A stretch of 63,336 nt of DNA, filler included, from Folioceros fuciformis (Eukaryota): NCBI GenBank assembly GCA_049999805.1. It is 16 parts of 16 records of this genome, joined end to end, with 100 filler letters (N's around TTAATTAATTAA, not from the genome) between each part and the next. Parts side by side here need not be neighbours in the genome. Positions count along the whole stretch, not along the records: positions 6,500 to 14,502 come from JBNGIO010000739.1; 15 more parts are not named here. One strand, given 5' to 3'. Under the pieces are notes generated by a model. That model ran no database searches. It saw nothing but the letters and a program-made list of their open reading frames with translations, and was not told where the DNA came from. The translations under genes and the position numbers were made by a program. How positions within the stretch are numbered: position 1 is the stretch's first letter; every line of letters begins with the position of its first letter. Positions 1 through 63,336 of this stretch are shown here, in pieces.

Positions 1-112
1 CCCGACCCGGGCACTCCTCCAGCATCCGGGCAGCCCTAAGACCGTTTCTTTTTTTGAACCCAAGACTGAACTCCTGAGGTTGCAACTCTTTCCTCTGTAT
101 ACAGCAACCGTG

Positions 113-1034
113 ATGGCCAGCATCAGCTCCCCGACTCCAGCACCTGCCCCTATCCCGATGTTCACTAAACAAATCAAGGAGCAGGACCGCTTCAACGGCC
201 AGCGATACCCCGTGTGGCGAGTCCGCATGAAGTCGCTGCTAGTCGGCCGCGGCGTGTGGAAGGTGGTGGACGGGAGCTACACCAAGCCGTCCCCAGCCTC
301 AGTTCCCCCGCCCTCGACTGCTGACGTGGAGTGCTGGGACTTCCTCAATGGAATTGCCATCGCGCTTATCATCAACGGCCTGGACTCTAGCCTGGTCCCC
401 AACATCAAGTTCCTCACGGAGGCCTCCGCCATCTGGGACCAGCTCGCCAAGACCTACAACGTCAACAATGTTCTGACGCTCTATGCCGTCAAGCAAGAGT
501 TCAACTCACTCAAGATGAAGGAGTCAGACACGGTGGCCACCCATTCCACAAGATTCAGGCAGCTATGCGGTTAGCTGGCCAGCCTCGGCTCGACTCTGAC
601 TGAGACAGACGCAGCGGCCCAGCTACTTATGAGCCTACCACACTCCTATCAGCATTTTGTCACCAGTTTGATGCTAATGTTGACACGTGGTACCTCCGGC
701 TCCACCTCCTCACTTACAGTGGAGGAGATTATCGGCGCACTCTATCAGCACAAGCAGAGTCGCCTTACTTTAGCAGGCGGGTCCAAGCCCAAGGCCGATA
801 AGGCGCTCGCTGCTCGTCCTAGGCCCGGGAAGGCGAATGGGCAGCAGGCCAACACCTCCAAGGGTGCTTCGACTTCGGCTCCACCTCGCCGGACGGGCAA
901 CTGTAACTGGTGTGGTACTCCCGGCCACTGGGCGCGGGAATGCCGAAAGAAGAAAGCTGGGGAGCCTCAGAAGCCTGGCCTTCGCCAAACTGCGACCGTG
1001 GCCGTTAAGGGCAAGCCCGAGGACAGCAAGACGG
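113..1034 (+). pseudogene. gag: Ty1/copia gag, interrupted
   Basis: IKEQDRFNGQRYPVWRVRM gag N-terminus; in-frame TAG at 572-574; CCHC knuckle RTGNCNWCGTPGHWAREC; homology lost near 1035. Confidence 0.9.
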
Positions 1035-2240
1035 GCCGCCATCTGATCGCTACTGGTTGCTTGCAGCTGGGTCTGCTGATCCGACCACACCGCCCTACGC
1101 CCCACCGTGGATCCACCCTAGCTAGTTCCTGCAAGCCAGGCGCTTCACCCCTGATAAAGCTTGCCATGCATTCTACTAGTTCCCCCAGCCAACCAGACTC
1201 CTTTCTGCTAGCAACCCGACCTAGCCAGTCGCCATGCCTAGTTTGCTTATGTAGCCGGCCCGCTGGCCCGCCTGCCTATAGCCCGATCGTTTTCCCCAAA
1301 TCGGCCAGGCGGCCTGCCGGCTCGCTACTCCTTTGAGCCCCAAGCGGTCAGCTTGCAGCTGGGCCGACCCGACTGCCGGCCAGGCTCCCCAGCAGCCAGG
1401 AAACCCTGGCTTGCTTCCGGTTCCCCGCCTTGCCATCCAAATCGCCCAACCCCAGGCTACCTCACCCTGGGTCCCATCGGGACCTCAGCCCAGCGCCAAA
1501 TACTTCCAGCCCGCCTTCCTGCTGAATCCGGCCCACTTTGGCCTGGCACACCACGACCTGTAGCCTCCCCTTCCCTATAGCTAACCTGCCCTGATCCATC
1601 TCAGCGGCTTGTGCAGCCCGATCCGATCGCTCGGTGACTGCATGGACCCAGCCGCCATCAACAAGTCGGGTCGCCTCCCCAAATCCCCCTGACCGGTCGG
1701 TCTGTTGGATCCAGCCCGCAACCCGCCATCAACCAGTCAGCCATAGCCCGCTCTCGACTTGCTGCCGGTTGGCTCCACCTCGGCTGACCACAGGCCGCCG
1801 GAGCGCCCCGCCACCGACCCACTTCGACCGAGCCCGATCCGTCTGCCATGCACCATGTCGGCTTCCTGCTATGCAGAGCTGTCGAGCTGCCCGCCCGTAG
1901 CCCAATTTGCTAGCAGTTCGCTGCTGGCTGATCAGCAAGGGCTTAAATGAACCTCTTGTTGGCTTCCAGACCTAGCTGTCGCCAAGCCGTCGGTCGTCCA
2001 ATTGATCCGGCCCCCCACCGTTGCAGCGAGCCTAGTGCAGCGGCACTTCAAGCCCCCTCCTCGTTCGACCGACCTGTTCCCCTCGCCTGGCTGGACAGCC
2101 ATCATCCGCGACTGTCCCCAACTGCCCGGCGTCCGACTGATCGGGACTGGATCCAGCCAACCTGCCTGCGCACTCGCCTGGATCCAGTGTTGGCCGACTA
2201 CCAGCCAGCTGCGACTAGTTGTCTGCCATTTTCCTTCCGG
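1035..2240. repeat. C-rich degenerate low-complexity region
   Basis: CCAGCC/CCGGCC/CTAGC-rich; same texture as 45720-46130 and reverse complement of 49440-51650. Confidence 0.6.
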
Positions 2241-2525
2241 TGTAGGGTTATTAAAGCCCAATGTACTTAGACTAATGTGTTTAGTATAAGATTAGTGTCT
2301 AGTTAAGTACCATTAGTTTAGATTAGCTTAAACTAATCTGTAGGAAGCTTCTTGCACAGCTTCCTGTGCGCTTCTTGTGAAGCTTCCTAAGGAGCTCTTC
2401 TAGAGGCTATAGATACCCCCTTGAGCTTCCTTGCTACAGAGACTCGTTGTGAGAGTGTGACCTCTCTTTCTCCTCCTCCTTGCCTCTCCTCCTCTCCTTC
2501 ACCATGCTCCTCTAGCGTTCCTTCA
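2241..2525 (+). mobile_element. Copia 5' LTR
   Basis: TGTAGGG...CTTCA followed by a PBS; close inverted copy at 54116-54373. Confidence 0.9.
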
Positions 2526-2527
2526 AG

Positions 2528-2539
2528 TGGTATCAGAGC
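2528..2539 (+). promoter_or_regulatory. Primer binding site, tRNA-iMet
   Basis: TGGTATCAGAGC 2 nt after the LTR end. Confidence 0.95.
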
Positions 2540-3260
2540 TTGGTATGGAGCAAGGGTGATGACTGCACCTGTTGCGGGGGAAGTGAGCAAGGCGACCATG
2601 AAGAACTCATCCAAGTGTGTGTGACAATCCGAGGTGACAGGAGTCTCCAACCCTGCCGTCCTTAGGGGAGAAGCAATGGTAGCACGGGCCGCCATGCTCC
2701 AGCAAGGACGCTAGGAGCGGGGCGCCAGGAGGAGGGCACCCGGCCGCGGGCACGCGACGGCCGAGGTGGGTAGAGTGCCAAGCCCGCGCCCGCTGCTGGG
2801 CGAGGAGGGCATAGTGCCAAGCCCCCCCTACCGCTGTGGCCGTAGGGCGCAGCCAGACCGTCAAGGCTAGGCAGGGGTGCCGGACGCCCCGGCCACGGGC
2901 GACCCGGCCCGGCCACAAGTGCCCACCTGACGCGGGCGTCAGCTCGACAGCGCCGGACCCGGGACGACTGATTGTAACGGGCTAGCGGGCAAGGCAAACA
3001 AGGCCAGCAGGCTAGTCGGGCCAATGGGCGTCGTGGAAGTCAAGGAGCAAGTAACACAAGCAACGCGGGTGCTAACGACACGACTGCGGGCTAGTTCGGA
3101 TCCTGACCGCGAGGCAGCGAGATCTCAATCGGAGGATTTAGGCCTATCGATTCGGCTTGTGGACAGCCGATTCAAAACGAGAGTGAGGGTAATAGAATCA
3201 ACTAGTTCATTTCGATCGTTTCTTACTAGCCTTTTGGTTGATTTGCTTCGATTTTGAAAC

Positions 3261-4085
3261 ATGACGTCCTCAGAAAACGTCATGTTCAATTATATTGTCA
3301 GGTATATTCAATTGTATTGTCATTGTCAGGTGTATTGGTTGAAACAGCTGGTGGACTTGAAGATGAAGGAAGGGACGAGGATGTCCGATCATCTGAATGA
3401 GTTCAATACCATTTTCAGCCAGCTCTCATCTCAAGGTATCTCGTTTCCAGATTCCGTGAGAGCTATATTTCTGTTGGTCAGAGTACCAGAGACCTGGGAC
3501 ACTTTTCGTATAGCTCTGAGTAATTCCGCTCTTGCCATTGGTCTTACCGTTGTAAATGTAGAAGGTAGCCTGTTAACAGAGGAGGTGAACATGAAGAATA
3601 TGGAACCCTCGAAAGGTTCCAATGCCCTCATGGTGAAAGGAAGGTCCACTTCAAAGGGGAAGTACAAGGAGCGAAGTCATTCCCGTAGTAAGTCTCGTAT
3701 TCGTAACAATGTTGAGTGTTACCATTGTCACAAGAAGGGACACATCAGAAGGGACTGCGAGAAGCTCAAGAAGGACAAAGGCAAAGAGAAGTAGCAAAGC
3801 GACAACAAGGCAAGTTCGAGTGTCAAGCGTGACGAGGTGAACTCTGTTGATGATAGAGATGTTCTTACCTCTTCTTCCTTCGATTCTACACAACTGACAG
3901 CCGTGGAGAGTCACTTATTTACTAATTAAATAATTGACTCTGGAGCATCTTTCCATGTTACTCCGCATAGGGAGTGGTTTAGCACGTATGATGCCACTAG
4001 TTTAGGATGTGTTCGGCTTTGAAATAACTACGCATGCGAGATTGCAGGCGTTGGTAATGTGCAGTTGAAGTTCGACAATGGATCT
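3261..4085 (+). pseudogene. gag: Copia gag-protease (Tnt1/Tork-like), truncated by an insertion
   Basis: LKMKEG...DHLNEFN, RSKSR...CYHCHKKGHIRRDC, then IIDSGASFHVTPHREWF protease motif; stop codons present. Confidence 0.88.
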
Positions 4086-4272
4086 TGAGAATGTCCACGA
4101 AGGAACTTAGGCAGCGAGAGCAGGCCGTGTTTGTACAAAACTGTATGAGTTAATTGACAAAGTATCTCATATGTTATTTATACTAAACCCTAATATCCAA
4201 AAGGTTGCAAAATATATATATATTTAACCCTAACCATAGCTAACTAAAGCTGTCCAGGGTTAATATTTGACA
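4086..4272 (-). mobile_element. 3' LTR of a minus-strand copia; PPT at 4273-4281
   Basis: Minus strand reads AAGAGGGAG|TGTCAAATA...TTCTCA; cuts the host protease at 4085. Confidence 0.85.
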
Positions 4273-4400
4273 CTCCCTCTTAAGCAGGACAAGCTTAAGT
4301 AGGTACATGTGAGATATAATGCCCAACAACCGAACTCAAACGCACTAGGACACAACAAACTCGAGCGCTCCCGGACACAGCTGAAAAACATGAGCCAGCG

Positions 4401-4637
4401 ATGGCGATTCAACTGGACACTGCCCTTGCTTATATGCTGGCAGCCTTCTTCACAATCACATGTCTGGCAATTGCTGTTGTGACGAAGATGCGAAGGGGGC
4501 ATCTGTATGCCAACAGGGCGAGTAGTGGCAGACGGCGTGCAAGGAGAAGGATGGAGTGCGGACAAGAATCCAGCTCTCAATCCACTGTCCAGGAGCCTGA
4601 AGTTGTGACTGATGGGGAGGAGCATCGAGAGAGATAG
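4401..4637 (+). CDS. 78-aa antisense ORF in a copia 3' region: hydrophobic segment then Arg-rich tail
   Basis: MAIQLDTALAYMLAAFFTITCLAIAVVTKMRRG...GRRRARRR; starts about 120 nt inside the PPT. Confidence 0.55.
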   Translation: MAIQLDTALAYMLAAFFTITCLAIAVVTKMRRGHLYANRASSGRRRARRRMECGQESSSQSTVQEPEVVTDGEEHRER

Positions 4638-4929
4638 ACTGGCTTGGTCGTTCGTCTTAGGGAGGCAGTGAAGCTCTCGGGCCAGATCAAGGAAGATGGC
4701 GAGTACGGAGGTTGAGGTGTCAAGCAGCCAGGCGATAAGGTAATCGTGGGGCTTCATCCGCATGTTGATGATCATTTCTACTGTGCAGAGCATACTGTAA
4801 CTATTGCTTAACAAAAACCAATGTTGTGTGTTTGTCACAATTCTTATAACCTGGCGGCAAAGAGGCTGTTGATCTAACATCGATATCAGGGAGCAAGGGC
4901 TCCCACCCCCCCTCTCCCACCAGATAAGT

Positions 4930-6399
4930 CTACAGTTGCTCAAACCAGCTGATCCTTGAAATATACTGAGAAATCCTGTAGACCAAGTCCTGCCATGTGT
5001 AAATAGTGCTTATATTTAAGCAGGGCTTGGTTAGAATGTCTGCAGTATTCTCCTCTGTGTTCACATAATCAACCTTCACAACTCCCCGTTCAACTACATC
5101 CCTGATGTAGTGATGCTGTATCTCGATATGCTTCGTCCTTGCGTGAAAACGAGGGTTTGCAACCAGGGCAAGTGCTAACATGTTGTCACACAAGAGTGGG
5201 GTTGCTGCTGTCTGCTGTTGACCAAGGTCTTGTAGGAAGGTACGTTCCCATTCTGCCTCTTTCGAGGCATCTGTCAAGCTTTTATATTCAGCTTATGTCG
5301 ATGATAAAGCAATTGATGTCTGCTTTTTGCAGCTCCAACTTACAGCCGCAAATGCGAATAGAAAACAGTATGTAGATAAACTCTTGCGGCTGTCATTGTC
5401 TGATGCCCAATCAGCATCAGTAAATCCCCTTAAAGTAAGCCGTCCTTGTCCACTGCTTTTATAGACAAGTTCATAGTACTGGGTCCTTTTCAAATATCTA
5501 AATACTCGTTTAGCTGCTACCCAGCGAGCTCGACCAGGTCTCTTTAGAAATTGTGACAGGGTGCTAACAGAATATTGTATATCTGGACGAGTCCAATTGA
5601 CAACAAACAGAAGACTGCCTACAGCATGACGGTAGGGGATTTCTACCATCTCTTTCTGTTCTTCAGCAGACTGAGGACATTGTAGGCTTGTAAGTTTAGC
5701 TCCTAGAGCAGATGGAGTAGATGCTGGGCGTGCCTCATTGAGCTTGAATTTATTCAGCAGCTGTTGGATATATTTATTCTGGTGTATGATGAGAAGTCCT
5801 TCAGATCTGACTCGAAGGAGCTGTATCCCTAAACAGAGTTTGAGCTCCCCTATATCTTTCATGTCGTACTTCGTGCTTAGCATCTCCTTTACGCTTGCTA
5901 ATAGCTTGTTATCATTAGTAGCCATGAGTACATCATCTACATAGAGGGCGAGTATAAGAAAGCTTGCGCCTTTTACCAGTCTATAGACATTACTGTCTGC
6001 AGCACTCTGCATGAAGGATTGGCTCAAAAGGAACACATGGATGTTCAGGTACCACACTCTGCTGCTTTGCTTTAAGCCATATATTGTCTTTAACAATTTG
6101 CAGACCTTGTTCGGGTATGCTTTATCCTCATATCCCTATGGCTATGTCATGTACAGATCCTCGTCAAGTGATCCATAGAGGAAGGCAGTATTTACATCCA
6201 TTTGATAAAGCTCTAGGTCAAATTCAGCAGCAAGGGCCAAAATCATGCGGATGGACTGTGTTCTCACGACTGGAGAAAATGTTTCTTGGTAGTCGAGACC
6301 CTCAACCTGTGTGAAGCCACGTGCCACCAACCTGGCCTTATACCTAGCAATGTCTCCTTGGGCATTGAGTTTGAGTTTGAACACCCATTTGCAAGATAT
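4930..6399 (-). pseudogene. pol: Copia RT-RNase H
   Basis: [31 protein letters not shown]; stops and frameshifts. Confidence 0.95.
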
Positions 6400-6499
6400 N
6401 NNNNNNNNNNNNNNNNNNNNNNNNNNNNNNNNNNNNNNNNNNNTTAATTAATTAANNNNNNNNNNNNNNNNNNNNNNNNNNNNNNNNNNNNNNNNNNNN
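6400..6499. other. Artificial contig spacer, first of 15
   Basis: 44N-TTAATTAATTAA-44N with stops in all six frames; other linkers start at 14547, 16854, 22531, 28555, 31314, 37455, 38571, 45539, 51701, 53855, 55941, 58267, 60376, 61834. Confidence 0.98.
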
Positions 6500-9400
6500 T
6501 TTTATCATTGGATTTATATAGACTTGGTATCTAATATACCTAAGTTCTTCATGTGTTTAGTATGTAACTCCCGACCAAGGGACTTTGTAAGTAAATCAGT
6601 TGAATTATCTTGAGTTTGTATATAATGTATATCTATGGTTTTATTTTCCAACATTTCTTTAATGTAATGGTATTCGACACCTATATGTTTAGTTCTAGAA
6701 TGGAATATAGGATTTCTGGCTAATGCTATGGCTCCTTGGCTGTCACTATATAAGGGTGTAGGGTTGTCTTGTGTATGATTAAGCTCACTTAAGGCTAACC
6801 TACTTCATACAATATCCTTGGCAACTGAGGTTCGTACTCTATACTCTGACTCAATGCTTAACAAGGCTATGGTCATTTATTTCTCACTTGACCATGAAAT
6901 AGGGGCTTTGCATAGCATAAGTATATAGCCAGATACTGATCGCCGTGTGTCAGGGTCGCCAACATAGTCGGCATCAGCATATGCTGTTAATATTGGTTTA
7001 TGCATACTCAGTGTATGTTGATAAACAAATCCTGTATTCATCGTGCTTTTGAGATACCGAAATATTCTTTTAACAGATGTCCAATGTTCACGTCCAGGAT
7101 TTTCTAGAAATTGTGAACAAACACTAACTTCAAAGTATATCAGGCCTAGTGAAGTTGCTCAAATATATATGTGTGCCAACAGCGTGTCAATAAGGTACTA
7201 TTGACATTTGTAACTTGTCTGCATCTATATGAGGGCACATGTTTTATGTGAGTCTTATCCCACTAGCAAAAGGAGTGGGAGCAGGTTTAGCGTCTCCTAA
7301 TCCAAATTTGATTAAGCTTTCCTTAATATATTTTGTTTGAAGAATGCTTAAAGTTCTACGGATGCTTTAATTTCAGCTAGGAGAGAGGATGAAGAGGAAG
7401 CCATAAATACGTCATCAACGTAAAGTAAGAGGTAAATTATCTCTTTTCCAGAGATTAATATATACATACAAGGATCTGCCTTGCTTTGTTGAAAACCTGG
7501 TTTCATAAGTTTAACATGTATTATGGTATTCCATTCCTTGCCAGATTGCTTCAATCCATAAATACATTTGATAAGCTTACACACCAAATTTTCTTTGCCT
7601 TTAACCTCATAACCCTTAGGTTGTCTCATGTATATTTCCTCTCGTAGATGCCCATGCAAATATGTTGTCTTCATATCCATCATATGGAGTTCAAGATCCT
7701 ACTTGGCAGTTAAAGCAAATATCATTCGGAGGCTGGCAAATTTGGCTACAGGGGCATAAGTGGCCCAAGGTACATAGTCTAGGCCAGGAATTTGTGTGAA
7801 ACCTATGGCTACTAGACGTGCCTTATATCTTTCAATAGAACCATCTCCTTTTCTTTTGATTTTGAATACCTATTTGCTTGTCACTATCTTCCTACCCTTG
7901 GGGGGTTTGAGTAGTTCCCATGTAGAATTCTTAATTAGGGAATCATATTCGGAATCTACTGCTGCATTCCATAAGCCCTTTTCAGGGGATGAGAAGGCTT
8001 GTTTAAGAGTAGTGGGTTCTTCTGGGGTCAACATTTGTCTAATATACGGCCTCGGAAGTAGCTAGGTATCCTAAAGGAGGCTCTTTCCACCCAGCAGGAC
8101 CAAGAATGGTTGGTCTGGTTCTGAGATTATATTCTAACATGGTCTAATCCAGATGGGCGGATTCCACAAAGCCCGTTTTGCGCTTTTTAAATTTGTCTTG
8201 ATCCGCACCCCATATCTACCTTTGATCTCTTTTCACAAACAATAAGACCACCGACATGTATGCGTATATTATTTATTCACCAAATATCAATAAAACCAAA
8301 ATAAATGCAGTACACATTGTGAGTCTTCTACGTGAAACTTGATATTTAACAATTGAAACATATGGTGCGTCGGTCAACCGGCGCATAAGCTATTCAAAAT
8401 ACTTCATGTTCTAGTAAAGGATGAGTTCAAGTTAAGTCTCACACAAAAACTGGGTCATCCTTGTTGGCCTCGGAACTGTATACAATACACCGGTGCGCCG
8501 GTCACTGGGGTCTGGATTTTGTACATTTGGTCTACCGGCGCACTCCCGCCGGCTTGGGGCTCTAGTGCGTCGATAGACCGGCGCACTCACGCCGATTCGC
8601 GCTCCAATGCACCAGTAGACCGGCCCATTCGAGCAGCCGGCTAGGGTAGAAGTGCACCGGTAGACTAGCGCACTCGGGCAGAAGTGCGCCAGTAGACCGG
8701 CGCACTCGGGTAGTGCAGGTCCTAATTCGTCCTCCTGCATGACAGGTCCATCAAAGGGAAGTCGAAGAGTAGGATCAGGAAAGTCCACAATATAGTCACT
8801 AGTATCAAAACAACATTCAAAAGAAGAACATTCAGGTTCGACATCCTCAAATGAAGGGTGAGCAGGCAAAACATTTCCCACTGAAGATGAAAATAGGGAA
8901 TGTTCATAAAAAGTGACACTACGAGAATAAAGAAGCCTCTTAGTGGAACGATCAAACAATTTATAGCCCTTGATTCCTTCCGAATAACCAATAAAGGTAT
9001 ATTTTACAGGCTTTGGATCAAACTTCCTTGTTAATGCTTTAGGGACAAAAACATATGCCAGAGATCCAAAAATGCGGAGATGTTCTATAGAGGGCTTTTT
9101 GCCTATAAAGGCTTCATATGGTGTCATACCTTGGACTGCTAAGGTGGGCAATCGGTTCATGAGATATGTGGTTGTGAGGAGTGTCTCAGCCCAATAAACC
9201 TTGGGTAACTTTGCTTGATTTAACAGGCAGCCAATAATCTCTTAAAGGCGTAGATTCTTATTTTCAGCTACGCCATTTTGTTGAGGAGTATAAACAACAG
9301 TAAGTTGTTGAGCAATACCGCGAAGGCGACAAAAATCCTCAAATTGATTGGAAGTAAACTCGCCACCATTGTCAGAACGTAAGGTTTTGAGTTTCTTCTC

Positions 9401-11258
9401 GGTTAATCTCTCAGCCCATACCCTATAGTCTTGGAAGTAACGATAAACATCTCCTTTGTAACTTAAGATATAGGTGAGAGTAAACTGAGAATAGCCGTTG
9501 ATGAAGGTCATAAAGAATCTGCTACCACTGAAGGAAGGTGTAGAGATAGGAAGGTGTAGAGATAGGGCCACAAATGTCTGTACAAACAAGCTCTAAAGGA
9601 CATTTCGCCCTCTGTGGGGAGATGTTCTTAAAATGGGCTTGATGTCTTTTGGTAATGACACAAGTCTCACACCATGAGAGGTGTTGAATGTGAGAGAGGT
9701 AGGGTGTACGATATAAATTTCCTGCCTTAGACATTTGTACTAATTTTTGGCTATTTGGATGACCAAGATGACAGTGCCATAACATAGTATGGCTAGGTGG
9801 TACAGAATTAGAGGATGCTACATTGATGGAATGTGTAGGACCCACTTTAACTGAGAGTTTGTATAACCCTTCTTCTAGTGTGCCTATGCAGATGAAATGT
9901 GACTTATTAGAAGTATATGAAATAAGGCAACTATCTGCATGAAGTATGACTTGCATACTATGTTCATAACATAAACTAGAGGCAGAGACTAGATTCTTAC
10001 GCATGGCTGGTACATGAAGAACGTGACATAAGTGTAGAGTCTGACATGTGGAACATCTGAGGACAACTAAACCTACGCCAGCTATTGGGAGGTTGTGATC
10101 ATCACCCAAGAGGACAAACTAGTGTCCCATGGTTGGGGAGTAGGACTCAAAGGAGTCTTTGTCATAGCAGATGTGTGAGGTAGCTCCACTGTCAAGGTAC
10201 CATAATTTATTAGTAGGCTAGGAGGATGCCAGACATACTGTAAGGGCAGAAGGGGTTGAGGAAGATGGTTTCTTCACAGCAACATTCGCAGCAAGTGAGG
10301 CCTCTTTCCTAGGCTCACCATTTTTCTTCCTTCTGCAGTCCTTCTCCATGTGATTTGGGATTCTGCACAAATTACAAATAATTCGTATCTTCTTATTACC
10401 TCTTGCAGGTGTGGAAGAAGACGAAGGGGCTCCCTTGAAGAAGCCTTGAGAGGAAGTAGTAGGCCTTGTGGGAAGAGATCCTTTGGTGTGGTTTTGACAG
10501 CGACCTCTTCCTCTGCCTCTTCCTATGAACATCACCTGCTGCCGGCTAGCTCGTGAGTCTTGACGTCGACTAGGCTCCTCCTATATCAATGCGGCTATCA
10601 ACTCATTTACACTTATATCCAAGGTTTTGTGCATATCCATATTCTTCTGTGCTGTTCTCAAGACAACGTTCTGAGTTGTCACACATGATCTATAGGAGGC
10701 TGGAAGAGAGGATAATAATGCAACAAAGCATGTTAACTGGGACAACTTGGAGTTGGAGGCAGCTTCAAGTTGGGATCTTGCCATTCGAAATGGACTAATA
10801 TGGTGTTCGATGGTATCAAATTCCCTCATTTTAAGGTTATGGAAATTACGAGTAGCAGTCACCAAACCCATAACATCCTTGGAGGAGTATAATTGTGCGA
10901 GGTGGTCCCACATTTCCTTGGAGGATCCTGCCTCGCTAATTTGCCGTACCATATGAAGAGAAAGACCACTTATAATGATGTCCTAGGCTCTCTCATCTTT
11001 CGCATCCCAAATACGTTTTTCATTAGTACTCCATACAGGGCGCTCTAATGCTCCACTGACGATGTCCCATAGGTCACAGTTGCGCAATACTCCTCTCATT
11101 CGCAGGCGCCAGACGTCATAGTCCTTGCCATTGAATATATCCTTCTCCTTGAAGCTGTCTCCAAAATTATTCACGACCATTGATTTGGTTTCAGTAGAAT
11201 CTTTGTCATTGTTGATTTCTACGTCAAGTTGCTCTCCCTCATCTTCGCGAGCAACCAT
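6500..11258 (-). pseudogene. gag-pol: Decayed copia gag-pol (gag-PR-INT-RT-RH)
   Basis: FKEKDIFNGKDYDVWRLRM, CNLCRIPNHMEKDC, YLDSGATSHIC, LWHCHLGH, LRSDNGGEF, LYVDD in copia order; many stops. Confidence 0.93.
8141..8712. mobile_element. Insertion into copia pol; probable DNA-transposon end with AGACCGGCGCACTC repeats
   Basis: Starts GGTCTAATCCAGATGGGCGGATTCC; near-identical inverted terminus ends at 47431. Confidence 0.55.
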
Positions 11259-11270
11259 TGCAGATGATGT

Positions 11271-11813
11271 TTAAAGGCCATGACTACGTCGTGTGCGTGG
11301 TGTTTTGGAGGAGATCACACTAGACGATGTTCCAATCATATAAAAAATAGAATATGCATGTAAGAATGTTGAATTCTGCAAAGAACTTTTAGACATTTTA
11401 GTATCTAAGTCTTCAATGCATTGTGCTAAGTGATTTAAGGCTTGGGTCAAAGATGACAATTGTCTACTCATGACCTTATGTCTAAGTTCAGAATCTACTT
11501 TGATAGATTTAAGAAGAGGTTGCAAGGAATTTGTGCTATCAATCACAATTGGACCAGCACGTAAATTGGGAATATGTTGAAGTGCTAAAACTAGAGATTC
11601 TACTTGTGATAAACTAAAAAAAGTAAGTAAATCACTCTTAGCAATCTCAATCAATTCTCCTTGATTCTTTGATTTTATAAGGATTGCACCAATAAAATTA
11701 CCAATAAATTTAGAATCTCTTTCAATTGGATCTATAAATTTAGTGGAATAGTTATAATTTGATGCATTCTCCCTTCATGCAGCCTTCAATCTCCTCCTAC
11801 TTCCTTGCCCCAT
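11271..11813 (-). CDS. ORF0 upstream of copia gag, 181 codons with one internal TGA, coiled-coil-like
   Basis: MGQGSRRRLKAA*RENAS...SRQLSSLTQALNHLAQCIEDLDTKM; lies between PBS and gag, stop 12 nt before gag ATG at 11258. Confidence 0.6.
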
Positions 11814-11984
11814 GAGAAGGAGTCAAGGAAGTGATGCACAATTTGTGCATCATAAAAATATGATGTTGAGCATAATTGTAAAGTTGCCTCCAAGCCAAAA
11901 TTCCATGCTGCAAAATTAGTAACGCACAAAAGAATTCATGCCTAAGGAGGAGGCAAGCAAGTTGTCAAACATCTAGAGCAGGAT

Positions 11985-11996
11985 GCTCTGATACCA
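11985..11996 (-). promoter_or_regulatory. PBS, tRNA-iMet
   Basis: Reverse complement TGGTATCAGAGC adjoining the LTR. Confidence 0.95.
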
Positions 11997-12271
11997 TGAT
12001 GAGAATCACGTACAAATGTACTTGTAAGAGAGTTTTGCAAAGAATTGTATTGCATTATTTAATGAAAAGTACATAGCTGTTTATATAGAGGCCTAGAAGG
12101 CGGTTACAACAACTTATTGTTGTAACCATAAGTTGTTATAACAATAAGTTGTTATAACAACTAACTACCTAAATAACTACCCAAAGAAACTACTTGATGC
12201 CCTAGATATTTAATAATGTTTAAGTAAAGGAACCCTAGTGAATAGTGCCCTAAACCTATTGTGTTTCATCA
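11997..12271 (-). mobile_element. Copia 5' LTR
   Basis: TGATGA...TCATCA 6-bp terminal inverted repeat; inserted in the protease region of another copia. Confidence 0.9.
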
Positions 12272-13606
12272 GACAGCGGGCTAGCCATTGCTGGCTATGG
12301 TGACATCTTATTTCCTCTGAGCAGTGGGCAGCAGATCCAGCTACTCAGGGTTCTTCATGTGCCTAGCATGAAGAAGAATTCGCTATCAGTACGCAAACTG
12401 GTTATAGGGTTGCGCATTTGCTTTACATCAACTGGCTATTTAGTTACTTCACTACAACATCCCTCTGTTATCCTTGGGGAAGGAGTTTCCTATAATGACC
12501 TACATCATTTTGATACGTCAAAAGCACATATCAAGGATCAATCTCTTGGCTTGGTGGTTGATGATAAACCTGCAGTTGATGATACATACCTCTGGCATAG
12601 CCGGTTGTGTCACCCTAGTGTGACTTATATACGACAGATGATTAATAGGCAAGAGCTCTACAAGGACCCTCTCATTTTTAAAATCAAAGATCACCTGTTC
12701 TGTGAGCATAGTTAGGTTGGTAAGATGGCTCAATGGCCCTACAATGACCCAGAGCCAACTAAGGCACTCGGACTCCTGGATGTTGTACACTCGGATATTT
12801 GTGGACAAATGTCCACAGCCTCTTTTGGTGGTGCTTCATACTTCCTTCTTTTCTTGGATGAATGGAGTCATTACAATATGCTATATTTTTTGCATCACCG
12901 TTCTCAAACATACGAGAAATTTGTTGAGTATGTTCAGATGGCAGAAACCCAAACTGGTTGTACCCTGAAGAAATTGAGAAGCGATAATGCAAAGGAATAC
13001 CTCAGCGATGAGTTTTAGTCTTATTGCCGACAAAAGAGCATCCATCATCAGTTGACGGTGCCCTACCATTCAGCACAAAACTCATATGCTGAAAGATACA
13101 ATAGAACCTTGCAAGAGCATTGTCGGCCTACCTTATTATCTGCAGGCCTTACCCATGGGTACTGGGCTGAAGCCGTGGCAACTGTAAATTATGTCCATAA
13201 TAGGCTGCCTAGTAAGCCATCCTTCTTATTCACACCTTTTGAGCATTGGTGTAGTCATAAGCCTAGGATTGGACACCTCAGGATATTTGGTGCTGTCGCT
13301 TATGCCTACATTCCCATAGACAAACGTGCTAAGATGGACAACACGGCTACTAAACAAGTATTTGTTGGTTATTCAGAACAGGCAAAAGGTTACAAGTTAT
13401 ATGATTCACATACAAAACAACTCACTTTAGCAAGGAGTGTGAGTTTCAACGAAAGTTTCATAGTCACTTCAAATCTTAAGTCTATCACTAGCCATGAGCC
13501 GTTATCAAAACCTACAGTTTATGGATGTTTACCTATATTTAATTCAGAACATGGTGAAGAGGACAAGGACCTGTTGTTTGATGGTCCTCTACAGCCAGTT
13601 GACATC
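12272..13606 (+). pseudogene. pol: Copia protease C-terminus, GAG-pre-integrase and integrase
   Basis: LWHSRLCH, VHSDICG, LRSDNAKEY, HLRIFG, GYKLYD. Confidence 0.92.
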
Positions 13607-14502
13607 TATGGTGGCAAAACCCCGGGCACTATTTGCCAATGGGTTCAACCTTTAGCGGCCACACTTATCCTACTGTCGTTGAGACACTGGGTTTCGTTCC
13701 CACAAAGGAGCGATGGGGTTCCTAGTTGCTCTGGATGGAGGGTCGGACTCACTCGATTCGATGATGGATTCGAGAGCTCCCCTCCAGCTTCGATTTGTCG
13801 TGGGACAGTTCTCGCTATCCAGCAGATAGCTGCACCTCTCTCGGTGCTCACAAACTCACTCCAGTCACTACAACGACCCTAATTTCTTAGATCTGCAACT
13901 TCCCTCGCTTCACTTCACTTCACTCACTCACTCCCTCACTCCAGCACCAGCAACCAGCAACGACACCAACACCTTCTACGCTTTCCTATTGACTCCTGTG
14001 GAGGCAAAACCTTGGGCTCACTCCCAAAGTGAATGACTCCCTCCTCCTACAGGCTCACCTGATCTTATAAGAGCCTCTCTCTCTCTCTGACTTCACCTCT
14101 CTCTAACTTGAGAAATATTATTTTAATAGCCTAGCCGGCTATCACCAGCCACTTATTTAGACTTCAAGCACATCCTGCCACCAATGAGCTTGCCCTACCA
14201 CCACAAGGATCTACCACCTCTTAGACTATCCTGAGACTTCGGAGGATGTCTGATCTTCAAAGATCTGCGGACGCCGCCTCTTCCTTGTTGGATGGTCGCC
14301 CGCTAAGTCTTCCCCTGCAACTGTTCACCCTTGGTGGCTGAGCCAGCCTCCAGGAAAGGAACATGAGCAATGGGAAAGATAGAGAAGAGGTGGGAAGGAG
14401 TGGGATCAGTAGTCGGAACCTGGCCTGAAAACAGTAGCTTATTCAGCGGGATCAGCTTCCAGCCGAAATGGTTCCTCAACCATGGAAGGCTGACCCTGGG
14501 GT
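13607..14502 (+). mobile_element. 5' part of a TGTGG-family LTR, probably gypsy
   Basis: TATGGTGGCAAAACCCCGGG start; homologous inverted ends at 39777, 45719, 51956, 60550; second short start at 13997. Confidence 0.75.
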
Positions 14503-15121
14503 NNNNNNNNNNNNNNNNNNNNNNNNNNNNNNNNNNNNNNNNNNNNTTAATTAATTAANNNNNNNNNNNNNNNNNNNNNNNNNNNNNNNNNNNNNNNNNN
14601 NNGTAGTATTATAAAGAAGTTACCTTCTTTGGGATGGCTACCTATAGGGAGGTATGCCCACGTAGGGAGGATATCTCTGTGGGAGGTAGTACCCAAATAA
14701 GAAATATAGTTGTGAAGGGCAAGCTACCTACAGAAAAGCTACCTATGTAGGGTATCTATTAAGGGTAGTTACTACATATGGAAGTATACCTACGACAAGA
14801 GGGTATTTAAAGGGGTCCCTACCTAAGGTGTCCCATCAACGAAGGATGCTCACCTCCACGTAGGGAACTACATCTTCCTACATAGCGGGGAATAAGGAAG
14901 TAGTTGTGCGACAAGACACCTACGCCGGGGACCTACTTGTTGTGACCAAGCGAACTCAAAGAGAGAGAAAGGGCTTTGCTGTGGTGAGAGCCGTAGGGAG
15001 AAACGTGCAAGGGACGTGAAATCAGCTGCACAGAAGCTGGGAGTAGTTGCCTACGGAGGTAGGGGTATAACCTTGCGTAAAGGAGGGCAACCGACATTCT
15101 TGGGGTTTTCTTCTATCAACT

Positions 15122-16809
15122 ATGGCGCGGACTTCCAACAATACTTAGGTGGGTTCCGGTAGTAGGGGACGACCCACGAGGGCAGCCAGCTCTCCCCAAA
15201 CCAATGTTCCGTCCTTTTCTTGCTTTGGGGGCCAACTAAACTCAAGGGATTTGATAGACCTACGGACTTGGGCATGTGACGCAAACATCCAGCTTGACTG
15301 GATATATGGCAGACACTGGTCGTATGTTCATGAAGGCTTGGTGAAGGAGTGCTATACCAACCTACAGCGATCAAAGGAGGAGTTGGAAGCCCTACCTGAA
15401 CGAAACACGAGGACTGACCCTCGGTGTTGGACTGTCTGGAGCATCCGACAGGTGTATGGTAGGTCGGAAGAGGAGAGAGATGGTATTGGGATCCTGGACC
15501 AAGCCAGCCAATAGTTGAGGTAGGGTACCAGGTAGGGGATTTGGCGATGACACTAGTAGTGCAAGCACACAGTGGAGCACCAGATTTGGGGAGAAGGAGC
15601 CCAGTGAATTGGGAAGCAGCCCGAGGAGCACACGCCACAAGCCAAGGTAACGATACTTTGTTGGGAGTGTGGAGCAACATCATTCAGTGTGGCCAACAGC
15701 TACCACACATCAATTGGAGAGAGGCCTGTGCAATGATTGCAACCCTACTACAGGAGGACATAAGTCGGGATGCAAACTAGGCACCACTAGAATCCAAAGT
15801 GCAGGAATTGGAAAAGGAGTGAGAACAGTATCTCCTCAAGGATGGTGAGCAAAGGCAAGGACTGGAGAAGTTGACCCAGCAGGTGACCACGTTGCAAACT
15901 TCCCAACAAGGTTTATCACATGAGATCATTGCATGTCGAAGGGACCTCGCCCAGTCTGAGGAAACTAGGAATGTGGTGGAGGAACAGCTACGGGAACAAG
16001 TCTACATTGCAAAGGATTTACAAGGCAAGCTAGATGAGTTGGAGGCACAGAATGCTAAATCGAACCAGGAACTCCAGCAACGACTTGAAGCAGGGCAACG
16101 AGAGCGAGTGGAGAGGGAATAATTGACCATCCAATTAAAAGACCTTCAGCAAGAGAAAGCACAACAAGAAGCTGAGCACCAGACCAAGATTCATAGGATG
16201 CTGGTGGTTCGAGCTCGTAGGTTTCGTGCTGACTATGCCTACTTGATGGGGTGCATGACCAAGCTTCATGCAAGTCATCAAGAAAACCTTGACCTACAGT
16301 TGAAGGTAGGGGCGATGGAGGCTGAACGGGATATCTACAAGAGTAGATGCGAGGGTGGGGATTGGGTTGTTGACATGGATACCATAGATGTAGCTCAACA
16401 GAATCGCAACCTCCACCTACACCAACGTCTACTTGCTCATCACAAGGAACTGGCAGCATTGGCAAGGCGAAGGTATCTTGGGCCACATGATGACGACCGT
16501 GAGGCCCTGGAGATAGTGCCCCTACCAACAGACTTTCAAGAGGACAACAGTATGGACCTGGAGAGCTCGCAATGGGAACCTGAGGAACTGCTATGGGCTA
16601 GGAAGAGCACGCAACAAGGGGTACCTACTCCCGTAGAGAACCTACCTACGAGAGGAGGGGTAGGGAACCTACCTACGAGAGGAGGGGTAGGGAACCTACC
16701 TACGAGAAGAGGGGTAGGGAACCTACCTACGAGAGGAGGGGTAGGAATGGTAGGTACCCTACCTACGGAGGGAACATTCCCACCCTATGTAGGGAAGGAG
16801 CCTCAAGTT
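15122..16809 (+). pseudogene. Retrotransposon accessory ORF: globular domain, long coiled coil, repeat tail
   Basis: Starts MARTSNN; W...LVKEC and DPRCWTVWSIRQVYG motifs shared with 62163-63030; second copy at 47756-48968. Confidence 0.65.
16639..16745 (+). repeat. 27-bp tandem repeat x4 encoding NLPTRGGVG
   Basis: AACCTACCTACGAGAGGAGGGGTAGGG units; 3 units in the copy near 48095-48180. Confidence 0.9.
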
Positions 16810-16909
16810 NNNNNNNNNNNNNNNNNNNNNNNNNNNNNNNNNNNNNNNNNNNNTTAATTAATTAANNNNNNNNNNNNNNNNNNNNNNNNNNNNNNNNNNN
16901 NNNNNNNNN

Positions 16910-17450
16910 GTGGAGTTTGGATTTGGCTGGAGAGTTACCAGTCACACGTAGAGGTTCTAAATATGTGTTGGTAATGATAGAACATTTCTCTAAGTGGATA
17001 GTTTTGGTTCCTTTAAGAGAGAAGAAGGCACATGACATTAAGGAAGCGTTTCTTAATCATGTATTGAGCAATTTTGGGGCATGTGCAGAAGTTTTGACAA
17101 ATCAAGGTACTGAGTTTATGGGAGATTTTGATGAATTTTCAAATGAATATCTTATTAACCATAGGGTTACTTAAAGGAATCATCCAGAGGTTGATGGTTT
17201 GGCGGAGAGAATGGTATAAACATGCAAGAGGGCTTTGAGAAAGTATTGTTTGGTAATGGACAAGAGTGAGTGGGATAAGATGTTACCATTTCTTGTGATT
17301 GGTTATAGGATGAGCACACAAGCGTCATTGGGAAAGTTTCGCCATACATGTTGTTGTTTGGGTGGAGACCACAATAGTCTGGAATCTTGGAAGACAAGTT
17401 GAATGCTATAGTGGAGTTCGATGATCCTAATAAGTGGCTAAAGATAGTTA
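16910..17450 (+). pseudogene. pol: Ty3/gypsy integrase core fragment
   Basis: DLAGELPVTRRGSKYVLVMIEHFSKW...TNQGTEF. Confidence 0.9.
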
Positions 17451-17649
17451 TGTTGATAAATTGAATTGCGTGTATTACCACATATACACACAATTGCCAA
17501 AAGCAAAGTATTTAATTTTTGAACCTGATGTGTCTTATATACAATATATCAAGAGTCACGACTGTTCATTAATCTCTCATAATCCTAACTAGCTAACATA
17601 AGCTACGTTTATATGTATGTAACCCTAACGAGGGGTTTTACTTCAAACA
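17451..17649 (-). mobile_element. 3' LTR of the near-intact copia; PPT at 17650-17658
   Basis: TGTT...AACA termini; minus strand reads AAGGGGGAG|TGTTTGAAG. Confidence 0.9.
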
Positions 17650-17695
17650 CTCCCCCTTAAACGGAGCGCACTGTTAGCGTGGCGAAGTTGCAGCC

Positions 17696-17860
17696 ATGAC
17701 GGGATTCTTCAGCCTGAGTCTCGCAGTCTGTGCAATCGTGATTGCTGTGTCCCTCCTGTATCAACACATAAGAGAACAACAGAGAAGGCGCAGAAAGAGA
17801 GCGGGCCGCACCACCTATCAGCTGCCTTTAAGCAGCTGGAGTGAAATAACGACGGACTAG
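17696..17860 (+). CDS. 54-aa antisense micropeptide, transmembrane-like segment plus polybasic patch; below the ORF-track cutoff
   Basis: GCAGCCATGA context; MTGFFSLSLAVCAIVIAVSLLYQHIREQQRRRRKRAGRTTYQLPLSSWSEITTD*. Confidence 0.6.
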   Translation: MTGFFSLSLAVCAIVIAVSLLYQHIREQQRRRRKRAGRTTYQLPLSSWSEITTD

Positions 17861-18089
17861 ACATGGCGTCTCGCAGGCTGGGAGTGTTGACTGTGGATTG
17901 CATTTTCGGCGAAGAGAGTGCCTGAAAGGCGCCAGCAACTGACTGAAGAAAAGGTGCTGGCAGAGCAACTGAAAAGAGCAGGCGCCTGTCCACTTCTGCC
18001 TGAAAAGTGACCATAGGCACCATAAGCTGCAGTATGCGATTAGGACTGGACTGTGGAGCTTCATCCGCATCAGCTGTGGCTTGGATATG

Positions 18090-21000
18090 TCAGGATTGAG
18101 ACGGAGAACATGGTGCAACACCCATCGCCTCCATGAATTGATAATGTTTACTCGCGGGCAGGTACTTGGTCAACAAGTCTGCAGTGTTGTAATCTGTTGA
18201 GACATGCTGAAGTCGCACCACCTTCTGTTCCACTTGTTGACGAATAAAATGATGCTGCACCTCGATGTGCTTTGTTCGGGCATGGAAACGCGGGTTTGCT
18301 GTCATACTGATAGTGGAAACATTGTCGCAGTGGATAAGAGTGGGCTTTAGCTGTGGAAAACCAAGACCCTGCAGGAAGGCACGCTCCCAAATTGCTTCTT
18401 TGGCAGCTTCAGTTAGGGCTTTGTACTCTGCCTCAGTAGAGGACAGAGAAACGGAAGCCTGCTTCTTTGAGCTCCAGTGAACAACAGCATTTGAGAGAAT
18501 GAAACAGTAGGCTGATATGCTTTGTCTGGCGTCAGGGTTTGTTGCCCAATCAGCATCGGCATAACCACACACGGTAGGTGTTGTATCTCGCCCCCTGAAG
18601 CATAAGCCGTGATTCATTGTGCCTTTAAGATAGCGCAAGATACGCTTGACGGCTGCCCAGTGAACTTGGCCAGGATTGTCAAGGAACTGAGAAACCGAGC
18701 TAACAGCGTATTGAATATCAGGGCGGGTCCAACAGCTGATGTAATTCAGACAGCCAACAGCGTGACGATATGGAAACTGAGACATAGCCTGGCGCTCATG
18801 ATCATCTTGTGGACAGTCATCAGCAGAAAGCTTGAGACCTGGAACACCAGGGGTGGAAACGGGCTTGGCAGAATCAAGGTGAAAACGGCAGAGAGTTTCG
18901 GCAATATATTTGCTTTGGTGAAGCATGAGAGTCTGATCCTCCAAGTTGCGGACAAGTTGAACCCCAAGAACAAAGGTAAGAGGGCCGATGTCCTTCATGT
19001 CAAACTGTTGGTGCAGCATGCCCTTGACCCAGGCAAGTAACTCAGAGTTGTTTGATGCCAGAATAGCGTCATCAACGTACAAGGCCAGTATGACGAGATG
19101 ACCTCCTTTGGTATATATATACACGTTGGCATCACCAGGGTTCTGCACGAAACCAATGGACTGCAAATACTTGTCGATGGTTTTGTACCATTCCCGGGCG
19201 GATTGCTTAAGACCGTAAATGGTCTTCTTTAAACGGCACACCCAGGTAGGATGGTCTGGAGCAATAAAACCTTCAGGTTGCTGCATATAGATGTCCTCGT
19301 CAAGCTCACCGTACAGAAAGGCGGTACACACGTCCATCTGTTGCAAGTCCCAAGCATTGGCAGCGGCGAGGGCAAGTATCATTCTGATGGACTGGGTTTT
19401 GACGACAGGACTGAAGGTCTCTTGAAAATCAACACCGGGAATCTGAGTAAAACCCCGAGCCACAAGACGGGATTTGTATCTAGCAATCTCCCCTTTTTCA
19501 TTCAGTTTATGCTTGAAAACCCACTTACAACTGACAGTTTTGCGGCCAACAGGCAGAGGACAGAGATCCCAGGTACCATTCTTGATAAGCGAGTCATACT
19601 CATCCTTGATGGATGGAATCCAGTGTGCTTTGTCTGGGCCAGTAACAGCTTCAGTGTAAGTGCGGGGCTCAGGCTTGAGAAAAGGAAACTCAGAGTTATT
19701 AGTCTTGAGAGACATGCCAGCCCTAGGACGCCGATAGTCCACAGACTGATACGGAGGCTCCTTCCAGTGAGCAGGGGGCACTCTCTCACGAGTGGGGTAC
19801 CGGTGTTCAGGCGGAGGAGCAGGAAGGGGTACATCATCATCATCAGTCACAGCAAGTTCTGGTAAAAGGTTACTGTCAGCTGAGTCGTCTGAGTGATGAG
19901 AAGCAACATCCTGCAAATCTGCTGACCCGGGAATTGACACGTCTCCTGCAGAAGCTGGATTCGCTTGATCTGCTGCAACGGAGCCAGTGTCGGTGGCAGG
20001 AATAACGTCAGGGACACCGGCAGCAGCAGCAGGAGCAACGGGTTGTGCCACCGGAAACTGCAAGAGACCAGGGTCAGGTTGGACCACTGAGCTGACATCA
20101 ATAAAATCATCCTGGGGGAACTCAGACAGGTCCTCTTCTGCACTGGCATCTGCATCGGTAAGATTCGCTGGTACAGAAAGTGTTGATTCAAAATAAGGTT
20201 TGGCAGGACTGATGAGTTCTCGAAAGGTAACACTCCTAGCGAATTGTGCTGACTGGGTGAGTGAATCATACAACTTGTAAGCTTTCGCTTCTTCACCATA
20301 CCCAACAAACAGCAGGGGTTTAGCCCGTGCATCTAACTTTCTTCGCTTTTCAGCAGGGATATATGCATAAGCAGGAGAGCCAAATACTCGAAGATGAAGT
20401 AAACTCGGCTTCCTTTGCCATATAACCTCATAAGGTGTTTTGCCATCCACAGCACTTGTCAAGAGACGATTAAGGATGTAAGTCGTAGTCACCACTGCTT
20501 CTGCCCAAAATGCTTTGCTGAGACCTGACCATTCCAGCATGCTGCGCGTCATGCCTAACAGGGTCTGGTTGCGGCGCTCAGCAACGCCATTCTGCTGCTG
20601 GGTATAAGGGACTATGAGCTGACGGACAATCCCTCGGTCAAGAAGAAACTGGTTGAAGTTGCCATGTGTAAATTCTGTACCATTATCTGAACGCAAGCAC
20701 TTCAGCTGGCGACCTGTTTGTTTCTGAACCATCTGCAGCCATTCCTGGAAGAAAGCAAAGGTGTCTGACTTCAAACGCATCGGGTAGGTCCATGAATACC
20801 TACTGAAGTCATCCGTGAGTGTAAGATAATACAAGGCACCACCTAGAGAAGGTATGTGAATCTTCCCAGAGATGTCTGCGTGCACGAGGTCCAGAATCTG
20901 AGAAGCTCTATATGCTGTCTGTTTGGGAAAGGGCACTTCCTTTTGCTTTGCTATCACACAAGCATCGCACAAAGGCAAGTCCTTGAAACATTTGGGCAGT

Positions 21001-22463
21001 GGTTCCCTGTAACAGGTTAGGTTGGACATCTTGATGAGCTTATCCCGATTGGCATGTCCTAGACGTGCGTGCCAGAGACTGGCTTGAGCAGCTTGGGTGG
21101 ACAGAGTGACATTGGCAGTGTCCACAGGTATGGCTTTTAAATCAAGTTGATATAAATCGTGCACTAAGTGTCCTGTAGCAACTACCTGACCTCTCTCCCC
21201 TCTCTTCATAAGCTCACAGCGTGAAGAAGTGAAGAGCAGATCGAAAGTGCGTAAGGACATAAGTTGGCTAACAGAAAGCAGATGTTTAGCCATGCGGGGC
21301 ACGTACAGGACGTTATCCAAGTGAAGGATGGAACCATCATGCAACATAAAGCGACAGGACCCAGAGCCTTCTATCTGCAGACCTGTACGGGTAAGTTCAT
21401 CACCCAAAAGCACTTTATCTGAAGTGGTAGATGACTGAAAATTGCTGATCAGGGACTTATCTTTGCAAATATGAGATGTAGCTCCTGAATCTAAATACCA
21501 GCACTGTGGGGAAGGATGTGCAGAAGACACAAGACAGACTGTCATGATGACAGGTGGTTTACTTGTGATCGACTGAGAAAGCCGATCCTTGGCAGCCAAG
21601 TGTGCCTCAGCCTGTTTCAAAGGCTTCTCAGCTTTACGAGGCTCGCCAGATTTTTTCTTCCGACATTCTCTCTCCTAGTGGCCCTGTATACCACACCAGT
21701 TACAGGCGCCAGTACGTTTCACAGAAATGGTCTTCGAAGAACCTGCACCTCCACTCGAGGTAGGTTTCCTCCGGTTTTGCTTTACTTGAGTCGAAAGGAC
21801 CTCGTCTGTCCTGGTTCGTCCACCATGTAAAGTAGAAGTAGCCCTGCTTTGTTCTTCCTGTAGCAAGGCACCAATAACATCAGCCAGGTTGATGTTGGTA
21901 GGCTGACCTGCGGCCCGAGCAGCATCAGCAGCGCGAACTGTGGCACCGTAGCTGGAGACGAAAGTCTGATAGCTGGGGGGCAGACTTGTCAACAACTGAC
22001 TAACTGCATCAAGCTCCGGGAATTGAGAACCCAAGTTGATGAGTTGGGCACGAAATTGGCGAAAACGGATGACAAAAGGGGACACCTTTTCACCCTCCTT
22101 AAGACGCAGAGAGAAGAGCTCTCCTCGAACGGCACACATGGTAAGAATATTTTTGGCTTCATAAGTCTGAGTCAGGAGAGTCCAAATCTCGTCAGCCTTG
22201 GTGAGGAAGGCAACGTCTGCAAGCAGTGTCTCATCCAGTCCGCTAATTAAGACGGCGCGAGCGACATAATTCAGGTTTGCCCATTTGTCCTTTTCCTCTT
22301 GTGTGGCAGATTGTGGAGGTTCCTTAAGCGTGCCACTAACAACTCCCCAAACGTGTCTCGCTTGCAGGGCAGCTGTCATGCGCACCTTCCAACCTTCGAA
22401 TTTCATCCCATTAAATCGATCCCGCTCCTTGAACTCAAAAGAGTAGGATGGCTGAGGAATCAC
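18090..22463 (-). mobile_element. gag-pol: Near-intact copia gag-pol, one frame of about 1458 codons with a single stop
   Basis: gag, CCHC, WYLDSGATSH, integrase, YVDD and RNase H all in frame; only visible lesion is TAG at 21675-21677. Confidence 0.97.
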
Positions 22464-22675
22464 AGGTACGGCAGGGAGCGGGAGGGNNNNNNNNNNNNNN
22501 NNNNNNNNNNNNNNNNNNNNNNNNNNNNNNTTAATTAATTAANNNNNNNNNNNNNNNNNNNNNNNNNNNNNNNNNNNNNNNNNNNNCCCCCCAGCTGATG
22601 TGAATGGCTAGCAAAAAGGGAAAAGAAGCCCGATGGAACTAGGGATTGCTGCCATCAGCCTGCTGTAGGGACAGC

Positions 22676-24392
22676 ACACTTAGGGCAGTACCACAGATGT
22701 TCAGGGACTCAGTCAATGCAGAACAGATGAAACCCACCGTTACCATCACAGAGCAACATGAGCTTGGCATCATCAGTTTTGCAGCAAACTTGACAAGGGT
22801 AATCCTCAGAAGGTACCTAGTTAATTGTTACAATTGTGGGATCCAAATTAGGAAGGTGGCAGGGAGCACAGTTTTTGGTGTGATCTGTGATGGTTCTCCC
22901 ATCAACCCCTTGTAGCAGCAGCATGCCGTTAGGCCTGACCTCCCTGATTCTTAACACATGGCAACTGATGCTGGTGTCCAGTGTGTCACCAATCTGCCAT
23001 TGTAGATACACAAAATCTCCAAATTGAAACTTTTTGAGCTTCAGCCTAAAACTCCCACTCCTGGTGTAAGCATACCTAAGAGTGTCCCTGTGTTGTTCTA
23101 TGTGCAGATTTGCCAAAGCCATAGGCATTACCTGTCTGAACAAGGCAGCCCTCTCTCCAAAGACCTTAGCCCATACAGTTGGACTGTCCAAATCCACCAC
23201 TTGCTGCAGCTGTTTAGCAATAGCGCTGGGTGGTAGAGGCTCACAGCTGAAGAGTAGGAAGTATGGCAAGAAGTGTGCTAAGGAATCATGCTTACTCATC
23301 CTATACCCCATGACGATATACTGCAAAGCCAAGTCCCACTCTGTCTTGGGCATTTGCAAATAGAGCTTCCTCAAGCCCTTCTTGATGGTTTGGACCATCC
23401 GCTCGGCAAGACCATCTACCTAGGGGTGGTCTTGGCTTGTCCTGCGATGGTTGATCAAGGTTGCATCCAGCAAGTCTTGGAATTCACCCCAAAATTCCGA
23501 CCCCTATTCGGTCAAGCATTCGGCACAGCTGCCAAAACGATTGAGCACATTCTGCAGGAAGCCTTGGGAGGTGCTCCTGGATGTTTTATCCGGCAGTGTG
23601 ACAACCTCAACCCACTTGCTGAAGTGCTCTATCATGACCAACACATACACATTCCCACGTGCAGTTTGGGGTAGCTCACCAATCAAATCACACGACCATC
23701 TAAAGGAGAGGCCCATGATGAGCAAGGGATGCAGCTCTGGATGCTAAATGGTGAAGGATGTCTTCACCCTGTCACATGGCTTGCAGCAAGCAACCCACTC
23801 ACGCACCTGGTCATGCATTCCATGCCAATAAAAATGGGGAGTCAACAGGCTGTAGGTGCACTTGACTCCAAAGTGGCCAATGTCATTGTGCACTATGCTA
23901 ATCAGCATAGCTCTGTCGATTGGTGGTGGCACCAAGTGCCCTACTCCATGTGCTAGCTTCCTGATTACATAGCCATCTCGCCAGTAATATGTGGTAGCAC
24001 GATGCTTGACCTGCTCAGCTGTTGTTGGTGGCAATGCTTCATTCAGCTATCCAGTCTGCAGGTATTGCAGTGTGTGGGGATCCTCCCATATGTCCTTGGC
24101 CAGTCGAGTAGGTGAAGTCGTGCTGCAACTGCCTACACATACCATGGCCCCCAGGGCAATGACTAGAAATGGCACATAAGGCTCATAGTCCTGCCTTGCT
24201 TCAGTCATGTCCTCACAGCTGCTGTATGGGTTCCTGGACAGAGAGTCCGCATTCTGGTGTCAAACCTGGCCTATGGACCACCTGAAAATCGTAATCCTGG
24301 AGGATCATGGCCCAACTAGCCAGCTTGTCGCTTAGCTTTATGTTGGCCATGAGCCACCTGAGAGGCTGGTGATCTATTGCCAGCGTAAATAT
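22676..24392 (-). pseudogene. pol: Gypsy pol (RNase H-integrase) with a C-terminal PHD finger
   Basis: DHQPLRWL, HNDIGHFG...CKPC, FRWSCDLIG, TKNCAPCHLP, then CQVC...LLCDG-NGGFHLFC...WYCPKC at 22676-22795. Confidence 0.9.
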
Positions 24393-24770
24393 TGTCAATA
24401 GGATCGACTCCAATCTATGTGCAAGTGTAGGAGAGGAGAGGAGAGAAGAGAGGGTGGTATTGGTAGTCACAACCAAAAACAATACACATCACCACTATCT
24501 TACTATGGAGGTCCGAGGTCTCCATTTAAGTAGTACATTTAGGGCTACACAACTTCCAAGTTCAATATGAAATAATCTACACTATCCTAAGTTCATTAAT
24601 AACTAAAACTAGTTTAGTATGAACCCAACCGGGATAACTAACACCACATGAGTTTAGCTTATATAGAGCTCGATAACTCAACACTCCCCCTCGAGCTCAA
24701 CATAGCATTTGTACGCCTAACATAGCTCGGAATTTCTTCAGCTTCTCTGCTCCCATAGGCTTAGTAAATA
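24393..24770 (-). mobile_element. Copia 3' LTR (24393-24683), PPT and RNase H tip
   Basis: TGTCAA...TCAACA; near-identical to 53268-53560. Confidence 0.9.
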
Positions 24771-25023
24771 TTAAAGGTTAGATTAGGATCGAGCAAGAGA
24801 AAGATTAGAAGAAGAGATTATTTGCATTAGGCCGTGGGCCTTAAAAAAGCGTGGAGACGACCGTTGGAGTGGTGTCCCGTGAACGGTGTCGGTTAGATTT
24901 TTAGGTCGCGACTATTAGGGGCACCGATACGAATCTAGCGATTTGTATTAGCCACTATTTGAGTTTGGCCTAATTAATTAAATAACTTAAATAACCTAAA
25001 ATGCTGGATACCCTAATTCTATA
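24771..25023 (-). mobile_element. 3' LTR of the copia at 25419-28510; PPT near 25024-25032
   Basis: Minus strand reads AAGTGGGAG|TATAGAATT; interrupts the RNase H of the previous element. Confidence 0.7.
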
Positions 25024-25105
25024 CTCCCACTTAGCCAGTATTTTGTTGGGTCACGCTTCTCGGCGCTTCGCCGCCTTCACAAAACCTTGCTTGCAATTTT
25101 GAGAG

Positions 25106-25228
25106 ATGGCGGCGACCAGGAATTTGGTGGCGGCCGCTCGCCTGCTGATGGTGATGGCACACCTGGTGATGGCGCCGCGCGCTGTATTGTGGCTGCGATT
25201 TTACAGAAGACGGCAGGCAGGTGATTAG
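25106..25228 (+). CDS. 40-aa antisense hydrophobic micropeptide with an RRR patch
   Basis: MAATRNLVAAARLLMVMAHLVMAPRAVLWLRFYRRRQAGD*; starts about 74 nt inside the PPT. Confidence 0.4.
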   Translation: MAATRNLVAAARLLMVMAHLVMAPRAVLWLRFYRRRQAGD

Positions 25229-25418
25229 AAATGTGAGTTTGCTGGTTGATCTTGCTGTCCGCTGGCTGTCCATGCGTTTAGGCCCGTCCTGACTGGCTGT
25301 TGTTGCTGGCGCAGGACCTTGGTGGAGATGCGCCACAAAGAAGCCTACCAGGAAGACCAAGTCTTGTGATGCTGCTGTAGCTGCAGGTTGTGTACTAGCT
25401 AGGTGGGTGATGCTGCAT

Positions 25419-28400
25419 TTAGGTGTCCGGGTCTTCCACTAACCCCATGGCTTCAGCAAATCTATCGTGCTTGTCCTGGGGAAGTGATTTTGTGAGTAAG
25501 TCTGCTATATTATCGTGCGTAGACACATACTGCAATGAAGCCTGACCTTCAGCCACCACCTGCCTGATAAAGTGGTGCTTAATTTCAATGTGCTTGGTCC
25601 TAGAATGAAGAACCGGATTCTGGGCTAGTGCAATAGCCGACTGATTGTCGCTCAACAGTAAGGTAGGTGTTGACTGTGCTTCTCCTAGTGAATCCAGCAG
25701 TTCTCTTCCATGCAGTATGTCTTGAGCTGCTGTTGTTGCAGCTATGTACTCGGCCTCGGTGGATGAGAGGGCCACAACTGGTTGCTTTTTGCTGTGCCAT
25801 GAGACAATGGTGGCTTGTCTCTCATCCTCCCCTAGCATTAGACAGTTAGCAGAGATGGAGCGTCTGCTGTCAATATCTGACGCCCAGTCTGCGTCACAGA
25901 AGCATGTTAGGCTGAGTGGCTTTGGATGTTGTCTGTAGAGCAGTCCTTTCCTTGGTGTACCACTTAGATATCTCATGCATCTTTGTACTGCTGCCCAATG
26001 AGCTGAACCATAGCTGGTGAGAAATTGTGAAGTGACCCCAACTGCGTGAGAGAGCTCCGGCCTTGTCCAGCTCCGGAAATATATCAGCACTCCCACTGCA
26101 GGTCTGTACGGAGTCTTTTCCATTTGTATTCATTCTTGTTCAGTTTTAGGTGATTGCTCACTTGATAATTTTTCTCCCACTGCCATGGGTGTAGCTGCAG
26201 GGGATGCATTTTGAAGTCTAAACCGAGCTAAGACTTGATGCACGAAATGGGCTTGATGAATAAAGACAGTATGTTTGGACAGGTTCTGCTGAATCTGAAC
26301 ACCTAGGAAGAATTTAAGTTGACCTAGATCTGTCATAGCAAATTCAGAGGTCAAGATAGCCTTTACTTTTGACATTAGTTCTGGGCTGCTTGCGATGATC
26401 ACAGCATCATCGACATACAAGGCTAGAAAGCAGATTCCATTACTGTCTTGCAGTTTGTAAACATTAGAGTCAGCACTACTCTGGACGAAGGCTGACTGCT
26501 TAAGGTAAGCATCTATTCTTTTAAACCATGCTCTGGGTGATTGTTTAAGACCATAGATGGTTTTTAACAACTTACAAACTTTGTTTGGGTGATTTTTATC
26601 TACATACCCTTTAGGTTGGCGCATGTAGATAGTCTCCTTTAAAGTGCCATTCAAGAATGCGGTCTTCACATCCATGTGATGCATGGCATAGTCATGTTGT
26701 GCAGCAACCGCCAGTAGGGTCCGCACAGATGTTGCTCGTACAACAGGTGAGAATGTTTCAGTATAGTCCAGACCTGCTACCTGGCTGTAGCCTCGTGCAA
26801 CCAAGCGTGCTTTGTATCTAGCAATTGAACCATCTGAGTTTAGTTTCTTTTTAAACACCCATTTGCATGTGACCGCTTTGCGTCCGGGAGGAAAGTCCTC
26901 CAACACCCAAGTTTTATTATCAATAACTGACTGGTACTCGGGCTGAATTGCAGCAGTCCACTTCTCCTTGTCTACTGAATTGATTGCCTCCTGATATGAT
27001 TGAGGTTCTTCCAGGTCTAGTGGTTCATTCCCATCTTGCACTAGAAATGACTGGTAGGTCAAAGGTGGTTCCTTCCAGTCAGCTGGAGATGATGTGTGCC
27101 TCCGAGAGCTTTGTCTTGGAGCTGCTACCTCTTCAGGTTTAGGTATATTGTCATGCAGTCCCTCTATTCCAGAGTTATCTTCCTCAGATGACTCCCTAAT
27201 TTCAGTGTCTACTGCAAGTGTGTCAGTTGGAAATCCGACATAGTCATCATCCAGGAAGTCTAAGGGTTCCTCTTCTGTGTTACTATCAGACTGCTGTAGG
27301 GTAGAACTTGTCTGGTTCTGGTTAGCTGGAACGTAAGGGTGAACAACTGAAGTCTGATTTACTAGAAAGGAAGGAGGACTGTCTGACTGACTTGTAACGC
27401 CTTCATGGTCATCATCAAGGTCAGGTTAGGGTACAGCAGAATTCAGGAGTAGCTGCTCATTAAATACCACACTGCGTGCATGTGTTGTTCTAGTAGAGGG
27501 ATCAAACAGCTTATAGCCCTTTATACCTTCTGTATAGCCAATAAAGATGTACTTTCGGGCTTTGTAATCTAACTTAACCCTTTGCTGTTCTGACAGGTGT
27601 GCATAAGCTGGAGACCCAAATATTCTCAAGTGGTTAATTCGGGGCCTATGTTTTGTCCATCTCTAGAAGGGAGTGGCACCCGAGAATGCACTAGTGGGTA
27701 CTCTATTTCTGACATAGACTGCAGTTGCTATGGCTTCTGCCCAGTAATCACGGGAAAGACCAGACAGCTTTAGCATAGACTTAGCAGATTCCTGAAGATG
27801 CTTATTACTCAACTCTGCTAGAGGATTTTGCGAGGAAGTATAGGGTACGGTGAGTTGCCTGATTATCCCCAGCTCCTTGCAATAATCCTTGAAGGCATTT
27901 GAAGTGAACTCACCCCCGTTGTCGCTGCGCAGGGCAATCAGAGTTTCTCCAGTCTACCGTTGTGCATATGGTACATACTCCTGAAAACAACCCAAGGTCT
28001 GGCTTTTCTCCTTGATCAGGTATACCACAGCATATCTACTCCAGTCATCCAAGAATGTAAGAAAACAAAGTGCTCCTCCTAGGGAAGCTGTAGACATAGG
28101 GCCGCACAGGTCAGTGTGGACCAGCTCAAGTGCCTTGGTGGCCCGAGTAGGATTCACATCCTTGTATGGCAGCCGATGGTGTTTGCCAAACACACACGGC
28201 TCGCAGAACTATCTTTCTGCAAACTGAAGCACAAATGGCTCTCTATAAAGGTTGGTGCTGGCCACCATTGCCTTTAGCTTGTCAAAGTTTACATGGGCAA
28301 GTCTGCAGTGCCACAACATAACTGCCTCCCTCCTTTTGGTTTCACGGCTGGCATTGGCGTGTGCTTGTGCAGGTTTGAGACCAAACTTGGAGGAAATGTT

Positions 28401-28510
28401 CAGCTGATACAGGTCATGGAAAGGTGCACCTGTGGCTAAGACTTTATTTTTATGTTGGGGATCTGTAACAGTGCATTGCAGACCTCTAAAAGAGACATCC
28501 AGGGTGTTAT
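25419..28510 (-). pseudogene. pol: Copia pol (pre-integrase, INT, RT, RH)
   Basis: VHTDLCG, LRSDNGGEF, YVDD, DADWA, RTKHIEIKHH. Confidence 0.95.
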
Positions 28511-28610
28511 NNNNNNNNNNNNNNNNNNNNNNNNNNNNNNNNNNNNNNNNNNNNTTAATTAATTAANNNNNNNNNNNNNNNNNNNNNNNNNNNNNNNNNN
28601 NNNNNNNNNN

Positions 28611-29993
28611 GCGGCCGCAACCCCTGCCTCTAGCTCTAGCTAGGGCATGGCCTCCACAGCCGTTCATGCCAGCCAAGCAATCAGCCAGCTTATCGTCACA
28701 CCCTGACATACCCAGATACTTGTTCCTATGTTCAAACCATTATTATATTATTATATTATTATATTATTAAATTATTATATTATATTATTATTATTTAATC
28801 ATTTAAATAATATTAAACTAATCACCCAACCCTATGGCCCGGTACCGAACCTAAACCTTCCCAGGTCTGGGACCAAACCTATACCCACTCTTATAACCAA
28901 ACCAACTATTTCATGGTCAATTAACTTAATTAGCACAAGGAAAATTAGGAAAAATAAGTTGAAAAAGAAAACCAAACCATACCACTATTAACCCTGTTTC
29001 AACCAAAACAAACTACTACCCCAAACTTTGGAGGTTCACACAGGGGTAGGCTAAGGTTAGGGTTCTTGGTTGGGATGAAGTTTAGGTCAGACCTAGGTCA
29101 GGTTGAGGTCATACCTAGGTCAGGTTTAGGTTAGACCTAGGTAAGGTTTATGTCAGACCTAGGTTAGGGTTAGGTCAAACCTAGGTTAGGTTTAGGTCAG
29201 AACCGGATGTAGGATGGTTTAAGTCAGAGAGAGAGATGAGGTTTAAGGGTACAAGAGGAGAGGCCGGCCATTGAGAGGGGGCGGTCTACGGTGTGATGTC
29301 CCCAGACCTTGTGTGCGGGACTCCTGGCTTAGGGCGCTGAGCCGGTTGAGACCGAACCGAGGTCCTGATTCCCCTTGCCACTAGGGGAACGTGGAGATCC
29401 CAAGACTGCCAAAGATCTGTGTAGCCGAATCCGCAAGGGCTGAATGATTTGCAGGCTGGCTGAAGTAAAGGAACAGGACCGTGAGCTGGAGGGCTATCCA
29501 GTCCTAGTGTCCACACTATGCTTGGAGGCTGTAGGGAGTGAAGCCATTGTGTCCCAATTTCCAGGGGGCGTCTGAAGAAAAGAGAGGAGGAGTTGGAGTG
29601 AAATGCATAGAAGTGAAGAGTGAGCTGCTGAAGTGCAGGAGTGTGTGTTGAAGTGGAGGGTGGAGGACTGAAGTGAAGAGGAAGGGACTAAAGTGGGGAT
29701 CTTGAAGAGCTGAGGTGAAGGAGAAAGTGGTTGAAGTGGGAATCATGAAGAGCTGAAGGGCTGAAGAATAGGAGTGTGAGTTGGGCGAGCTGACTTAGGG
29801 GGTAGGCTAAGCCTCTAGCCTTTTTGTTGTGAGTGTATGGACAGGCCTATAGACCCGATGATAGGTAGAAGTGTGATAGGTAGCGTTCCTTGGCACTAGT
29901 TCACTCCCTTGGGAGCGAACCATAAGACTGCAACGACAATAGGGGAATGTGTGGTCCCTTGGGTGGTTCTTGGGTGCAAGAAATCACTCCACA
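28611..29993 (-). mobile_element. TGTGG-family element 5' portion, nested in another TGTGG LTR
   Basis: Minus strand starts TGTGGAGTGATTTCTTGCACCC at 29993; 28611-28900 matches 63030-63330 inverted. Confidence 0.7.
29080..29200. repeat. 22-bp tandem repeat, about 5.5 units
   Basis: GTTTAGGTCAGACCTAGGTCAG variants. Confidence 0.85.
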
Positions 29994-30357
29994 TATGGAG
30001 TAGAGGAGTTGAGGGAGTTGAGTTGAGAAGGGAAGGCTGGTTTGGGAGAATTAGATCAAGGAGAAGAAGAGACGAGAGCAAGAGAGGAAGTGTTGGACTG
30101 GCCACAAGGAAGTAACCGGGGAAGAGAGTGAGGAACGTGGGTATCCTACCGGAGTGAGTCACTGACAGCAGAGGCGTGGTTGGGAGGCAGGAGGTGTATT
30201 CCAACTCGCGAGGGTCGTGGTAGAAGAGGGGTACGAGTGGAGTCGTTCACACACAACTGGGGCAGGCCCTCCTTCGAGGGAACGAAACCTGCTAGACTAC
30301 ACAACAGCAGGATAGGTGTGGCCGCTAAAGGGAAGCCCCCAGGGTTTTTCCACCACA
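29994..30357 (-). mobile_element. TGTGG-family LTR 5' portion
   Basis: TGTGGTGGAAAAACCCTGGG...CTTTAGCGGCCACAC. Confidence 0.75.
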
Positions 30358-30829
30358 GATACCATCATACATAGAAGACCATTGTCTTCCATACATCCGT
30401 ACTTTGACATGTTCATAATTATTTTTTTCATTTTCAAGAACGATCGTGGTAATTTCTGAAGCACACTACAATTACGTATGAAGCTTACCTTGTGTCTGTA
30501 CGTCATTAATGTAGCCTAGTTCTTGTGCTAGTACATACTTGGGGTATTGTTAAAATATGTCCACCTCCTACCCCCATGTGACATGTGAGTTACACACTTG
30601 CAACAGGCATGCAACACATGAGCACTACATCAAATTCAATGTTGGCTAGTGATGTATCTGTGTAGCACTTCCAAAACAAGGGTGCAACACAAGCAATCTA
30701 CATTGGTATACTCATGTTGCAACATTGCAACACACCTACAACTCAACTATCCTGAGCGATATTCCACTCCACTTTGTGTTACACCTCTCCCCCCCTAAAC
30801 ACAAAAATGTAGCTACAAATGTAACACGA

Positions 30830-31120
30830 CCAAGGCAATCCTAGTAGTGTTTCCAAGGACATCGTCAGAAAAGGTATATGAGCTAACGCGTTTTGTGTGA
30901 AAGCAAGGAGAGACTTTGAAGATGATGTACAGGAGGCTAGGAAAGTTGGTGGAAAACACCAAAATCCTTAGTGGGAAGCAGGCTTTGGAAGTGTACTTGA
31001 ACAACATTCCAGGGAAGCTGCGGAACAAAGTGACCACGCAATTGTGGGGAACATTTGGGCTAACATAAACTCTTATCGCTGGAACCCTAAATTGAACACA
31101 ATGGGGCCATGAACACAATG
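30830..31120 (+). pseudogene. gag: Gypsy gag fragment
   Basis: FPRTSSEKVYELTRFV*KQGETLKMMYRRL aligns to FPSKTPEKIAELAAFARKKGETVKMAFR of 41858-42274. Confidence 0.7.
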
Positions 31121-31171
31121 GAGGACAACAAAGTGTGGGAGCCTAAAGGAATGCTCTTATTCATTTGGGGG

Positions 31172-31269
31172 TGTGGAGTGAAACTTGCACCCAAGAACCA
31201 CCAAGGGGCCACACTTCCCCTTATTATCGTTGCAGTCTTATGATTCGCTCCCAAGGGAGTGAACTAATG
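31172..31269 (+). mobile_element. TGTGG-family LTR start, cut by a gap
   Basis: TGTGGAGTGAAACTTGCACCC...GGCCACAC...TTCGCTCCCAAGGGAGTGAA. Confidence 0.7.
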
Positions 31270-31747
31270 NNNNNNNNNNNNNNNNNNNNNNNNNNNNNNN
31301 NNNNNNNNNNNNNTTAATTAATTAANNNNNNNNNNNNNNNNNNNNNNNNNNNNNNNNNNNNNNNNNNNNATCCGAAGCTTTTGTGCTCACTCTGTCAGCA
31401 CCTTTCGCTCACCGTCCCACGACTGGCCATGGCTCTAAGGAGCAGATAACAAGTTCCATAACCAAAAAAAAAAAGGCTTAAATATAATTTTCCTTCTACC
31501 ACCACCATCGTAGGCTTGTCGGGGATAACTGATGTCTTGCATCAGTATGCCAAGGGGCTCAAACCCGTGCACGCGGCATCCAGACACACTATACTCTCAA
31601 CCCACTGGAACATCCACCTTGGCTCAACACGGTCAGGCGCTCTCTCCCTCCCAGCCCATCCACTCGCGGTCAGGAATGTTTCCTATTGCACCAGCACTTT
31701 CACCTCCACGAACTAATGGGCCCTGGCTACTTCTGCATTAGATACTC

Positions 31748-34700
31748 TCACGGTCGACCCTTACAACTGCAAAAACCATCTGCGAATCGATGAACACGGT
31801 ACCCATCTCTTACAACAATGTCCCTCTGTTCAAGCCTTGACATGATCTCCGTAGAACTGTGACAGTCACTGCACATGCGGAGATTCTTTGTCACCACCAG
31901 AGGTGTCCCGCATTGAGTGTTCAGCAGGCCAAACGCCAGAGCCAGTTTCTCAGCATGCCCACAAAGCATGTCTTCCTTATCCTTCTCAGACCCTGAAGAC
32001 TCCAACACCAATTTTGTGTGAGGTACGTGGCCTCCTTGCTTCAGACGCACATTCGTGCTCTGTACCTTTGATGCAATCTCCTCTCTTCTTTCTCCCACCA
32101 CAAACGTATGTACCTCCGTCTTCACCTCAATGCTCGCTACTGCAGGTTTCTTGTTAGCTCCGGCTACCCTTCTCTGTGCTTCAATCCTGTCTACATCGCT
32201 CCACCTCCCTGCATCTGCGTAGGCATTTGCCATGAGCACATACGCAGACGCCTCCTGAGGGTGCAGCCCAACAATGCTTTCGAAACACCACATGGCTCTC
32301 TCGATATCCCCGTGGGTTTTGCAAGCATTCAGGAAAGACATAAAGCCCACAACATTATTTTGGATATCGCATGATAAGAGGACGTTCTCAGCCTCATCTA
32401 AATGCCCTGCACGCCCAAGAAGATCAATCAAGCAATTGTAGTGCTCAGTGGTAGGTTTGATGCCATATTCTTCAGCCATGGAATCAAAGAGCTTGCGACC
32501 CTCAAGCACCAGTCCCTCGTGACTGCATGCTACTAGGAGGCAAGTGAAAGTAGCCTCATCCGGCTGGATACCGGCAACTAGCATCTCCTCGAAACACGCT
32601 AGTGCTTTGTTACCTTCATCACATGCACCATATCCAAATATCAGCGCGTTCCATGTCACCACATCCTTTAACGCCAAGCTGTTAAAAACCTGACGTGCAG
32701 CCACGAGTCTCCCACATTTTGCATACATGTCCACCAGGCAGTTGCCCAATACGATATTATCCAGCAGTCCTCTTCTCACAATCTCTAAATGCAGCTGCCT
32801 GCCCTTCTCTATGGCTCCAATGCTCCCACAGGCGTTGAGAAGGGAAGCAAAAGTAACGTGGTTAGCTATTATCAGGCCCTCCTCCTCCATTCGTCCATAC
32901 AAAACAAGGCAGTCATTCCCAAGCCCTTGCTGGGCATACCCCGTAATCATCGCAGTCCATGTCACCACATTCTTCGTGGTCATGCCGTCAAAAACCCGGC
33001 GTGCATCTGTCAGTTGGCCACATTTCGCATACATGTCAACCAGGCAGTTGCCCAACACTACGTTGTCCAGCAGCCCTCTTTCGACAATCTGTGAGTGCAG
33101 CTGCTTGCCCTTCTGTAAGGCACCAGTGCTTGCACAGGCTTTAAGAAGGCAAGCAAACGTAACATCATTAGCCAAAACGAGCCCCTCTTGCTCCATTTGT
33201 CCATACACAGCAAGCGCCTCTTGGCCGTGTCCTTGCTGTGCATACCCAGCTATCAGGGCATTCCATGTCACCACATCCTTTGTGGCCAAGCTGTCAAACA
33301 ACAGACGTGCAACTTTCAGTTCGCCACATTTAGCATACATGCCCAAAAGGCAGTTGCCCACCAGCAAGTTATCCAGCAGTCCTCTTTCTACAATCAGTGA
33401 GTGCAGCTGCCTGCCCTTATGCAAGGCCCCAGCACTTGCACAGGCCTTGAGAAGGGAAGCAAAAGTGACATGGTCTGCCACAATCAAGCCCTCCTGTTCC
33501 ATTTCTTCATATAAAACAAGGGCCTCATGCCCCAGCCCCGTGTCGGCATATGCAGCAATCAGGACATTCCAGGTCACCACATCCTTTGTGGCTAAGCTGT
33601 GGAAAACCTGGCATGCATCTGGCAGTTCCCCGCATCTTGCATACATGTCTACCAGGCATGTCCCCACCGGTGCTCTATCCAGCATTCTTCGTTCGACAAT
33701 CAGGGAGTGCAGCTGCCTGCCCTTCTGTATAGCACCAGTGCGTGCACAGGCCTTGAGAAGGCAAGCAAATGTAATATGATTGGCGAGAGTAAGCCCATCC
33801 TGCTCCATTTGTTCGTACACAGCAAGAGCTTCATGCCCGAGCTCTTGCTCAGCATACCCTGCTATCAGGGCATTCCATGTCACCACATTCTTTGTGCTCA
33901 TGCTGTCAAAAACCTGGCGTGCATCTTTCATTTCACCACATTTGGCATGTCCAGATATCATGGCATTCCACGTCACCACATCCTTTTTGGCCATTCTGTC
34001 GAAAACCTGGCGTGCAGCTTTTACTTCTCCACATTTTGAATACATGTCCACCAGGCAGTTTCCAACAAATACGTTAGTTGGAATGTCACTGTGCAGCACA
34101 TCGTAGTGCACTTTTCTGCCAGATTCCAAGTCGGAAGCAAATGCGCAAGCTTGAAGCGCAGCCACAAAGACGTGACCATTCGGCTTCACTCCTGACCTAC
34201 GCATCTCATGGTAGAGTTGTATGGCCTCCTTAGCTTGCCCATGCTTTGCGTGTGCAGAGATCATGGAACACCACATGAAGGCATCTGGTCTGCGCACCCT
34301 GGTGAACACATCCATAGCCTCCTCTAGTCGACCTCCATATGCATACATGCGCAAGATATGGCTCCCCACGCATGCAATCGAATCGTACCCAAGTTTAACA
34401 CTGAGATCATGAACTCGTCTCCCAGCGACCAAATCCTTTTTCGCTGTACACAGCTTTAGCACAGTGCAGAACAGTGAGTGAGAAATAGCTGAGCGAGTCT
34501 GCGCCAGAAATTCCAGGGCTCCAACTGCCGAGGAAAGCTTGCCCTGCTGGCATAACATGCTCACGGTTCCAGCCTCTAAATGGCCCATTTCCGATCCTGC
34601 ACGCCTGCCAGGCTCAGGATTCTCCGGATAGCTGGACTTGAAACGAGAGGGAGCACGGCCCATCTGTACATCCAAGGAAACGAGCCGCTCATCAACCCAA

Positions 34701-35356
34701 GCTGGTTTGAACATATTGTTTAACCACAGGACCTCACCAGGCCCCTTACGCTGGAAGTCGGGCGACCGCAAACTCTTCTTACGTCGTCTGTCATCCCACC
34801 ACACGGTAGGGTCGAGAAAGAATTGTCGCCACAGGTGCTCCTGCTCTTGGGAACTCCCATAGCTGGAGAATCCGCTCCCACCCACACATTTTCCCGGAAA
34901 TGTAAGTGCTGGGCTCCTTTCAGGAGTGCTGCACATTGACCCCATCAAGGATCCTTCGTGGCTGCCAGGTTCAGGCATGAAGGGCTTGGAAGCAAAGGCG
35001 CCACGAGGTGAATGCATATCCAAGGAAACCAGCTGCTCATCAACCCAATCTGGCTTGAACAGATTGTCTGACCAAAGGACCTCGCCGGACCCTTTACGCC
35101 GAAAGAGAGGCGGACGGCCGCATCTGTTGTTCCACCACCTGATAGGTTCCACAAAAAGTTGTTGCCTCAAGTGATTCTGCCCCTGGCTTCGCGCATGATG
35201 GGTGGAAAGTCCGTCCCCACCCACAAATTTTCCCCGAAGCGGAAGTGCTGGTCTCTTGGTAGTGCTGCAACTGCAACTGCACCTGCACCTAGGTGCACGC
35301 GGGGGCGAGGTGGCTTGCCACACGGTGAGACTATCTGACCCGGGAAAGAACGACTC
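31748..35356 (-). CDS. PLS-class PPR-E1-E2-DYW:KP (GRP-type) organellar RNA-editing factor with two N-terminal PDF-like motifs; main exon
   Basis: About 21 P/L/S motifs, E1, E2, KPAVASIEV, HAEKLA, CSDCH, CSCKGRP*; uninterrupted frame of about 1200 codons; true start unresolved, TTTTAG acceptor at 35357. Confidence 0.96.
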   Translation of the reverse strand, partial: ESFFPGSDSLTVWQATSPPRAPRCRCSCSCSTTKRPALPLRGKFVGGDGLSTHHARSQGQNHLRQQLFVEPIRWWNNRCGRPPLFRRKGSGEVLWSDNLFKPDWVDEQLVSLDMHSPRGAFASKPFMPEPGSHEGSLMGSMCSTPERSPALTFPGKCVGGSGFSSYGSSQEQEHLWRQFFLDPTVWWDDRRRKKSLRSPDFQRKGPGEVLWLNNMFKPAWVDERLVSLDVQMGRAPSRFKSSYPENPEPGRRAGSEMGHLEAGTVSMLCQQGKLSSAVGALEFLAQTRSAISHSLFCTVLKLCTAKKDLVAGRRVHDLSVKLGYDSIACVGSHILRMYAYGGRLEEAMDVFTRVRRPDAFMWCSMISAHAKHGQAKEAIQLYHEMRRSGVKPNGHVFVAALQACAFASDLESGRKVHYDVLHSDIPTNVFVGNCLVDMYSKCGEVKAARQVFDRMAKKDVVTWNAMISGHAKCGEMKDARQVFDSMSTKNVVTWNALIAGYAEQELGHEALAVYEQMEQDGLTLANHITFACLLKACARTGAIQKGRQLHSLIVERRMLDRAPVGTCLVDMYARCGELPDACQVFHSLATKDVVTWNVLIAAYADTGLGHEALVLYEEMEQEGLIVADHVTFASLLKACASAGALHKGRQLHSLIVERGLLDNLLVGNCLLGMYAKCGELKVARLLFDSLATKDVVTWNALIAGYAQQGHGQEALAVYGQMEQEGLVLANDVTFACLLKACASTGALQKGKQLHSQIVERGLLDNVVLGNCLVDMYAKCGQLTDARRVFDGMTTKNVVTWTAMITGYAQQGLGNDCLVLYGRMEEEGLIIANHVTFASLLNACGSIGAIEKGRQLHLEIVRRGLLDNIVLGNCLVDMYAKCGRLVAARQVFNSLALKDVVTWNALIFGYGACDEGNKALACFEEMLVAGIQPDEATFTCLLVACSHEGLVLEGRKLFDSMAEEYGIKPTTEHYNCLIDLLGRAGHLDEAENVLLSCDIQNNVVGFMSFLNACKTHGDIERAMWCFESIVGLHPQEASAYVLMANAYADAGRWSDVDRIEAQRRVAGANKKPAVASIEVKTEVHTFVVGERREEIASKVQSTNVRLKQGGHVPHTKLVLESSGSEKDKEDMLCGHAEKLALAFGLLNTQCGTPLVVTKNLRMCSDCHSSTEIMSRLEQRDIVVRDGYRVHRFADGFCSCKGRP

Positions 35357-35446
35357 CTAAAACTCGTCAAGTTATTAATGCAAGCAAGTGTGCAGTCGTG
35401 GGGTCCACCATCCTGACACCGGTAGCCGGTGGAGCCAGCATGCCCT

Positions 35447-35662
35447 CGGAGGAGTGTGGCATGCACAAAGTCATTACCTCATACATGCACAGCCAACTCA
35501 CATCGGTGGAGTGTGGCATGCACATAGTCATTATCTCATACATGCACAGCCAACTCACATACGCTCGTGTATGCCGGGGTAGAGACAACTCACATGCGCC
35601 CGTCTATGCCGGGGTCGAAACAACTCACATATGCCCGTGTATGCCGGGCTCGAAACTCACAT
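35447..35662. repeat. Tandem repeats (57-bp x2, about 35-bp x3) upstream of the PPR exon
   Basis: AACTCACAT at 35495, 35552, 35587, 35622, 35654. Confidence 0.85.
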
Positions 35663-36199
35663 GGACGTCGTTGCCACATTTTGCGACATCAAACACTTCA
35701 AATCCCCTTTTCAAGTAAGGGTGTTTTCCTTCAGCACTAAAGGCAAGTACAAGAGGGCTCATTATGAAGCTCACGTCAAGAGCTTTCTTCTGAATCAAGA
35801 ATCAAAGTATATGGATAAACATGGAGATAGAAAATTACATTCAAAGAACGAGTTGGTTGCTATCTTCTTTGACAGATAGCAAGACATATACTGGACCATA
35901 TCAGGATTGAGATAGCTTTTTTTCTGAAGCCTACAATAAGAGCATTTTTTCTAAACCATTCTCACAGCCTAAGAATAAGTATAGACATTGGAATAGACAT
36001 TCAAAGAACTCATAACAAAAGCTGAGTTGGTTTTCTTCTTTCACCCGTAGCTCAAGATATCTTCAACAAAAACAGGGTACATATGACTTATTTTGAAGCT
36101 TGAATTGAGAGCGTTTTTTTAATCAAGCCATGGAGTTTGTGGGCAAGTATGGAGACTACAAAAACCATTCAAAGATATGATGATAGAAGCTAGTTGTTG

Positions 36200-37260
36200 A
36201 CCAAGATCACACTTGATTCTCATCTCGTAGGAGGACCGTGGACATCTTCTCCTTCCTCACCTTCTTCGGATGCTTCTAGCTATTTGCAAGCTCAACAATG
36301 CTCTTTTTCCATTTCAAACTATTGCCAAGACCATTGTCCATTTAGTTGAGCTGAACAGAATTCAAGGTTTGTGCTCCACATAATCGGGATTCTACTTGTC
36401 GTGGCTGACATAACAGAATGTTGGCTTCAGCATATGCATGCTGAAGCAAAGAAGGATTTCCAGACTGTACAAGATCCTACAATGCTTGAATTGTATACTC
36501 CCAATCTTTGTATGAGCATTTAGGTAGCATAGCTTGAGGGTTGTTGGAAGCTTGCACCCCTCCAACACATGATGTGTCCTCTCCTACATGACAAGGTTTA
36601 GTGTTTGTTGAAGTATTGTTACGTACAAGTGTGAGAAGGAGGTCCCGAGTTGAATGCAATTGCCCTTTCATTTGTAATACCTTTGCTTGGTGTTTGCAGA
36701 AAAAGCCTTGCATTCCTCTTGGACAATTGCAGCATGCCCAGTCCCCTACAGGATTGTAAACTGTGTATATCAGCCTTTTATCTGTGCAGCTTTGCACAAG
36801 AGCTGGTTCTTAATCATTAGGAGGAAGTGTAACATGGTCCTCAGGTATAGAAAGAGAGCCCCTCACACTGCATTTTCAATAATCACCTCTTGCTTTCCAT
36901 TGTGCTTGAACCCATGTTGTTTTGTAAAGTGCTTGTGCCAATACACTTTGCATACTGTATTTGTTAGTGATGGAGCAACCAATCCATACGTCGACCTCGC
37001 AGACGCATAAAATCATGGCTCAACATGGACTTTAAGAAGCCATGCCAAGCTTCAATTGATGAATTGCAGTCCTAGCTAGCATGTGGCATGGTCGTGGAAT
37101 ACTTTAGCCACATAGGTAGCACCCCCTCCACTGATTCTTGAAATACTGAATAAACTCTGGAGCTTCTCTTTCATAATCCACATATAATTGTTGTAGCATC
37201 TTCTTAGCCTCATCATATATGTGCCAACGTCGAGAAACATACATGATGCCACCAAGGCGA
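36200..37260 (-). pseudogene. Mutator-like (MULE) transposase relic with SWIM zinc finger
   Basis: FIQYFKNQW, NSSIEAWHGFLK, GRRMDWL, WACCNCPRGMQGFFCKH. Confidence 0.8.
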
Positions 37261-37510
37261 CTAAATGTGAGTAAATAGGGTCTTTTTACCCCACCCTTGG
37301 GTTAAATAATTTAGGGTAATATACCTTTTCGTAACTTAGGGTTACACAGATAATTTTGTATATAAACACACATTGCCTTTGATTTAATTTATCATTTTTG
37401 TGCACTTGTANNNNNNNNNNNNNNNNNNNNNNNNNNNNNNNNNNNNNNNNNNNNTTAATTAATTAANNNNNNNNNNNNNNNNNNNNNNNNNNNNNNNNNN
37501 NNNNNNNNNN

Positions 37511-38526
37511 CAAGCACCAGAAAAAAATGGGACGACAAGGGAAGGAAGCTCCTGTTCATAGGCTACTCCGATCAAGTCAAAGCTTACAAACTCTTCGATC
37601 CCTCAACTCATGAGGTAACCCTCTCCCGCAGTGTTCACTTCAATGAACCTCTCCTGCTCCAAACCTACCTCCATAGCACGTCTACATCAACTCCACTTCC
37701 CAAACCTGGTCTTCATGGTTATCCCCCTCTTGATCTTGAGGGGGGCACACACGATGACGATACTTACTCCTCCGATCAGTCATTCTTCTTCCAAGATCAA
37801 GAGGCCCTCACATTACCTCCATTAGCAGTACGAGAGGTAAATTCTAATCAACATGTAGGTTCTGAACCTCCTCACTTACTAGATGTACAGACTTTAAGAC
37901 GCTCTTCCAGGCATAGACCTCCCAGGACTGAGTGGTCGGATCCACCCTATACTCCAAGAGACACATTGGTCAGTAGGATCTCCTCTCCCAGTGCATCCCT
38001 ACCTTCAGATGCACCGACACCAGTCGATCAGGCGCACCTCGCCATGCATCAAGCCTTATCAGCTATTGAAATGCAAGGAGTACCTGCAACAATTGAGGAA
38101 GCTCTCAACATACCCGAATGGAAAGCAGCTGTACAATCTGAATACGACTCACTTCTTTCAAATAAAACCTGGATCCTTACTGGCTTACCACAGGGCAGAA
38201 AGCCAATTTCTTGTAAGTGGACTTTTCGGAGAAAGCTCAACCCAGATGGAAGCGTGTCACGGTATAAGGCCAGGCTCGTAGCCCGGGGATTTACCCAAAT
38301 CCCAGGTTTCGACTATGAGGAAACTAAGCTGTTTAGCCCAGTGGTAAAGGCAACATCCATCAGAGTTCTCTTGGCATTTGCCGCACAACATAAGCTCGAT
38401 ATCCACCAGCTCGATATCAAAACGGCTTTCCTGTATGGAACATTGCATGAAGACATATATATGCTTCAGCCACCTGGATTTGTGCAGGATCAGCGAAAGG
38501 TTTGCAAGCTACTTAAGTCAATCTAC
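37511..38526 (+). pseudogene. pol: Copia integrase C-terminus and RT fragment
   Basis: [35 protein letters not shown]. Confidence 0.93.
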
Positions 38527-38626
38527 NNNNNNNNNNNNNNNNNNNNNNNNNNNNNNNNNNNNNNNNNNNNTTAATTAATTAANNNNNNNNNNNNNNNNNN
38601 NNNNNNNNNNNNNNNNNNNNNNNNNN

Positions 38627-39777
38627 AAATTCCAACTCAACTCTGTTTCACCTGCTTTCTTTTCCTCCTAGTTTGGGGCCTATTCTAGCACCCCGGGGTT
38701 AGTCTTCCATGGCCGAGAAACCAATTCGACTAGAAGCTGATTCTAGTGAATAACCTGTCGTTTTCACGCCCAGTTTCGGCTGCTGGTCCCACTCCTTCCC
38801 ACCTCTTCTCTATCTTCCCCACTGCTCATACTCCTCTCCTAGAAGCAGGTTCAGCCACCAAGGGGGAACAGTTGCAGGGGGAGGCTTTGCGGGCAGCCAT
38901 CCAGCAAGGAAGAGGCGGCGTCCACAAGAACTTTGAAGATCAGGCATGCTGCAAAGTCTCAGGATAGTTTAAGAGGTGGTACATACTTGTGGTGGTAGGG
39001 TCAGCAGGTTGTAGGGCCAGCTCATTGGCGGCAGGATGTGCTAGGAAAGTCTAAATAAGTGGCTGATGACAGCTGGCTAGGCTAGTGGTCTCATTAAAAT
39101 AATATTTGTCAAGATAGAGAGAGGTGAAGTCAGAGAGAGAGAGGCTTCTATAAGATTAAGTGAGCCTGTAGGAGGCAGGTTGTCACTTTACGAGTTCTCT
39201 TAGGCTGTCTCTGCTTGGATACAACAGTGTGTGCCTGATGTGCATGTGTGCAGCGTCTGGTAAAGCTTTGAGAAGTGGTGGCCAGGGTTAAGGGTGGGGT
39301 CCCTTTTAATTCTTGATCGTGCTCTCCGTGTCATGTTCCCATGATATGTCATTCTTGTTTCCTCGCAGGGCTATAGTGAGTGCGAACCATGCTTGCATGG
39401 TGTCTGGTAGGATCGTGGGTGGCGGCATGCTTTTCTTTGGGGTTAGTCTAGTGAAGTGAAGGGAAGTGAAGTGAAGTGAGGGAAGTCGCAGATTTGAGAA
39501 GTTAGGGTTGTTGTAGTGGCTAGAGGGAGTTTGTGGGCACCGAGAGAGGTGCAGTTGACTGCTGGATAGTGAGGACTGTCCCACGCCTGATCGGAGCTGA
39601 AGGGGAGCCCTCGAATCCGTCATCGAGTCGGTTGAGTCCGACCCTCCATCCAAAGCAGCTAGGAACCCCATTGCTCCTTCGTGGGAACAAAACCCAATGT
39701 CTCAACGACAGTGGGATGAGTGTGGCCGCTAAAGGTTGAACCTGTTGGCAAACAGTGCCCAGGGTTTTGCCACCACA
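38627..39777 (-). mobile_element. TGTGG-family LTR inserted in copia gag
   Basis: Inverted match to 13607-14470. Confidence 0.8.
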
Positions 39778-40616
39778 ACAAGACTTATGAAAATTGCGTG
39801 AGCGTTCCTCAGCCAGTAGTGCTCCTATATAACCTCTTCAAGTGTAATAGTAGGAAACTAGCCTACTGCAGCTGCCTTAACTACAGCGTGTATTGTGGCA
39901 TTCTGACTACCAACAAAGTTGCTGTAGCTCTTAGGTAGAGAGGCAAGAAGGCTTACTGCTGCTTGTACCTCTATAAGAACAGTACCACAATATGCTAGGT
40001 TTGCTCTATACGTCCTGTATTTGTTGATGTAGGCCTCCACTGGCTCATTTTCCTTCATCCTCAAATTGAAGAAATCCCTGTAAGCATGGACAAGAGATGT
40101 AGAGCTCTTGTCATGATAAATAGACTCAAACACCTTCCACACATCATTAGAAGTCTTGGCTCAGATGGTGTGGGGCATCATGGTTCGATCTAAGGCAGCA
40201 ATGAGTATAGATTGGGCACACCTATCCTTTCGCTCCCAGGCTAGGATTTTGTCTGCTGATCTAGTAGGTACAGAGACCTTTGGTTCTGTTCCATCGACTA
40301 TGGAAAATACCTCATTCTCCTCAAAGATATGACTGAGTCTCATGGCCCAGATTTGATAGTCCATTCCATTGAACCTATCTTTATTTTGAAAATCTATTTT
40401 CGAAGGGACCATGGCAGATGCAGGAACAACAGGCATTTGTGCTGCCATGCTTGATGAGTTGAGGATGGATTGAAGGACTGAATGAAGTTGTAATTGTCTA
40501 GCTCTCTCCAAAAGATTGGAAGTAGAGAAATCCCATACAGGGTATGAGAAAGAATCAGCAAACACGAAGGAGATGTCATAAACATCATCATCATCTTTAT
40601 GATCTGGTGCTTGCAT
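39778..40616 (-). pseudogene. gag: Copia gag
   Basis: FQNKDRFNGMDYQIWAMRL, LRMKENE, LLASLPKSY; one stop. Confidence 0.9.
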
Positions 40617-40630
40617 ATAAGTTAAGCAAG

Positions 40631-41116
40631 TCACAACATAGTGGAGGACTTTAAGCCAGAAGAAGAGTTCAAACAGGAGAAATTTGAGGAAAGATAATTT
40701 TCACATAAAATGTTTAGTGAAAGAATTCCCTCACAGAGCTTCTCGATGAGGAGGTCACTTGACTCCACACACCTTCTCAAGCTGACGAGCTGACAAGAAA
40801 TGACAAGTTCTGTGTCTTTCTTTCGATGGAGAGTCAAGTCCTTCCGAAGATCGTAGACTCCCTTGCCGTGATGATGTAAAGTCGTATCAGACTTGCGAGG
40901 ATGAGAATTGCAGCAACCATTAAAGGAAGAAATTGATATTCATTCCCGAGTTCTTCTGGTTGAATGAATGTCCCTTCGTGTCAACAAAGGCTGTCGTCTG
41001 ACTGATTGAGGGACGTTGTGCTCCTCAAATCTGCAATCAAGACAGGATCAAGGAAATGAGTCTCTTTGTCTGTTGATTATCCTGGGAAACGGTGCTGTGA
41101 GTCTGCGCCTAGGCAT
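40631..41116 (-). CDS. ORF0 upstream of gag, 162 codons with two internal TGA
   Basis: MPRRRLTAP...SCQLVSLRRCVESSDLLIEKL; ATG about 52 nt after the PBS, stop 14 nt before the ATG at 40616. Confidence 0.5.
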
Positions 41117-41168
41117 CTTGAAGCTTAGATGCCAGAATGATCCACATCCAACGCACTTGATGAAACAA

Positions 41169-41404
41169 GCTCTGATACCATAATAAAATCTATACTATGG
41201 ATCATACAACACAGGTGCGGAGGCATGGAATGGAAGATTGAGAATGTAGGCAAGACAAGATGCAAGAGATCACCAGCATAAAAGAGAATAATTAAGGAGG
41301 GCATAGCATTGTGCTATATACCCAAAAAACATAAGCAGTTGTTAAACCGTCATAACTAAAATATGAAACTAACTCTTTAACCTAGGTTAGAAGTCTTAAC
41401 TTCA
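41169..41404 (-). mobile_element. PBS (41169-41180) and 5' LTR of a copia
   Basis: Reverse complement TGGTATCAGAGC; outer LTR edge approximate. Confidence 0.75.
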
Positions 41405-41453
41405 ATCTAGGTTTTCTATAGTGTGTGTGACTGATGATCTGAGTGTGACACAT

Positions 41454-41469
41454 TGGGGCTAGGTGGAGG
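41454..41469 (+). promoter_or_regulatory. Probable gypsy PBS after an LTR end GTGTGACA (41450)
   Basis: TGGGGCTAGGTGGAGG 3 nt after ...GACA, upstream of gypsy gag. Confidence 0.5.
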
Positions 41470-41699
41470 ACTTACTACAACTCGCAAACATAGTCGCTGG
41501 GATTGCAAGACGAGGGTCTTGCTCACGAGTCTCAAGATTCGTCTAGGAGGGTTTGCGAGTGCTGTGGTGTCCCGTCGCGGGCATCAGAATGGCACTAGTG
41601 AACGATGGCGCTGGACATTGAGCTGGGGGTCTCAGTTCAAGCACCAAGAGAGCTCACGAGTGCTGTGGTGTCCCATCGCGGGCATAAGAACAGCACCAG

Positions 41700-43100
41700 C
41701 GCACAGCGGCGCTGGACGCTTGTGAACATCTGTTCACAAGTCTGAGAAGTTTTCTAGCAGGCCAGGGACATAGACTCTTAGAGATTTCAAGTTGTTTTAT
41801 GGGTTCTAAACCAGCTGTGTTAAGTTTAAGCATGGAACTGCTTACACCCATAGGTACATGTTTGAACAGCTACCTGGGTATCTACCTGATGAAGCCTTGG
41901 ACTTGTTCGAGATTCATGCACTAGAGATGTTGGCGGTGGTAGAGAAGCTTAACCCTGCTTATACGACAGCCTTACAAGTGGCATACAACAGTTTGCTGGC
42001 TGCTGTGGTGGCCACTCACCAAGCAGGGATTGCAGCTGGCACCATTGCAACATCAGTCCCACCACCTACGATGGTGGACATGACTCAACAGGAGATGGCT
42101 ACTGCCACAGCTGGTATCCCAGGCAAGTTGGACATGCCCAAGCATGACAACCTCGTGGAGGATTTCTTTGCGATTCTGGACAGGGCTTTTCCATCCAAGA
42201 CCCCGGAGAAGATTGCGGAACTTGCAGCCTTTGCACGCAAGAAGGGTGAGACTGTCAAGATGGCCTTTAGGTGATTGCAGAAGCTAAGAGATGGTACGGG
42301 CATGCTGACCGACCAAGAGGCGGCTCAAAAGTTTCTGGCTGCCTTAGAGACCGATCCATTGTTTCACTATCAACTATTTACTACCTTGGTTGACAAGTAT
42401 GGGGACAACTACACTCTGGATTAGGTCTACCAAGAAGCGAAGAGGAAGGAATTGGCTTTTTCAGCGTATGCTTCTCAGCATACAAAAGCCTTTCACCATT
42501 ACCAGCAGATGTTTTCAGGGAAGAGTAGTTCGGCAATCACTCAGGGTGTTGCCAACAAGGGTAGGGAGGCTAAGCCCACCAAGGCTGGGGCAGCAGCTAC
42601 TGTTACCACACTTTGTAACAGGTGTGGCAGTGCTGACCATCTCTTGCCTGCATGTAAGGTGGGTGCTGACTCTTTATATTGCACTCACTGCCGGAAATCA
42701 GGTCATGTGGAAGTAGTCTGTTTTTCAAAGTATCCGGAACGACGACCATGGAAAACAGGGACAGGTTCTAGTGTTACCACCACTTCAGCTACTAAGCCTA
42801 ACACTGTTGCGGGAGCAAGTGGTTCAGGAAGTGCTTCAGGAGGGGTAGGTACAGGAGGGAGTCCTGTCAGCAAGAGCCAAGTGAAGCGTGACAAGGCTCA
42901 GTAGAAGACGGCTGCCCAAGCCAACAAATTGACTGCCTTGGAGATAGCCATGGCGGTGTTGACCACTCAGGTTAGCACATTGGTAGCCAGCTTGAATGCT
43001 GCCAAGTCCGCCAGTGTGGTAGAATTGGTGGCTACCAAGGCATCAACTGACCTTGATGAAGATTATGGTCCCGTCATGGAAGCCTGCGCAACACACACGG
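41700..43100 (+). pseudogene. gag: Gypsy gag with two CCHC knuckles
   Basis: CNRCGSADHLLPAC and CTHCRKSGHVEVVC; homolog at 60560-61380. Confidence 0.8.
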
Positions 43101-43337
43101 AGTAGTTAGGGTTTGGGCCGTCTCATGGCAGAGGCCTAGAGTAGTTAGATCTGTCTAGGGCTGGTGAGCAGCTGCCACAAACATGGTTGGGTCATGCTTT
43201 GGGGACATTTGCCATAACCACACGATAGTAGGGTGCTAGGGCTGCAATACCTAGGTCGTTCTAGCAGCTCCTTGTGTGTTGACACCATAGTCAGTAATCG
43301 GACACCTTGATCAGGCTTAGGTGTTTCAAGGCTTAGG

Positions 43338-44938
43338 CGCTTCGTAAGAGCACAAGACTCACATAGTGGAAGTGGCACAAGAGGACCTATCTGCCCATGC
43401 TGGTACAAATCACTTACAGCTAGTTTTTGTAGCTTAACAGAGTGTGGATGACCTAGTCGTAAATGCCAAAGTTTTGACTTCTCTATCTGCTGTACAGACA
43501 CTTGAGAAGATCCTTTAGTCAAATGGGCATGTGGCTTACGACTATCTGTATGAAGACAAAACAAGTCTTTCTCTGAAGACCCAAAGGCAAGTATTTTCTG
43601 ATGATTAAAGGCATCTAACACTTGACATTTTGTTTGAGTAAAAAGAATGTGACAGTGATTATCAGAATTCAACTTCCTTACGGAAATTAAGTTACGTGTC
43701 ATGTCTGGTACGTAGTACACATCATGTAACACTAATACATTTCCTGATGGTACTGACAGGTCTATGATACCAATACCAGGAGATACAAGGGATCTATCAT
43801 CCCCCAGGTATACGTACTGATCCTTGACTGATCTGTACGTTTGAAATGCCTTTTTGTCCAAGCATATGTGGGCAGTAGCCCCTGTGTCTAAATACCAGTC
43901 TATGGTATGCTGAACCTTTGGATGTGTTGACAAACAGGCAGGTGACAAGAACGAGCTTGTAGCAAAGACTGTTGTACCAACTGTGAGGGCAGAGGGGGTT
44001 GGTTGCTTCTTAATAACCACGTGAGTCTCAGCGCTGGTTGAACCCTCCTTGCGAGGAACACCAGCCTGCTTTTTCCTACACTCACACTCCCAGTGACCAG
44101 GTAACTTGCACCAGTTGCAATTTCCTGTCCTTTTGGGTTTTCTTTGACTGGCTCCACGTCCTTGTGAGCCACCTCCTCTTGAGGTACTGCCCCCACCCCT
44201 ATTGTAGGGTCTTCCTCCTCCACGTCCTCGGTTAGAAGTGAAGAGGGCTTGCTGTTTACTAGTGCGTCTGCTATGTGTTTTGCTGGCTTCCTCTTGCAAT
44301 AAAGCTCCCACTAACTCTGCAAAGCTTGTTTCAAGTAGGGTTACACCTGAAGCCTTTGCAAGCTTTTCAATCTGGAGCTTGGAGGCATTGAAGGATGTCA
44401 CAAAGTGTGACCAAGAATCTGGTAAGGATATTAGGAAGTATAGTGTAAGTATATCATCCTTTAAGGTCTCATTTGTAGCACTTTCCAGTCTTGAGACAAG
44501 TGTCCTGAAATGTCCAAGGTGCTTTTCAATTGAGTCTCCTTCCCTCATTTTACATAATTGTAAATTCCTTAATGCTGTCATTTGACTTGTCTGGTTGCTG
44601 CCTGAATACAGGTCTTGAAGTCTTATCCATATTTCAGCCGAGGTTGTGCATCCTGAAGTCTGTCTTAACATTTCTAAAGTAAGACCACTTCGGATGAGGT
44701 ACATGGCTGCTTCATCCTTTGCATCCCATGTATCCTTTGCCTTTTTCTCAGCTGTTGAAGGTTGTGCAGGAGGTGGAGGCATTAATGGGACCGGTTCTTC
44801 CCCAGTAACCACCTTCCACAATTTCCTATTTTGTAAGGCTCCTTTCATGCGGATTACCCATATATCGTAATCCTGCCCACCAAACCTATCCTTTTCCTTA
44901 AACCCATCCCCACCTAAAGTTGAGGGATCAGTGGCCAT
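43338..44938 (-). pseudogene. gag-pol: Copia gag-protease-pre-integrase, open frame, 3' truncated
   Basis: FKEKDRFGGQDYDIW, CNWCKLPGHWECEC, WYLDTGATAH, LWHLRLGH...CESC. Confidence 0.95.
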
Positions 44939-45051
44939 TTTTCCTCTTTTGTATTTTTGGGTTAGCTACTCCCAAGAATACTAAGATTGTGTAATGGCTT
45001 TTTGCAGGGGTTAGGAAAAACTCAAGACTTCAGATGCTTCATGCAGCAAGG

Positions 45052-45492
45052 TCAAAGAATATTGACAACATTGTGAAGTCTGTCAGCTGCAGGTACAACT
45101 ACTGACTCCTCTTGTGTTCTGTTTGTTATTTTCTGATTTCTAATCTCCCACTTGTTGAAGGCATACACAGAACAGGATGGGCAGGAGTTTGGACTTCCAA
45201 ACATATGTTTCTTACTTGTCTTCTTGGCGTGCTTACAGGCTACACCCCTGAATGCAGGGTTAGCAAGCAAGGCTGGCTTCAACAACGTAAGAAGTTTGAA
45301 ATCCAAGTGACCTATCTGTTCTTGTAAGTCTCTCAAATCTACACTATTTGCAGAAACCCTTTGCAGAATACTGCTAAAGCGTGCATCAACGTGCTGCTGG
45401 TGTGACTCAATTCTGTTTACTAACTGTGTAACGCTGGTTGTAGGTGCGGCGTGAGTTGTAAGGAAACCTCTGGGATGACCATTCCCATCAAA
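45052..45492 (-). CDS. ORF0 upstream of gag, at least 147 codons, open to the gap
   Basis: ...ARFSSILQRVSANSVDLRDLQEQIGHLDFKLL...; no stop from the contig edge to 45052. Confidence 0.6.
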   Translation of the reverse strand, partial: FDGNGHPRGFLTTHAAPTTSVTQLVNRIESHQQHVDARFSSILQRVSANSVDLRDLQEQIGHLDFKLLTLLKPALLANPAFRGVACKHAKKTSKKHMFGSPNSCPSCSVYAFNKWEIRNQKITNRTQEESVVVPAADRLHNVVNIL

Positions 45493-45594
45493 GGNNNNNN
45501 NNNNNNNNNNNNNNNNNNNNNNNNNNNNNNNNNNNNNNTTAATTAATTAANNNNNNNNNNNNNNNNNNNNNNNNNNNNNNNNNNNNNNNNNNNN

Positions 45595-45719
45595 CAGCAG
45601 CAAGGAACCCCATCGCTCCTTCGTGGGAACGAAACCCAATGTCTCAACGACAGTGGGATAAGTGTGGCCACTAAAGGTGGGACCCGTTGGCAATCAGTGC
45701 CCAGGGTTTTGCCTCCACA
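45595..45719 (-). mobile_element. TGTGG-family LTR 5' end
   Basis: GGGTTTTGCCTCCACA terminus. Confidence 0.8.
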
Positions 45720-46954
45720 CCAGGCAACCCCCCTGCTCGCAGGCAGCCCGTAAGCCTAGCTGCCTGAGCATGTATCCTACCAGCCTGACTGGCCGAGCAG
45801 CCAGGCCAAACTGGCTGTGCCGACCTGTTTCCAGCTTGCCAGGCCGACTGGTCGGGCAGCCCCCAACCAGCCATTTGCCTATCTAGCTCTAGCCAACCCC
45901 CATCAGGCTGCTGCTTACTCCTCCCTCGGCCAGCCGGCTGCCTGGCCTCGCCCAGGCCAAGTTAGCCGACCAGTGTGGCTAGCTGAACAGCCGGTCCATT
46001 ACTCACCCGGCTACCCTCCAGCCTATTGACCCTGAGTCGATGCTCCCCCTACCTGGCCATCTGGCTGGCTAACTTTCCCCAAACCTGACGCTCCCACAAC
46101 CTTAGGCCCTCCTTGCGTGACCCTCGGTCCCAGGCACCGCTATCCCCATCTCCCGCTTCCACCAGCATCGACCAGAGAGAGCCCCGCTCGCCTTCCATGA
46201 CGTCCTAGGGTTTACCATTCCTCTATCACCTTACCCCAAGAACAAGAGCCCACGTCCTATCTACCACACAACCTACCTACCCTATCGACTCACCATCAAT
46301 CTAGCTACTATTCTAACCTAATCTCCTAACCTTTCCTCTACAACACTCACTCACAAATCCAAAAAAAAACAAAACCTATCATTTCCCAGGGGTCTGTTCA
46401 GCATGTGGAGTTCACAGCTGGCGACCAGTTGGTTTAGGACCTGTAGTGTGTTGCCGGCTGTACAGTGTCTGGTAGGATCGCAAGCCGCGTGTTGCCAGCT
46501 GTACAGTGTCTGGAAGGATCGTGGGCAGCATGTTGCCGGTTGTATAGTGTCTGGTAGGATCACAAGGTGTAATGACCAGGGTAAAAGGGCTTGCCCCTAG
46601 CTCTTGATTGTAAAGAATGTGTCTTTCTCTCGACCTGTCCACTCTTGTTCCTTGTTTGGACAAGTGCTGTAGGCCCGGCCATGTTTCATGGCGTCTGGTA
46701 AGGTTGTGGGGAGGAGATATCCGAGAGGGGAGTGTGTTCCGTTCTTTCTTTTCTTTGGGGTTAGTCTAGTGACTCTTGCCGGGTAGGAGGAGTCATTAGG
46801 GAAGTATAGAAGCTAGTGGTGTCGTTGTTGGTTGTTGGTGTTGGTGCTGGAGCGAGAGAGTGAGTGAAGTGAGTGAGGGAAGTCGCAGATCTGAGAGGTC
46901 AGGGTCGTTGTAGTGACTAGAGTGCATTTGTGGGCACTGAGAGAAGTGCCGTTG
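45720..46954 (-). mobile_element. TGTGG-family LTR/internal mosaic including a 41-bp x3 tandem repeat (46449-46567)
   Basis: 46130-46410 is an inverted match to 49130-49430; 46820-46954 is an inverted match to 13830-13970. Confidence 0.65.
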
Positions 46955-47201
46955 AGGCTGGGGCCTGGCGCCCTAGTCGTCTTGGCACCCCCCCACTGGC
47001 CGAGCACTCAGGGGCCCTGGCGCCCCCACTTACCGGGGCCTGCCCATTGTGGGGCGGCCAAGCGGCCTGTAGGGTGCGGGTTGGCAGCCTGCACGGCCCG
47101 CGCGTCCTGAGGCCGGGGGCGCCCACGGCGCACTCTGGCTCCAGGCGCCAGGTGTATTTAGACCCTAGGGTCTAAACACATCGGGCTTTAATAACCCTAC
47201 A
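46955..47201 (-). mobile_element. LTR 5' fragment related to 2241-2525
   Basis: Ends GGGCTTTAATAACCCTACA. Confidence 0.6.
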
Positions 47202-47431
47202 ATACATGCCAGATTATGGAGTTTTGTCATGTATTTGAATGTAAGGACACCTGCAAATTTGGTTATATTTTTGAAAAAATTGATGTTTACGGTCGTACGT
47301 AACAGGCTATTAGGCCACATTTATGCATCTCTTAACAAAAACACATGAAAATGCGGATATCTGACATGAATTTTAAGCGTCAAAATCTCGCGAAGCCTGA
47401 AGTGGCGGAATCCGCCCGTCTGGGTTAGACC
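47202..47431. mobile_element. DNA-transposon-like terminus
   Basis: GGAATCCGCCCGTCTGGGTTAGACC, inverted match to 8141. Confidence 0.55.
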
Positions 47432-47755
47432 TTATTCCCTTTGCTCACAAGTCTCCTCACAACACCTTCCACAGCGATCCAACTACTCGTCTCCCGGCGC
47501 TCAACACTCCCAACCAAACACCACAAGAACCTTTGCGATCAGCAACAAAAACGGCACTCGCACCTCCCCCTTCCGCCAGGATGTCCACGCAGGCTTATGA
47601 AAGTTGGTTCACTATTCGTTACCAAACACTTACAATCCAAAAAGCGGCAGTATGCTCAAGTCCTTCATTCTACTTACATAGGATGGTAGACGACTTCCTA
47701 CCTACCACTTGCCCCCGCCAACTTTAACCACGCACACCTACCAAGAGGCTAAGAC

Positions 47756-48968
47756 CTACCAATAGTTGCTAGGGCAGTGCGCACCGATGAAGATTAGAAC
47801 TGTCGGCGCCGCCATAGAAGATTCGTTGACCCCCTTTTCAAAAAGGTGTAGGTAGGATGGCTCTTGAAGGGAGGCAAGGTCTGAAGGCTGAGCCACTGGC
47901 CCCCCCTCCATTATTTGGATTCGTCTTCTCTTGGATCCACGAACTTCCACCGTACCTTCCTCTGTGTGGATCTCTTGGGATATCCCTCCACCACCACCTA
48001 CAGGTTTGGTAGGGGAAGGATCCCCTTGTTCCTGAACTTGAGGCTCCTTCCCTACGTAGGATATGAATGTTCCCTCTGTAGGTAGGGTCCCTACCATTCC
48101 TTCCCCTCCTATCGTAGGTAGGTTCCCTTCCCCACCTCTCGTAGGTAGGTTCCCTTCCCCACCTCTCGCAGGTAGGTTCTCTACAGAAGAAGCTTCCCCT
48201 TGTTGCATGCTCTTCCTAGCCCATAGTAGCTCCTCAGGTTTCCCATCTCGAGCTCTCCAAGTCCATAAAAGTCCTCTTAAAAGTCCGTTGGTAGGGGCAC
48301 TACCTCTAGGGCCTCACGGTCGTCATCATGTGGCCCAAGATACCTTCTCCTTGCCAATGCTGCCAATTCCTTGTGATGAGCGAGTAGACATTGGTGTAGG
48401 TGAAGGTTGCGCTTTTGTTGAGCTAGATCTATGGTATCCATGTCAACAACCCAATCCCCCACCGTCGCATCTACTCTTGTAGATATCTCGTTCAGCCTTC
48501 ATTGCCCCTACCTTCAACTGTAGGTCAAGGTTTTCTTGATGAGTTGCATGAAGCTTGGTCATGCACCCCGTCAAGTAGGCATAGTCAGCATGAAACCTAC
48601 GAGCTCGAACCACTTGCATCCTGTGAATCTTGGCCCGGTGCTCAGCTACTTGTTGTGCTTTCTCCTGCCGAAGGTCTTCTAATTGGATGGTCAATTGTTC
48701 CCTCTCCACTCGCTCTCATTGCCCTGCTTCAAGGCGTTGCTGGAGTTCCTAGTTCGCTTTAGCACTTTGTGTCTCCAACTCATCTAGCTTGCCTTGTAAA
48801 TCCTTTGCAAGGTAGACTTGTTCCCGTACTTGTTCCTCCACCGCCTTCCTACTTTCCTCAGACTAAGCGAGGTGCAACATGCAATGATCTCATGTGATAA
48901 ACCTTGTTGGGAAGTTTGCAACGTGGTCACCTACTGGGTCAACTTCTCCAGTTCTTGCCTTTGCTTAC
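47756..48968 (-). pseudogene. Second copy of the coiled-coil accessory ORF, C-terminal half
   Basis: High similarity to 15845-16809 (KIHRM.VVRARRF.ADYAYL, WVVDMDTID). Confidence 0.85.
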
Positions 48969-51656
48969 TGTGGAGCAATTCTTGCAACCAAGAACCATTG
49001 AAAGGGGCCACATTACCCCTTATTATCATTGCAGTCCTATAATCCGCTCCCAAGGGAGTGAACTAGTGTCAAGGCAATTTCCCCCACAATGCCTTAAACT
49101 AATCCTCTCTATCAGCTGATACCTAGCTGTGGACTCCACATGCTGAACAGACCATGGGAAATGATAGGTTTTCCTTTTTTTTGGATTATTTTCCTTTTTT
49201 TTGGATTTGTGAGTGAGTGTTGTCGAGGAGAGGTTGGAAGGTTAGGTTAGAATAGTAGCTAGATTGATGGTGAGTCGATAGGGTAGATAGGTTGTGTGGT
49301 AGATAGGACACGGGCTCTAAGTCCTCGGGGTAAGGTAACGGAGCAATAGGAAACCTGGGACGTCGTGGAAAGCGAGCTGGGGGTCCTCTGGCTATTGCTG
49401 GTGGAAGTTGGGGACAGAGATGGAGGTGTCGGGACGCTGCCCTGGTACATCGGGTGGATAGGGATCACCAGAGCACAGGTGGCCAAATTAGCAGACCGGC
49501 GGGATCAGGGCGGTGGCCTAGATCTGGCCGGATTCAGAAGGCAGGAGCCAGGTTGCGGCCTCTGGGCAAGCGGCCGGCAGTAGGCTGGCAAGAGGGTGGG
49601 CTGGCAGATCTAGCCAGCCAGGAGGCCATATCGACAGACAGTCCTAGGTGGATCAGCGGGGCGGCTTGGCGACGGATCCGAACTGGCAGACTAGGTAGTC
49701 GGTGGGCTAGGCTGCTTGGATCCAGGCTGGCCAGCTGTAGCAGCAGACCAGCCAAATGCAGGCAGGCAGCTGCTGCAAGCGGCAGCCCTGACCAGCGGTT
49801 GAATCCAGCGGGCAGCCAGGTTGAGCAGGTTGGTTGCCTGGTTGGATCTGGAGGCTAGAGGTCGGCTAGTGGCCTCTAGCCAGTCGGCCAAGCTGTAGGC
49901 GAGGAAAGCGGGCTGGATCGCGGTCAAGGGCAGGGCACTTCGGCGGGTTGTGGTAGTGCCAGAGCCATGCAGCCAAGCGGCTGGCGAGACGACATCCAGG
50001 TGGGAGGGTGCCGAACCAGATTGGTAGCGGCAACCGAGTTCGGGATGTGGTCAGGCTTGGCAGGCGGGAGGCCGGGGTGGATCTAAGCCAGGCCGGTGCC
50101 TAGAGGAGGGCTGGGCTAGCAGCGGCTCGGCTACGGAGAGCAGGGGTTGCAGAGGAGCGCTTGCAAGGGCTGGGCAAGCAGCACGGACACTCGGCTACGG
50201 GGAGGCAGCCTAGCCTGGCTGCAGGCAGGCAACCTGGTAGCTGGCGGGTGGGTGACCTAGCAGGCACGGCGTCGAGATCCAGGCAGCCAGGGCTGGCTGG
50301 CCAGGATCGCGAGGGGGCTAGCTAGGGGCTACAGCAAGCGGCCTCGTGAGCGGGCTGCTTGGCCAGATCCAGGAGAGCGGGCAGCGCCCGACCAGCAGCA
50401 GGAGCAGGCCGGCGGGCTGAGGGGAATCCTGGCCAGGGAGGATCTGCAGGCTGGTAGACGGAACCGGCAGGCCGGACAGGGCCAGATCCCGAAGCCATGC
50501 AGGCTGGCCGGGTTGGCTGGGGCTAGTCCAGCCCGACGCAGGCAGGCCAAGCAGGTGGGTGGCCTAAGCGAATTGGCCAGGAGGGTGGTGTGTGGCCTTG
50601 CTGGTAGGCAAATCCAGCCAGGTAGCCACCTAGCCGGGGAAGGCAGGCCTGGCTGCCAAGACAGATAGATAGAGGGCCGGCTTGGCTTCAGCTAGAGAGG
50701 CAAGACTAGACAGCCTAAGGCAGTACTGGATCGTAGCTAGACGGGCCTTGGGCTAATTTAGGCCGTGCTGGCCAGCAAGGGAGGCTCAGGCAACAGTCTA
50801 GCAGGGAAGCTGGCTGTCGGGGTGGCTGGCCGCAGCTACTGGCTGGTGGCGGGCTGGGTACGGCCTTACAAGCTAGATCCAACAGGCCGACTAGCTAGGT
50901 GGATCCGGGTAGGCGACCTGGCTGACTAGTGGACGGGCTGAGGGAATTTAGGCAACGGCTTGGCCAGATCTCAGGCAGCAGCAGGTAGGCGGCCTGGCTA
51001 GAGGTGGCAGCTGAGAAGCCTAGACCGGCAGGCGGCCAGCCAAAGCGAGGTCCAGGCTAGGCCCGGTTGCTGGAGATCAGGTAGGCTGGCTGGCGATGGC
51101 AGCTGCAGACAGGCATCAGACAGCCGGTAGTGGCTAGCAGGGCCGGTGGCTGGGGGATTCAACGGGCTAACGGGCCGGAATCGGAGGCCAGCAGCGGCCC
51201 AGCTGCTTGTGGCTGGTCTAGGTGGATCCGGGTAGCTAGGTCGACTGGTTGAACCCTGGCCAGATAGCGACCTGGCTGAATCGAGGCACGGCATGCCAAG
51301 AAGGCTGGTGGCTGGTAGGCAGGGGGGTGGCCGACATGTAGGCAAGAGAATGGAAGGTAGGCAGGCCAGGGTGGATACAAGCAGCCGGGAGGGATCTGAG
51401 GTAGGCGGGCGGGTGCCAGCGTCAAGACCGGGGCGAATCAGGTTGGCTGCCATGCGAGCAGGCAAGCGGCTTGGCCTAATCGCCAAGGTAGTCAAACCCA
51501 GGCAGGCAGGTGGCTTGGCCGATCGCCAAGGCAAGCGGGTTGGTTGGATCGTCATGGCAAGGTTAGATCTCGAAGTCAGGCAGCCGCCTAACAGCTGGCT
51601 GGGGAGAGTCCGCATTGGGGGGAAGGACGGATGGTTAGCAGGGGGTAATCATGGAT
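48969..51656 (+). mobile_element. TGTGG-family element 5' portion with a 2.2-kb G-rich noncoding tract
   Basis: TGTGGAGCAATTCTTGCAACC start interrupts the accessory ORF. Confidence 0.7.
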
Positions 51657-51756
51657 NNNNNNNNNNNNNNNNNNNNNNNNNNNNNNNNNNNNNNNNNNNN
51701 TTAATTAATTAANNNNNNNNNNNNNNNNNNNNNNNNNNNNNNNNNNNNNNNNNNNN

Positions 51757-51956
51757 GTCCTACGCCTGATCGGAGCTGGAGGGGAGCCCTCGAATCCGTC
51801 ATCGAGTCGATCAAGTCCGACCCTCCATCCACAGCAGCAAGGAACCCCATCGCTCCTTCGTGGGAACGAAACCCAATGTCTCAACGACAGTGGGATAAGT
51901 GTGGCCACTAAAGGTGGGACCCTTCGGCAATCAGTGCCCGGGGTTTTGCCTCCACA
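51757..51956 (-). mobile_element. TGTGG-family LTR 5' end inserted in a gypsy integrase
   Basis: Terminus cuts IEHFSKWVEAVAL. Confidence 0.85.
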
Positions 51957-53267
51957 CAACGCCACGGCCTCCACCCACTTGCTAAAGTGCTCTATCATCA
52001 CCAAGATGTACACGTTACCCCTTGGTGTCTTAGGCAGCTCTCCTATGAGGTTGCAGCACCACCTAAAGAAGAGCCCCATGATGGGGTGTGGGTGCAGCTC
52101 TGAGTGCTGCATAGTGAAGGTCTTGACATGGTCACATGGCTCACAATAAGCGACACATTCCCGGACTTGTGCATGCATGCCAAACTAGTGGAAGTGAGGG
52201 GCCAGCAAGCTGTAGGTCCTCTTGACTCCAAAATGCCCCATGTCGTCATGTACTCTTTGAATGAGATCAGCACGATCTCCGAGAGGTGGAACCAGCCATT
52301 CCGCACCATGGGCCCGCCTCCGGATGAGGTACCCATCTCTCCAGTAGTAGGCAGCAGTACGTTGCTGTACCCGCTCACATTCTGCTACTGTCCAATCTTC
52401 ACCTAGCTGGCCAGTTTGCACAAACTGAATTGTATGCACGTCCTCCCATATGTCCCTGGGGACATGTTGAGTTGCTGCAACCTAAAGTTGTCCAAGGCAT
52501 GTCATGGCCACCAAGGCAGCTACAGCAAAATGTGCCTGTTCTCGTGGCTGATCATCCTCATCCTGCCTAGCCTCCGTGGCATCCCTACAACTGTTGTCCG
52601 GATTCCTAGAGAGGGTGTCCACATTCTGATGTGACACCCCCGGACTGTGCTCCACATGGAAGTTGTAATCCTGCAAAATCATGGCCCAGTGAGCAAGTTT
52701 CCTGCTAAGCTTTGTGTTTGTCCTCAGCCACTTCAAGGGTTGATGGTCAATGACAAGGATAAACTGCTGCCCATAGAGGTAAGGTCTGAAGTGGCAAACT
52801 ACCCAAACAGCGGCGAGGCATTCCCCCTCATAGCTGCTGTAATTGGCCTCAGCACGATTGTTGCTGCGTGAGGCAAAGGCAATCACACGTTCCTTCCCCT
52901 GCTCATCCTCTTGCGCAAGTACAGCACCCAGCCCCAGACTACTCCAGTCTAAATGAAGCACAAACGGCTTGTCGAATTGGGACGAGCCATAATGGGTGAT
53001 GTGCTAATCCACTCTTTCAAGGTGTCAAAAGACTGTTGAGCATGCTCATCCCACAGCCACTCCACGTCCTTGCGCAGTAGGTCGTTCAGCGGTTTAGCAA
53101 TCCTACTGAAATTCTGGATGTACACCCTATAATAGTTACACAATCCTAGAAATGCCCATAGTGCTGACACTTTGGTGGGCTCCTTCACCCGATGAATGGC
53201 CTGGATCTTGGCTGCATGAGGCATGACTCCATTGGGCACGATCTTGTGTCCCAAGTATGCTACAGCG
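51957..53267 (-). pseudogene. pol: Gypsy pol (RT C-terminus, RNase H, integrase N-terminus)
   Basis: FLGLCNYYR, DWSSLGLGAVL, YSSYEGECLA, DHQPLKWL, HDDMGHFG; RT-RH-INT order. Confidence 0.93.
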
Positions 53268-53810
53268 TGTCAATAGGATCGACTCCAGTCTACGTGCAAG
53301 TGTAGGAGAGGAGAGGAGAGAAGAGAGGGTGGTATTGGTGATCACAACCATGAAAACAATACACATCACCACTGTCTTACTATGGAGGTCCAAGGTCTCC
53401 ATTTAAGTAGTACATTTAGGGCTACACAACTTCCAGGTTCAATATGGGATAATCTACACTATCCTAAGTTCACTAATAACTAGAACTAGTCTAGTATGAA
53501 CCCAACTGGGATAACTAACACCACATGAGTTTAGCTCATATAGAGCTCGATAACTCAACACTCCCCCTCGAGCTCAACATAGCATCCGTACGCCTAACAT
53601 AGCTCGGAATTTCTTCAGCTTCTCTGCTCCCATTGGCTTAGTAAATATATCGGCTATCTGCTCGTCTGTGTTGACATACACAAGATCAATAGCTCCAGAT
53701 AAAATCCGTTCGCGAAGAAAATGATAATGTATTTCAATGTGTTTTGTCCTGGCATGAAACACCGGGTTTCGCGCCAACTGTATGCTGCTAAGATTGTCAC
53801 AGTAGATAAC
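53268..53810 (-). mobile_element. Copia 3' LTR (53268-53560), PPT and RNase H end
   Basis: RTKHIEIHYH...ADIFTK; pol stop abuts GAGGGGGAG|TGTTGAG. Confidence 0.92.
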
Positions 53811-54101
53811 NNNNNNNNNNNNNNNNNNNNNNNNNNNNNNNNNNNNNNNNNNNNTTAATTAATTAANNNNNNNNNNNNNNNNNNNNNNNNNNNNNNNNNN
53901 NNNNNNNNNNCTCTATGCGCCCGCTGCGGCCGAGACGCTCTGTGCGCCCGCTGGCTAAGCGCCCTACGCATAGGCGCTCTTGGTGTTCTAGCGATCTTCA
54001 AGCTCCCCACTCCTTGCACGGCGGGGTTGAAGTCCCTCGCACCTCATAGCCTTGAGCGTCTGTCCGCATCACCCACGGACATCATCTTGCTCCACAACCA
54101 A

Positions 54102-54373
54102 GCTCTGATACCACTTGAAGGAACGCTCTAGGAGCTACATGGTGAAGGAAAAGAGAGGAGGAGGCAAGGAGGAGGAGAAACATAGGTCACACCCTCACAA
54201 TAGAGTCACCCAATACAAGGGAGCTCAAGGGGGTATTTATACCCTCTAGAAGAGCTCCCTAGGAAGCTTCCTACAGATTAGCTTAAGCTAATCTAAACTA
54301 ATGATACTTAACTAGACACTAATCTTAGACTAAACACATTAGTCTAAGCACATTGGGCTTTAATAACCCTACA
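54102..54373 (-). mobile_element. Copia 5' LTR (54116-54373) and PBS (54102-54113)
   Basis: Inverted copy of 2241-2539. Confidence 0.92.
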
Positions 54374-55996
54374 CGGCCAAGCAACTAACCCTTTCCAGCT
54401 TCCAAGCTATCCACTTTCGTGAGGTTTGCCTCGGGGCACATGGAGAAGCCTCCAACCACAACATGGCGAGGACCTCCAACAATGCATGCTTCTTGCGAGA
54501 AAACAGGACAGATGCATCGGAGTGGTGGCTGGTTGTCACCTATTCCGTTCGCCATGCCGTCCCAATGTGTTGGGGGTGGTGCGAATAGCTGGAGATGAAC
54601 TGATCTAAAAGCGGTCCTGAACGAGACACCATGTGCATATTTTGAAAATCGAGAAAACACAATAGACAACTAATATATGCAACAGCACTCTAGTATAGGT
54701 TCATGTGACCAAGGGTTCATTTTACTACAAGGTCCGAACTACACTCTGGGGTGAATATATCCCACGCGGCAAGGCACGCAGATCCGAAGACATCCTAGGC
54801 CCCGTCATTGGTGGGTTCGCTCTCCGTTCTCAACGACGCACTCAATACCACTTGCCTCTATGCCCAGCGCAAACTCAAGCTCAGCGCAGTGGCGATGGTA
54901 TTGACCAGTGGCTTCTCCTGTCCAACGGAGCTCATACTTGTCAAGAGCTGTAGTTAGTCGCGTGAAGAAGGATATCTCCAGGCTGCCCGTCCCAATTTAC
55001 CTTCAATGGAGTAAGCCAAACATAGCAAGCGTCATGGACAATGGATAGTGAAGGCATGAAAGTGCTCGGTAATGAAGGTGAATTCCTTCCGTGAATGCAC
55101 AAAAAAAGGACGACATGCAAACTCTGGAGGGGTGAAAAAGGCCATTGTAAGCCTCACAAAAGTTGCCAACAAGTGAACTCGGCCAAACATAGGGTTGGGT
55201 TGATGGGTCGTGTTGGGTCGCCTACAAGAGGGACCTATTTGAAGATTGCAATTCCAGTGTCCCGCGTTCTTCCACATAGCCTTGTAACTCTAAACACTAC
55301 AACAACCTTCACCTTCACCTCTACTCCTCTATTCTTTCATACCTACTCCTCTACTTGTTCCCCCCTTCATAGGTCAGAAATCTCCTACGCTACCCCACAG
55401 ATTGATGGAACTTGCCATACCTCCTACCATACACCAAGTCTTCTTGGCCAGCAACACACTAGCAAGACTAGCATGCAGGAAGAGTAAGGACAGCAACCAT
55501 GGACACTTGCACCATCAGCCAGCAATCCCCTACCTCATCCACAGCTACAGTTGAAACTTAGCAACATATGACCGGAAAGGGAGACGAGGTCTCAACCACA
55601 TCAGTCAGCTGAAACAAGAAACATCTAGAGCTCATGAAGTAAGAGCTGAAGACCAAAGGGTGGCAAATGACAAAATGAGTTTAGGGGACTCTCCTAGCCT
55701 TATAGGATCTCCCCTCTCTCTTCACGCTCTTTCTTTCTTTAGGTCAATACTATGAAAAGCCAACTAAATCAATGAACCTCTTGGCTCACTTATCTAAGCT
55801 AGCCTAGAAAATGACCGAGTGTCAGAACTCTTAATGGGCCTACCATTTGGGCCCAATCACCACAAGCCAACATAAACTAAGTCTAAACAGTGGGGCNNNN
55901 NNNNNNNNNNNNNNNNNNNNNNNNNNNNNNNNNNNNNNNNTTAATTAATTAANNNNNNNNNNNNNNNNNNNNNNNNNNNNNNNNNNNNNNNNNNNN

Positions 55997-57015
55997 ATCT
56001 AGCCTTGTATATTGATGACCTGATTCTGTCATGTAACAGTTCAGAGTTCATTAGCAAGGTAAACAACTTCTTAGCAACTAAATTTAAGATGACAAATGTA
56101 GGACCCTTGCGAAACTGTTTAGGAATCCATATACAAAGAGATAGAAGTAAGAGGACTTTAAGTCTAACTCAACCTAGGTACATTATGGAGAGTGTGGAAC
56201 AGCTAGGTCTGAAAGATGCTAAGCCTGCTTCTACCCCACTCTCAACAGGACTCAAATTAAGTAAGAGTATGAATCCTAGCACATAAGCAGACAAGGATGC
56301 TATGTCTAAGATACCTTACAGAAAAGCTGTTGGTAAGTTAATTTAGGCTACCAATACTGCACGTCTAGAAATAGCTTATGCCACCAGTGTCTTGTCACAG
56401 TATCTTGAAAACCCTGGACAGGAACATTAAACATGTTTAAAACGTGTGGAAAGAAATTTGAAAGGCACATTCAACAAGGGCATATAGTATAAGGGGAAGC
56501 ATGGTGAAGAACTTCCCTTGGCAGTATACACTGATTCAGACTATGCCGGGGAGGTTGACACCAGAAAGTCTATGTCTAGCTATGTGGTTAGCATTGATGG
56601 AGGACCTATCAGCTAGTCTAGTAAAAAGCAACCTACAGTTGCACTATCCAGCACTGAAGCAGAATACAGAGTACTTACAGCAACTGCTAAAGAGGTGATT
56701 TGGTGCAAATTATTGTTTAAGGAACTTGGCCTATCCTTTCCTACCTGCACACAAATCAGGACTGATAACCAAGGGGCGATAGTGTTAGCTCAAAACCCAG
56801 TCTTCCATTCACGCACAAAACATGTTGAAGTTGAGTATCATTTTATAAGAGACCTAGTCTCAGCTGGGTAGGTCACATTAGAGTTCATCCATATATGGCA
56901 TAATCCTGCAGATGTCCTTACAAAGCCACTGAGTAAAGACCTACATGAAAAGCATGTCCAAGCTCTAGGTCTAGGGGAGTATGCGAGCTCCTCTATTAAA
57001 AACTCTTATCTGTAG
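55997..57015 (+). pseudogene. pol: Copia RT-RNase H
   Basis: LYIDD, YTDSDYAG, ALSSTEAEY, RTKHVEVEYH. Confidence 0.93.
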
Positions 57016-57532
57016 AATCAGAGACATACCAGAGTTCATGGTCGCGAGGTGAGCGAGGTGAACCTTCATAAGTTTCCTCCTCGTCTACCATGTCATTGGT
57101 TTCTCGATCCTCACTCTCAGATTTTGATTCTGATGAAGAAGGGTCGAAAGAGAGTTTGTCTTTGTGCTGAAGATCCTTTTCATGGTTTATTCGTTAATTA
57201 GATCCTACACAAAGAGTGGGAATTTAAACGTGAGAGATTAGAAGAGGATCAAGAGTGAGAATAAGAAGTCATAGCATGTTTTTGAGATACACAATTTGCA
57301 CAGTGACAGCAAAGGCGTGCGTGACAAGAGTGATGCACATAATGCTAGCACAAAATCAGAAATGATTCTATGTACAAAAACCCTATTTCGGCAGCAACCT
57401 ATGCCGACATTGAGATTGCAGACAGCCAGAGTTGTGGAGCTCACTGTAAAAACTGATGACGTGATACTCCAGTTTGTGGCTGTCCCTAACCCTTATGCAA
57501 ATCATCTGCAAGCCTGTGATCCTGCACTTGTA

Positions 57533-58192
57533 CTAGAGTGGCGTGCCTAGATTTGAGACTATCCCAAGGGACACAATCTCGGTCTCCTTCCACATCATGC
57601 CACGCAGGAAGAAGGCACGAACAGCAAGAGTGTTAGCCAACAAAGGATATTTGTAGTTCGGCTCAGTAGGAGTCAGGCGCGGGGCTTTGGTCGTGGCCGT
57701 GTCCTTGGAAGCAGATTGCTTGCTTGGACCAGCCATCAGCTGTGCTCTCTTCACGATTTTCTTCATAGCCTGGCGCGCCACCAGGTTAGCAGCTTCAGCA
57801 GGACGCCCGCGAGGTTTCTTCCCAAGCTTGTTCTTTCTTCCTACAGATGCGTCACTTGCTGATGCTGGCTTGGCAGTTGTCCTAGACGAGAACCTGCCAC
57901 GCTCATCCCGCGGTGGGAGGCGCCTCTGCCTAGGACGAGGTTCACCATGAGTGCCTGGCTCCATGTTCAGCGCGTCTGTGCAAACTGACAACCACTCTTG
58001 GCAACGTATGCAGATAAAATAAATAAACAGGTGTAGTGTAGGGCAGCTAACCAAGCCTCTAGCAGTGCTCGCGATTTTATCATGTCCTCCAACAAGTCCT
58101 ATGGCGGCATAATCACAACACTTGTTGTACAAAGACAATCTGTGAGCTACAATGATTCTAGAAGATAAGGCACTACCACCAGGAACACACAT
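57533..58192 (-). CDS. Antisense ORF in a copia 3' region; basic protein with an AT-hook-like motif
   Basis: 219 codons; PRDERGRF, KKPRGRP; alternative ATG at 57964. Confidence 0.5.
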   Translation of the reverse strand: MCVPGGSALSSRIIVAHRLSLYNKCCDYAAIGLVGGHDKIASTARGLVSCPTLHLFIYFICIRCQEWLSVCTDALNMEPGTHGEPRPRQRRLPPRDERGRFSSRTTAKPASASDASVGRKNKLGKKPRGRPAEAANLVARQAMKKIVKRAQLMAGPSKQSASKDTATTKAPRLTPTEPNYKYPLLANTLAVRAFFLRGMMWKETEIVSLGIVSNLGTPL

Positions 58193-58210
58193 TCTAGTAG
58201 ATATGGCAAC

Positions 58211-58222
58211 AAGTAGGAGTGT
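58211..58222 (+). promoter_or_regulatory. Probable PPT and first bases of the 3' LTR
   Basis: AAGTAGGAG|TGT at the contig end; same pattern as other PPTs in the window. Confidence 0.65.
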
Positions 58223-58322
58223 NNNNNNNNNNNNNNNNNNNNNNNNNNNNNNNNNNNNNNNNNNNNTTAATTAATTAANNNNNNNNNNNNNNNNNNNNNN
58301 NNNNNNNNNNNNNNNNNNNNNN

Positions 58323-58745
58323 ACTCTACCTTGCTCTAGGGATCATAATAGGATTGTGCACAAGAGTCAAAGGCAACCTTTTCTTCGGAACTCATGTAGG
58401 AATTACATAAGGGATACAAGGAAAAATTTTGCTAGGGACTCAAGTGTCCACAATTCAGATGATTCAGCGCTTTGTTGGAAGGTTTCTGCTGCGATTCATG
58501 CATCCCTTGCTTCTCTCATAGATCTAAAGACTGTGGTGAATGGAATTGTGGAGTCTCTTCTTCGCTTAAACGCAGAGGTGTGCAGGCAATTCTTAGCAGT
58601 TGAAGATCTTCTAGATAAAAATTTTGCGGCACACTCCTCACGGCTAGGGCGGGCGCCTGATCTTTCTACCAGAGACCCATTGGTGGCCATGTATTTGCCA
58701 TCGTTGAAGCCATCTCGCCCACGGCGGGATGTTCCTCTCCTCTGA
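58323..58745 (+). CDS. ORF0 upstream of gag, at least 141 codons, open from the gap
   Basis: ...HASLASLIDLKTVVNGIVESLLRLNAEV... Confidence 0.55.
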   Translation, partial: TLPCSRDHNRIVHKSQRQPFLRNSCRNYIRDTRKNFARDSSVHNSDDSALCWKVSAAIHASLASLIDLKTVVNGIVESLLRLNAEVCRQFLAVEDLLDKNFAAHSSRLGRAPDLSTRDPLVAMYLPSLKPSRPRRDVPLL

Positions 58746-59142
58746 AGCAGTTTGAGATCTGAAGGGGTGCAGGCACTGGCAGGACGACGCAACCCCTAGT
58801 TTTTTTGCTGTTCGCCGCTGGGCGCTCCCCTGCTCTTGTGTGGTTTACAGATCTGGATCGGCGCCTGGAAGGTTGCCCGTGAGGATTCTTCTTCCACATG
58901 TGCTTAGAGTTTGTGCCCGTTTTCCCCGTGTCGCGGTGTGCATCGAGTTGCGGCAACTTAGCGTTTCGGCCTTCCGTTTAAGTTGGCGGTTCGTTGAGTT
59001 GGGCCTTTTCCTTAAAAAAAAAACTTTTTTAGAAGCTCCTTTTTAATTAACTTCAATTTGAGTTTCTTAGAAAAAGGACTTTAGAATAGTTTTTTTTAAG
59101 TCTTCTCTAGAGGTAGCCTACCCATCTTTTGCTAGATTGTGT

Positions 59143-60331
59143 ATGTCGGCCTCATCATCCAGCAGCAAGTCAGACTTACCAGTTGAGCTTGAGCCTGTAG
59201 ATGCACATGCTTTCACTGATTCTGAAGTAGAGGAACAACTTAGACTTCATACTCAAATTACTCGGTCACTTCAAGAGTTGGCACGGTTACGGGCTAGTCC
59301 TTCACATCCACAGCCCTTACAATCTAGAATCCCAACTGTCCCTTCTTCTCAAATCATGGCTACTGCTACTGGTGCTTCTTTTGGAGCTGCTTATTCAGGT
59401 GAATTTAAGGAGAAGGACCGTTTTGATGGCAAGGCTTCCCGTTATGAGAGCTGGCGTGCCCGGATGAAAGCCTTCTTGGATGCCAGAGACGTTTGGGAGT
59501 ATGCTGATGGTTCCCTTCTAAAACCAGATCCTACAGCACCAGGTGTTACTCAAGACGTGGTAGATAAGTGGAAGAAGGGGAATAAAATAGCCTTCGCTAT
59601 TTTACTTTCAGGTCTAGATGAAACAACTGTGATAGAGGTAGAGTCATTACCTACAGCAGCTGATGTTTGGAAGAAACTTCAAGAAACATACCAGGTGCAG
59701 AACATTCCCACCCTTGTGCATGCAAGGAATGAGTTCTATGGCCTGAAGCTGTGGGATGGAGAACCAGTGGGACCACACATTGTGAAGTTTCGCCATTTGC
59801 GTTCTCAACTCGCGGCGCTTGGTTGCACTATGACCGAAGTGGATGCAGTTGCTCAATTGCTTTCTAGCTTACCAGCTTCTTATCAGAACTTCGTGTCAAG
59901 TCAAAATACCTCCATTCAATCATCTTATCAAGTTGTGAGTGCTGGTAAACCTTCCCTTATAACGTTAAATGACTTGATTGGGGCTCTCCTGCAAGAGGAA
60001 CAGAGTCGCCATAAGTCAGGACCTTCGTCTCGCCTCCGGGGAGAGAAGGTGCTGTACGTTGCAAAAGGAAAAGGACCAGGACAGTTCAATAAGAGTAAGA
60101 AAGGGGGAAGCTCATCTGTCCCATCTTCTTCTCTTCCTGTTAAGCGCCAGGGTAATTGCAATTGGTGTGTTGTCTCACCTCAAGCAAGGAGAATTCATCT
60201 ATGTGGTTTGTGGATTCCGGATCTACTTCACATATTTGCAACAACAGGAAGTTGTTTTCTAAGTTCAGCTATCAATCACCTTTTCATATTGTTTATGTGG
60301 GTGATTCTAGAGGACTGGAAGTGGAGGGTAG
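59143..60331 (+). pseudogene. gag: Copia gag-protease with a deletion through the zinc knuckle
   Basis: FKEKDRFDG...WRARM; GNCNWC followed closely by out-of-frame WFVDSGSTSHIC. Confidence 0.92.
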
Positions 60332-60431
60332 NNNNNNNNNNNNNNNNNNNNNNNNNNNNNNNNNNNNNNNNNNNNTTAATTAATTAANNNNNNNNNNNNN
60401 NNNNNNNNNNNNNNNNNNNNNNNNNNNNNNN

Positions 60432-60550
60432 CAAGGAACCCCATCGCTCCTTCGTGGGAACGAAACCCAATGTCTCAACGACAGTGGGATAAGTGTGGCC
60501 ACTAAAGGTGGAACCCATTGGCAATCAGTGCCCGGGGTTTTGCCTCCACA
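60432..60550 (-). mobile_element. TGTGG-family LTR 5' end
   Basis: Near-identical to 45601-45719. Confidence 0.85.
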
Positions 60551-60559
60551 CCTGCCCTG

Positions 60560-61380
60560 GCTCTCCAATGCTCCATGTTGGGCCACAGAAGCAAGTCGAT
60601 TTGGGGGACAGGAGGTCCCCTCTCCTGTCTAGAGGGTGCTGCTCCAGGGATCAGTTCAGGTCGCGGCTTTGTCCTTCTGTTGTCGACTGCGTGAAACCCT
60701 TGCGTTGGCACCAGCTTTTGTAATAGCAGTGCCCCCTGCCTTGGTTGCTGCAGTTCCCGCCTCATTACCCACATTTTTCTAATACCTCCTCTTCGGGTGC
60801 TTCTAAAAACATATTATAATTACATGCCCATTCTTCTTGCAATGTGTACAGTATAAGCCCTCTGGGAGGCATTTGCAAGCTAGACTCACATGTTCAGGAT
60901 TGCCACAATAGTTGCACAAAGAGGCAAATGTGGCTGCAGTTGCTCCTACGTTTGCAGGCTTGGCTTGCAGTGGCTTGGCTCCAAACCCTATTGCAATTGA
61001 TCCCTTCGTAGAGAACATGGACTGGTAATGGGTAAATGCTTTAGAGTGTCGTGAGGCATACGTTGAAAAAGCAATCTCCCTACGCTCAGCCTCCTCGTGC
61101 ACTTGCTCCAAGGTATACTTGTCCCCATACTTGTCCACCAATGTTGTGATGAGCTAAAAGTGAAACAATGGGTCTCCCTTTAGGGCTGTTAGAAACTTCC
61201 CCTCTACTTCCTGATCGGTCAGCATTCTTGTTTCTTCCCTCAACTTCTGAAGCCTCCTAAAACACATATGGACTGTCTCCCCCTTCTTGCGAGCAAAAGC
61301 AGCAAAATCTGCAATTTTCTTCGGGGTCTTCAACATGAATGCCTTCTCCAGTATGTCCAGAAAATCTTGCATAGAGTTGG
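60560..61380 (-). pseudogene. gag: Gypsy gag
   Basis: FARKKGETVHMCFRRLQKL, CNYCGNPEH, CTHCKKNGH. Confidence 0.85.
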
Positions 61381-62162
61381 TAAGCTTGGGGTGTGAATGT
61401 ACTCATCCATCCCCAATGTGGCCGTCACCCTCTCAACTGGAGTGAGGCAAGATGGTAGCTGAATAATAGGAGCAATCAGGCCTACAGCAATAGCCGCCTA
61501 ATGGGCTGTAACTTTCTGTAGAGGGAAAAACTATTCGGGTACTCCTTTTTGAGTGACAGATTTGGTGGATTTTGGTTTTTTTGTGTGAAGTGAAGGAGAA
61601 AGCGGCTTGGGTTGAGGATAAAACCGAGGTATTTATACCCAAAGTCTCCTTGGGCCATGGTACTTTGGGCGAATCCGTGGCCAGACCAAGTGTCTGGGGG
61701 TGGTTGGTTGTCCTTGGCCTTTGGCGGAGAGGGGGGGTACCGGGAGGTCTATATATGCACCCCCCCCCTTAAAAATAAGAAATAAGAAANNNNNNNNNNN
61801 NNNNNNNNNNNNNNNNNNNNNNNNNNNNNNNNNTTAATTAATTAANNNNNNNNNNNNNNNNNNNNNNNNNNNNNNNNNNNNNNNNNNNNACCGTCGTGGA
61901 AAGGGAACCGGCGGTAGCCCAACCAATGGTAGTGGAACGGGAACGGCAGTATAAAACCCTAGAGAGAGTCAGGGGGAATCTGGGCAATAATCAAGGCAGG
62001 AGTGTCCGCGGGTTGGAGCGAGAGTGGGAGTAGCCGCGGAGTGCGACGACGGCCGAAAGTGGAGCGGAAGCTTAGGGAGTGTAGCAGAGCGAGCGGAGAG
62101 CGCCGGCGACCATAGGCGCAGGGGGGCAGCAGTGTTCGGAGCACGAGGGAGAATCAAGCAGG

Positions 62163-63030
62163 ATGAGGTCGCGACCAGAGTTGCTACCAGGAGTAACGGG
62201 ACCTGAGCAGGAGGGAGAATCCCTTGTACGGAAGATTGATGTGCTCCTGTGGCCCAACATGGAGCACTAGAGGGCCATAGCCGGAGGGCTGGTCGAAGAA
62301 CTAAGCCTCGAGTTCATGACCCAGAGGTGGAACCATGCTGCGCCGTAGCTGGTCAGGGAGCGCGCCCTGAAGATGAGAGAGCCCATCCGGGAAGAGGGAA
62401 TCCGCGGCAGACCCCAGGAGTGGAACCTGGAGCTGGTAAGGCGGGTGCATGGCCACGATCAGCAGGAGGAGGGAGGACTGGTGCTAGAGTCCCTGAAGAA
62501 ACGAGATGGCATAGCGGAGGTCAAAGGGCCACTCAAACCACGCACCAAGAAGGAAGCCAATGGGTGGCTGGTTCGCGACATGGCCAACCCTCAGTTGATG
62601 GGTCTAGCCAGATGGCTCCTGTGTTTCTTGCAAGTTCGCAAGCAGGATTATCTGTCTGATCTGATGCTCTTGTTTGTGCACGAGGTGGTCAAGCGGAGCA
62701 AGGTGGATTGGGGGAAAATCCTGTATGCCAGGATGGACGAGGAGAGGCAGAATCTGACTTTGGCCTCCCCCCTGCCTTCGATGATCTCCCCCTTTCTAAT
62801 TCATATCTACTGCTATGCTAACCGTGTGTCTGAACTGGAAGTGCTAGCCTCACCGCATATGTGGAGGCTGATAAGGGATGTGAAGTGGAAGCCTGCCGAG
62901 CCAGTGGAAGCTGACTCCAGCAGCTGGGAGTCGGGCGGTGCGAACAGCTCGGAGGAAGGGACCCCCTCCAGGCAGAAGAGGAAGGCAGGGTCAGGAAAAG
63001 GACTCCTGCCAAGCGGAGACTGGCTTGGTT
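62163..63030 (+). pseudogene. Divergent homolog of the accessory ORF globular domain
   Basis: W...LVRE, IRGRPQEWNLELVRRVHG, KVDWGKILY; two in-frame stops upstream of 62373. Confidence 0.65.
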
Positions 63031-63336
63031 TGGTTATAAGAGTGGGTATAGGTTTGGTCCCAGACCTGGGAAAGTTTAGGTCCGGTACCGGACCATAGGG
63101 TGGGGAAAGTTTGAGTCTAGGTTTGGTGATTAGGTTTATTATTAATTAAAGATATATAGTATTAAATGATTAAATAAAAAAATAAAATAAAATAATGGTT
63201 TGAACATAGGAAAGGGAATATGTGGGGTATGTCAGGGTCTGACATCAGGCTGGCTGATTGCCTGGCTAGCCTGAACGGTCATGGAGGCCGTGCCCTAGCT
63301 AGGGCTAGAGGCAGGGGTTGCAGCCGCCCCCATCCC

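Follow-up and report, generated by a model that had tools for sequence, protein, structure and literature searches.

Leader open reading frames and antisense 3' open reading frames in diverged Ty1/copia elements of a land-plant genome

Results

Fragments of several diverged Ty1/copia families

The window, that is the whole 63,336-nucleotide stretch of DNA that was analysed, is made up of 16 unlinked short contigs (1.0–8.0 kb, labelled c1–c16), each linked to the next by a 12-base stop spacer with N44 on either side; positions 4086–60331 are discontinuous DNA and do not form one locus. Ty1/copia sequences from six or more diverged families are found in it in pieces, and it also contains a PPR-DYW gene and gypsy fragments. 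The genome of origin is that of a land plant and rich in repeats, and each element is present in the window as a single copy (Table 1).

The near-intact element c4 has a copia-type gag, which matches PF14223 (Retrotran_gag_2) in Pfam, and the protease–integrase–RVT_2–RNase H order of Ty1/copia; the Pfam matches in its pol are Pol_BBD (59–140), gag_pre-integrs (173–244), rve (263–357) and RVT_2 (699–943). The other contigs align to c4 in tblastn, with 29–43% identity for the gags and 38–56% for the pols in the longer alignments. The most closely related pols are those of c1 and c4 (56%), and the gag closest to that of c4 is in c14 (43%). These levels of identity are compatible with several copia lineages. 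The original prediction had placed all copies in a single lineage, which gags as diverged as these, on unlinked contigs, do not support. Primer-binding sites (PBS) complementary to initiator tRNA-Met were found as four exact matches (2528+, 11996-, 41180- and 54113-); in the part of the survey by Neumann et al. (2019; PMC6317226) available to us, this is the prevailing PBS type in most copia groups.

A K-E-x-D-R-F...W..R-M start, predicted to be shared, was recovered in all six gags (c1a, c2, c4, c9a, c9b and c14). It falls in the DUF4219/Retrotran_gag_3 region that Pfam assigns to copia gags, and the gags are ordinary ones. A CNWC-type knuckle in most gags had likewise been predicted, and its start is indeed present in four of the six: the knuckle is complete in c1a and c9b, interrupted by an in-frame stop in c4, and begun in c14 before the frame is lost downstream. 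The c2 gag has CNLC in place of CNWC, and that of c9a ends before the knuckle.

Table 1. Positions of the element features discussed in the text, counted from the first nucleotide of the window.
Element	Feature	Position	Strand	Remark
c1	Sense frame after pol, 249 codons stop to stop	4263..5009	-	spans 658 nt from pol stop to PPT
c1	PPT, followed by TGT... LTR start	4273..4281	-	
c1	Antisense ORF, 78 aa, N-terminal hydrophobic helix then poly-Arg	4401..4637	+	start 120 nt inside PPT
c1	Copia RT-RNase H section of pol	4940..6399	-	56% identical to c4; frameshift near C-terminus
c2	Degenerate copia gag-pol	6535..11270	-	many pieces
c2	ORF0, 167 codons stop-free	11274..11774	-	heptad segment residues 102–136; 0/500 shuffles
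c2	PBS, complement of initiator tRNA-Met 3' end	11985..11996	-	exact match
c4	PPT	17650..17658	-	
c4	Antisense ORF, 54 aa, N-terminal hydrophobic helix then poly-Arg/Lys	17696..17860	+	start 38 nt inside PPT
c4	Frame after pol, 126 codons	17712..18089	-	in phase right after pol stop; P 0.09
c4	Gag (269 aa) and pol (1194 aa), near-intact copia	18093..22484	-	one in-frame stop between, inside zinc knuckle
c5	Second pol C-terminal piece and PPT of c11 type	24684..24771	-	
c9a	Gag, 79-residue N-terminal extension	39828..40616	-	truncated ~39780 by very high-copy repeat
c9a	ORF0, 102 codons stop-free	40634..40939	-	heptad rank 10 of 201
c9a	PBS	41169..41180	-	exact match
c9b	Gag-protease-preintegrase ORF, 597 aa from ATG	43148..44938	-	unbroken
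c9b	ORF0, at least 146 codons	45055..45492	-	open at contig end; heptad segment residues 21–73
c11	Copia pol C-terminus	53561..53810	-	
c13	Copia RNase H end of pol	55999..57015	+	
c14	ORF0, at least 140 codons	58323..58742	+	open at contig start; heptad segment residues 52–97
c14	Gag ORF, 82-residue extension ahead of conserved motif	59143..60330	+	frame lost after CNWC start

Long leaders carry a sense-strand frame upstream of gag

An unusually long leader with a sense-strand open reading frame, ORF0, is present in at least four of these copia families. In the leaders with a visible PBS, 700–800 nt separate the PBS from the conserved gag motif. The c2 leader runs from the PBS through 210 nt to ORF0, its stop codon, 12 nt and the gag ATG, and c9a has the same arrangement with intervals of 229 and 14 nt (gag ATG at 40616); the c9b ORF0 stops 113 nt upstream of the gag ATG. 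No PBS was found in the 556 nt visible upstream of the c9b gag ATG, nor in the corresponding 820 nt of c14, and ORF0 is placed inside these two elements on the strength of depth and because no PBS intervenes. Because the repeat depth (run X1) of the c9b ORF0 stretch, 115–162, is the same as that of the c9b gag, 124–398, we consider this ORF0 to be part of a multi-copy element. The expectation of 140–180 codons in four leaders was borne out for c2, c9b and c14 but not for c9a, with its 102 codons.

We then compared the longest sense frame of each leader with dinucleotide shuffles of the same DNA. The observed length was matched in 0/500 shuffles for c2, 1/500 for c9b, 17/500 for c14 and 89/500 for c9a, so that the c9a frame is within chance (P 0.18) and the c14 frame marginal. 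In a control with unannotated DNA, one of 66 window-strands reached P<=0.005 and eight reached P<=0.05; modest open-frame excesses are therefore common in this DNA. Each leader has one of its three sense frames open, and the antisense frames are short.

Heptad periodicity was assessed for five leader frames listed beforehand, by ranking them within the full set of 201 ORFs with 80 aa or more. The ORF0s ranked 1 (c9b), 2 (c2), 3 (c14) and 10 (c9a), and across nine parameter sets c9b and c2 stayed within ranks 1–4, c9a within 6–10 and c14 within 3–33. The fifth candidate, in c1b (2931–3254), ranked 36 and had an open-frame P of 0.44. Heptad scores as high as those observed arose in 0/300, 0/300 and 1/300 residue shuffles, and no tandem repeats were found under the ORF0 heptad segments. 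Codon usage with stops removed gave 0.108, 0.088 and 0.071 for ORF0s, against a mean of -0.015 (sd 0.057) for ORFs antisense to genes. Coiled-coil proteins are marked by a hydrophobic a/d periodicity that extends over at least 4–5 heptads of a helix, and by self-association; the ORF0s have the periodicity, and helices are predicted there at pLDDT <50. These results support the presence, beyond chance, of a same-strand leader frame with a heptad, coiled-coil-like segment in several copia elements.

Similarity between the ORF0s could be detected neither by blastp nor by tblastx, and in Smith–Waterman comparisons no pair among c2, c9b and c14 scored above shuffles (z<0.4), which does not support the 'aligned' heptad motif that had been proposed. 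The c2 ORF0 had no match among 1.84 billion representatives searched with phmmer, c9b and c14 had none in word-index searches, and no Pfam family was matched at significance. These blanks carry little weight, because the databases hold no close relatives of the gags either: the c14 gag returned one match, at 25% identity. Single-sequence folds of ORF0 were poor (pLDDT 36 and 46), and the low-confidence AlphaFold helices coincide with the heptad segments.

Antisense and sense frames at the 3' ends

Five copia 3' ends were compared, those of c1, c4, c5, c11 and c13. An antisense ORF had been claimed for four of the five; we find a membrane-like antisense peptide at two, c1 and c4, and antisense ORF lengths at chance level in shuffles of the four 3' UTRs tested (P 0.13–0.63). 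In c11 the polypurine tract (PPT) lies directly at the pol stop codon, leaving no 3' UTR. In c13 about 140 nt separate pol from the likely PPT, and no membrane-like (hydrophobic) antisense ORF was found. The 3' end of c5 is chimeric, because it holds a second pol C-terminal piece with a PPT of the c11 type, and its antisense ORF is weak and 414 nt from the PPT.

Hydropathy over 19 residues peaks at 2.37 and 2.50 in the antisense peptides of c1 and c4, and a poly-Arg run comes next in both. Each has the make-up of a small single-pass membrane peptide (a hydrophobic helix of ~19–23 residues with positive flanks), which does not in itself mean that the ORFs are expressed. Of the window's 255 ATG-ORFs with 40 aa or more, these two alone combine a strong hydrophobic helix (19-residue hydropathy >=2.2) with a poly-basic run immediately behind it, the latter being a criterion set after both peptides had been seen. 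Their similarity to each other scored above 498 of 500 residue shuffles, an excess for which block composition alone can be enough, and alignment between the two 3' UTRs is confined to the PPT. We conclude that in most elements the antisense 3' ORFs are open by chance, and that a transmembrane-plus-poly-Arg peptide is at best confined to the related c1/c4 pair.

The improbably open frame in c1 is in fact the sense one, opposite the antisense ORF: 221 of 222 codons of its post-pol frame are open, a result seen in 0/1000 shuffles. No Pfam family was found for this frame, and codon usage is not coding-like in the c1 and c5 post-pol frames. No mutual similarity was found among the post-pol frames of c1, c4 and c5. 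SIRE (Sirevirus/Maximus) elements are recognised by an env-like sense ORF between pol and the 3' LTR together with a place in the SIRE RT clade. The c1 (249-codon) and c4 (126-codon) frames would resemble that ORF in position and strand, and c11 and c13 have little or no 3' UTR.

Discussion

Extra frames in known elements

Extra ORFs in copia elements are, as such, already known. In the part of Neumann et al. (2019; PMC6317226) available to us, extra ORFs of at least 250 codons are described in 582 Ty1/copia elements, forming 45 similarity groups, with classes defined by location (5' or 3') and by orientation (forward or reverse); the premise that copia elements encode only gag-pol was therefore too strong. 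According to the same sections, these plant copia ORFs are highly heterogeneous, mostly without conserved domains and of doubted function, and the only copia pattern stressed there is that 74% of SIRE elements have a sense 3' ORF. The ORF0s resemble them in being extra frames outside gag-pol; they differ in lying below the 250-codon cut-off of that survey, with 102–167 codons visible and two of them cut by contig ends. The eORF-5'F class, as defined in the portion of that paper at hand, comprises forward ORFs that lie upstream of the polyprotein and reach 250 codons, outside the polyprotein in other copies and outside tandem repeats. The ORF0s fall outside it by their visible lengths, 102 codons in c9a, 167 in c2 and minima of 146 in c9b and 140 in c14, and the c2 ORF0 is in gag phase.

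A sense orphan ORF between the 5' LTR and gag is also described, in the parts of two further sources that we could draw on, for Tekay chromoviruses (rice Retrosat-2 ORF0, RIRE3/RIRE8 and sunflower Tekay 13-2; PMC11728184, PMC3485330). The protein of sunflower Tekay 13-2 has ~400 aa and no known domain, is conserved within the family and occurs in 500 of 523 members, and it is described as combining well-predicted alpha-helical coils with extended disorder and a basic nuclear localisation signal (PMC11728184, in the same parts). We liken ORF0 to it as a sense frame 5' of gag, by description and not by sequence; Tekay elements are Ty3/gypsy and their protein is longer, whereas the frames here are copia, shorter and seen in single copies. 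According to the sections available of PMC7264820, Grande, RIRE2, Retand and PvRetro13, all Ty3/gypsy, have antisense ORFs in the interval from pol to the 3' LTR, reported from most of their copies and as conserved across species. Those of c1 and c4 agree with these in position and orientation, but they belong to copia elements, have 78 and 54 codons, are of chance length and occur at two of five 3' ends.

Origin of the leader and 3' frames

The account that we favour, and to which we give about an even chance of being right, is that ORF0 is an extra 5' ORF that evolves fast, or was one until recently, and that the antisense 3' ORFs are mostly due to chance. One might instead see ORF0 as what is left of a long N-terminal Gag extension, with intact copies carrying one ORF and the stops and offsets reflecting decay. 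The c2 ORF0 fits this, lying in the gag frame with a single TAA between, and the gag-pol of this element has numerous breaks. Moreover, the frame upstream of the c1b gag is in gag phase with one TGA between, c14 has a further 96-codon frame in gag phase just upstream of gag, and the gags of c14 and c9a already have extensions (82 and 79 residues) that contain an amphipathic helix. However, the ORF0s of c14 and c9a are out of frame with gag, as is that of c9b, whose gag-pol frame is unbroken over 606 codons, and the gag ATGs of c1a and c9b lie merely 18–22 residues ahead of the conserved motif. We find this origin doubtful. It is also unlikely, in our view, that the leaders are noncoding structured RNA serving packaging, dimerisation or regulation, with open frames and heptads that arise from composition or chance. 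The two complete ORF0s lack an early ATG (codon 102, where the heptad segment begins, is the first in-frame one in c2, and c9a has none before codon 101), and such leaders would also account for ORF0s that lack mutual similarity, relatives, a family and a confident fold, in DNA where eight of 66 control window-strands reach P<=0.05. Against this stand two frames at P<=0.002, a level to be compared with one control in 66 at P<=0.005, the heptad ranks of frames chosen in advance, the single open sense frame per leader beside short antisense frames, and heptad segments free of tandem repeats.

The original prediction went further, to one copia lineage with an LTR–ORF0–gag-pol–(antisense membrane peptide)–LTR layout in which both extras are functional genes. 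The open-frame, heptad and placement evidence for ORF0 speaks for its 5' part. For the 3' part there is the combination of helix and basic run unique to the c1 and c4 peptides, their position just inside the PPT of the most closely related pols, and their score against each other; in addition, the gag of c14, which has ORF0, is the nearest to that of c4, which has the antisense peptide. Yet no element copy in the window has both extras, the antisense lengths are at chance, c11 has no room for such an ORF, and c13 and c5 offer none or a weak one. The post hoc criterion, the composition of the two peptides, their unalignable surroundings and the open sense frame of c1 also count against it, and we think this layout very unlikely. 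A two-gene system of ORF0 and an antisense gene is not demonstrated: its 5' half holds up and its 3' half is weak.

A possible role for ORF0

If ORF0 is, or recently was, an extra gene as we favour, its product would be a small protein with a heptad-repeat helix of 35–50 residues followed by a short basic cluster, a cluster that was noticed after the fact. The ORF0 stops of c2 and c9a, 12–14 nt before the gag ATG, have a spacing that would fit gag reinitiation or leaky scanning. The protein may self-associate through its helix, its basic patch could serve nucleic acid binding or nuclear entry, and it might assist in assembling particles or in handling RNA, as an accessory protein.

Retroviruses offer a parallel for the 3' frames. 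HIV-1 ASP and HTLV-1 HBZ are proteins read opposite gag-pol from starts near the 3' LTR, and ASP is hydrophobic and membrane-associated; the likeness of the c1 and c4 antisense ORFs to them is a functional analogy, with no link in sequence or phylogeny. It is conceivable, if highly improbable in our judgement, that the diverged copia families share an ancient and very fast-evolving coiled-coil-plus-basic leader gene translationally coupled to gag, to which the c1/c4 pair adds a tiny antisense transmembrane/poly-Arg peptide read from just inside the PPT. Were this true, the shared leader gene and the c1/c4 antisense peptide would be a plant copia counterpart of retroviral accessory and antisense proteins.

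Copia gags and pols in a window of joined contigs

The window of 63,336 bases is made up of 16 contigs of 1.0–8.0 kb (c1 to c16, in order) and 15 identical spacers, each consisting of 44 Ns, a 12-base all-frame stop sequence and a further 44 Ns. Because it is a set of joined contigs and not one stretch of genome, the span 4086–60331, within which the original prediction placed a copia lineage with extra genes on both sides of gag-pol, comprises 14 mutually unlinked contigs, and readings that link features across spacers are unsafe. Pieces of copia gag or pol occur on c1, c2, c4, c5, c8, c9, c11, c13 and c14; separate pieces on one contig are denoted a and b.

The shared start motif that had been noted in six gags was found in all of them (c1a, c2, c4, c9a, c9b and c14). 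It falls within the part of copia gags that Pfam assigns to DUF4219/Retrotran_gag_3, and is thus a trait of the copia family and no marker of a special lineage. A CNWC-type knuckle, ascribed to most of the gags, does begin in four of the six: it is complete in c1a and c9b, meets an in-frame stop past the histidine in c4, and is followed by loss of frame in c14. The c2 gag has CNLC instead, and the c9a gag ends before the knuckle. Identity to the c4 gag is 29–43%, and the longer pol alignments to the c4 pol give 38–56%. The c4 copia is near-intact and the gag-pol frame of c9b runs unbroken for 606 codons; the c2 and c9a elements are decayed copies. Metagenome contigs yielded no confirmed loci for the c9b gag-pol ORF or for an alignment of four gags, and viral contigs yielded none for the latter.

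Features of the window (positions along the whole stretch)
Feature	Contig	Position	Strand	Details
Initiator tRNA-Met PBS, exact match		2528	+	
Initiator tRNA-Met PBS, exact match		11996	-	
Initiator tRNA-Met PBS, exact match		41180	-	
Initiator tRNA-Met PBS, exact match		54113	-	
ORF0	c2	11274-11774		167 codons
ORF0	c9a	40634-40939		102 codons
ORF0	c9b	45055-45492		at least 146 codons, open at contig end
ORF0	c14	58323-58742		at least 140 codons, open at contig start
Leader frame	c1b	2931-3254		108 codons
Near-intact copia	c4	18093-22484	-	gag 269 aa and pol 1194 aa, single in-frame stop in the gag zinc knuckle between them
Likely PPT, then TGT... LTR start	c1	4281-4273		
Likely PPT, then TGT... 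LTR start	c4	17658-17650		
Likely PPT, then TGT... LTR start	c5	24692-24684		
Likely PPT, then TGT... LTR start	c11	53569-53561		
Post-pol sense frame	c1	4263-5009	-	221/222 codons open over the 658-nt pol-to-PPT interval, 0/1000 shuffles
Two pol C-termini	c5	24684-25440	-	own complete one; second piece ~650 nt later with PPT and c11-type LTR
Antisense ORF	c1	4401-4637		78 aa, 120 nt inside PPT, membrane-like
Antisense ORF	c4	17696-17860		54 aa, 38 nt inside PPT, membrane-like
Antisense ORF	c5	25106-25228		40 aa, 414 nt from PPT, weakly hydrophobic
Gypsy-type RNase H fragment	c11	52485-53003	-	directly beyond copia 3' LTR
Gypsy-type RNase H fragment	c5	24216-24488	-	directly beyond copia 3' LTR
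Foreign integrase core	c4	16911-17171	+	directly beyond copia 3' LTR
Intact PPR protein	c7	31751-35356	-	1202 aa, E and DYW deaminase domains (Pfam)
Very high-copy repeat	c9	38627-39771		also 13609-14502, 45595-45728, 51757-51965, 60432-60552
Paired copies	c3	15823-16809	+	88.5% identical to the c10 copy over 967 nt
Paired copies	c10	47759-48968	-	see c3 copy
Gag-like frame, two CCHC zinc knuckles	c9	41810-42901	+	another retroelement family, no Pfam match
Gag-like frame, two CCHC zinc knuckles	c15	60806-61402	-	another retroelement family, no Pfam match
Spacers		6400-6499, 14503-14602, 13 more		

Open frames in copia leaders

Five sense-strand leader frames (c2, c9a, c9b, c14 and c1b) were fixed before further tests. 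A same-strand ORF0 of 140–180 codons had been claimed for all four visible leaders; this holds for c2 (167 codons), c9b (at least 146) and c14 (at least 140), but not for c9a, whose frame has 102. The longest sense frame was equalled in none of 500 dinucleotide-preserving shuffles for c2, and in 1, 17, 89 and 221 for c9b, c14, c9a and c1b respectively. Among 66 control window-strands of 650 nt each, drawn from unannotated DNA, one reached P ≤ 0.005 and eight P ≤ 0.05. By these shuffle counts and controls, two ORF0 frames are clearly beyond chance for this DNA and one is marginal.

The same frames had been described as carrying an aligned heptad motif. For each of the window's 201 stop-to-stop ORFs of 80 aa or more, the score was the share of hydrophobic residues at positions a and d less their share elsewhere, taken over a proline-free segment of 35 residues. 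The ORF0s of c9b, c2, c14 and c9a ranked 1, 2, 3 and 10, and the c1b frame 36; when segment length and residue set were varied in nine combinations, c9b and c2 occupied ranks 1–4, c9a 6–10 and c14 3–33. The observed value was reached by 0/300, 0/300 and 1/300 residue shuffles of the ORF0s, and no tandem repeats lie beneath the heptad segments. The ORF0s could not be aligned with one another by blastp, by tblastx of the leaders or by Smith–Waterman comparison with shuffles; two of the 28 pairs tested scored above shuffles (c2 against c1b, and c9b against the N-terminus of the c14 gag), with poor alignments. The heptad periodicity is therefore present, but as a common periodicity and not a common sequence. 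A by-eye alignment of the c2 and c14 ORF0 tails ([IV]EDL, a basic cluster, then the stop) gave a Smith–Waterman score under the shuffle mean and was discarded. Single-sequence AlphaFold placed helices on the heptad segments, at uninformative pLDDT values of 36 and 46.

The reference for codon usage was the set of copia genes in the window, and stop codons were left out of the scoring. The ORF0s of c2, c14 and c9b scored 0.108, 0.088 and 0.071, compared with a mean of −0.015 (sd 0.057) for ORFs antisense to genes; this coding-like usage is suggestive, not decisive. The two leaders visible whole have a nearly identical layout: in c2 the PBS is followed by 210 nt, ORF0, its stop, 12 nt and the gag ATG, and in c9a by 229 nt, ORF0, its stop, 14 nt and the gag ATG. 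The stop-to-ATG distance is 113 nt in c9b and 397 nt in c14, with no PBS within the visible 556 and 820 nt, respectively, upstream of the gag ATG. Contigs of sequencing run X1 cover the c9b ORF0 at a depth of 115–162 and its gag at 124–398, a likeness which indicates that the ORF0 stretch is part of the repeated element. The c9a leader and the N-terminus of its gag (40230 to 41374) are covered at a depth of 12–59, well under that of the c9b ORF0.

Other observations count against a gene. Both complete ORF0s (c2 and c9a) lack an ATG at their start. The first ATG of the c2 frame is codon 102, precisely where the heptad segment begins, and would give a 66-residue product; in c9a ATG is absent before codon 101. 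The c2 ORF0 had no match among 1.84 billion representative proteins. The c9b and c14 ORF0s had none in the protein databases searched, which hold almost nothing near these gags; the c14 gag itself, queried as a check of coverage, found one match at 25% identity. No significant Pfam family was found on 10 extra frames, and the best Protein Atlas scores, 0.88 for the c4 antisense peptide and 0.77 for the c9b ORF0, are both under the level that counts as more than a lead.

Antisense and sense frames at the 3' ends

The distance from pol stop to PPT is 658 nt in c1, 431 nt in c4 and about 140 nt in c13 (likely PPT), and in c11 the PPT lies directly at the stop. In c5 the second pol C-terminus matches the c11 pol end, PPT and LTR start at 95% identity; being of c11 type, it makes the c5 3' end chimeric or nested.

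For all five 3' ends, four of which had been thought to carry an antisense ORF just inside the PPT, we tabulated antisense ATG-ORFs of 30 aa or more. Those of c1 and c4 are membrane-like, with a hydrophobic helix at the N-terminus and a poly-Arg run after it, but that of c5 is weak, c11 and c13 have no membrane-like ORF of this size, and the lengths are those expected by chance: the longest antisense ATG-ORF was equalled in 13.5% (c1), 23.3% (c4), 58.9% (c5) and 62.6% (c13) of 1000 shuffles. A hydropathy of at least 2.2 combined with a poly-basic run, a criterion picked after the c1 and c4 peptides had been seen, singles out these two alone among the window's 255 ATG-ORFs of 40 aa or more. The pols to which they belong are the most similar pair. 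Their mutual score exceeds that of 498 of 500 shuffles, an excess that could arise if both peptides have two blocks of similar composition in matching order; the two 3' UTRs do not align beyond the PPT.

The sense strand after pol is also open in c1, in c4 (126 codons, in phase, straight after the pol stop; P 0.09) and in c5 (128 codons; P 0.08). These three frames share no similarity and match no Pfam family, and the codon usage of the c1 and c5 frames is not coding-like.

Repeats and other elements

A very high-copy repeat is common to c2, c9, c10, c11 and c15. In two DNA runs its summed contig depth is 2 × 10^4 to 1.3 × 10^5, compared with about 100 for adjoining copia. It cuts the c9a gag at about 39780 and, on c2, a second integrase fragment of copia type; its frames match no Pfam family. 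Since the gypsy-type RNase H and foreign integrase pieces abut copia 3' LTRs, those LTRs are about 200–550 nt at most, and the insertions are nested or abutting. Rfam and tRNA scans of the window gave no matches.

The content of the window, with the PPR-DYW gene on c7, is that of a land plant, and the contigs are rich in repeats. The coding DNA of the c7 PPR protein contains a 306-nt tandem unit (4.3 copies, 76% match; 32640–33948), which also yields a 361-codon antisense frame without a family. The paired copies on c3 and c10 hold a frame encoding a highly charged coiled-coil protein, with a 27-nt tandem repeat after it. On c3 the upstream frame (15823–16119) has the top codon-usage score of 123 unannotated frames and heptad rank 5 of 201; it has no significant Pfam family and adjoins no copia gag.

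Contigs of four runs were aligned to c9, where they show 1194 variant places. Those of a run guessed to be RNA cover 41730–43269, the CCHC gag-like stretch, better than any other part of c9; they leave the c9b ORF0 uncovered, a gap that counts neither for nor against it. One contig of this run joins 44098–44337 to 44420–44611 within the c9b gag (44098–44611), and the junction ends read GT..AG on the + strand, i.e. antisense to gag; because it aligns at only 85% likeness, it may derive from a diverged copy. Differences between run X3 and the window are predominantly C>T (221) and G>A (131), those of X1 and X2 being more balanced, and X3 may be converted or damaged DNA.

Discussion

In three to four diverged copia families, one of them marginal, an ORF0 with a heptad segment exists and exceeds chance. 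The proposed system with both extras is not borne out: no copy and no single lineage shows it, and the antisense membrane peptide is limited to two related elements. Most likely ORF0 is a small accessory ORF that evolves fast, or else what was once an extension of Gag. That it may once have been an N-terminal part of Gag is compatible with c2, in which ORF0 is in phase with gag and a single TAA separates the two, yet in c9b the gag-pol frame is unbroken while ORF0 lies in another frame. We also considered ORF0 as a diverged duplicate of gag and rejected this, as no gag family was matched at E ≤ 1 (Pfam).

Copia elements are commonly regarded as encoding gag-pol only. One published survey, which counted extra ORFs from 250 codons upwards only, lists them in 582 Ty1/copia and 3372 Ty3/gypsy elements; those of copia form 45 similarity groups, and the only copia pattern stressed there is a sense 3' ORF in 74% of SIRE elements (PMC6317226). 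According to a review, extra ORFs are found mostly in the stretch from pol to the 3' LTR, either env-like in sense orientation or antisense, the latter in Grande, RIRE2, Retand and PvRetro13 (PMC7264820). The nearest functional analogue of the copia ORF0 is the 5' additional ORF of Tekay gypsy elements, which has predicted alpha-helical coils together with disorder and a basic localisation signal and occurs in 500 of 523 family members (PMC11728184). Within the literature searched, we found no account of copia leaders that carry a short coiled-coil ORF. The leader ORF0s probably belong among the extra ORFs of LTR retrotransposons, as a new variant.

If the ORF0 frames are neutral, these are ordinary decayed copia fragments. 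If, on the other hand, selection acts on a short coiled-coil leader ORF across several diverged copia families, a class of small accessory proteins will have been missed through length cut-offs, and particle assembly, RNA chaperoning, nuclear entry or evasion of silencing would be candidate roles. The close spacing of the ORF0 stop and the gag ATG would then make coupled translation in a plant retrotransposon open to test.

Follow-up and report, generated by a model that had tools for sequence, protein, structure and literature searches.

A candidate family-specific open reading frame ahead of gag in the long leader of an old Ty1/copia element of Folioceros fuciformis

The window analysed here, 63,336 bases of Folioceros fuciformis DNA, consists of 16 short contigs (1-8 kb) with 100-base spacers of the form N44-TTAATTAATTAA-N44 between them, so that neighbourhood across spacers is meaningless. 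Pfam matches showed that fragments of Ty1/copia elements crowd these contigs; an intact PPR-DYW gene of 1202 codons, which marks the source as a land plant, is located at 31748-35356 on the minus strand, and a search of the window with Rfam gave no matches. The frame described below lies in one of these copia elements (element 1), on the minus strand. The 5' LTR of element 1 extends from approximately 11997 to 12270 (minus strand, the upstream edge being approximate), contains a TATATAA box, and has its ...CA end directly before a PBS of tRNA-iMet type, an exact match to TGGTATCAGAGC at 11985..11996 on the minus strand. This 12-mer is the usual copia PBS, in agreement with Neumann 2019 (PMC6317226). 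The contig contains no 3' LTR, and no second copy of the LTR was found within the window. Another copia integrase frame starts at about 12254 on the plus strand, which indicates that element 1 is nested. Its gag (10581..11258, minus strand) carries DUF4219 and Retrotran_gag_2 (Pfam E 4.9e-9 and 3.1e-19), starts with an ATG at 11258, and has an in-frame stop at 10983-10985. Downstream of gag, pol was broken by stops and frameshifts in a frame map, with an SH3_retrovirus domain at 8432-9241. Across gag-pol, stops occur every 100-200 codons or so in addition to the frameshifts, which indicates that element 1 is old.

The leader of element 1, from PBS to gag, is 726 nt long with 35% GC, and contains a frame of 180 codons plus TAA at 11271..11813 on the minus strand, which we call ORF0_1. 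The ATG at 11813 lies 171 nt downstream of the PBS, and translation of the minus strand from 11813 to 11271 reads MGQGSRRRLKAA*RENAS...RRSHGL*. The sole internal stop is a TGA at codon 13 (11775..11777, minus strand). A 12-nt spacer (11259..11270, minus strand) separates the TAA from the gag ATG, and ORF0_1 and gag are in the same reading frame. When the leader was shuffled with its dinucleotide content preserved, the 167-codon open stretch of ORF0_1 was equalled in 0 of 1000 shuffles, and only 1 of 1000 had 180 codons in a row interrupted by no more than a single stop. Codon usage was assessed with a log-odds score, for which the intact coding frames of the window served as training set; stop codons did not count, so that openness as such earns nothing. 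ORF0_1 scored 0.079, compared with 0.083 for the gag of element 1 and 0.053 +/- 0.07 for true coding windows, and its other two frames had negative scores. Among the 104 ORFs in the window with 100 or more codons, this ranked ORF0_1 8th, most spurious ORFs being negative. With one stop per 180 codons, decay of ORF0_1 has not outpaced that of gag, which is what a coding role of both at insertion would lead one to expect. The frame is not built from tandem repeats (no tandem arrays were detected), and no Pfam family reached its cut-off in ORF0_1. On sequence evidence, ORF0_1 is probably a real extra coding frame of its family.

We matched contigs of public sequencing runs to positions 10600-12250 at a likeness of at least 85%. 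Two DNA runs with one organism label gave 99 and 98 matching contigs that covered all 30 bins, and a run of a second organism label gave 48 contigs that covered 29 of 30 bins. This many matches shows that element 1 belongs to a multi-copy family. The matching contigs are 160-310 nt long, and the first two runs may represent the sample of the window itself. A one-letter difference from the window at 11776, the middle of the internal TGA, was present in 3 of 3 and 5 of 5 contigs of the first two runs, and in one contig of the run of the second organism label (depth 82.6 of 87.1). As the difference occurs in every contig that covers this position, the internal stop of ORF0_1 is private to the window copy. 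An earlier note on this DNA had called internal TGA stops consistent with deamination of CGA. For this stop the idea fails, since the letter in the other copies yields a sense codon for a residue other than arginine and the change is a transversion.

None of the copy differences listed fell in the ATG or TAA of ORF0_1 or in the 12 nt from there to gag, and position 11281 was covered by five contigs (summed depth about 108) that necessarily span the TAA. Judged by the lack of change among these listed differences, other copies seem to have kept the TAA. Synonymous and non-synonymous differences among those listed numbered 6:10 in ORF0_1 and 6:9 in gag, counts that have no power to show selection because many of the differences are private decay of the window copy. 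Upkeep of the frame was followed in the element 1 family only, where the stop is private and where, among the differences listed, contigs of the second organism label carry deletions of 1-2 nt, at least four in ORF0 and at least three in gag.

The earlier note had drawn together four such frames, from elements 1 to 4, and had placed them before gag in copia elements. This was borne out by Pfam, which detected gag domains downstream on the same strand in all four elements, that of element 2 below the cut-off, and the tRNA-iMet PBS of elements 1 and 2 likewise supports their copia class. The four gags align pairwise at 29-41% identity (E 1e-25 to 1e-45). The leaders of elements 2-4 are likewise long, at >550 nt, and each contains a sense-strand frame of its own. 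In the window, five elements show 500 nt or more of their leader; that of the fifth (PBS at 2528) is GC-rich, and no convincing frame was found in it.

In element 2, the leader frame (40631..41116, minus strand) comprises 161 codons from MPRRRL with two internal TGAs, downstream of a PBS at 41169-41180. The ATG of the gag frame (40161..40616, minus strand) lies 14 nt past the TGA that ends the leader frame, in a different reading frame. Its Retrotran_gag_2 match has an E of 3.1e-4 and 20.7 bits against a Pfam cut-off of 27, and its extension MQAP..MAAQ has a coding-like codon score of 0.141. The leader frame was not longer than chance: its 102-codon open piece was equalled in 137 of 1000 shuffles, at most two stops within 161 codons were found in 135 of 1000, and its codon score was -0.072. 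Taken alone, the sequence of the element 2 frame cannot be told apart from chance.

The leader frame of element 3 (45052..45494, minus strand) has 146 codons, its 5' end being cut by the contig end, and is followed after a 114-nt gap by a gag ATG at 44938 in another reading frame. Its length was equalled by 3 of 1000 shuffles, and its codon score of 0.023 was the best of the three frames; the sequence supports this frame, which was probably coding once. In element 4, the leader frame (58323..58745, plus strand) has 140 codons after a 5' end cut by the contig start. Its gag frame opens at 59071 with a first ATG at about 59143, a gap of about 400 nt. With a length equalled by 38 of 1000 shuffles and a codon score of 0.062, the element 4 frame is a marginal case, although probably coding once. 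At the N-terminus, gag of both element 2 and element 4 is extended by about 60-95 coding-like residues ahead of the Pfam domain. That the frame lies, as in known 5' extra ORFs, on the sense strand between 5' LTR/PBS and gag was confirmed for elements 1 and 2, whose PBS is visible; no PBS was visible for elements 3 and 4, where it lies off the contig. Frames longer than chance and not derived from tandem repeats are present in elements 1, 3 and 4, and not in element 2.

From the four frames the earlier note had inferred a conserved coiled-coil accessory protein, with gag made by reinitiation or splicing, on the basis of a common motif: QLSSL-x10-IEDL in element 1, QLVSL-x10-IEKL in element 2, RFSSI-x10-LRDL in element 3 and SLASL-x10-VESL in element 4. 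All four strings are exact in the sequence. At the DNA level, blastn (word 9, E<=1e-3) showed no similarity among the four leaders. We looked for the highest-scoring 19-residue block without gaps over the four proteins, and did the same on residue shuffles. The block containing the motif had a sum-of-pairs score of 74, which was equalled by 111 of 300 shuffles, and the best block found had a score of 82 in partly different registers (31 of 300 shuffles). Comparison of the frames with BLASTP gave E of 4-19 or no alignment, and tblastn of each frame's protein against the window gave self matches only. Smith-Waterman z values were at most 2 in all six ORF0 pairs, and five of the six pairs were at or below the shuffle mean plus one standard deviation in semi-global alignment. 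Searches of all six frames of the window with a motif regular expression and an HMM recovered the source sequences only; since the expected background is about 0.004 by estimate, this was uninformative. No significant pairwise, four-way or profile signal was thus found for a protein conserved across the four elements. Of the two grounds on which the earlier note would have been refuted, one applies, as similarity is no greater than in shuffles, and the other does not, as the frame of the element 1 family appears open and not closed in other copies. The motif is what any amphipathic helices give when aligned, and is no evidence for a shared family.

Two pairs of frames gave hints of kinship. 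MGQGSRRRL of element 1 and MPRRRL of element 2 are the only two of 1369 Met-started 12-mers in the six frames of the window to contain RRRL, and their arginine and leucine codons partly differ. BLASTP without composition correction aligned 65 residues of these two proteins at 31% identity (E 0.084), and this alignment is collinear with the likeness of the N-termini. For the two frames with visible starts, the earlier note had also described a stop 12-14 nt before the gag ATG; this spacing holds there, in elements 1 and 2, but not in elements 3 and 4, with their gaps of 114 and about 400 nt. For elements 2 and 4, BLASTP without composition correction gave E 0.025, and shuffles attained the semi-global score in 6 and 11 of 2000 cases with two of the gap settings, and in 56 and 109 of 2000 with two others. 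Reversed-sequence controls for this pair came up to 45.5 compared with 55.5, and the best alignment is in a register other than that of the motif. The closest gag to that of element 2 is that of element 4. After correction for the number of things examined, the 1-2 and 2-4 pairs fall below significance. We regard them as weak hints, which keep common descent of some of the ORF0s alive. A resemblance between the element 3 frame and the N-terminal gag extension of element 4 (z 4.0, 200 shuffles) was discarded, being gappy, reached by 12 of 2000 shuffles on repetition, and one of 21 pairs.

The coiled-coil part of the claim fared differently between elements. In each of the four frames the motif lies within or adjoins the most heptad-periodic 28-residue stretch. 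Heptad periodicity was significant in element 1 (moment reached in 3 of 300 shuffles) and element 4 (13 of 300), but not in element 2 (58 of 300) or element 3 (40 of 300). AlphaFold2 run without an alignment modelled the element 4 protein with a single 62-residue helix at residues 47-108, with pLDDT of 90-96 over residues 60-100 or so; the same procedure for ORF0_1 gave pLDDT 36, an unusable model. Prediction of a complex of two copies of element 4 residues 40-115 (score 0.01, mark 0.32) is evidence neither way. Two further features were considered and set aside. The basic pI of 9.5-9.9 common to all four proteins is no hallmark, as 52% of window ORFs of at least 100 codons have a pI of at least 9.4, and N-myristoylation of MGQGS... 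was set aside because the arginine at position 6 misfits the PROSITE pattern.

We searched for relatives of these proteins. In a collection of 1.84 billion protein representatives, where frames of this plant's transposable elements are perhaps few, nothing matched ORF0_1 at E<=1e-3. Word-based searches among proteins of similar and of greater length found none for ORF0_1, and likewise none for the element 4 frame. Such negatives carry little weight, also because the contigs from sequencing runs that contain the element 1 family are too short to encode ORF0. In the ESM Atlas, ORF0_1 had no usable match and the best match of the element 3 frame was 0.77, to phage GPO scaffold clusters, within the chance range. 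No ORF0 match was found in viral contigs. A phmmer search of the PDB matched ORF0_1 residues 97-146, approximately, weakly to SMC proteins (E 0.021-0.057). A metagenome scan returned 22 loci for ORF0_1, of which the three examined (L002, L003 and L017) were bacterial SMC genes; the remaining 19 had the same match pattern. These metagenome matches are spurious, as they were forced by the exact 8-residue search word IEDLDTKM. The likeness of ORF0_1 to the coiled-coil neck of bacterial SMC proteins is one of helix composition, without kinship.

Sense-strand ORFs without assignable function between 5' LTR/PBS and gag-pol have been described in other plant LTR retrotransposons, and in this ORF0_1 is like the ORF0 of Retrosat2, RIRE3 and RIRE8. 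ORF0 of these three elements precedes gag-pol and shows 30-34% similarity, compared with 69-70% for ORF1 (PMC3485330). The 5' aORFs of Tekay elements are described as having long helices in common and no amino-acid similarity between species (PMC11728184). More generally, the 5' extra ORFs of Ty3/gypsy elements (Retrosat2 ORF0, Tekay aORFs and Ogre ORF1) are described as divergent, helix-containing and without assigned function (PMC3485330, PMC11728184, PMC7264820). The host of ORF0_1 is Ty1/copia, in contrast to the Ty3/gypsy (Tekay) hosts of Retrosat2-type ORF0, with which it is compared here by description. ORF0_1 also differs from Retrosat2-type ORF0 in size (about 180 compared with about 400 codons), in an LTR of about 270 bp rather than >3 kb, and in the placing of the stop 12-14 nt from the gag ATG, as found in two elements here.

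As an extra forward ORF located 5' in a plant LTR retrotransposon, ORF0_1 also resembles the eORF-5'F class of Neumann 2019, which that text describes as heterogeneous, mostly without conserved domains and possibly due to independent acquisition or fast evolution (PMC6317226). For copia, the survey counts 582 elements from 45 groups with eORFs of 250 codons or more, and its text highlights only the 3' ORF of SIRE (PMC6317226). All four frames described here (180, 161, >146 and >140 codons) are below the 250-codon threshold, which is a survey cut-off and no biological criterion; frames of 140-180 codons would have been missed by the survey. ORF1 of Ogre (Ty3/gypsy Tat/Ogre) and ORF1 of Athila are lineage-typical extra ORFs of plant LTR retrotransposons like those here, and domains of Athila are predicted there to oligomerise via coiled coils (PMC13547354). 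In contrast to the frames here, the Ogre and Athila ORFs belong to the other superfamily and contain recognisable Pfam domains (plant mobile domain, PF03078), none of which Pfam detected here. In the literature searched we found no description of a copia ORF before gag, although one may still exist. ORF0_1 sits in a copia element and is shorter than the survey threshold, in a kind of ORF known from Ty3/gypsy and so far catalogued in copia from 250 codons upwards.

We consider it somewhat probable that 11271-11813 on the minus strand is a family-specific, fast-evolving 5' aORF/eORF in the unusually long leader of an old, decayed plant Ty1/copia element, which would have functioned bicistronically. 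In the active ancestor, ORF0 would have specified about 180 residues, which include one or more amphipathic helices and have no detectable relatives, and would have ended in a TAA 12 nt before the gag start. That the leaders instead encode no protein, and serve as cis-acting RNA in packaging, dimerisation or translational control with the frames as accidental or functionless leftovers, appears unlikely to us. An AT-rich leader that has drifted for as long as pol should have stops in every frame, whereas the 35%-GC leader of element 1 contains a frame of 167-180 codons seen in 0-1 of 1000 shuffles and that of element 3 one seen in 3 of 1000, codon usage resembles that of gag in frame 1 only, and the single stop is private to the window copy. 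A purely RNA function would nevertheless agree with the absence of homologues in all protein searches, the many upstream ATGs, the lack of a selection signal in the listed variants, the pLDDT of 36 for the ORF0_1 model, and the element 2 frame, which is within chance (137 of 1000) and has a negative codon score. Fusion of ORF0 to gag has also to be considered: by readthrough it is possible on frame grounds in element 1, where only the TAA plus four codons separate two frames in register. It seems very improbable to us that ORF0 is the N-terminal part of a longer Gag, fused in the active element or made by readthrough and since split by decay, even though gag of elements 2 and 4 has a coding-like N-terminal extension of about 60-95 residues. 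A shared frame has a prior of one in three, a TAA with A after it terminates strongly, and the same TAA appears kept in other copies, including the contig of the second organism label, among the differences listed. The frames of element 2 differ from each other, and elements 3 and 4 have their gaps of 114 and about 400 nt.

Descent of all four frames from a coiled-coil accessory protein of a common copia ancestor, diverged except for the motif as its core, would explain their same place and strand before gag, the RRRL of both visible N-termini (2 of 1369, in partly different codons) and the 12-14 nt between stop and gag-frame ATG in elements 1 and 2. An ORF0 that diverged as that of Retrosat2 has would be undetectable between elements whose gags are only 29-41% identical, so that the missing similarity is compatible with common descent, and the E values of 0.084 (1-2) and 0.025 (2-4) in BLASTP without composition correction, together with the 6 and 11 of 2000 shuffles of the 2-4 pair, point the same way. 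We still judge this descent quite unlikely. The motif block is at chance (111 of 300) and the best block is equalled by 31 of 300 shuffles, BLASTP otherwise gave E of 4-19 or nothing, tblastn gave no cross matches, Smith-Waterman z did not exceed 2 and five of six semi-global pairs were no more than one standard deviation above the shuffle mean. The 2-4 pair itself weakens to 56 and 109 of 2000, with reversed controls at 45.5 against 55.5 and a best alignment out of register with the motif; the element 2 frame is not above chance, and both motif position and gag spacing are different in elements 3 and 4. On present sequence evidence, one family-specific ORF is supported and a conserved protein family is without support.

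Extra ORFs of plant LTR retrotransposons are numerous, nearly all without assigned function, and have been surveyed above 250 codons only. If copia leader frames of 150-180 codons are real genes, transposons would encode a hidden set of small proteins that evolve rapidly, with silencing suppression, targeting or particle assembly as conceivable roles. Where the stop lies 12-14 nt ahead of gag, the question would also arise by which route plant ribosomes reach gag. Under our preferred reading of a family-specific ORF, the full-length RNA would be bicistronic with ORF0 translated first, and a minority of ribosomes would reach gag, either by termination-reinitiation at the nearby ATG or on another RNA isoform. 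ORF0 would then both give a small, fast-evolving helical accessory protein and throttle the translation of gag-pol. In plants, ribosomes normally reinitiate very poorly after an ORF as long as 180 codons, and long uORFs are prone to trigger NMD. Termination-reinitiation of the calicivirus type involves a TURBS, in which UGGGA lies no more than about 100 nt before the stop-start site; TGGGA was absent from the last 150 nt of the element 1 and element 2 frames. A crude splice-site look-up in the leaders gave nothing decisive. More speculatively, and with little probability in our estimation, the frames could mark a plant copia lineage with an ancestral, fast-evolving ORF0 that starts with M-x(1-4)-RRRL, oligomerises by its amphipathic helix and ends 12-14 nt before gag on a bicistronic RNA, with coupled termination-reinitiation in which no viral transactivator takes part. 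The leader of element 1 offers six ATGs before that of ORF0 and 15 before that of gag, so that neither frame is easily reached by plain scanning. The gag ATG itself is in good context, with a purine at -3 and G at +4.

The gag frames of two copia elements in the window carry N-terminal extensions with coding-like codon usage, which precede the conserved KEKDRF..DY..W opening of the Pfam gag domain. The extension in element 4 (plus strand, 59071-59355) comprises approximately 95 residues with a codon score of 0.105, and that in element 2 (minus strand, 40425-40616) approximately 64 residues with a score of 0.141. Another copia element with an exact tRNA-iMet primer binding site (PBS) is located at 2528-3794 on the plus strand. 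Its leader, the segment between PBS and gag, is GC-rich (53-61%), and no convincing ORF was found in its approximately 700 nt. The gag of this element seems to be without the N-terminal part.

A second copia element with integrase/SH3-like frames (12254-13882, plus strand) lies on the strand opposite to element 1, a decayed Ty1/copia element, and directly adjoins the 5' LTR of element 1. Element 1 is therefore nested inside this second copia. The depth of short contigs from public sequencing runs peaked in two intervals, 11944-11999 at the PBS of element 1 and 12112-12167 at a 16-nt tandem repeat in its LTR. Several of these run contigs fit the PBS/LTR edge of element 1 and then diverge from the window sequence; these presumably represent other copia families with the same PBS.

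The window also contains an intact pentatricopeptide repeat (PPR) gene of 1202 codons (31748-35356, minus strand), which encodes an E motif and a DYW deaminase domain. The product is of the plant organelle RNA-editing factor type, and the gene has a 306-nt internal periodicity, visible as direct repeats D1/D2.

Two pairs of segments on different contigs, each 95-96% identical, are additional repeat families: 24476-24771 with 53353-53648, and 45557-45721 with 60388-60552, the latter two both at contig starts. The 16 contigs are linked by 15 spacers (6400-6499 through 61790-61889), each N44-TTAATTAATTAA-N44, in which the core TTAATTAATTAA is a six-frame stop linker. Neighbourhood across spacers is artificial, and ORFs reaching a spacer are cut there. 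The ORF at 16198-16857 (plus strand), which encodes the peptide GNLPTRGGV approximately four times in tandem, extends into a spacer.

Follow-up and report, generated by a model that had tools for sequence, protein, structure and literature searches.

To our knowledge, the antisense extra ORFs of plant LTR retrotransposons belong nearly all to Ty3/gypsy elements, their products are nuclear where they have been studied, and none has a known function. Such ORFs lie between pol and the 3′ LTR in opposite orientation to gag-pol (PMC7264820) and are termed aORF-3R or eORF-3′R, with gene23 of maize Grande and the ORFs of rice RIRE2, Silene Retand and Phaseolus PvRetro13 among the described examples (PMC7264820, PMC11963269). 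In Grande a promoter just upstream of the antisense ORF is described as driving antisense transcription (PMC7264820, PMC11963269), and antisense promoters of LTRs are known (PMC10186651). The survey in the Retand paper is described as including only ORFs longer than 600 bp (PMC11963269) and another survey as including ORFs of 250 codons or more (PMC6317226); the 250-codon floor means that ORFs of 40–78 codons, such as those considered here, could not be seen. Among animal retroviruses, HIV-1 ASP is described as a hydrophobic, membrane-associated protein whose gene overlaps env, with both strands open (PMC10186651). On the sense strand, the SIRE copias carry an extra ORF after pol (eORF-3′F, 'env-like') with products reported to be highly divergent between families (PMC6317226).

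We analysed a 63,336 bp stretch of Folioceros fuciformis DNA (assembly GCA_049999805.1; hereafter the window), filler included, in which 16 contigs are joined by linkers of the form N44-TTAATTAATTAA-N44. One of these contigs carries a Ty1/copia element (element A) with its gag-pol on the minus strand according to Pfam. The pol region (18090..21674, minus strand; protease region, integrase, RT and RNase H) matches Pol_BBD, gag_pre-integrs, rve, SH3_retrovirus and RVT_2, and gag (21675..22484, minus strand; Retrotran_gag_2) is truncated at the contig end. The domain order gag, protease, integrase, RT and RNase H, with integrase before RT, is that of Ty1/copia. Because the contig end cuts the element inside gag, its 5′ LTR, primer binding site and target site duplication lie outside the window. 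The initial annotation regarded this as the most intact copia present; it is not intact, having an in-frame stop within the CCHC knuckle at the 3′ end of gag. A 3′ LTR of about 199 bp (17451..17649, minus strand; TG...CA) matches a contig assembled from the sequencing runs that spans exactly 17450–17649 and then continues into other sequence. The LTR edge is thus at 17649, and directly inside it lies the PPT (17650..17661, minus strand; sense TTTAAGGGGGAG), 13 of 14 bases of which are the same as in the PPT of a second element (element B).

Between this PPT and the pol stop (18090), in the position of an aORF-3R, direct translation of the plus strand gives a 54-aa ORF antisense to gag-pol (ORF1; 17696..17860, stop codon included; MTGFFSLSLAVCAIVIAVSLLYQHIREQQRRRRKRAGRTTYQLPLSSWSEITTD). 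The ORF exists as first reported, with a hydrophobic segment followed by RRRRKRAGR, and its ATG lies inside the PPT as claimed, at a distance of 34 nt rather than about 38 nt. The best 19-aa Kyte-Doolittle window, FFSLSLAVCAIVIAVSLLY (residues 4–22; 17705..17761, plus strand), has a mean of 2.16 and contains zero charged residues. The polybasic stretch RRRRKRAGR (residues 30–38; 17783..17809, plus strand), in which 7 of 9 residues are Arg or Lys, begins 7 residues past the hydrophobic stretch. AlphaFold2 run without an alignment predicted a helix over residues 2–35, with block pLDDT values of 80, 94 and 80 over the first 30 residues; this is a confident helix prediction for A, on the weak evidence that a single-sequence model of a hydrophobic peptide affords.

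The counterpart in element B that the initial annotation had pointed to is real, and has the same relative place, strand and architecture. ORF1 of B (4401..4637, plus strand) encodes 78 aa with a hydrophobic N-terminal part, GRRRARRR and an acidic Ser-rich tail; its best 19-aa Kyte-Doolittle window has a mean of 1.67 with no charge inside, and KMRRGH and GRRRARRR follow downstream of the hydrophobic stretch. HIV-1 Vpu, a small type III membrane accessory protein of about 80 residues encoded in sense, consists of an N-terminal helix, a basic stretch and an acidic Ser-rich tail, and the layout of ORF1 of B resembles it; this is a likeness of layout only, with no homology expected, and Vpu is encoded on the sense strand whereas ORF1 is antisense. 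A third element (element C) carries an ORF1-like antisense ORF of 40 aa (25106..25228, plus strand), weaker than those of A and B in that its hydrophobic stretch contains R, H and R, which break the uncharged 19-residue run, before RFYRRRQAG. The ORFs of B and C likewise lie between pol and the PPT in antisense orientation, the PPT of B being at 4273..4284 (minus strand; sense CTTAAGAGGGAG; LTR from 4272) and a putative PPT of C at 25024–25034. Each of the three ORFs has as its start codon an ATG with G at −3, placed at the N-terminal border of the hydrophobic part; ORF1 of B also has an ATG in another frame 11 nt upstream, at 4390. Elements B and C have decayed, with stop codons in their pol. 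In a pol tree of 85 sequences, from which one further element (F) was omitted because its match was shorter than 180 residues, A groups with B as its sister and C branches next; A and B have 53% identity between their pol C-termini, and the pol-to-PPT spacers of the three elements measure 0.4–0.7 kb.

These ORFs resemble aORF-3R, as the cited accounts describe them, in location, in antisense orientation, in having no database relatives and, as far as the three families with a spacer in the window go (ORF1 of A, B and C), in recurring across related families. They differ in several respects: the known spacers span kilobases (2.9–6.6 kb in Retand) versus 0.4–0.7 kb here; the known products, where studied, locate to the nucleus or have a predicted DNA-binding function (gene23, TRP28 domain), whereas a membrane helix is predicted here; and the host is a Ty1/copia element with ORFs of only 40–78 codons (54 in A, 78 in B and 40 in C), below the survey sizes of 250 codons or 600 bp. 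If real, ORF1 would be a small variant of the known plant antisense extra ORFs. Like the genes for HIV-1 ASP and HTLV-1 HBZ, whose proteins come from transcripts driven by the 3′ LTR, it is a minus-strand retroelement ORF near the 3′ LTR (PMC10186651). In contrast to ASP, which is described as a protein of about 190 residues with two predicted membrane spans and a known overlapped gene, the ORF has no Pfam match and no relation to ASP in sequence, and its promoter and protein are putative, so that the analogy is one of mechanism only.

The recurrence of this architecture was compared with several controls. Under stringent and moderate definitions of a membrane span plus polybasic stretch, 2 of the 376 window ORFs of at least 30 aa qualified, and 2 of the 444 of at least 25 aa, in each case exactly those of A and B. 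A loose criterion of an N-terminal hydrophobic plus basic arrangement, tuned post hoc to admit C, selected three of the 444 window ORFs, those of A, B and C and no others, versus 6 of 1960 in 80 metagenome copia loci; in 290 kb of these other copia loci the stringent definition found 0 and the moderate definition 2 of 1960 ORFs. The control loci are the best 80 of 223 metagenome stretches with a relative of the A pol C-terminus (37–49% identity), and serve as a base rate only. No member of the A/B/C clade was found among these 80, the nearest (L024) having 16 nt after pol. Eighteen of the 80 had less than 300 nt downstream and were left out of the spacer scan, and the remaining 62 metagenome copia 3′ regions contained 0, 1 or 2 antisense matches depending on the threshold. 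Dinucleotide shuffles (5000 for each spacer) put the probability of an antisense hit at 0.0004–0.004 per spacer for A and 0–0.007 for B, and block shuffles (15, 30 and 60 nt; 4000 each) at 0.1–2% per spacer, with maxima of 0.0035 under the moderate, 0.020 under the relaxed and 0.014 under the loose definition. The initial annotation had proposed such a scan against shuffled controls, and the recurrence far exceeds both the shuffles and the 80 unrelated copia loci. Since shuffles that keep local composition reach at most 0.2–2% per spacer, the recurrence does not come from chance or composition: the ORF1-like architecture is present in three of the three sister families with a spacer in the window, the hydrophobicity is limited to one of three frames, and something frame-specific is conserved in the pol-to-PPT spacer of the A, B and C clade.

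What is conserved need not be a protein. It is possible, though we consider it unlikely, that neither frame is coding, and that the pattern arises from ascertainment combined with nucleic-acid constraints ahead of the PPT, possibly a pyrimidine-rich tract or a T-poor patch on the genomic RNA; any antisense transcript would then function at the RNA level, for instance by giving rise to double-stranded RNA. This would fit the lengths of the antisense ORFs, which are ordinary for shuffled sequence (P 0.51 for A, 0.12 for B and 0.53 for C), and the decay of the hosts, B and C having pol stops and A a gag stop. All criteria were fixed after the ORFs had been seen, and they concern three elements only. 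LTR antisense transcripts are also described as more widespread than antisense ORFs among retroviruses (PMC10186651). The same explanation is harder to reconcile with the 15-nt block shuffles, which still give no more than 0.35–2% per spacer, with the restriction of hydrophobicity to one of three frames and with the 0 (stringent) and 2 (moderate) ORFs among 1960 in other copia loci. It also leaves a 249-codon open frame in B, described below, that was matched in 0 of 3000 shuffles, and it requires that both oddities meet in one and the same trio of sister elements.

Almost nothing is shared between the spacers of A and B at the nucleotide level: the PPT and one 18-mer are all that is common, and since sharing is limited to these, neutral inheritance cannot account for the common architecture. 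The 18-nt block (ATGCGGATGAAGCTCCAC; 18053..18070, minus strand) is in frame with ORF1 of A, 357 nt from its ATG, and opens a sense ORF beginning MRMKLH; the B copy (4746..4763, minus strand) likewise shares the frame of B's ORF1, whose ATG is 345 nt away. The two copies are identical at 17 of 18 positions (E 0.007; 2 matches versus 0.09 expected), and differences between A and B near the block comprise a 3-nt indel and the synonymous pairs CTA/CTT and GCA/GCC. The 13-nt core of the block was found in 0 of the 80 metagenome loci. At the peptide level, the FF, Cys and IAV that the initial annotation saw in both hydrophobic segments are there, and amount to a weak similarity (BLASTP E = 0.10; Smith-Waterman score 38, z 3.2–3.3, P about 0.008 with a range of 0.006–0.012); 2.3% of random pairs of window ORFs (n = 300) reach the same z-score, in line with neither frame being coding. 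The C peptide was not significantly similar to the A and B peptides (z 0.9 and −0.5), tblastx of the spacers gave no match in either candidate frame, and MAFFT produced no informative alignment of the A and B spacers.

Each of the three antisense ORFs is codon-aligned with a long open frame on the gag-pol strand, and this raises a further explanation that we regard as rather doubtful while giving it more weight than an absence of coding: the selected frame could be the sense one, an extra ORF running from just after pol to the PPT, with the micropeptide as its shadow. Such an ORF would start at the conserved ATGCGGATGAAG (MRMK.H..LIA) of A and B, or be entered from pol by a frame change, and the C-terminal part of its product would be Ser/Pro/Leu-rich and then hydrophilic and rich in His, Asn, Asp, Cys and Glu. 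Codons with a middle A become codons with a middle T on the other strand, and Ser, Pro and Leu codons become Arg and Lys codons, so that a protein of this kind would be mirrored as a hydrophobic helix plus arginines. In B the sense ORF encodes 206 aa (4260..4880, minus strand) within a stop-to-stop frame of 249 codons (4260–5009) that continues through the PPT, and it has no stop in 222 spacer codons, a length reached by 0 of 3000 shuffles. The frame is nearly open in A, where an 80-aa ORF (17828..18070, minus strand) belongs to a run of 86 codons that ends at the stop 17828–17830 and is followed by 56 further codons to the PPT, and in C, where an 80-aa ORF (25031..25273, minus strand) ends at the putative PPT and 128 spacer codons are open (shuffle P 0.12). 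In A, B and C alike this frame is shifted by +1 from the main frame of pol. Its ATG and opening residues come from the only conserved block in the spacer, the segments mirrored by the hydrophobic stretches are all His/Cys-rich (HSNHDCTDC in A, HLRHNSNCQTCDC in B and HHQVCHHH in C), and codons that would give sense-frame stops (TTA, CTA and TCA) occur once in the three ORF1s versus 6.9 expected (Poisson P 0.008).

For a sense frame that is open between pol and the PPT, the sense extra ORFs after pol of the SIRE copias offer a precedent (PMC6317226), and A, B and C share that placement. They depart from it in size, the SIRE ORFs counted in that survey having at least 250 codons versus 80–206 here (206 in B, 80 in A and 80 in C from the ATG; 249 in B from stop to stop), and in their poor codon usage. 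Other results also weigh against a sense gene. The A and B translations are unlike beyond the first 13 residues (z −0.23 for the codon-aligned sense frame under the same triplet shuffles that were applied to ORF1), in keeping with the empty tblastx comparison. Cys, Ser and Leu are abundant in the products, as they often are when non-coding DNA is translated, and the longest sense run of A is in fact one of 126 codons in the pol frame (shuffle P 0.087), so that open sense frames are partly compositional. It would also have to be a coincidence that A, B and C each have an antisense ATG in frame at the boundary of the mirrored hydrophobic segment. By codon usage the sense frame scores lowest of all six frames in B (−0.105) and also poorly in A (−0.074), and the ORF1 frame comes 2nd, 2nd and 4th with values near zero; no frame is thus clearly marked as coding, as would be expected if neither is, by a likelihood of low power and inconsistent results, which in 11 held-out chunks placed the true frame 1st five times, 2nd three times and 3rd three times. 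Position-specific base composition did not decide between the frames.

Natural variation bears on the same question. The DNA runs contained one near-identical contig over the A spacer, and copies 80–90% alike in pol gave no alignment across it, their joints skipping 327 and 452 bases. Only three variants were seen in run contigs (17828, 17858 and 17888), all of them at first positions of the ORF1 frame and hence third positions of the sense frame. In the ORF1 frame they change Leu to Val (17828) and the stop to Gln (17858) or fall outside the ORF (17888), and the C-terminus and stop of ORF1 of A are therefore not fixed. In the sense frame, 17858 and 17888 are synonymous and the other letter at 17828 removes the only stop of that frame in A, as a selected sense frame would predict; against this, the variants are spaced exactly 30 nt apart and may not be independent events.

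The ORF1 peptide of A, at near and longer lengths, had no match in a protein search, that of B had 0 matches among 1.84 billion representatives, and the 206-aa sense ORF of B had 0 homologues in a protein search; no Pfam family came at or near its cut-off. Such empty searches count against a sense gene and are what non-coding sequence would give. In a protein atlas the best score was 0.88, to nameless small proteins, and the nearest named clusters were small bacterial membrane proteins (0.79–0.83), which we treat as leads only. In the open-access literature searched, we found no antisense membrane-span ORF in a retrotransposon and no antisense small ORF or micropeptide in a copia element.

On this evidence we marginally prefer, as a tentative reading held at well below even confidence, that the conserved module in the A, B and C spacers is a small antisense extra ORF, a miniature aORF-3R. 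Specificity to the clade, the controls, the relatedness of the three hosts, the start codons, the similarity of A and B in the ORF1 frame, the spacing from ATG to 18-mer, the predicted fold and the precedent of known antisense ORFs all speak for it. The open sense frame of B is not explained by it. Further points against it are the deficit of stop-making codons, the variants, the ordinary lengths of the ORFs and the ordinary number of stops elsewhere in their frame (7 in the A spacer and 6 in that of B), the upstream ATG in B, the poor C copy, the lack of relatives, the codon usage and the post-hoc criteria. The initial annotation had proposed a functional antisense membrane peptide; its architecture does recur beyond chance, but the claim that the antisense frame is the selected one is not supported, given the open codon-aligned sense frame and variants that fall on sense third positions. 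A role in cell fusion or at plasmodesmata, for which it suggested assays, is speculative.

If the antisense ORF is the conserved module, transcription might begin at the inner (U3-side) end of the 3′ LTR or in the PPT region and proceed opposite to gag-pol, and translation would start at the ATG, where a purine occupies −3. This would yield a single-pass peptide whose N-terminal hydrophobic helix enters the membrane, with the arginine cluster on its C-terminal side keeping the tail cytosolic under the positive-inside rule. Selection might act on the hydropathy pattern rather than on residues, which is our proposed reason why A, B and C are alike in architecture with almost no common sequence. 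The ORFs, their positions, their more-than-chance recurrence and the predicted helix of A come directly from the sequences; transcription, translation, membrane insertion and any benefit to the element are only inferred.

Readings beyond these three are together improbable, and they include the use of both strands. In that case, which we think very improbable, the same 160–240 bases would encode a sense extra ORF ending at the PPT and, codon for codon, an antisense membrane micropeptide, and the two frames might constrain one another by analogy with what has been proposed for env and asp in HIV-1. Such an arrangement, improbable as it is, would account at once for the open sense frame, the avoidance of Leu and Ser codons that would make stops, the ATGs lying in frame and the hydropathy pattern that is kept.

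Should the preferred antisense ORF be real, compact copia elements would carry accessory genes too, hydropathy would be kept across copia families in which only about half of the pol residues are common, current TE annotation would be missing small ORFs, and the ORF would offer a short, easily tested candidate for how an element might influence the membranes of its host or its own cycle. Should the sense frame be the real one, the locus would be a clean warning that hydrophilic segments can be mirrored as convincing 'membrane peptides', a trap for micropeptide discovery.

A second tiny ORF beginning MAS, reported to follow ORF1 in both A and B, is present in each: it encodes 20 aa in A (17863..17925, plus strand), 3 nt after the ORF1 stop, and 15 aa in B (4696..4743, plus strand), 58 nt after it. 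With three residues in common and unequal distances, we take these mini-ORFs to be a chance resemblance rather than a shared feature.

The window consists of 16 separate contigs of 1.0–8.0 kb, each separated from the next by a linker in which TTAATTAATTAA is flanked by 44 N on either side (positions 6400–6499, 14503–14602, 16810–16909, 22487–22586 and 11 more), so neighbourhood across a linker is meaningless and ORFs running into one are artefacts. Element A is a Ty1/copia retrotransposon on the minus strand of the contig at 16910–22486. Its gag (21675–22484, minus strand; Pfam Retrotran_gag_2) and pol (18090–21674, minus strand; Pfam order Pol_BBD, gag_pre-integrs, rve, SH3_retrovirus, RVT_2) lie in one frame apart from a gag stop, and since the contig ends inside gag the 5′ LTR is outside view. 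This in-frame stop (21675–21677, minus strand) falls within the CCHC zinc knuckle, which is uninterrupted in the gag ORF at 629–1336 (plus strand); A had been described as the most intact copia, and is so only in relative terms. On the sense strand the junction between the polypurine tract (PPT; 17650–17661, minus strand, read from the sense strand) and the 3′ LTR reads TTTAAGGGGGAG followed by TGTTTGAAG. This LTR was placed from the sequence and a run contig at 17451–17649 (minus strand, about 199 bp, TG...CA), and its edges were confirmed by the contig from public DNA runs, which spans exactly 17450–17649 and then continues into other sequence. The flank at 17300–17440 was multi-copy in the DNA runs. 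An integrase core fragment (rve, E = 4e-5, under the Pfam cut-off) adjoins the LTR on the opposite strand (16974–17171, plus strand), thus A sits in or beside an older retroelement.

The spacer between the end of pol and the PPT of A, 437 nt long, contains the 54-codon antisense ORF (ORF1; 17696–17860, plus strand) reported in the initial annotation. It starts 34 nt inside the PPT, close to the 38 nt or so first given, at an ATG with G at −3. The peptide has an uncharged hydrophobic stretch of 19 residues (the best 19-residue window in the scan, Kyte-Doolittle mean 2.16), followed seven residues later by RRRRKRAGR, and was predicted by AlphaFold2 without an alignment to form one helix over residues 2–35 (block pLDDT 80, 94 and 80). 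The proposed counterpart in B, a second minus-strand copia, is equally real and equally placed: 78 codons at 4401–4637 (plus strand), 116 nt inside the PPT at 4273–4284, in a spacer of about 670–740 nt. The RNase H region of B carries an in-frame stop and a frame change near its end. Mini-ORFs beginning MAS do follow both ORFs on the plus strand, but these three residues are all that they share. A third copia, C, has an antisense ORF of 40 codons (25106–25228, plus strand) 71 nt inside a putative PPT, also with G at −3; it reads MAATRNLVAAARLLMVMAHLVMAPRAVLWLRFYRRRQAGD, in which the hydrophobic stretch is broken by R, H and R before the arginines. The window copias formed their own clade in an 85-sequence pol tree that included the best 80 of 223 metagenome matches; A and B were sisters, C (pol end 25419) was next, and no metagenome locus fell inside the clade.

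The length of these ORFs is ordinary, as 51% of dinucleotide shuffles for A and 12% of those for B contained antisense open runs of ORF1 size. Their architecture is rarer. Our main criterion, a hydrophobic window and then a basic cluster within 25 residues, selected exactly the ORF1s of A and B from the whole window (2 of 376 ORFs of at least 30 residues, 2 of 444 of at least 25). Relaxed thresholds added two window ORFs, one antisense to a PPR gene and one antisense after a fourth copia. The initial annotation had set comparison with shuffled controls as the check, and the transmembrane-plus-basic arrangement proved far rarer in shuffles (at most 2%): a qualifying antisense ORF appeared in 0.04–0.4% (A) and 0–0.7% (B) of 5000 dinucleotide shuffles per spacer, and shuffling within blocks of 15, 30 or 60 nt, which keeps local composition, gave rates of at most 0.35% (moderate thresholds), 2% (relaxed) and 1.4% (loose). 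An outside base rate was taken from the best 80 of 223 metagenome copia matches (37–49% identity to the A pol C-terminus). Among the 62 of these 80 loci with at least 300 nt past pol there were 0, 1 and 2 antisense and 0, 0 and 1 sense hits, depending on threshold; all six frames of the 80 gave 0, 2 and 9 hits in 1960 ORFs. A looser criterion, tuned post hoc to admit C (hydrophobic window starting in residues 1–15, charges allowed, then at least four R/K in seven), found exactly A, B and C among 444 window ORFs, compared with 6 of 1960 in the same best 80 of 223 loci. The observation stands. Chance and local composition fall well short of explaining why it recurs in three sister families; on that ground, frame-specific constraint in the 160–240 bases before the PPT is likely.

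Which frame would be constrained is a separate matter. The pol C-termini of A and B are 53% identical, and at base level conservation between their spacers is limited to the PPT core and a single 18-nt block with sense-strand sequence ATGCGGATGAAGCYCCAC (18053–18070 in A, 4746–4763 in B, minus strand). The block matches twice in the window against 0.09 expected and is absent from the best 80 of 223 outside copia loci. Its distance from the antisense ATG is 357 nt in A and 345 nt in B, and both copies are in frame with ORF1, which marks the stretch from ATG to block as one module with few indels. The peptides of A and B gave E = 0.10 by BLASTP and a Smith-Waterman score of 38 (z 3.2–3.3, P 0.006–0.012 with residue or triplet shuffles), with a collinear alignment of FF, LY, RRR and TD. 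As 2.3% of 300 random window ORF pairs reached z of at least 3, the resemblance is mostly one of layout, and the C ORF had no significant residue similarity to ORF1 of A or B.

ORF1 is codon-aligned with a frame on the gag-pol strand in A, B and C, first positions facing third positions, and this sense frame is open across nearly the whole spacer in all three. In B it comprises 222 stop-free spacer codons (249 from stop to stop, 4260–5009; 206 from an ATG), which none of 3000 shuffles matched. In A it reads MRMKLH and onward for 86 codons to a stop at 17828–17830 and then 56 codons to the PPT; the pol frame is also open for 126 codons beyond the pol stop, and it is to this run, the longest sense run in A, that the shuffle P of 0.087 belongs. 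The frame in C is open for 128 codons (shuffle P 0.12). With this alignment, T-middle (hydrophobic) codons face A-middle codons (His, Asn, Asp, Glu, Gln, Lys, Tyr) and Arg/Lys codons lie opposite Ser, Pro and Leu codons, so that a sense Ser/Pro/Leu stretch followed by a hydrophilic His/Cys-rich one would read in antisense as a helix plus arginines. Such His/Cys-rich stretches are HSNHDCTDC (A), HLRHNSNCQTCDC (B) and HHQVCHHH (C). Besides its full openness, above all in B, a constrained sense ORF would explain the avoidance of sense-stop-making Leu/Ser codons inside the three ORF1s (1 against 6.9 expected from the codon usage of window genes, Poisson P 0.008) and the conserved start: the 18-nt block provides the start codon and opening residues of this frame (MRMK.H..LIA), where A and B differ by one 3-nt indel and two synonymous changes. 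The start of a sense ORF and a cis-acting signal are both candidate roles for the block.

Natural variants point the same way. Two public DNA runs of one sample were aligned at 80% likeness. A single 895-nt run contig covers 17620–18514 with five differences from the window, and more distant copies align in pol and jump the spacer (joints over 327 and 452 bases); from this the A family looks low-copy here. The spacer differences from window to runs are T to G at 17828, T to C at 17858 and T to C at 17888. In the ORF1 frame all three are first positions: the first changes Leu45 to Val, the second turns the stop into Gln and adds ten codons, and the third falls outside ORF1. Read in the sense frame, all are third positions, the first removing the stop in the runs and the others being synonymous, a pattern that favours the sense frame. 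Successive sites are spaced by exactly 30 nt and so may be non-independent. Each is a plus-strand T, and the differences may stem from an artefact of assembly or polishing in either the window or the runs. Over 17300–18700, run X3 showed 120 C to T and 145 G to A changes among about 300 differences from the window, which suggests a library made from that sample after bisulfite conversion.

By codon usage neither ORF1 nor the sense frame is clearly coding. The codon-usage likelihood, trained on the Pfam-supported ORFs of the window (4465 codons), has weak power (true frame first in 5, second in 3 and third in 3 of 11 held-out 140-codon chunks); in this weak test ORF1 ranked second (A), second (B) and fourth (C) of six frames with values near zero, and the long sense frame scored −0.105, the lowest of six, in B and a low −0.074 in A. 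Outside the ORF1 interval, stop codons in the antisense frame are unremarkable in number (7 for A and 6 for B). Protein database searches yielded no relatives of either peptide or of the B sense ORF, and no Pfam family came near cut-off for these ORFs. The best protein atlas score was 0.88, to unnamed small proteins, and the nearest named clusters were small bacterial membrane proteins at 0.79–0.83; all of these serve as leads only.

Weighing these results, we prefer by a narrow margin, and at less than even odds, the reading in which the antisense frame is the constrained one, encoding a putative membrane peptide; in its favour we counted the in-frame, good-context ATGs at the hydrophobic edge in A, B and C, a physico-chemical profile that reads more cleanly, and the higher similarity score. 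Constraint on the sense ORF is nearly as probable, and that neither frame codes is only a little less so. Other readings, among them use of both frames, are improbable, and use of both frames taken by itself is very improbable. The functional antisense membrane peptide of the initial annotation is retained as to recurrence and placement and kept tentative as to frame, and nothing in the analysis supports its suggested roles in cell fusion or at plasmodesmata. Known examples of extra antisense ORFs located between pol and the 3′ LTR are those of Grande, RIRE2, Retand and PvRetro13 (sections of PMC7264820), which differ in lying in long spacers; where studied, their proteins are nuclear or have predicted DNA binding (parts of PMC11963269). 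Surveys of extra ORFs set lower limits of 250 codons or 600 bp (portions of PMC6317226 and PMC11963269), so ORFs of the size seen in A, B and C would never have been counted there. Antisense transcripts driven from the 3′ LTR are common among retroviruses, and the HIV-1 ASP, which overlaps env, is a hydrophobic membrane protein (sections of PMC10186651). In the main texts of the open-access papers searched we found no report of an antisense membrane-spanning ORF or micropeptide in copia or any other retrotransposon.

After the pol of copia D, a fourth member of the clade (pol 56008–56976, plus strand), a long open frame runs antisense at 57533–58222 (minus strand): 219 residues from the first ATG, and 229 codons without a stop before the contig ends. 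Its basic region contains KKPRGRPA, which we take to be an AT-hook-like motif. The frame had the highest codon-usage score of six (+0.044, just over a sense frame with 29 stops) and no match in Pfam or the protein atlas. One possibility is a larger antisense extra ORF of the type already described; another, because the LTR lies outside the contig, is that the frame belongs to neighbouring sequence. At the LTR starts of A (17621–17628), B (twice, 4185–4193 and 4226–4233) and C (25011–25017) the plus strand reads AACCCTAA or ACCCTAA, corresponding to TTAGGGTT in the sense orientation of the element; this is presumably a plant telomere-repeat or telo-box promoter motif, which may be part of the U3 promoter. 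In another copia family, F, the PPT GAGGGGGAG directly follows the end of the pol coding sequence and there is no spacer. The pol end and LTR start of F (53268–53648) recur beside element C, at 24393–24771, with 96% identity, so that the sequence following C is an F-type fragment. The window also contains an intact PPR protein of 1202 residues (31748–35356, minus strand) with an E motif and a DYW deaminase domain, a protein type that identifies the source as a land plant; its DNA includes 306-nt direct repeats in 4–6 copies, 62–77% alike, that match PPR motif blocks.

Follow-up and report, generated by a model that had tools for sequence, protein, structure and literature searches.

The minus strand of the window, i.e. 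the whole stretch of DNA that was analysed (63,336 nucleotides, filler included, from Folioceros fuciformis), holds a stop-to-stop open reading frame (ORF) of 1202 codons in which two PDF-like units precede PPR repeats of the PLS type, which lead on to an E motif and then a DYW deaminase. The locus is probably a nuclear gene whose product edits organelle RNA and is of the PLS-class PPR-E-DYW:KP (GRP) type, with an N-terminal extension comprising a genuine PDF domain (copy B), which would add single-strand nucleic-acid binding, and an older, decaying duplicate of it (copy A). Dozens of proteins from ferns, lycophytes and a moss also pair PDF with PPR, a combination that has drawn no comment. 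As the earlier note had supposed in calling this architecture not known as characterised, no description of it was found in the searchable literature, a scope that leaves outside the founding OSB and DYW:KP papers with their supplements (Zaegel 2006, Gerke 2020, Gutmann 2020). In the text of the OSB survey PMC13393729 the term 'PPR' occurs 0 times, and in that of PMC13386178 'PDF' and 'OSB' occur 0 times.

The open reading frame and its deaminase

Features of the locus, from the head of the ORF to its stop codon:

31748..35356, minus strand: stop-to-stop ORF of Folioceros fuciformis, 1202 codons (stop codon 31748-31750)
34934..35272, minus strand: tandem unit A, consisting of a pre-motif stretch, PDF copy A and a linker (residues 29-141)
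35015..35191, minus strand: PDF domain copy A, degenerate (ORF residues 56-114)
35015..35017, minus strand: first in-frame ATG (residue 114)
34583..34933, minus strand: tandem unit B, consisting of a pre-motif stretch, PDF copy B and a linker (residues 142-258)
34667..34855, minus strand: PDF domain copy B, P-D-F triad and every conserved Trp kept (ORF residues 168-230)
32315..34573, minus strand: PPR array, about residues 262-1014, limits approximate (Pfam PPR_2 1.6e-106, PPR 1.7e-104)
32640-33948: 306-nt tandem repeat, 4.3 copies, within the PPR array
32126..32314, minus strand: E motif, residues 1015-1077 (PF20431 3.5e-13, profile positions 1-63 of 63)
31751..32032, minus strand: DYW-family deaminase, KP type, GRP subtype, residues 1109-1202 (PF14432 2.8e-30)

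The PDF peptides quoted in the earlier note do occur in the window, although its minus strand encodes them; read on the plus strand, 34670-35173 is riddled with stops. Both units lie in frame ahead of the PPR array, as it had claimed, within the single 1202-codon ORF. This ORF possesses the attributes of a PLS-class PPR-E-DYW protein, namely PPR repeats succeeded by an E motif and by a deaminase of the DYW family that bears HAE (HxE) and CSDCH. No match to the SSB domain PF00436 was found in the 1202-residue translation (Pfam, E<=1), and none near the PDF units. Fragments of Ty1/copia elements surround the gene.

According to the available portions of PMC9478123, the GRP variant of DYW:KP domains is recognised by a KP motif replacing the PG box, HAE in place of HSE, a missing xHP and the last three residues GRP, and PPR-DYW:KP GRP proteins are hornwort candidates for U-to-C editing that served as the basis of designer KP2/KP3. 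All these features occur in the DYW domain of the window (KKPAVASIEV, GHAEKLA and the end CKGRP), including a 4-residue gap where PG-type relatives carry xHPx in an alignment with KP and PG relatives. The active-site lysine Lys88 of KP6 is conserved and essential for U-to-C activity in the account given by the accessible text of PMC11845758. A lysine just before CxDCH (KNLR) is kept in all seven aligned domains and may be the equivalent of Lys88. The earlier proposal of a putative U-to-C editing PPR protein is thus in line with a domain whose KP features, as read from its sequence, are those linked to U-to-C editing.

PDF motifs and their recurrence on PPR proteins

The PDF motif is defined by a conserved Pro-Asp-Phe within ~50 residues in the excerpts of PMC6963530 at hand, and the conserved pattern reads LW..F..P..WWDNR..K...PDF.HK...E.LW....P.WV. 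Copy B carries the signature (S-P-D-F), whereas copy A does not (P-L-F): it has lost the Asp, has Arg for the first conserved Trp and shows a 4-residue deletion in the hairpin loop. An OSB-only PDF profile was built from 142 instances of the motif in 64 SSB-domain (OSB-type) proteins without PPR. It gives copy B 66.4 bits (i-E 5.6e-20) and copy A 30.5 bits (i-E 9.1e-9); its independence is incomplete, because these OSB proteins were retrieved with copy B. A single one of the 785 six-frame ORFs (at least 40 residues) in the window scores with this profile, the other 784 being silent. Searching 1.84 billion representatives with copy B (phmmer) returned 506 proteins with E<=1e-3, of which 95 reach E<=1e-10; one match is P0043, named 'OSB1, mitochondrial-like' (E 5e-18), and proteins named OSB1/2/3 are found among the matches of copy B or of the PDF profile. 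The identification of the motifs as OSB-type PDFs was therefore upheld by the 66.4 bits of copy B and by the match to P0043, and the profile run proposed as a check on it gave significant matches on the ORF. Pfam returned 0 families for the 168-residue PDF segment and has no model of the motif. Word-indexed protein searches with this segment and with ORF residues 1-300 gave no match, which reflects the index, since the exhaustive phmmer and profile searches did find matches.

Copies A and B are 55% identical (E 3e-23). The tandem units (~340 nt) are 69% identical in nucleotides over 109 aligned codons, with all indels in frame, a dS of 0.65 and an overall dN/dS of 0.51, which is 0.34 within the motif and 0.69 for its flanks. 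From the same 26 sequences, AlphaFold2 predicts copy B confidently (pLDDT 90.2, pTM 0.74) as a small alpha/beta domain (helix, three strands, helix) and copy A poorly (pLDDT 59.1, pTM 0.30). The copy B model found no close counterpart by Foldseek against the PDB (best E 5.5) or by VIA-align against 48,161 chains (best Z 3.4, none with Z>=5). The PDB sequence profile search gave a single match at E 0.93, and the best ESM Atlas score for ORF residues 1-300 (0.84) is under the meaningful level. No known fold can thus be named for the predicted structure of copy B, which does not imply that the fold would be new; as the PDF matches no solved nucleic-acid-binding fold, structure gives its function no independent support.

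In 43 stored database proteins, PPR is accompanied by an N-terminal PDF; for 42 of these, all PDFs are N-terminal to the array. Of the 43, 12 proteins have one copy, 22 have two and 9 have three. A Pfam scan of 42 proteins (41 stored ones plus that of the window) detected PPR in 41, the E motif in 31 and DYW in 7. Diphasiastrum (Diphasiastrum complanatum, models O6H91_*) supplies 28 of the best 120 PDF-profile rows, plus P0126. Other sources are Selaginella (XP_024517303.1), Ceratopteris (KAH7415342.1), Adiantum (KAI5076972.1), Sphagnum (CAM6033764.1) and Pteridium (EP00250 transcripts), the three transcriptome ORFs of the latter placing the fusion at the mRNA level in a fern. Annotated members are named only 'hypothetical' or 'PPR-containing'. 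A fusion unique to the window gene is accordingly rejected, given the 43 stored proteins. The tie to U-to-C editing drawn in the earlier note was not borne out: among the six stored relatives with a DYW domain, five are of the canonical PG/HSE/DYW (C-to-U) type and one is KP, and most relatives have no DYW at all, so that a fusion specific to U-to-C factors is rejected as well. In 6 of 42 relatives the PDF starts at most 10 residues from the annotated start, too close for a transit peptide to fit in between. Either the models concerned are truncated, or some of the proteins are non-organellar.

On a PDF motif tree of 191 rows, 2 changes suffice for the PPR-linked label, and 4 do so on one of 420 rows; shuffled labels need 61 and 74 on average, and none of 500 shuffles was as low as observed. 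The window copies fall within a group of 14 rows, all of them PPR-linked (SH-like 97), with P0144 nearest, and the fern OSB P0232 groups with the OSB rows. By this sequence-based placement, the window PDF belongs to a PPR-specific branch, represented by 1-3 copies N-terminal to the array in many lycophyte, fern and moss proteins. PDF repeats are also seen on unrelated proteins, e.g. a Coptis kinesin model.

Start of the protein and role of the PDF domain

Any start codon assigned to the ORF is putative. A start at the first in-frame ATG, residue 114, yields a 1089-residue protein with copy B only; out-of-frame ATGs are located upstream of it at 35196, 35123 and 35040. Beyond 35356 the frame contains many stops, and tblastn with P0144, P0007 and P0157 found no match for their N-termini upstream of this position. 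Judging from its sequence, a candidate 85-nt intron (GT 35419, AG 35336-35335) may exist and would put the upstream ATG 35441 in frame. A 717-nt contig of the public run X1, which is only guessed to be RNA, corresponds to 34331..35047 (minus strand) with zero differences; its collinear course takes in the first PPR-coding part, copy B, the in-frame ATG and part of copy A. The run offers no cover at 35410-37410, which is not taken as evidence of a transcript end. Of the two motifs previously announced, the second, degenerate tandem copy is indeed encoded in frame, but its translation is unproven because it precedes the first in-frame ATG (35017-35015).

A protein that starts at this ATG with ~54 S/G/P-rich residues and continues with one PDF and then PPR-E-DYW, copy A being a decaying duplicate in the 5′ leader, is a serious contender that falls slightly short of probable. 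It agrees with residue 114 being the first in-frame Met below a frame filled with stops upstream of 35356, with the layout of the nearest relative P0144 (79-residue pre-sequence, one PDF, PPR-E-DYW:KP), with the composition of the 55 residues following Met114 (24% Ser/Thr, 5% acidic) and with the state of copy A, which misses two near-invariant residues and 4 further ones and is the weaker in both profile score and predicted fold (30.5 versus 66.4 bits; pLDDT 59.1 versus 90.2). However, the 113 codons upstream of Met114 are open, while simulated neutral decay remained stop-free in only 2-22% of trials, a range that depends on the share of divergence assigned to copy A. The in-frame indels of the units and the motif dN/dS of 0.34 also argue for a translated copy A, the three out-of-frame upstream ATGs would hinder a start at residue 114, and two PDF copies are the commonest state among relatives (22/43). 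A far more sceptical reading, for which the ORF head without ATG and the setting among Ty1/copia fragments could be invoked, is that a dead OSB fragment abuts a PPR gene or that the whole gene is non-functional for want of a start codon. This is very improbable in view of 1202 open codons with intact HxE and CxDCH, the lack of an SSB domain nearby, the N-terminal PDF + PPR order in 42/43 relatives from several species (transcript-derived ORFs included), the clustering of the window PDFs with PPR-linked and not OSB-linked motifs, and the identical X1 contigs over the gene.

In the preferred reading of the locus as an editing-factor gene, recognition of the RNA upstream of the edited base would fall to the PPR array, and the editing chemistry to the DYW:KP domain. 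The N-terminal PDF would add sequence-independent single-strand nucleic-acid binding 5′ of the recognised stretch and so raise affinity or residence time. We infer both the nucleic-acid binding of the window PDF and its preference for RNA over ssDNA. Against this reading stand the lack of an in-frame ATG ahead of copy A, the three out-of-frame ATGs upstream of the first in-frame one, and the six relatives in which the PDF leaves no space for a transit peptide. The aromatic and basic character of the conserved PDF residues (W, F, R, K) is typical of single-strand binders and speaks against a role of the PDF in protein-protein contacts (oligomerisation or partner recruitment), import or regulation instead of nucleic-acid binding. 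So does the fact that ssDNA binding is the sole function reported for the motif in the source excerpts covered: two reviews citing Zaegel 2006, including PMC6963530, state that the AtOSB1 PDF motif is sufficient for it. Such a role, suggested by the tetrameric state of AtOSB2 (PMC6963530, same excerpts), by PDF repeats on unrelated proteins such as the Coptis kinesin model and by the PDF at the very N-terminus of 6/42 relatives, is judged improbable. Somewhat less so, yet still unlikely, is the main idea of the earlier note, which named an auxiliary RNA-binding module as its alternative: that the PDF tethers the editing factor to nucleoid ssDNA (displaced strand, R-loops, replication or recombination intermediates) where nascent transcripts are edited. 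OSB PDFs are reported to bind ssDNA and, in a review summary of OSB work covered in part, OSB1 and OSB2 favour ssDNA over dsDNA or RNA, a preference that argues for the DNA tether and against RNA binding by the PDF; the significant match of the window PDF to the OSB-only profile points the same way. Against it, the PPR-linked PDFs form their own branch, so that ligand preference may have changed, and the motif occurs on several kinds of PLS protein and marks no special class.

A wider proposal, held with considerable doubt, makes the PDF a general accessory module for PLS-class editing factors in seed-free land plants. As a sequence-independent single-strand clamp, it would either allow co-transcriptional editing by anchoring these factors to nucleoid ssDNA or R-loops, or do MORF-type helper work. 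Its recruitment from organelle DNA maintenance into RNA editing would, on this view, have been a single event early in the history of land plants. MORF proteins are reported from seed plants only in the consulted parts of PMC9459714 and PMC13386178. The architecture bears on how PLS-type factors bind tightly and specifically enough where the MORF/RIP helpers known from seed plants are lacking, and on how U-to-C (DYW:KP) factors work in vivo. A domain that is probably a nucleic-acid-binding accessory on dozens of PPR factors, here on a GRP-type KP protein, offers a testable handle on both and widens the known range of the PDF, which recent surveys treat as an OSB-only feature.

Comparison with known systems

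OSB proteins (Zaegel 2006, summarised in the accessible text of PMC6963530, PMC4166229 and PMC13393729) share with the window ORF a PDF domain of ~50-55 residues, tandem copies being common in both. They differ in having an SSB/OB-fold domain, matched by 7 of the 10 OSB-like phmmer matches scanned, whereas the window ORF has no PF00436 match. The PDF is C-terminal to the OB-fold in OSB proteins but N-terminal, before PPR-E-DYW, in the window, and the motif tree sets PDFs from PPR proteins apart as a branch distinct from those of OSB proteins. Having no OB-fold and no C-terminal PDFs, the window ORF stands outside the OSB family. In Physcomitrium, too, some PPR proteins join their array to a second nucleic-acid-related module (RRM, LAGLIDADG, SMR, NYN, CBS and SAP in the portions of PMC9459714 covered), the PDF being absent from the list given in those portions.

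PPR-DYW:KP GRP proteins resemble the window protein in KPAVA replacing the PG box, HAE, the lack of xHP, CxDCH with a putatively equivalent lysine before it and the C-terminal GRP; the difference is the N-terminal PDF domain, of which the available portions of PMC9478123 make no mention. Annotated PDF-PPR proteins likewise place 1-3 PDFs ahead of PPR repeats of the PLS type and often have an E motif, but most stop after this motif or carry PG/HSE/DYW (5/6 of those with DYW). The nearest relative found, P0144 (an unnamed 753-residue protein from a public assembly), differs in its single PDF copy, which reads RDF for PDF, in the shorter length of its PPR array and in an annotated Met that lies 79 residues ahead of that copy. 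It has otherwise the same succession of pre-sequence, PDF, PPR, E and DYW:KP ending in GRP, with 56% identity over the C-terminal 570 residues, and on the motif trees both window copies have its PDF as their closest neighbour.

The open reading frame and the identity of its PDF copies

The peptides that the earlier note placed at 34670-35173 are correctly located and are encoded on the minus strand; read on the plus strand, this interval is riddled with stops. Both lie inside one stop-to-stop open reading frame (ORF), in which Pfam recognizes most of an editing-type protein:

31748..35356, minus strand: stop-to-stop ORF of 1202 codons
within the ORF, minus strand: long PPR array (Pfam PPR_2, 1.6e-106)
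ORF residues 1015-1077, minus strand: E motif (Pfam, 3.5e-13)
ORF residues 1109-1200, minus strand: DYW-family deaminase (Pfam, 2.8e-30)

This single continuous ORF and its domain order bear out the proposal that PDF motifs, the domains of plant organellar ssDNA-binding (OSB) proteins, stand in frame ahead of the PPR array. Inside the array lies a 306-nt tandem repeat (window 32640-33948) of 4.3 copies with 76% matches, each unit being 102 codons long, which suggests that blocks of PPR motifs were duplicated within the array.

The first ~260 ORF residues have no Pfam match, and the 168-residue segment named in the earlier note matched 0 Pfam families; Pfam thus holds no model of the PDF motif, and a dedicated profile test was built. 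When copy B (64 residues) was searched with phmmer against 1.84 billion representative proteins, 506 matched at E ≤ 1e-3; of these, 95 reached E ≤ 1e-10 and 14 reached E ≤ 1e-30. The 506 include a cluster bearing the name ‘protein OSB1, mitochondrial-like’ (P0043, E 5e-18). Many proteins matched by PDF profile search bear the names OSB1, OSB2 or OSB3, and a Pfam SSB domain lies upstream of C-terminal PDF copies in 7 of the 10 OSB-like matches scanned. An OSB-only profile (142 PDF instances from 64 matches with an SSB-like domain and without PPR) was run against all 785 six-frame window ORFs of at least 40 residues. The sole scoring ORF was the PPR ORF, at two places, with a profile not fully independent of the query since the OSB proteins behind it were themselves retrieved with copy B:

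copy B, ORF residues 168-230, minus strand: 66.4 bits, i-E 5.6e-20
copy A, ORF residues 56-114, minus strand: 30.5 bits, i-E 9.1e-9

The assignment of the motif to the OSB-type PDF is upheld by these scores. The two copies share 55% identity (E 3e-23), and each is the core of a tandem unit about 113-117 codons long.

The searches also returned two dinoflagellate proteins with seven phmmer PDF stretches each, P0009 (Effrenium voratum) and P0010 (Cladocopium sp.), neither with an SSB or PPR domain, and a Coptis chinensis gene model (P0052) joining a kinesin motor domain to three PDF stretches (best at residues 188-245), which may be either a genuine fusion or the product of merged gene models.

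Start of the protein, state of the copies and surroundings

In copy B the P-D-F triad and all invariant or near-invariant alignment columns are intact, and AlphaFold2 (26 aligned sequences) models it as a confident small domain (pLDDT 90.2, pTM 0.74) with helices at 4-16 and 55-63 and strands at 21-23, 36-38 and 44-45. In copy A, the first conserved Trp is replaced by Arg and the Asp of PDF by Leu, four residues are deleted in the loop joining strands one and two, and the fold predicted from the same 26 sequences is poor (pLDDT 59.1, pTM 0.30). Since the region of positions 19-30 is described as differing in length among OSB groups in a 2026 OSB gene survey (PMC13393729), the deletion alone is not disqualifying. 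Between units A and B, 31% of aligned nucleotides differ (dS 0.65) and every indel is in frame; dN/dS is lower in the motif (0.34) than in the flanks (0.69).

The first in-frame ATG of the ORF encodes residue 114 (35017-35015), directly after copy A; three out-of-frame ATGs precede it (35196, 35123 and 35040), and beyond 35356 the frame is closed by many stops. Two readings are about equally probable. Initiation at Met114 would give ~54 Ser/Gly/Pro-rich residues, one PDF and then the PPR array, the layout also seen in P0144, the nearest relative, where a single PDF follows a pre-sequence of 79 residues. Equally, an upstream exon or start would place copy A in the protein: the frame is open through copy A, as simulated neutral decay leaves it in only 2-22% of trials, the indels are in frame, the motif dN/dS is 0.34, and two PDF copies are the commonest state in relatives (22 of 43). 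Both of the ‘two’ motifs claimed stand in one ORF; translation of copy A, ahead of the first in-frame ATG, is unproven.

One public sequencing run, X1, matches the stretch; its type is only guessed (‘RNA?’), and no run with the stretch is recorded as RNA. Eight pieces among the contigs listed match the gene without difference (31370-35047). One contig of 717 nt (34331..35047) is collinear with the gene across the first stretch coding for PPR, copy B and the in-frame ATG, and reaches into copy A, so that no intron removes copy B in these data, if they are of the guessed RNA type. Over each PDF copy lie a further 10 X1 contigs, ≥90% identical and each with a single base difference (at 34715 and 35049), whose summed depth far exceeds the exact contig's (at 35049, 1128.8 of 1152.4); a family of near-identical PDF units thus seems to exist in the organism.

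Shortly upstream of the ORF lie two short tandem arrays (window 35446-35656; 57 nt × 2.0 and 35 nt × 3.0) in which ATGTGAGT strings recur when read on the strand of the gene. Apart from the PPR gene, no non-transposon gene was identified in the window, most of the remainder being Ty1/copia-type retrotransposon fragments (RVT_2, integrase, gag):

575-1333, 5296-6135, 8435-9241, 13019-13879: Ty1/copia-type fragments
18093-21674, 26133-27425, 37459-38574, 43148-44965: Ty1/copia-type fragments (the ORF at 37459-38574 resembles, by eye, a reverse transcriptase)
36480-36809, minus strand: 110-residue ORF ~1.1 kb upstream of the gene, weakly matching a SWIM zinc finger (E 3.9e-4), probably a transposase remnant

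Paired N runs (44 + 44 with 12 bases between) at 15 window places, e.g. 31270-31313 and 31326-31369, look like masking, not assembly gaps.

PDF-PPR proteins in other plants

The fusion is recurrent. Among matches with an N-terminal PDF, eight of the 10 longest are PPR proteins by Pfam. With a profile of 11 PPR-linked PDFs, 8000 proteins were scored, of which 1162 fell at E ≤ 1e-3; precomputed Pfam annotation gives PPR families to 31 of the best 120 of these, 28 of them Diphasiastrum complanatum models. Among all stored matches, 43 proteins combine PDF and PPR, with one PDF in 12, two in 22 and three in 9, all N-terminal to the array in 42 of the 43. DYW occurs in six (five canonical PG/HSE/DYW and one KP, P0144), and among 42 sequences run through Pfam (41 of the 43 plus the window protein), 41 have PPR, 31 an E motif and 7 DYW. 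Sources include the lycophytes Selaginella moellendorffii and D. complanatum, the ferns Ceratopteris richardii, Adiantum capillus-veneris and Pteridium aquilinum (three transcriptome ORFs, one of 1374 residues with three PDFs and a full array) and the moss Sphagnum compactum; no named seed plant is among the 43, which holds for these lists only. In 6 of 42 relatives (P0095, P0096, P0044, P0206, P0214 and P0226, a Selaginella RefSeq model among them), the first PDF lies ≤10 residues from the annotated Met, leaving no space for an organelle transit peptide; these are either truncated models or proteins that are not imported.

FastTree trees of the motifs (70-71 columns, poor resolution) place PPR-linked PDFs almost in one group, with 2 label changes over 191 rows and 4 over 420, against means of 61 and 74 for shuffled labels (0 of 500 as low). 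Window copies A and B are mutual nearest rows, with P0144 next, inside a PPR-only set of 14 rows (SH-like 97). Both PDFs of a fern OSB with an SSB domain (Adiantum P0232) cluster with OSB rows, so the split is not simply one of seed plants versus seed-free plants. The trees are compatible with a single ancient recruitment of PDF to PPR proteins.

No description of the fusion was found in the full texts searched on PPR, OSB, DYW and hornwort, lycophyte or fern editing. A review mentioning both pentatricopeptide and the PDF motif describes no fusion, ‘PPR’ occurs 0 times in the text of a 2026 OSB family survey (PMC13393729), ‘PDF’ and ‘OSB’ occur 0 times in a 2026 kingdom-wide editing-factor survey (PMC13386178), and the accessory domains listed in a Physcomitrium PPR overview are RRM, LAGLIDADG, SMR, NYN, CBS and SAP, without PDF (PMC9459714). 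The architecture, which the earlier note did not know as characterized, is thus apparently undescribed in print, yet plain to see in public protein collections, where such proteins are called ‘hypothetical’ or bear generic PPR names.

Possible role and deaminase type

PPR arrays bind RNA, with their N-terminal repeats toward the 5′ side. An N-terminal PDF might provide sequence-independent single-strand binding 5′ of the PPR-recognized stretch; alternatively, it might tether the editing factor to nucleoid ssDNA. According to reviews, the PDF motifs of AtOSB1 are sufficient to bind ssDNA, which is the preferred ligand of OSB1 and OSB2 (PMC6963530, PMC4166229). Because PDF occurs on PLS proteins that lack DYW as well as on those with either DYW type, a general role (affinity, recruitment) is more likely than one linked to U-to-C chemistry, and the tie between PDF and U-to-C editing is incidental. 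MORF helpers are reported to be confined to seed plants (PMC9459714, PMC13386178), which makes a putative in-cis helper function of PDF for editing factors of seed-free plants an attractive idea.

In an alignment of seven DYW domains (window protein, P0144 and five other PDF-PPR proteins with PG-type domains), the first two have KPAVA where the PG type has PGxSW, a four-residue gap at the place of xHPx, HAE versus HSE, and a C-terminal GRP versus DYW; CxDCH and the lysine shortly before it are conserved in all seven. DYW:KP domains are reported as capable of U-to-C editing (PMC11845758, PMC9478123), which designer KP proteins carry out (PMC9478123), and Lys88 of KP6, a conserved active-site lysine, as essential for this activity (PMC11845758). 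The differences from the PG type are those given as defining DYW:KP, a type described as confined to hornworts, lycophytes and ferns, with hornwort variants DRH and GRP named from their last three residues (PMC9478123). It is therefore fair to speak of a ‘putative U-to-C editing PPR’, the window protein having, as judged here from sequence, the defining features of the GRP subtype of DYW:KP.

Follow-up and report, generated by a model that had tools for sequence, protein, structure and literature searches.

A hornwort PPR-DYW:KP gene of the GRP subtype, a candidate U-to-C editing factor, carries N-terminal PDF motifs homologous to those of OSB proteins

Here, we describe a PPR-DYW:KP gene of the hornwort Folioceros fuciformis, which is wholly contained in JBNGIO010000746.1 (positions 31370-37410 of the window, by which we mean the whole 63,336-nucleotide stretch of DNA that was analysed). 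The gene and its surroundings comprise the following features:

31748-35356, minus strand: open frame without introns, stop-to-stop length 1202 codons, in the order PDF (degenerate), PDF, PLS PPR array, E1, E2, DYW:KP (GRP)
31748-32149, minus strand: DYW:KP domain, GRP subtype, 133 aa plus stop (stop 31748-31750, residues 31751-32149), by Pfam and paralogue alignment
31991-32043, minus strand: private changes upstream of HAE, a residue missing after position 38 and ESSG at 50-53 for the family's KPL, by paralogue alignment
32150-32353, minus strand: E1 and E2 motifs, 34 aa each (Pfam E motif, boundaries by eye)
32354-34570, minus strand: PLS-class PPR array, 21 clear motifs and one degenerate first motif, with 306-nt triplet repeats (Pfam, repeat search, motifs counted by eye)
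34673-34849, minus strand: intact PDF motif, aa 170-228 (~59 aa), homologue of the ssDNA-binding PDF motif of OSB proteins (profile search, alignment, AlphaFold)
35015-35017, minus strand: Met114, the earliest ATG in frame, lying between the PDF copies (frame translation, family comparison)
35021-35185, minus strand: degenerate PDF motif, aa 58-112, with the first Trp lost, PDF changed to PLF and a 4-aa deletion (duplicate of the 5' block)
35315-35332, minus strand: remnant of the family N-terminus with TVWQ kept but no ATG, the family's Met-Ala being replaced, and a leader some 20 aa shorter (family comparison)
35446-35656, no strand assigned: short tandem repeats 5' of the gene, 2 x 57 nt and 3 x 35 nt (repeat search)

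Pfam finds PPR_2 (E 1.6e-106), DYW_deaminase (E 2.8e-30) and the E motif (E 3.5e-13) in the frame, whose closest solved structure is the synthetic PPR-DYW protein 9kfx (E 4e-54). Counted by eye, the PPR motifs run L-S-P-L-S-SS-(P-L-S)x4-P2-L2-S2, followed by E1 and E2. An earlier note on this DNA had called the gene the only intact host gene among transposable elements. As to the first part, a Pfam scan of 25 of the 36 other window ORFs of at least 150 aa, a length cut-off that short-exon host genes could escape, matched no host family (13 ORFs belong to LTR-retrotransposon families and 12 had no match). As to the second, the frame is indeed unbroken, but the ATG of the family start is missing and the first Met is residue 114. 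Elsewhere in the window, a Copia-type pol frame (18090-21674, minus strand; integrase and RT) extends over 1194 codons without stops, the remaining transposable-element frames being fragmentary, and the joins (28512-28611, 31270-31369, 37411-37511 and others) consist of N runs flanking a spacer that has stops in every frame.

The last 133 aa contain every signature that had been read there, namely KPAVA for the PG box, HAEKLA for HSE, CSDCH, and a GRP terminus. The residues K1-P2, H65-A66-E67, K88, M92, C93/C96, E101, H120 and C127/C129 are present, with roles taken from published work on the DYW:KP domain (PMC9478123; PMC11845758). The domain has the hallmarks of DYW:KP GRP (KP box, HAE...CxxC zinc site, Lys88, Met92, Glu replacing the PG-type K103, and the GRP end) and none of those of DYW:PG (PG box, HSE, terminal DYW), and the PLS-P2L2S2-E1-E2 array expected of the GRP subtype lies upstream. 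In a quick tree of 81 rows, drawn from the genome's own sequences alone, the window gene falls within a 29-row GRP clade (SH-aLRT 100), separate from the DRH and PG proteins. Judged by its sequence, the gene keeps both its assignment to the DYW:KP GRP class and its candidacy as a U-to-C editor. The GRP variant was reportedly first described by Gerke et al. in 2020. The distribution given earlier, hornworts, ferns and some lycophytes, is right for DYW:KP overall, but GRP, like DRH, is one of two hornwort variants (PMC9478123). That DYW:KP domains act from U to C in heterologous assays is borne out by the GRP consensus proteins KP2 and KP3, which edit about 26% and 22% in E. coli with no C-to-U editing in the available part of that report, where the fern-type KP6 also performs C-to-U (PMC9478123). 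The chemistry had been called unresolved; this needs amending insofar as Lys88 is now proposed to donate nitrogen through a protein-RNA crosslink, while two points do remain open, the release of that crosslink, which persists in heterologous hosts and is absent in the fern, and whether natural KP proteins are active, still unestablished in the available part of PMC11845758 (PMC11332814; PMC11845758).

A search of the genome for paralogues (87 Mb, 7240 contigs) showed the gene to be one of at least 150 close ones (150 scored among 553 candidates), the 149 others being 77-86% identical; the GRP domain itself is therefore an already known type, ordinary for a hornwort. The gene is an atypical member of this candidate U-to-C family, lacking the family start. 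By exact pattern, 55 DRH-type ends occur (control 0). Beside hundreds of KP candidates, the genome searches brought out only 6 full-length PG-type DYW genes (L064-L069), and C-to-U editing in this genome may have few catalytic donors. Within the PG-type set, L068 has an HAE site and ends in DQW. At loci L029-L040 (contigs C5803, C6370, C5624, C3304 and C6113), GRP genes of either strand are densely clustered and interspersed with broken copies, and hornwort PPR expansion is reported to be driven by retroposition (PMC13386178).

By confining itself to 31748-32149, the earlier note missed the N-terminal PDF motifs, which are the more novel part of the gene. Pfam has no family in the first 265 aa of the frame at E up to 1, and the OB-fold (SSB) domain of OSB proteins, which match PF00436, is not found there. 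The two PDF copies are an internal duplication of the 5' block (repeats of 81% and 79%; 54% aa identity, E 1e-27). A profile of 30 paralogue motifs, run against 8000 candidates, picked out 12 proteins; OSB2 of Ziziphus (E 2.9e-14) is one of them, and SSB-domain proteins and PPR fusions are others. The PDF motif profile matched 805 cluster representatives at E <=0.001, among them clusters named OSB1. A rough phmmer sort of 160 PDF-motif proteins placed 78 with an OB domain, 17 with PPR (the window protein included) and 65 with neither. The intact motif aligns to OSB-type copies nearly without gaps at about 41-44% identity and keeps the OSB invariant residues. We thus identify the N-terminal motif, by homology, as the OSB PDF motif, with copy 1 degenerate. 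OSB1-4 are organellar ssDNA-binding proteins with a PDF motif (Zaegel et al. 2006, as cited in PMC6963530 and PMC6451138), and the PDF motif of AtOSB1 suffices for ssDNA binding (PMC6963530; PMC6451138).

AlphaFold, given a deeper alignment, models the PDF motif as a compact helix-strands-helix unit (pLDDT 91.5), and given an alignment of paralogues alone returns a weak model (pLDDT 65.7). Fold searches with both models gave nothing at Z >=5 and nothing in Foldseek at E <=0.001. A sequence search of the N-terminus against solved structures gave a single chance match (E 0.2), the ESM Atlas only phage matches, all sub-threshold, and a word-based search of full-length proteins with the PDF region none at E <=0.001 among 18 candidates. 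The complex prediction for the two PDF copies, run without alignment, scored 0.09 against a mark of 0.32 and weighs neither for nor against their association. A small metagenomic protein that does not look like a plant's (P0134, ENA, 185 aa) has the motif at its end, and the unnamed proteins P0015 and P0021 carry arrays of as many as 11-13 copies.

Within the genome, the intact PDF copy has 150 matches scored among 491 candidates, and the exact WWDNR pattern occurs 236 times (control 8). Among frames of at least 600 aa at loci L021-L083, the motif is present in 28 of 29 GRP frames with a DYW domain, a set that was partly picked via the motif and includes the window gene; the one miss has its 5' end outside the retrieved stretch. 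It is present in 16 of 45 other, 5'-closed KP frames and in 0 of 6 PG-type frames, a 5'-open frame and a GRP-type frame truncated at its 3' end being left out of the KP and GRP counts, and a broader HMM rescued none of the PDF-negative frames. A harder sample was taken from 20 stretches around GRP matches that, by eye, were missing from the top-150 list of the motif: here 15 of 19 5'-closed frames carry the motif, 4 of the 15 scoring under 45 bits (two 5'-open frames and one fragment were left unscored), and the 4 misses comprise 2 frames with assembly gaps, 1 starting inside the PPR array and 1 clean deletion (L085). The dN/dS of the motif is 0.27 (0.20-0.35) across 38 GRP genes, a set that excludes short degenerate PDF matches and so biases the value downward; the flanking leader and linker have 0.67 and 0.76, the first PPR motifs 0.20 (37 genes) and DYW 0.14. 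The PDF motif is under purifying selection. It is also dispensable in many genes, as seen from the 29 of 45 other KP frames without it, the L085 deletion and the 4 of 15 weak matches. In a quick, weakly supported tree of the C-terminus, the PDF-bearing KP genes form one derived subclade with several losses. The motif also heads long PPR frames with no DYW match in the stretches taken (L111, L112, L113, L117, L118 and L124), of which L111 and L112 end soon after a W-rich PG-like box (E+ type) and L117, L118 and L124 extend past the stretches taken.

Beyond the hornwort, 16 other PDF-PPR proteins were found, 12 of them named (Adiantum 2, Pteridium 4, Ceratopteris 2, Diphasiastrum 3, Selaginella 1); two of the unnamed, P0007 and P0145, have GRP termini, and a Sphagnum protein has, by eye, a PDF motif ahead of a PPR-like start. 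No named seed-plant fusion is among the best 150 of the 805 matches. Since PDF-PPR fusions occur in ferns, clubmosses, Selaginella and Sphagnum, the motif is not specific to U-to-C editors, an idea also ruled out by the DYW-less PPR frames. Plastid editing in S. uncinata is exclusively C-to-U according to the part of the report available (PMC4174432).

Two further genes bear on the origin of the fusion. At L105 (contig C2033, L105:1765-3250, minus strand) lies a gene without PPR repeats, made up of a leader that by eye resembles a mitochondrial presequence, a PDF motif, an acidic linker and a C-terminal DYW:PG part (Pfam positions 9-93, E 3e-35) in which HSE, CxxC and DYW are kept and the PG box is absent; judging from its sequence, it is a candidate stand-alone DYW factor. 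As splicing is read from the DNA, its PDF motif is split by a phase-0 GT-AG intron right after WWDNRxxK. L106 (contig C6415, L106:2544-3640, minus strand) is an OSB-type gene with SSB exons, one PDF motif and a phase-0 intron, and the introns of L105 and L106 lie at the identical place within the motif. L105, with its OSB intron, points to a possible route by which a genome-maintenance motif entered the editing machinery. In the PPR-fused copies examined the motif has no intron, which fits capture from OSB followed by retroposition, the general trend in hornworts (PMC13386178). Our literature search, which ran over texts other than Gerke 2020, Gutmann 2020, Zaegel 2006 and supplements, found no description of a PDF-PPR fusion, and the main text of PMC13386178 has 0 occurrences of OSB, PDF, SSB or single-stranded. 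As far as this search shows, both the fusion of PDF to KP enzymes and a PDF-DYW gene without PPR repeats are new.

What, then, might the window gene do? Our preferred reading, held with moderate confidence, is that it is a nuclear gene whose product, an organellar PLS-PPR-DYW:KP (GRP) factor with a PDF accessory, most probably edits a single U to C. That the GRP family edits U to C is highly probable; that the PDF motif is a nucleic-acid-binding accessory is, by analogy with OSB, reasonably probable; and that the window copy is itself active is, from its sequence, somewhat better than an even bet. The protein would be imported into the plastid or the mitochondrion, where, as in the papers on synthetic GRP proteins, the PPR array would bind upstream of the editing site and the zinc/Glu67 centre would turn U into C via a covalent intermediate, Lys88 donating the nitrogen. 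With S2 set at -4, the predicted target has G at -23, and its positions -20 to -4 read U Y Y n G U n U Y n Y A n U U n Y; in the PPR code N,N reads C/U. The PDF motif, taken from an OSB gene, would serve as a sequence-independent single-strand-binding accessory and from its place 5' of the PPR site may hold the transcript open or raise avidity. More widely, it would be a general add-on of PLS-PPR editing factors in seed-free plants, outside the U-to-C chemistry. A search of the genome assembly for organellar markers gave no rbcL match and one short cox1 fragment only; the cox1-like fragment at L084 (contig C1915) is short, contains a stop and is probably a nuclear copy of mitochondrial DNA.

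The window gene might instead be a decaying or mistargeted paralogue, its start codon gone and its transit peptide partly lost, with a degenerating first PDF and a drifted pre-HAE region. The family start lies about 70 aa ahead of the PDF motif, and a Met at least 45 aa ahead of it is found in 54 of 57 5'-closed PDF-bearing frames, the 3 exceptions being the window gene, a frame beginning at the motif and a frame with an assembly gap; the window frame has no ATG ahead of residue 114, and its leader is shorter by about 20 aa. A displaced upstream copy of the family start was looked for by tblastn and in the list of ATGs, and none is in frame. The decay reading also draws on the private DYW changes, the one-residue deletion being common to 1 of 50 other GRP domains and ESSG at 50-53 to 0 of 50, in a region upstream of HAE that we take to be the gating part of DYW, on the broken family copies in several loci, and on the LTR retrotransposons around the gene. 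On the other side, the 3.6-kb frame is free of stops and frameshifts, the catalytic residues are all kept, as are all invariant ones of the second PDF copy, leaders starting at Met114-141 resemble the family's in composition (3 acidic residues among 40, the family mean being 1.9), and AG acceptor-like sites, seen by eye near 35340-35357, would permit an upstream exon. We consider decay or mistargeting less likely than not.

Sequencing runs gave some further detail on this copy, the RNA nature of all 17 runs compared being a guess. In run X1, eight listed contigs match 31370-35047 piecewise without a differing letter, and one of 717 nt (34331-35047), which may depend on the assembly, bridges the intact PDF motif and the PPR start with no mismatch. 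The same run leaves 35410-37410 uncovered, none of its listed pieces lies 5' of 35047, and its contigs cannot mark a start. Runs X2, X4 and X9 have only short paralogue pieces of ~90%.

Other functions can be envisaged for the PDF motif. It might tether editing factors to single-stranded organellar DNA, at the nucleoid or a transcription bubble, so that editing is co-transcriptional and the motif leaves RNA untouched. Single-stranded DNA is indeed the documented ligand of PDF (PMC6963530; PMC6451138) and the OSB invariant residues are kept, but a position beside the PPR N-terminus, on the 5' side of the RNA, would fit RNA contact equally, and we judge a DNA tether to be rather improbable. It is harder still to favour a protein-docking module that would join PDF-PPR proteins to a PDF partner, such as L105 acting as a DYW donor in trans, or to a factor releasing the crosslink. 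Such docking would suit the coupling of PDF to a C-terminal DYW:PG part without PPR repeats in L105, the PDF motifs heading the DYW-less PPR frames L111, L112 and L113, the fact that no more than 6 full-length PG-type genes were conspicuous in the genome searches, and the finding that synthetic KP proteins (PLS triplets plus C-terminal domains) remain crosslinked whereas edited fern RNA is free (PMC9478123; PMC11332814). Against it, ssDNA binding is the sole function on record for PDF in the available parts of the sources (PMC6963530; PMC6451138), the motif also occurs in Sphagnum and in Selaginella, S. uncinata plastid editing being C-to-U exclusively (PMC4174432), and 29 of the 45 other KP frames do without it. 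Least probable is that the motif is a passenger with no editing role, captured once with an OSB-derived leader and spread by the retroposition that drives hornwort PPR expansion (PMC13386178). The single, weakly supported subclade with several losses, the clean loss in L085 and the degenerate copies would suit it, but the dN/dS of 0.27 is near that of the PPR motifs (0.20) and far under those of the adjacent leader and linker, and fusions are retained in ferns, lycophytes and mosses.

Returning to a PDF accessory on a U-to-C factor, its importance lies in what published activity rests on: according to the available reports, consensus proteins without a natural N-terminus, which are poorly active and stay crosslinked to RNA. 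Most natural GRP proteins of this genome carry at their N-terminus a conserved, compact module of the ssDNA-binding type. As a speculation to which we give only a slim chance, this module, omitted from designer KP editors, is what lets natural U-to-C enzymes finish: by binding RNA, or by docking a partner (the PPR-less PDF-DYW protein, for example), it would allow the Lys88-RNA crosslink to be resolved or the catalytic domain to be exchanged; in a wider sense, it could be the seed-free counterpart of the seed-plant MORF proteins. The PDF module may bear on the completion of U-to-C editing and on the design of better RNA editors.

Compared with known systems, the window gene is closest in its catalytic part to the designer proteins KP2 and KP3, with which it shares the KP box, HAE, CxxC, M92, Glu for the PG lysine, K88, the GRP end, the length of 133 aa and the PLS-P2L2S2-E1E2 layout (Ichinose et al. 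2022, PMC9478123). Unlike them it is natural and full-length, has two N-terminal PDF motifs, has private DYW changes at 38 and 50-53, and is without the family start. With the PPR-DYW:PG C-to-U editors (OTP86, 7o4e; DYW1, 7w86; the synthetic 9kfx) it has in common the PLS-E1-E2-DYW layout and the zinc-deaminase motifs, but it has KP for the PG box, HAE for HSE and GRP for DYW, and none of the 6 PG-type genes examined in this genome has the PDF motif. With OSB1-4 it shares a motif of ~50-60 aa (W..F..P..WWDNR..PDF..LW..P.WV), about 41-44% identical and single or repeated, whereas it lacks the OB-fold and bears the motif at the N-terminus of a PPR factor rather than C-terminal to an SSB domain. 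Finally, like the PDF-PPR proteins of ferns, Diphasiastrum, Selaginella and Sphagnum, it has its PDF motifs directly ahead of a PLS PPR array; the named proteins of this kind that we examined are DYW-less or partial, whereas in this genome the motif sits on a KP-type enzyme, in most members of a family of hundreds.
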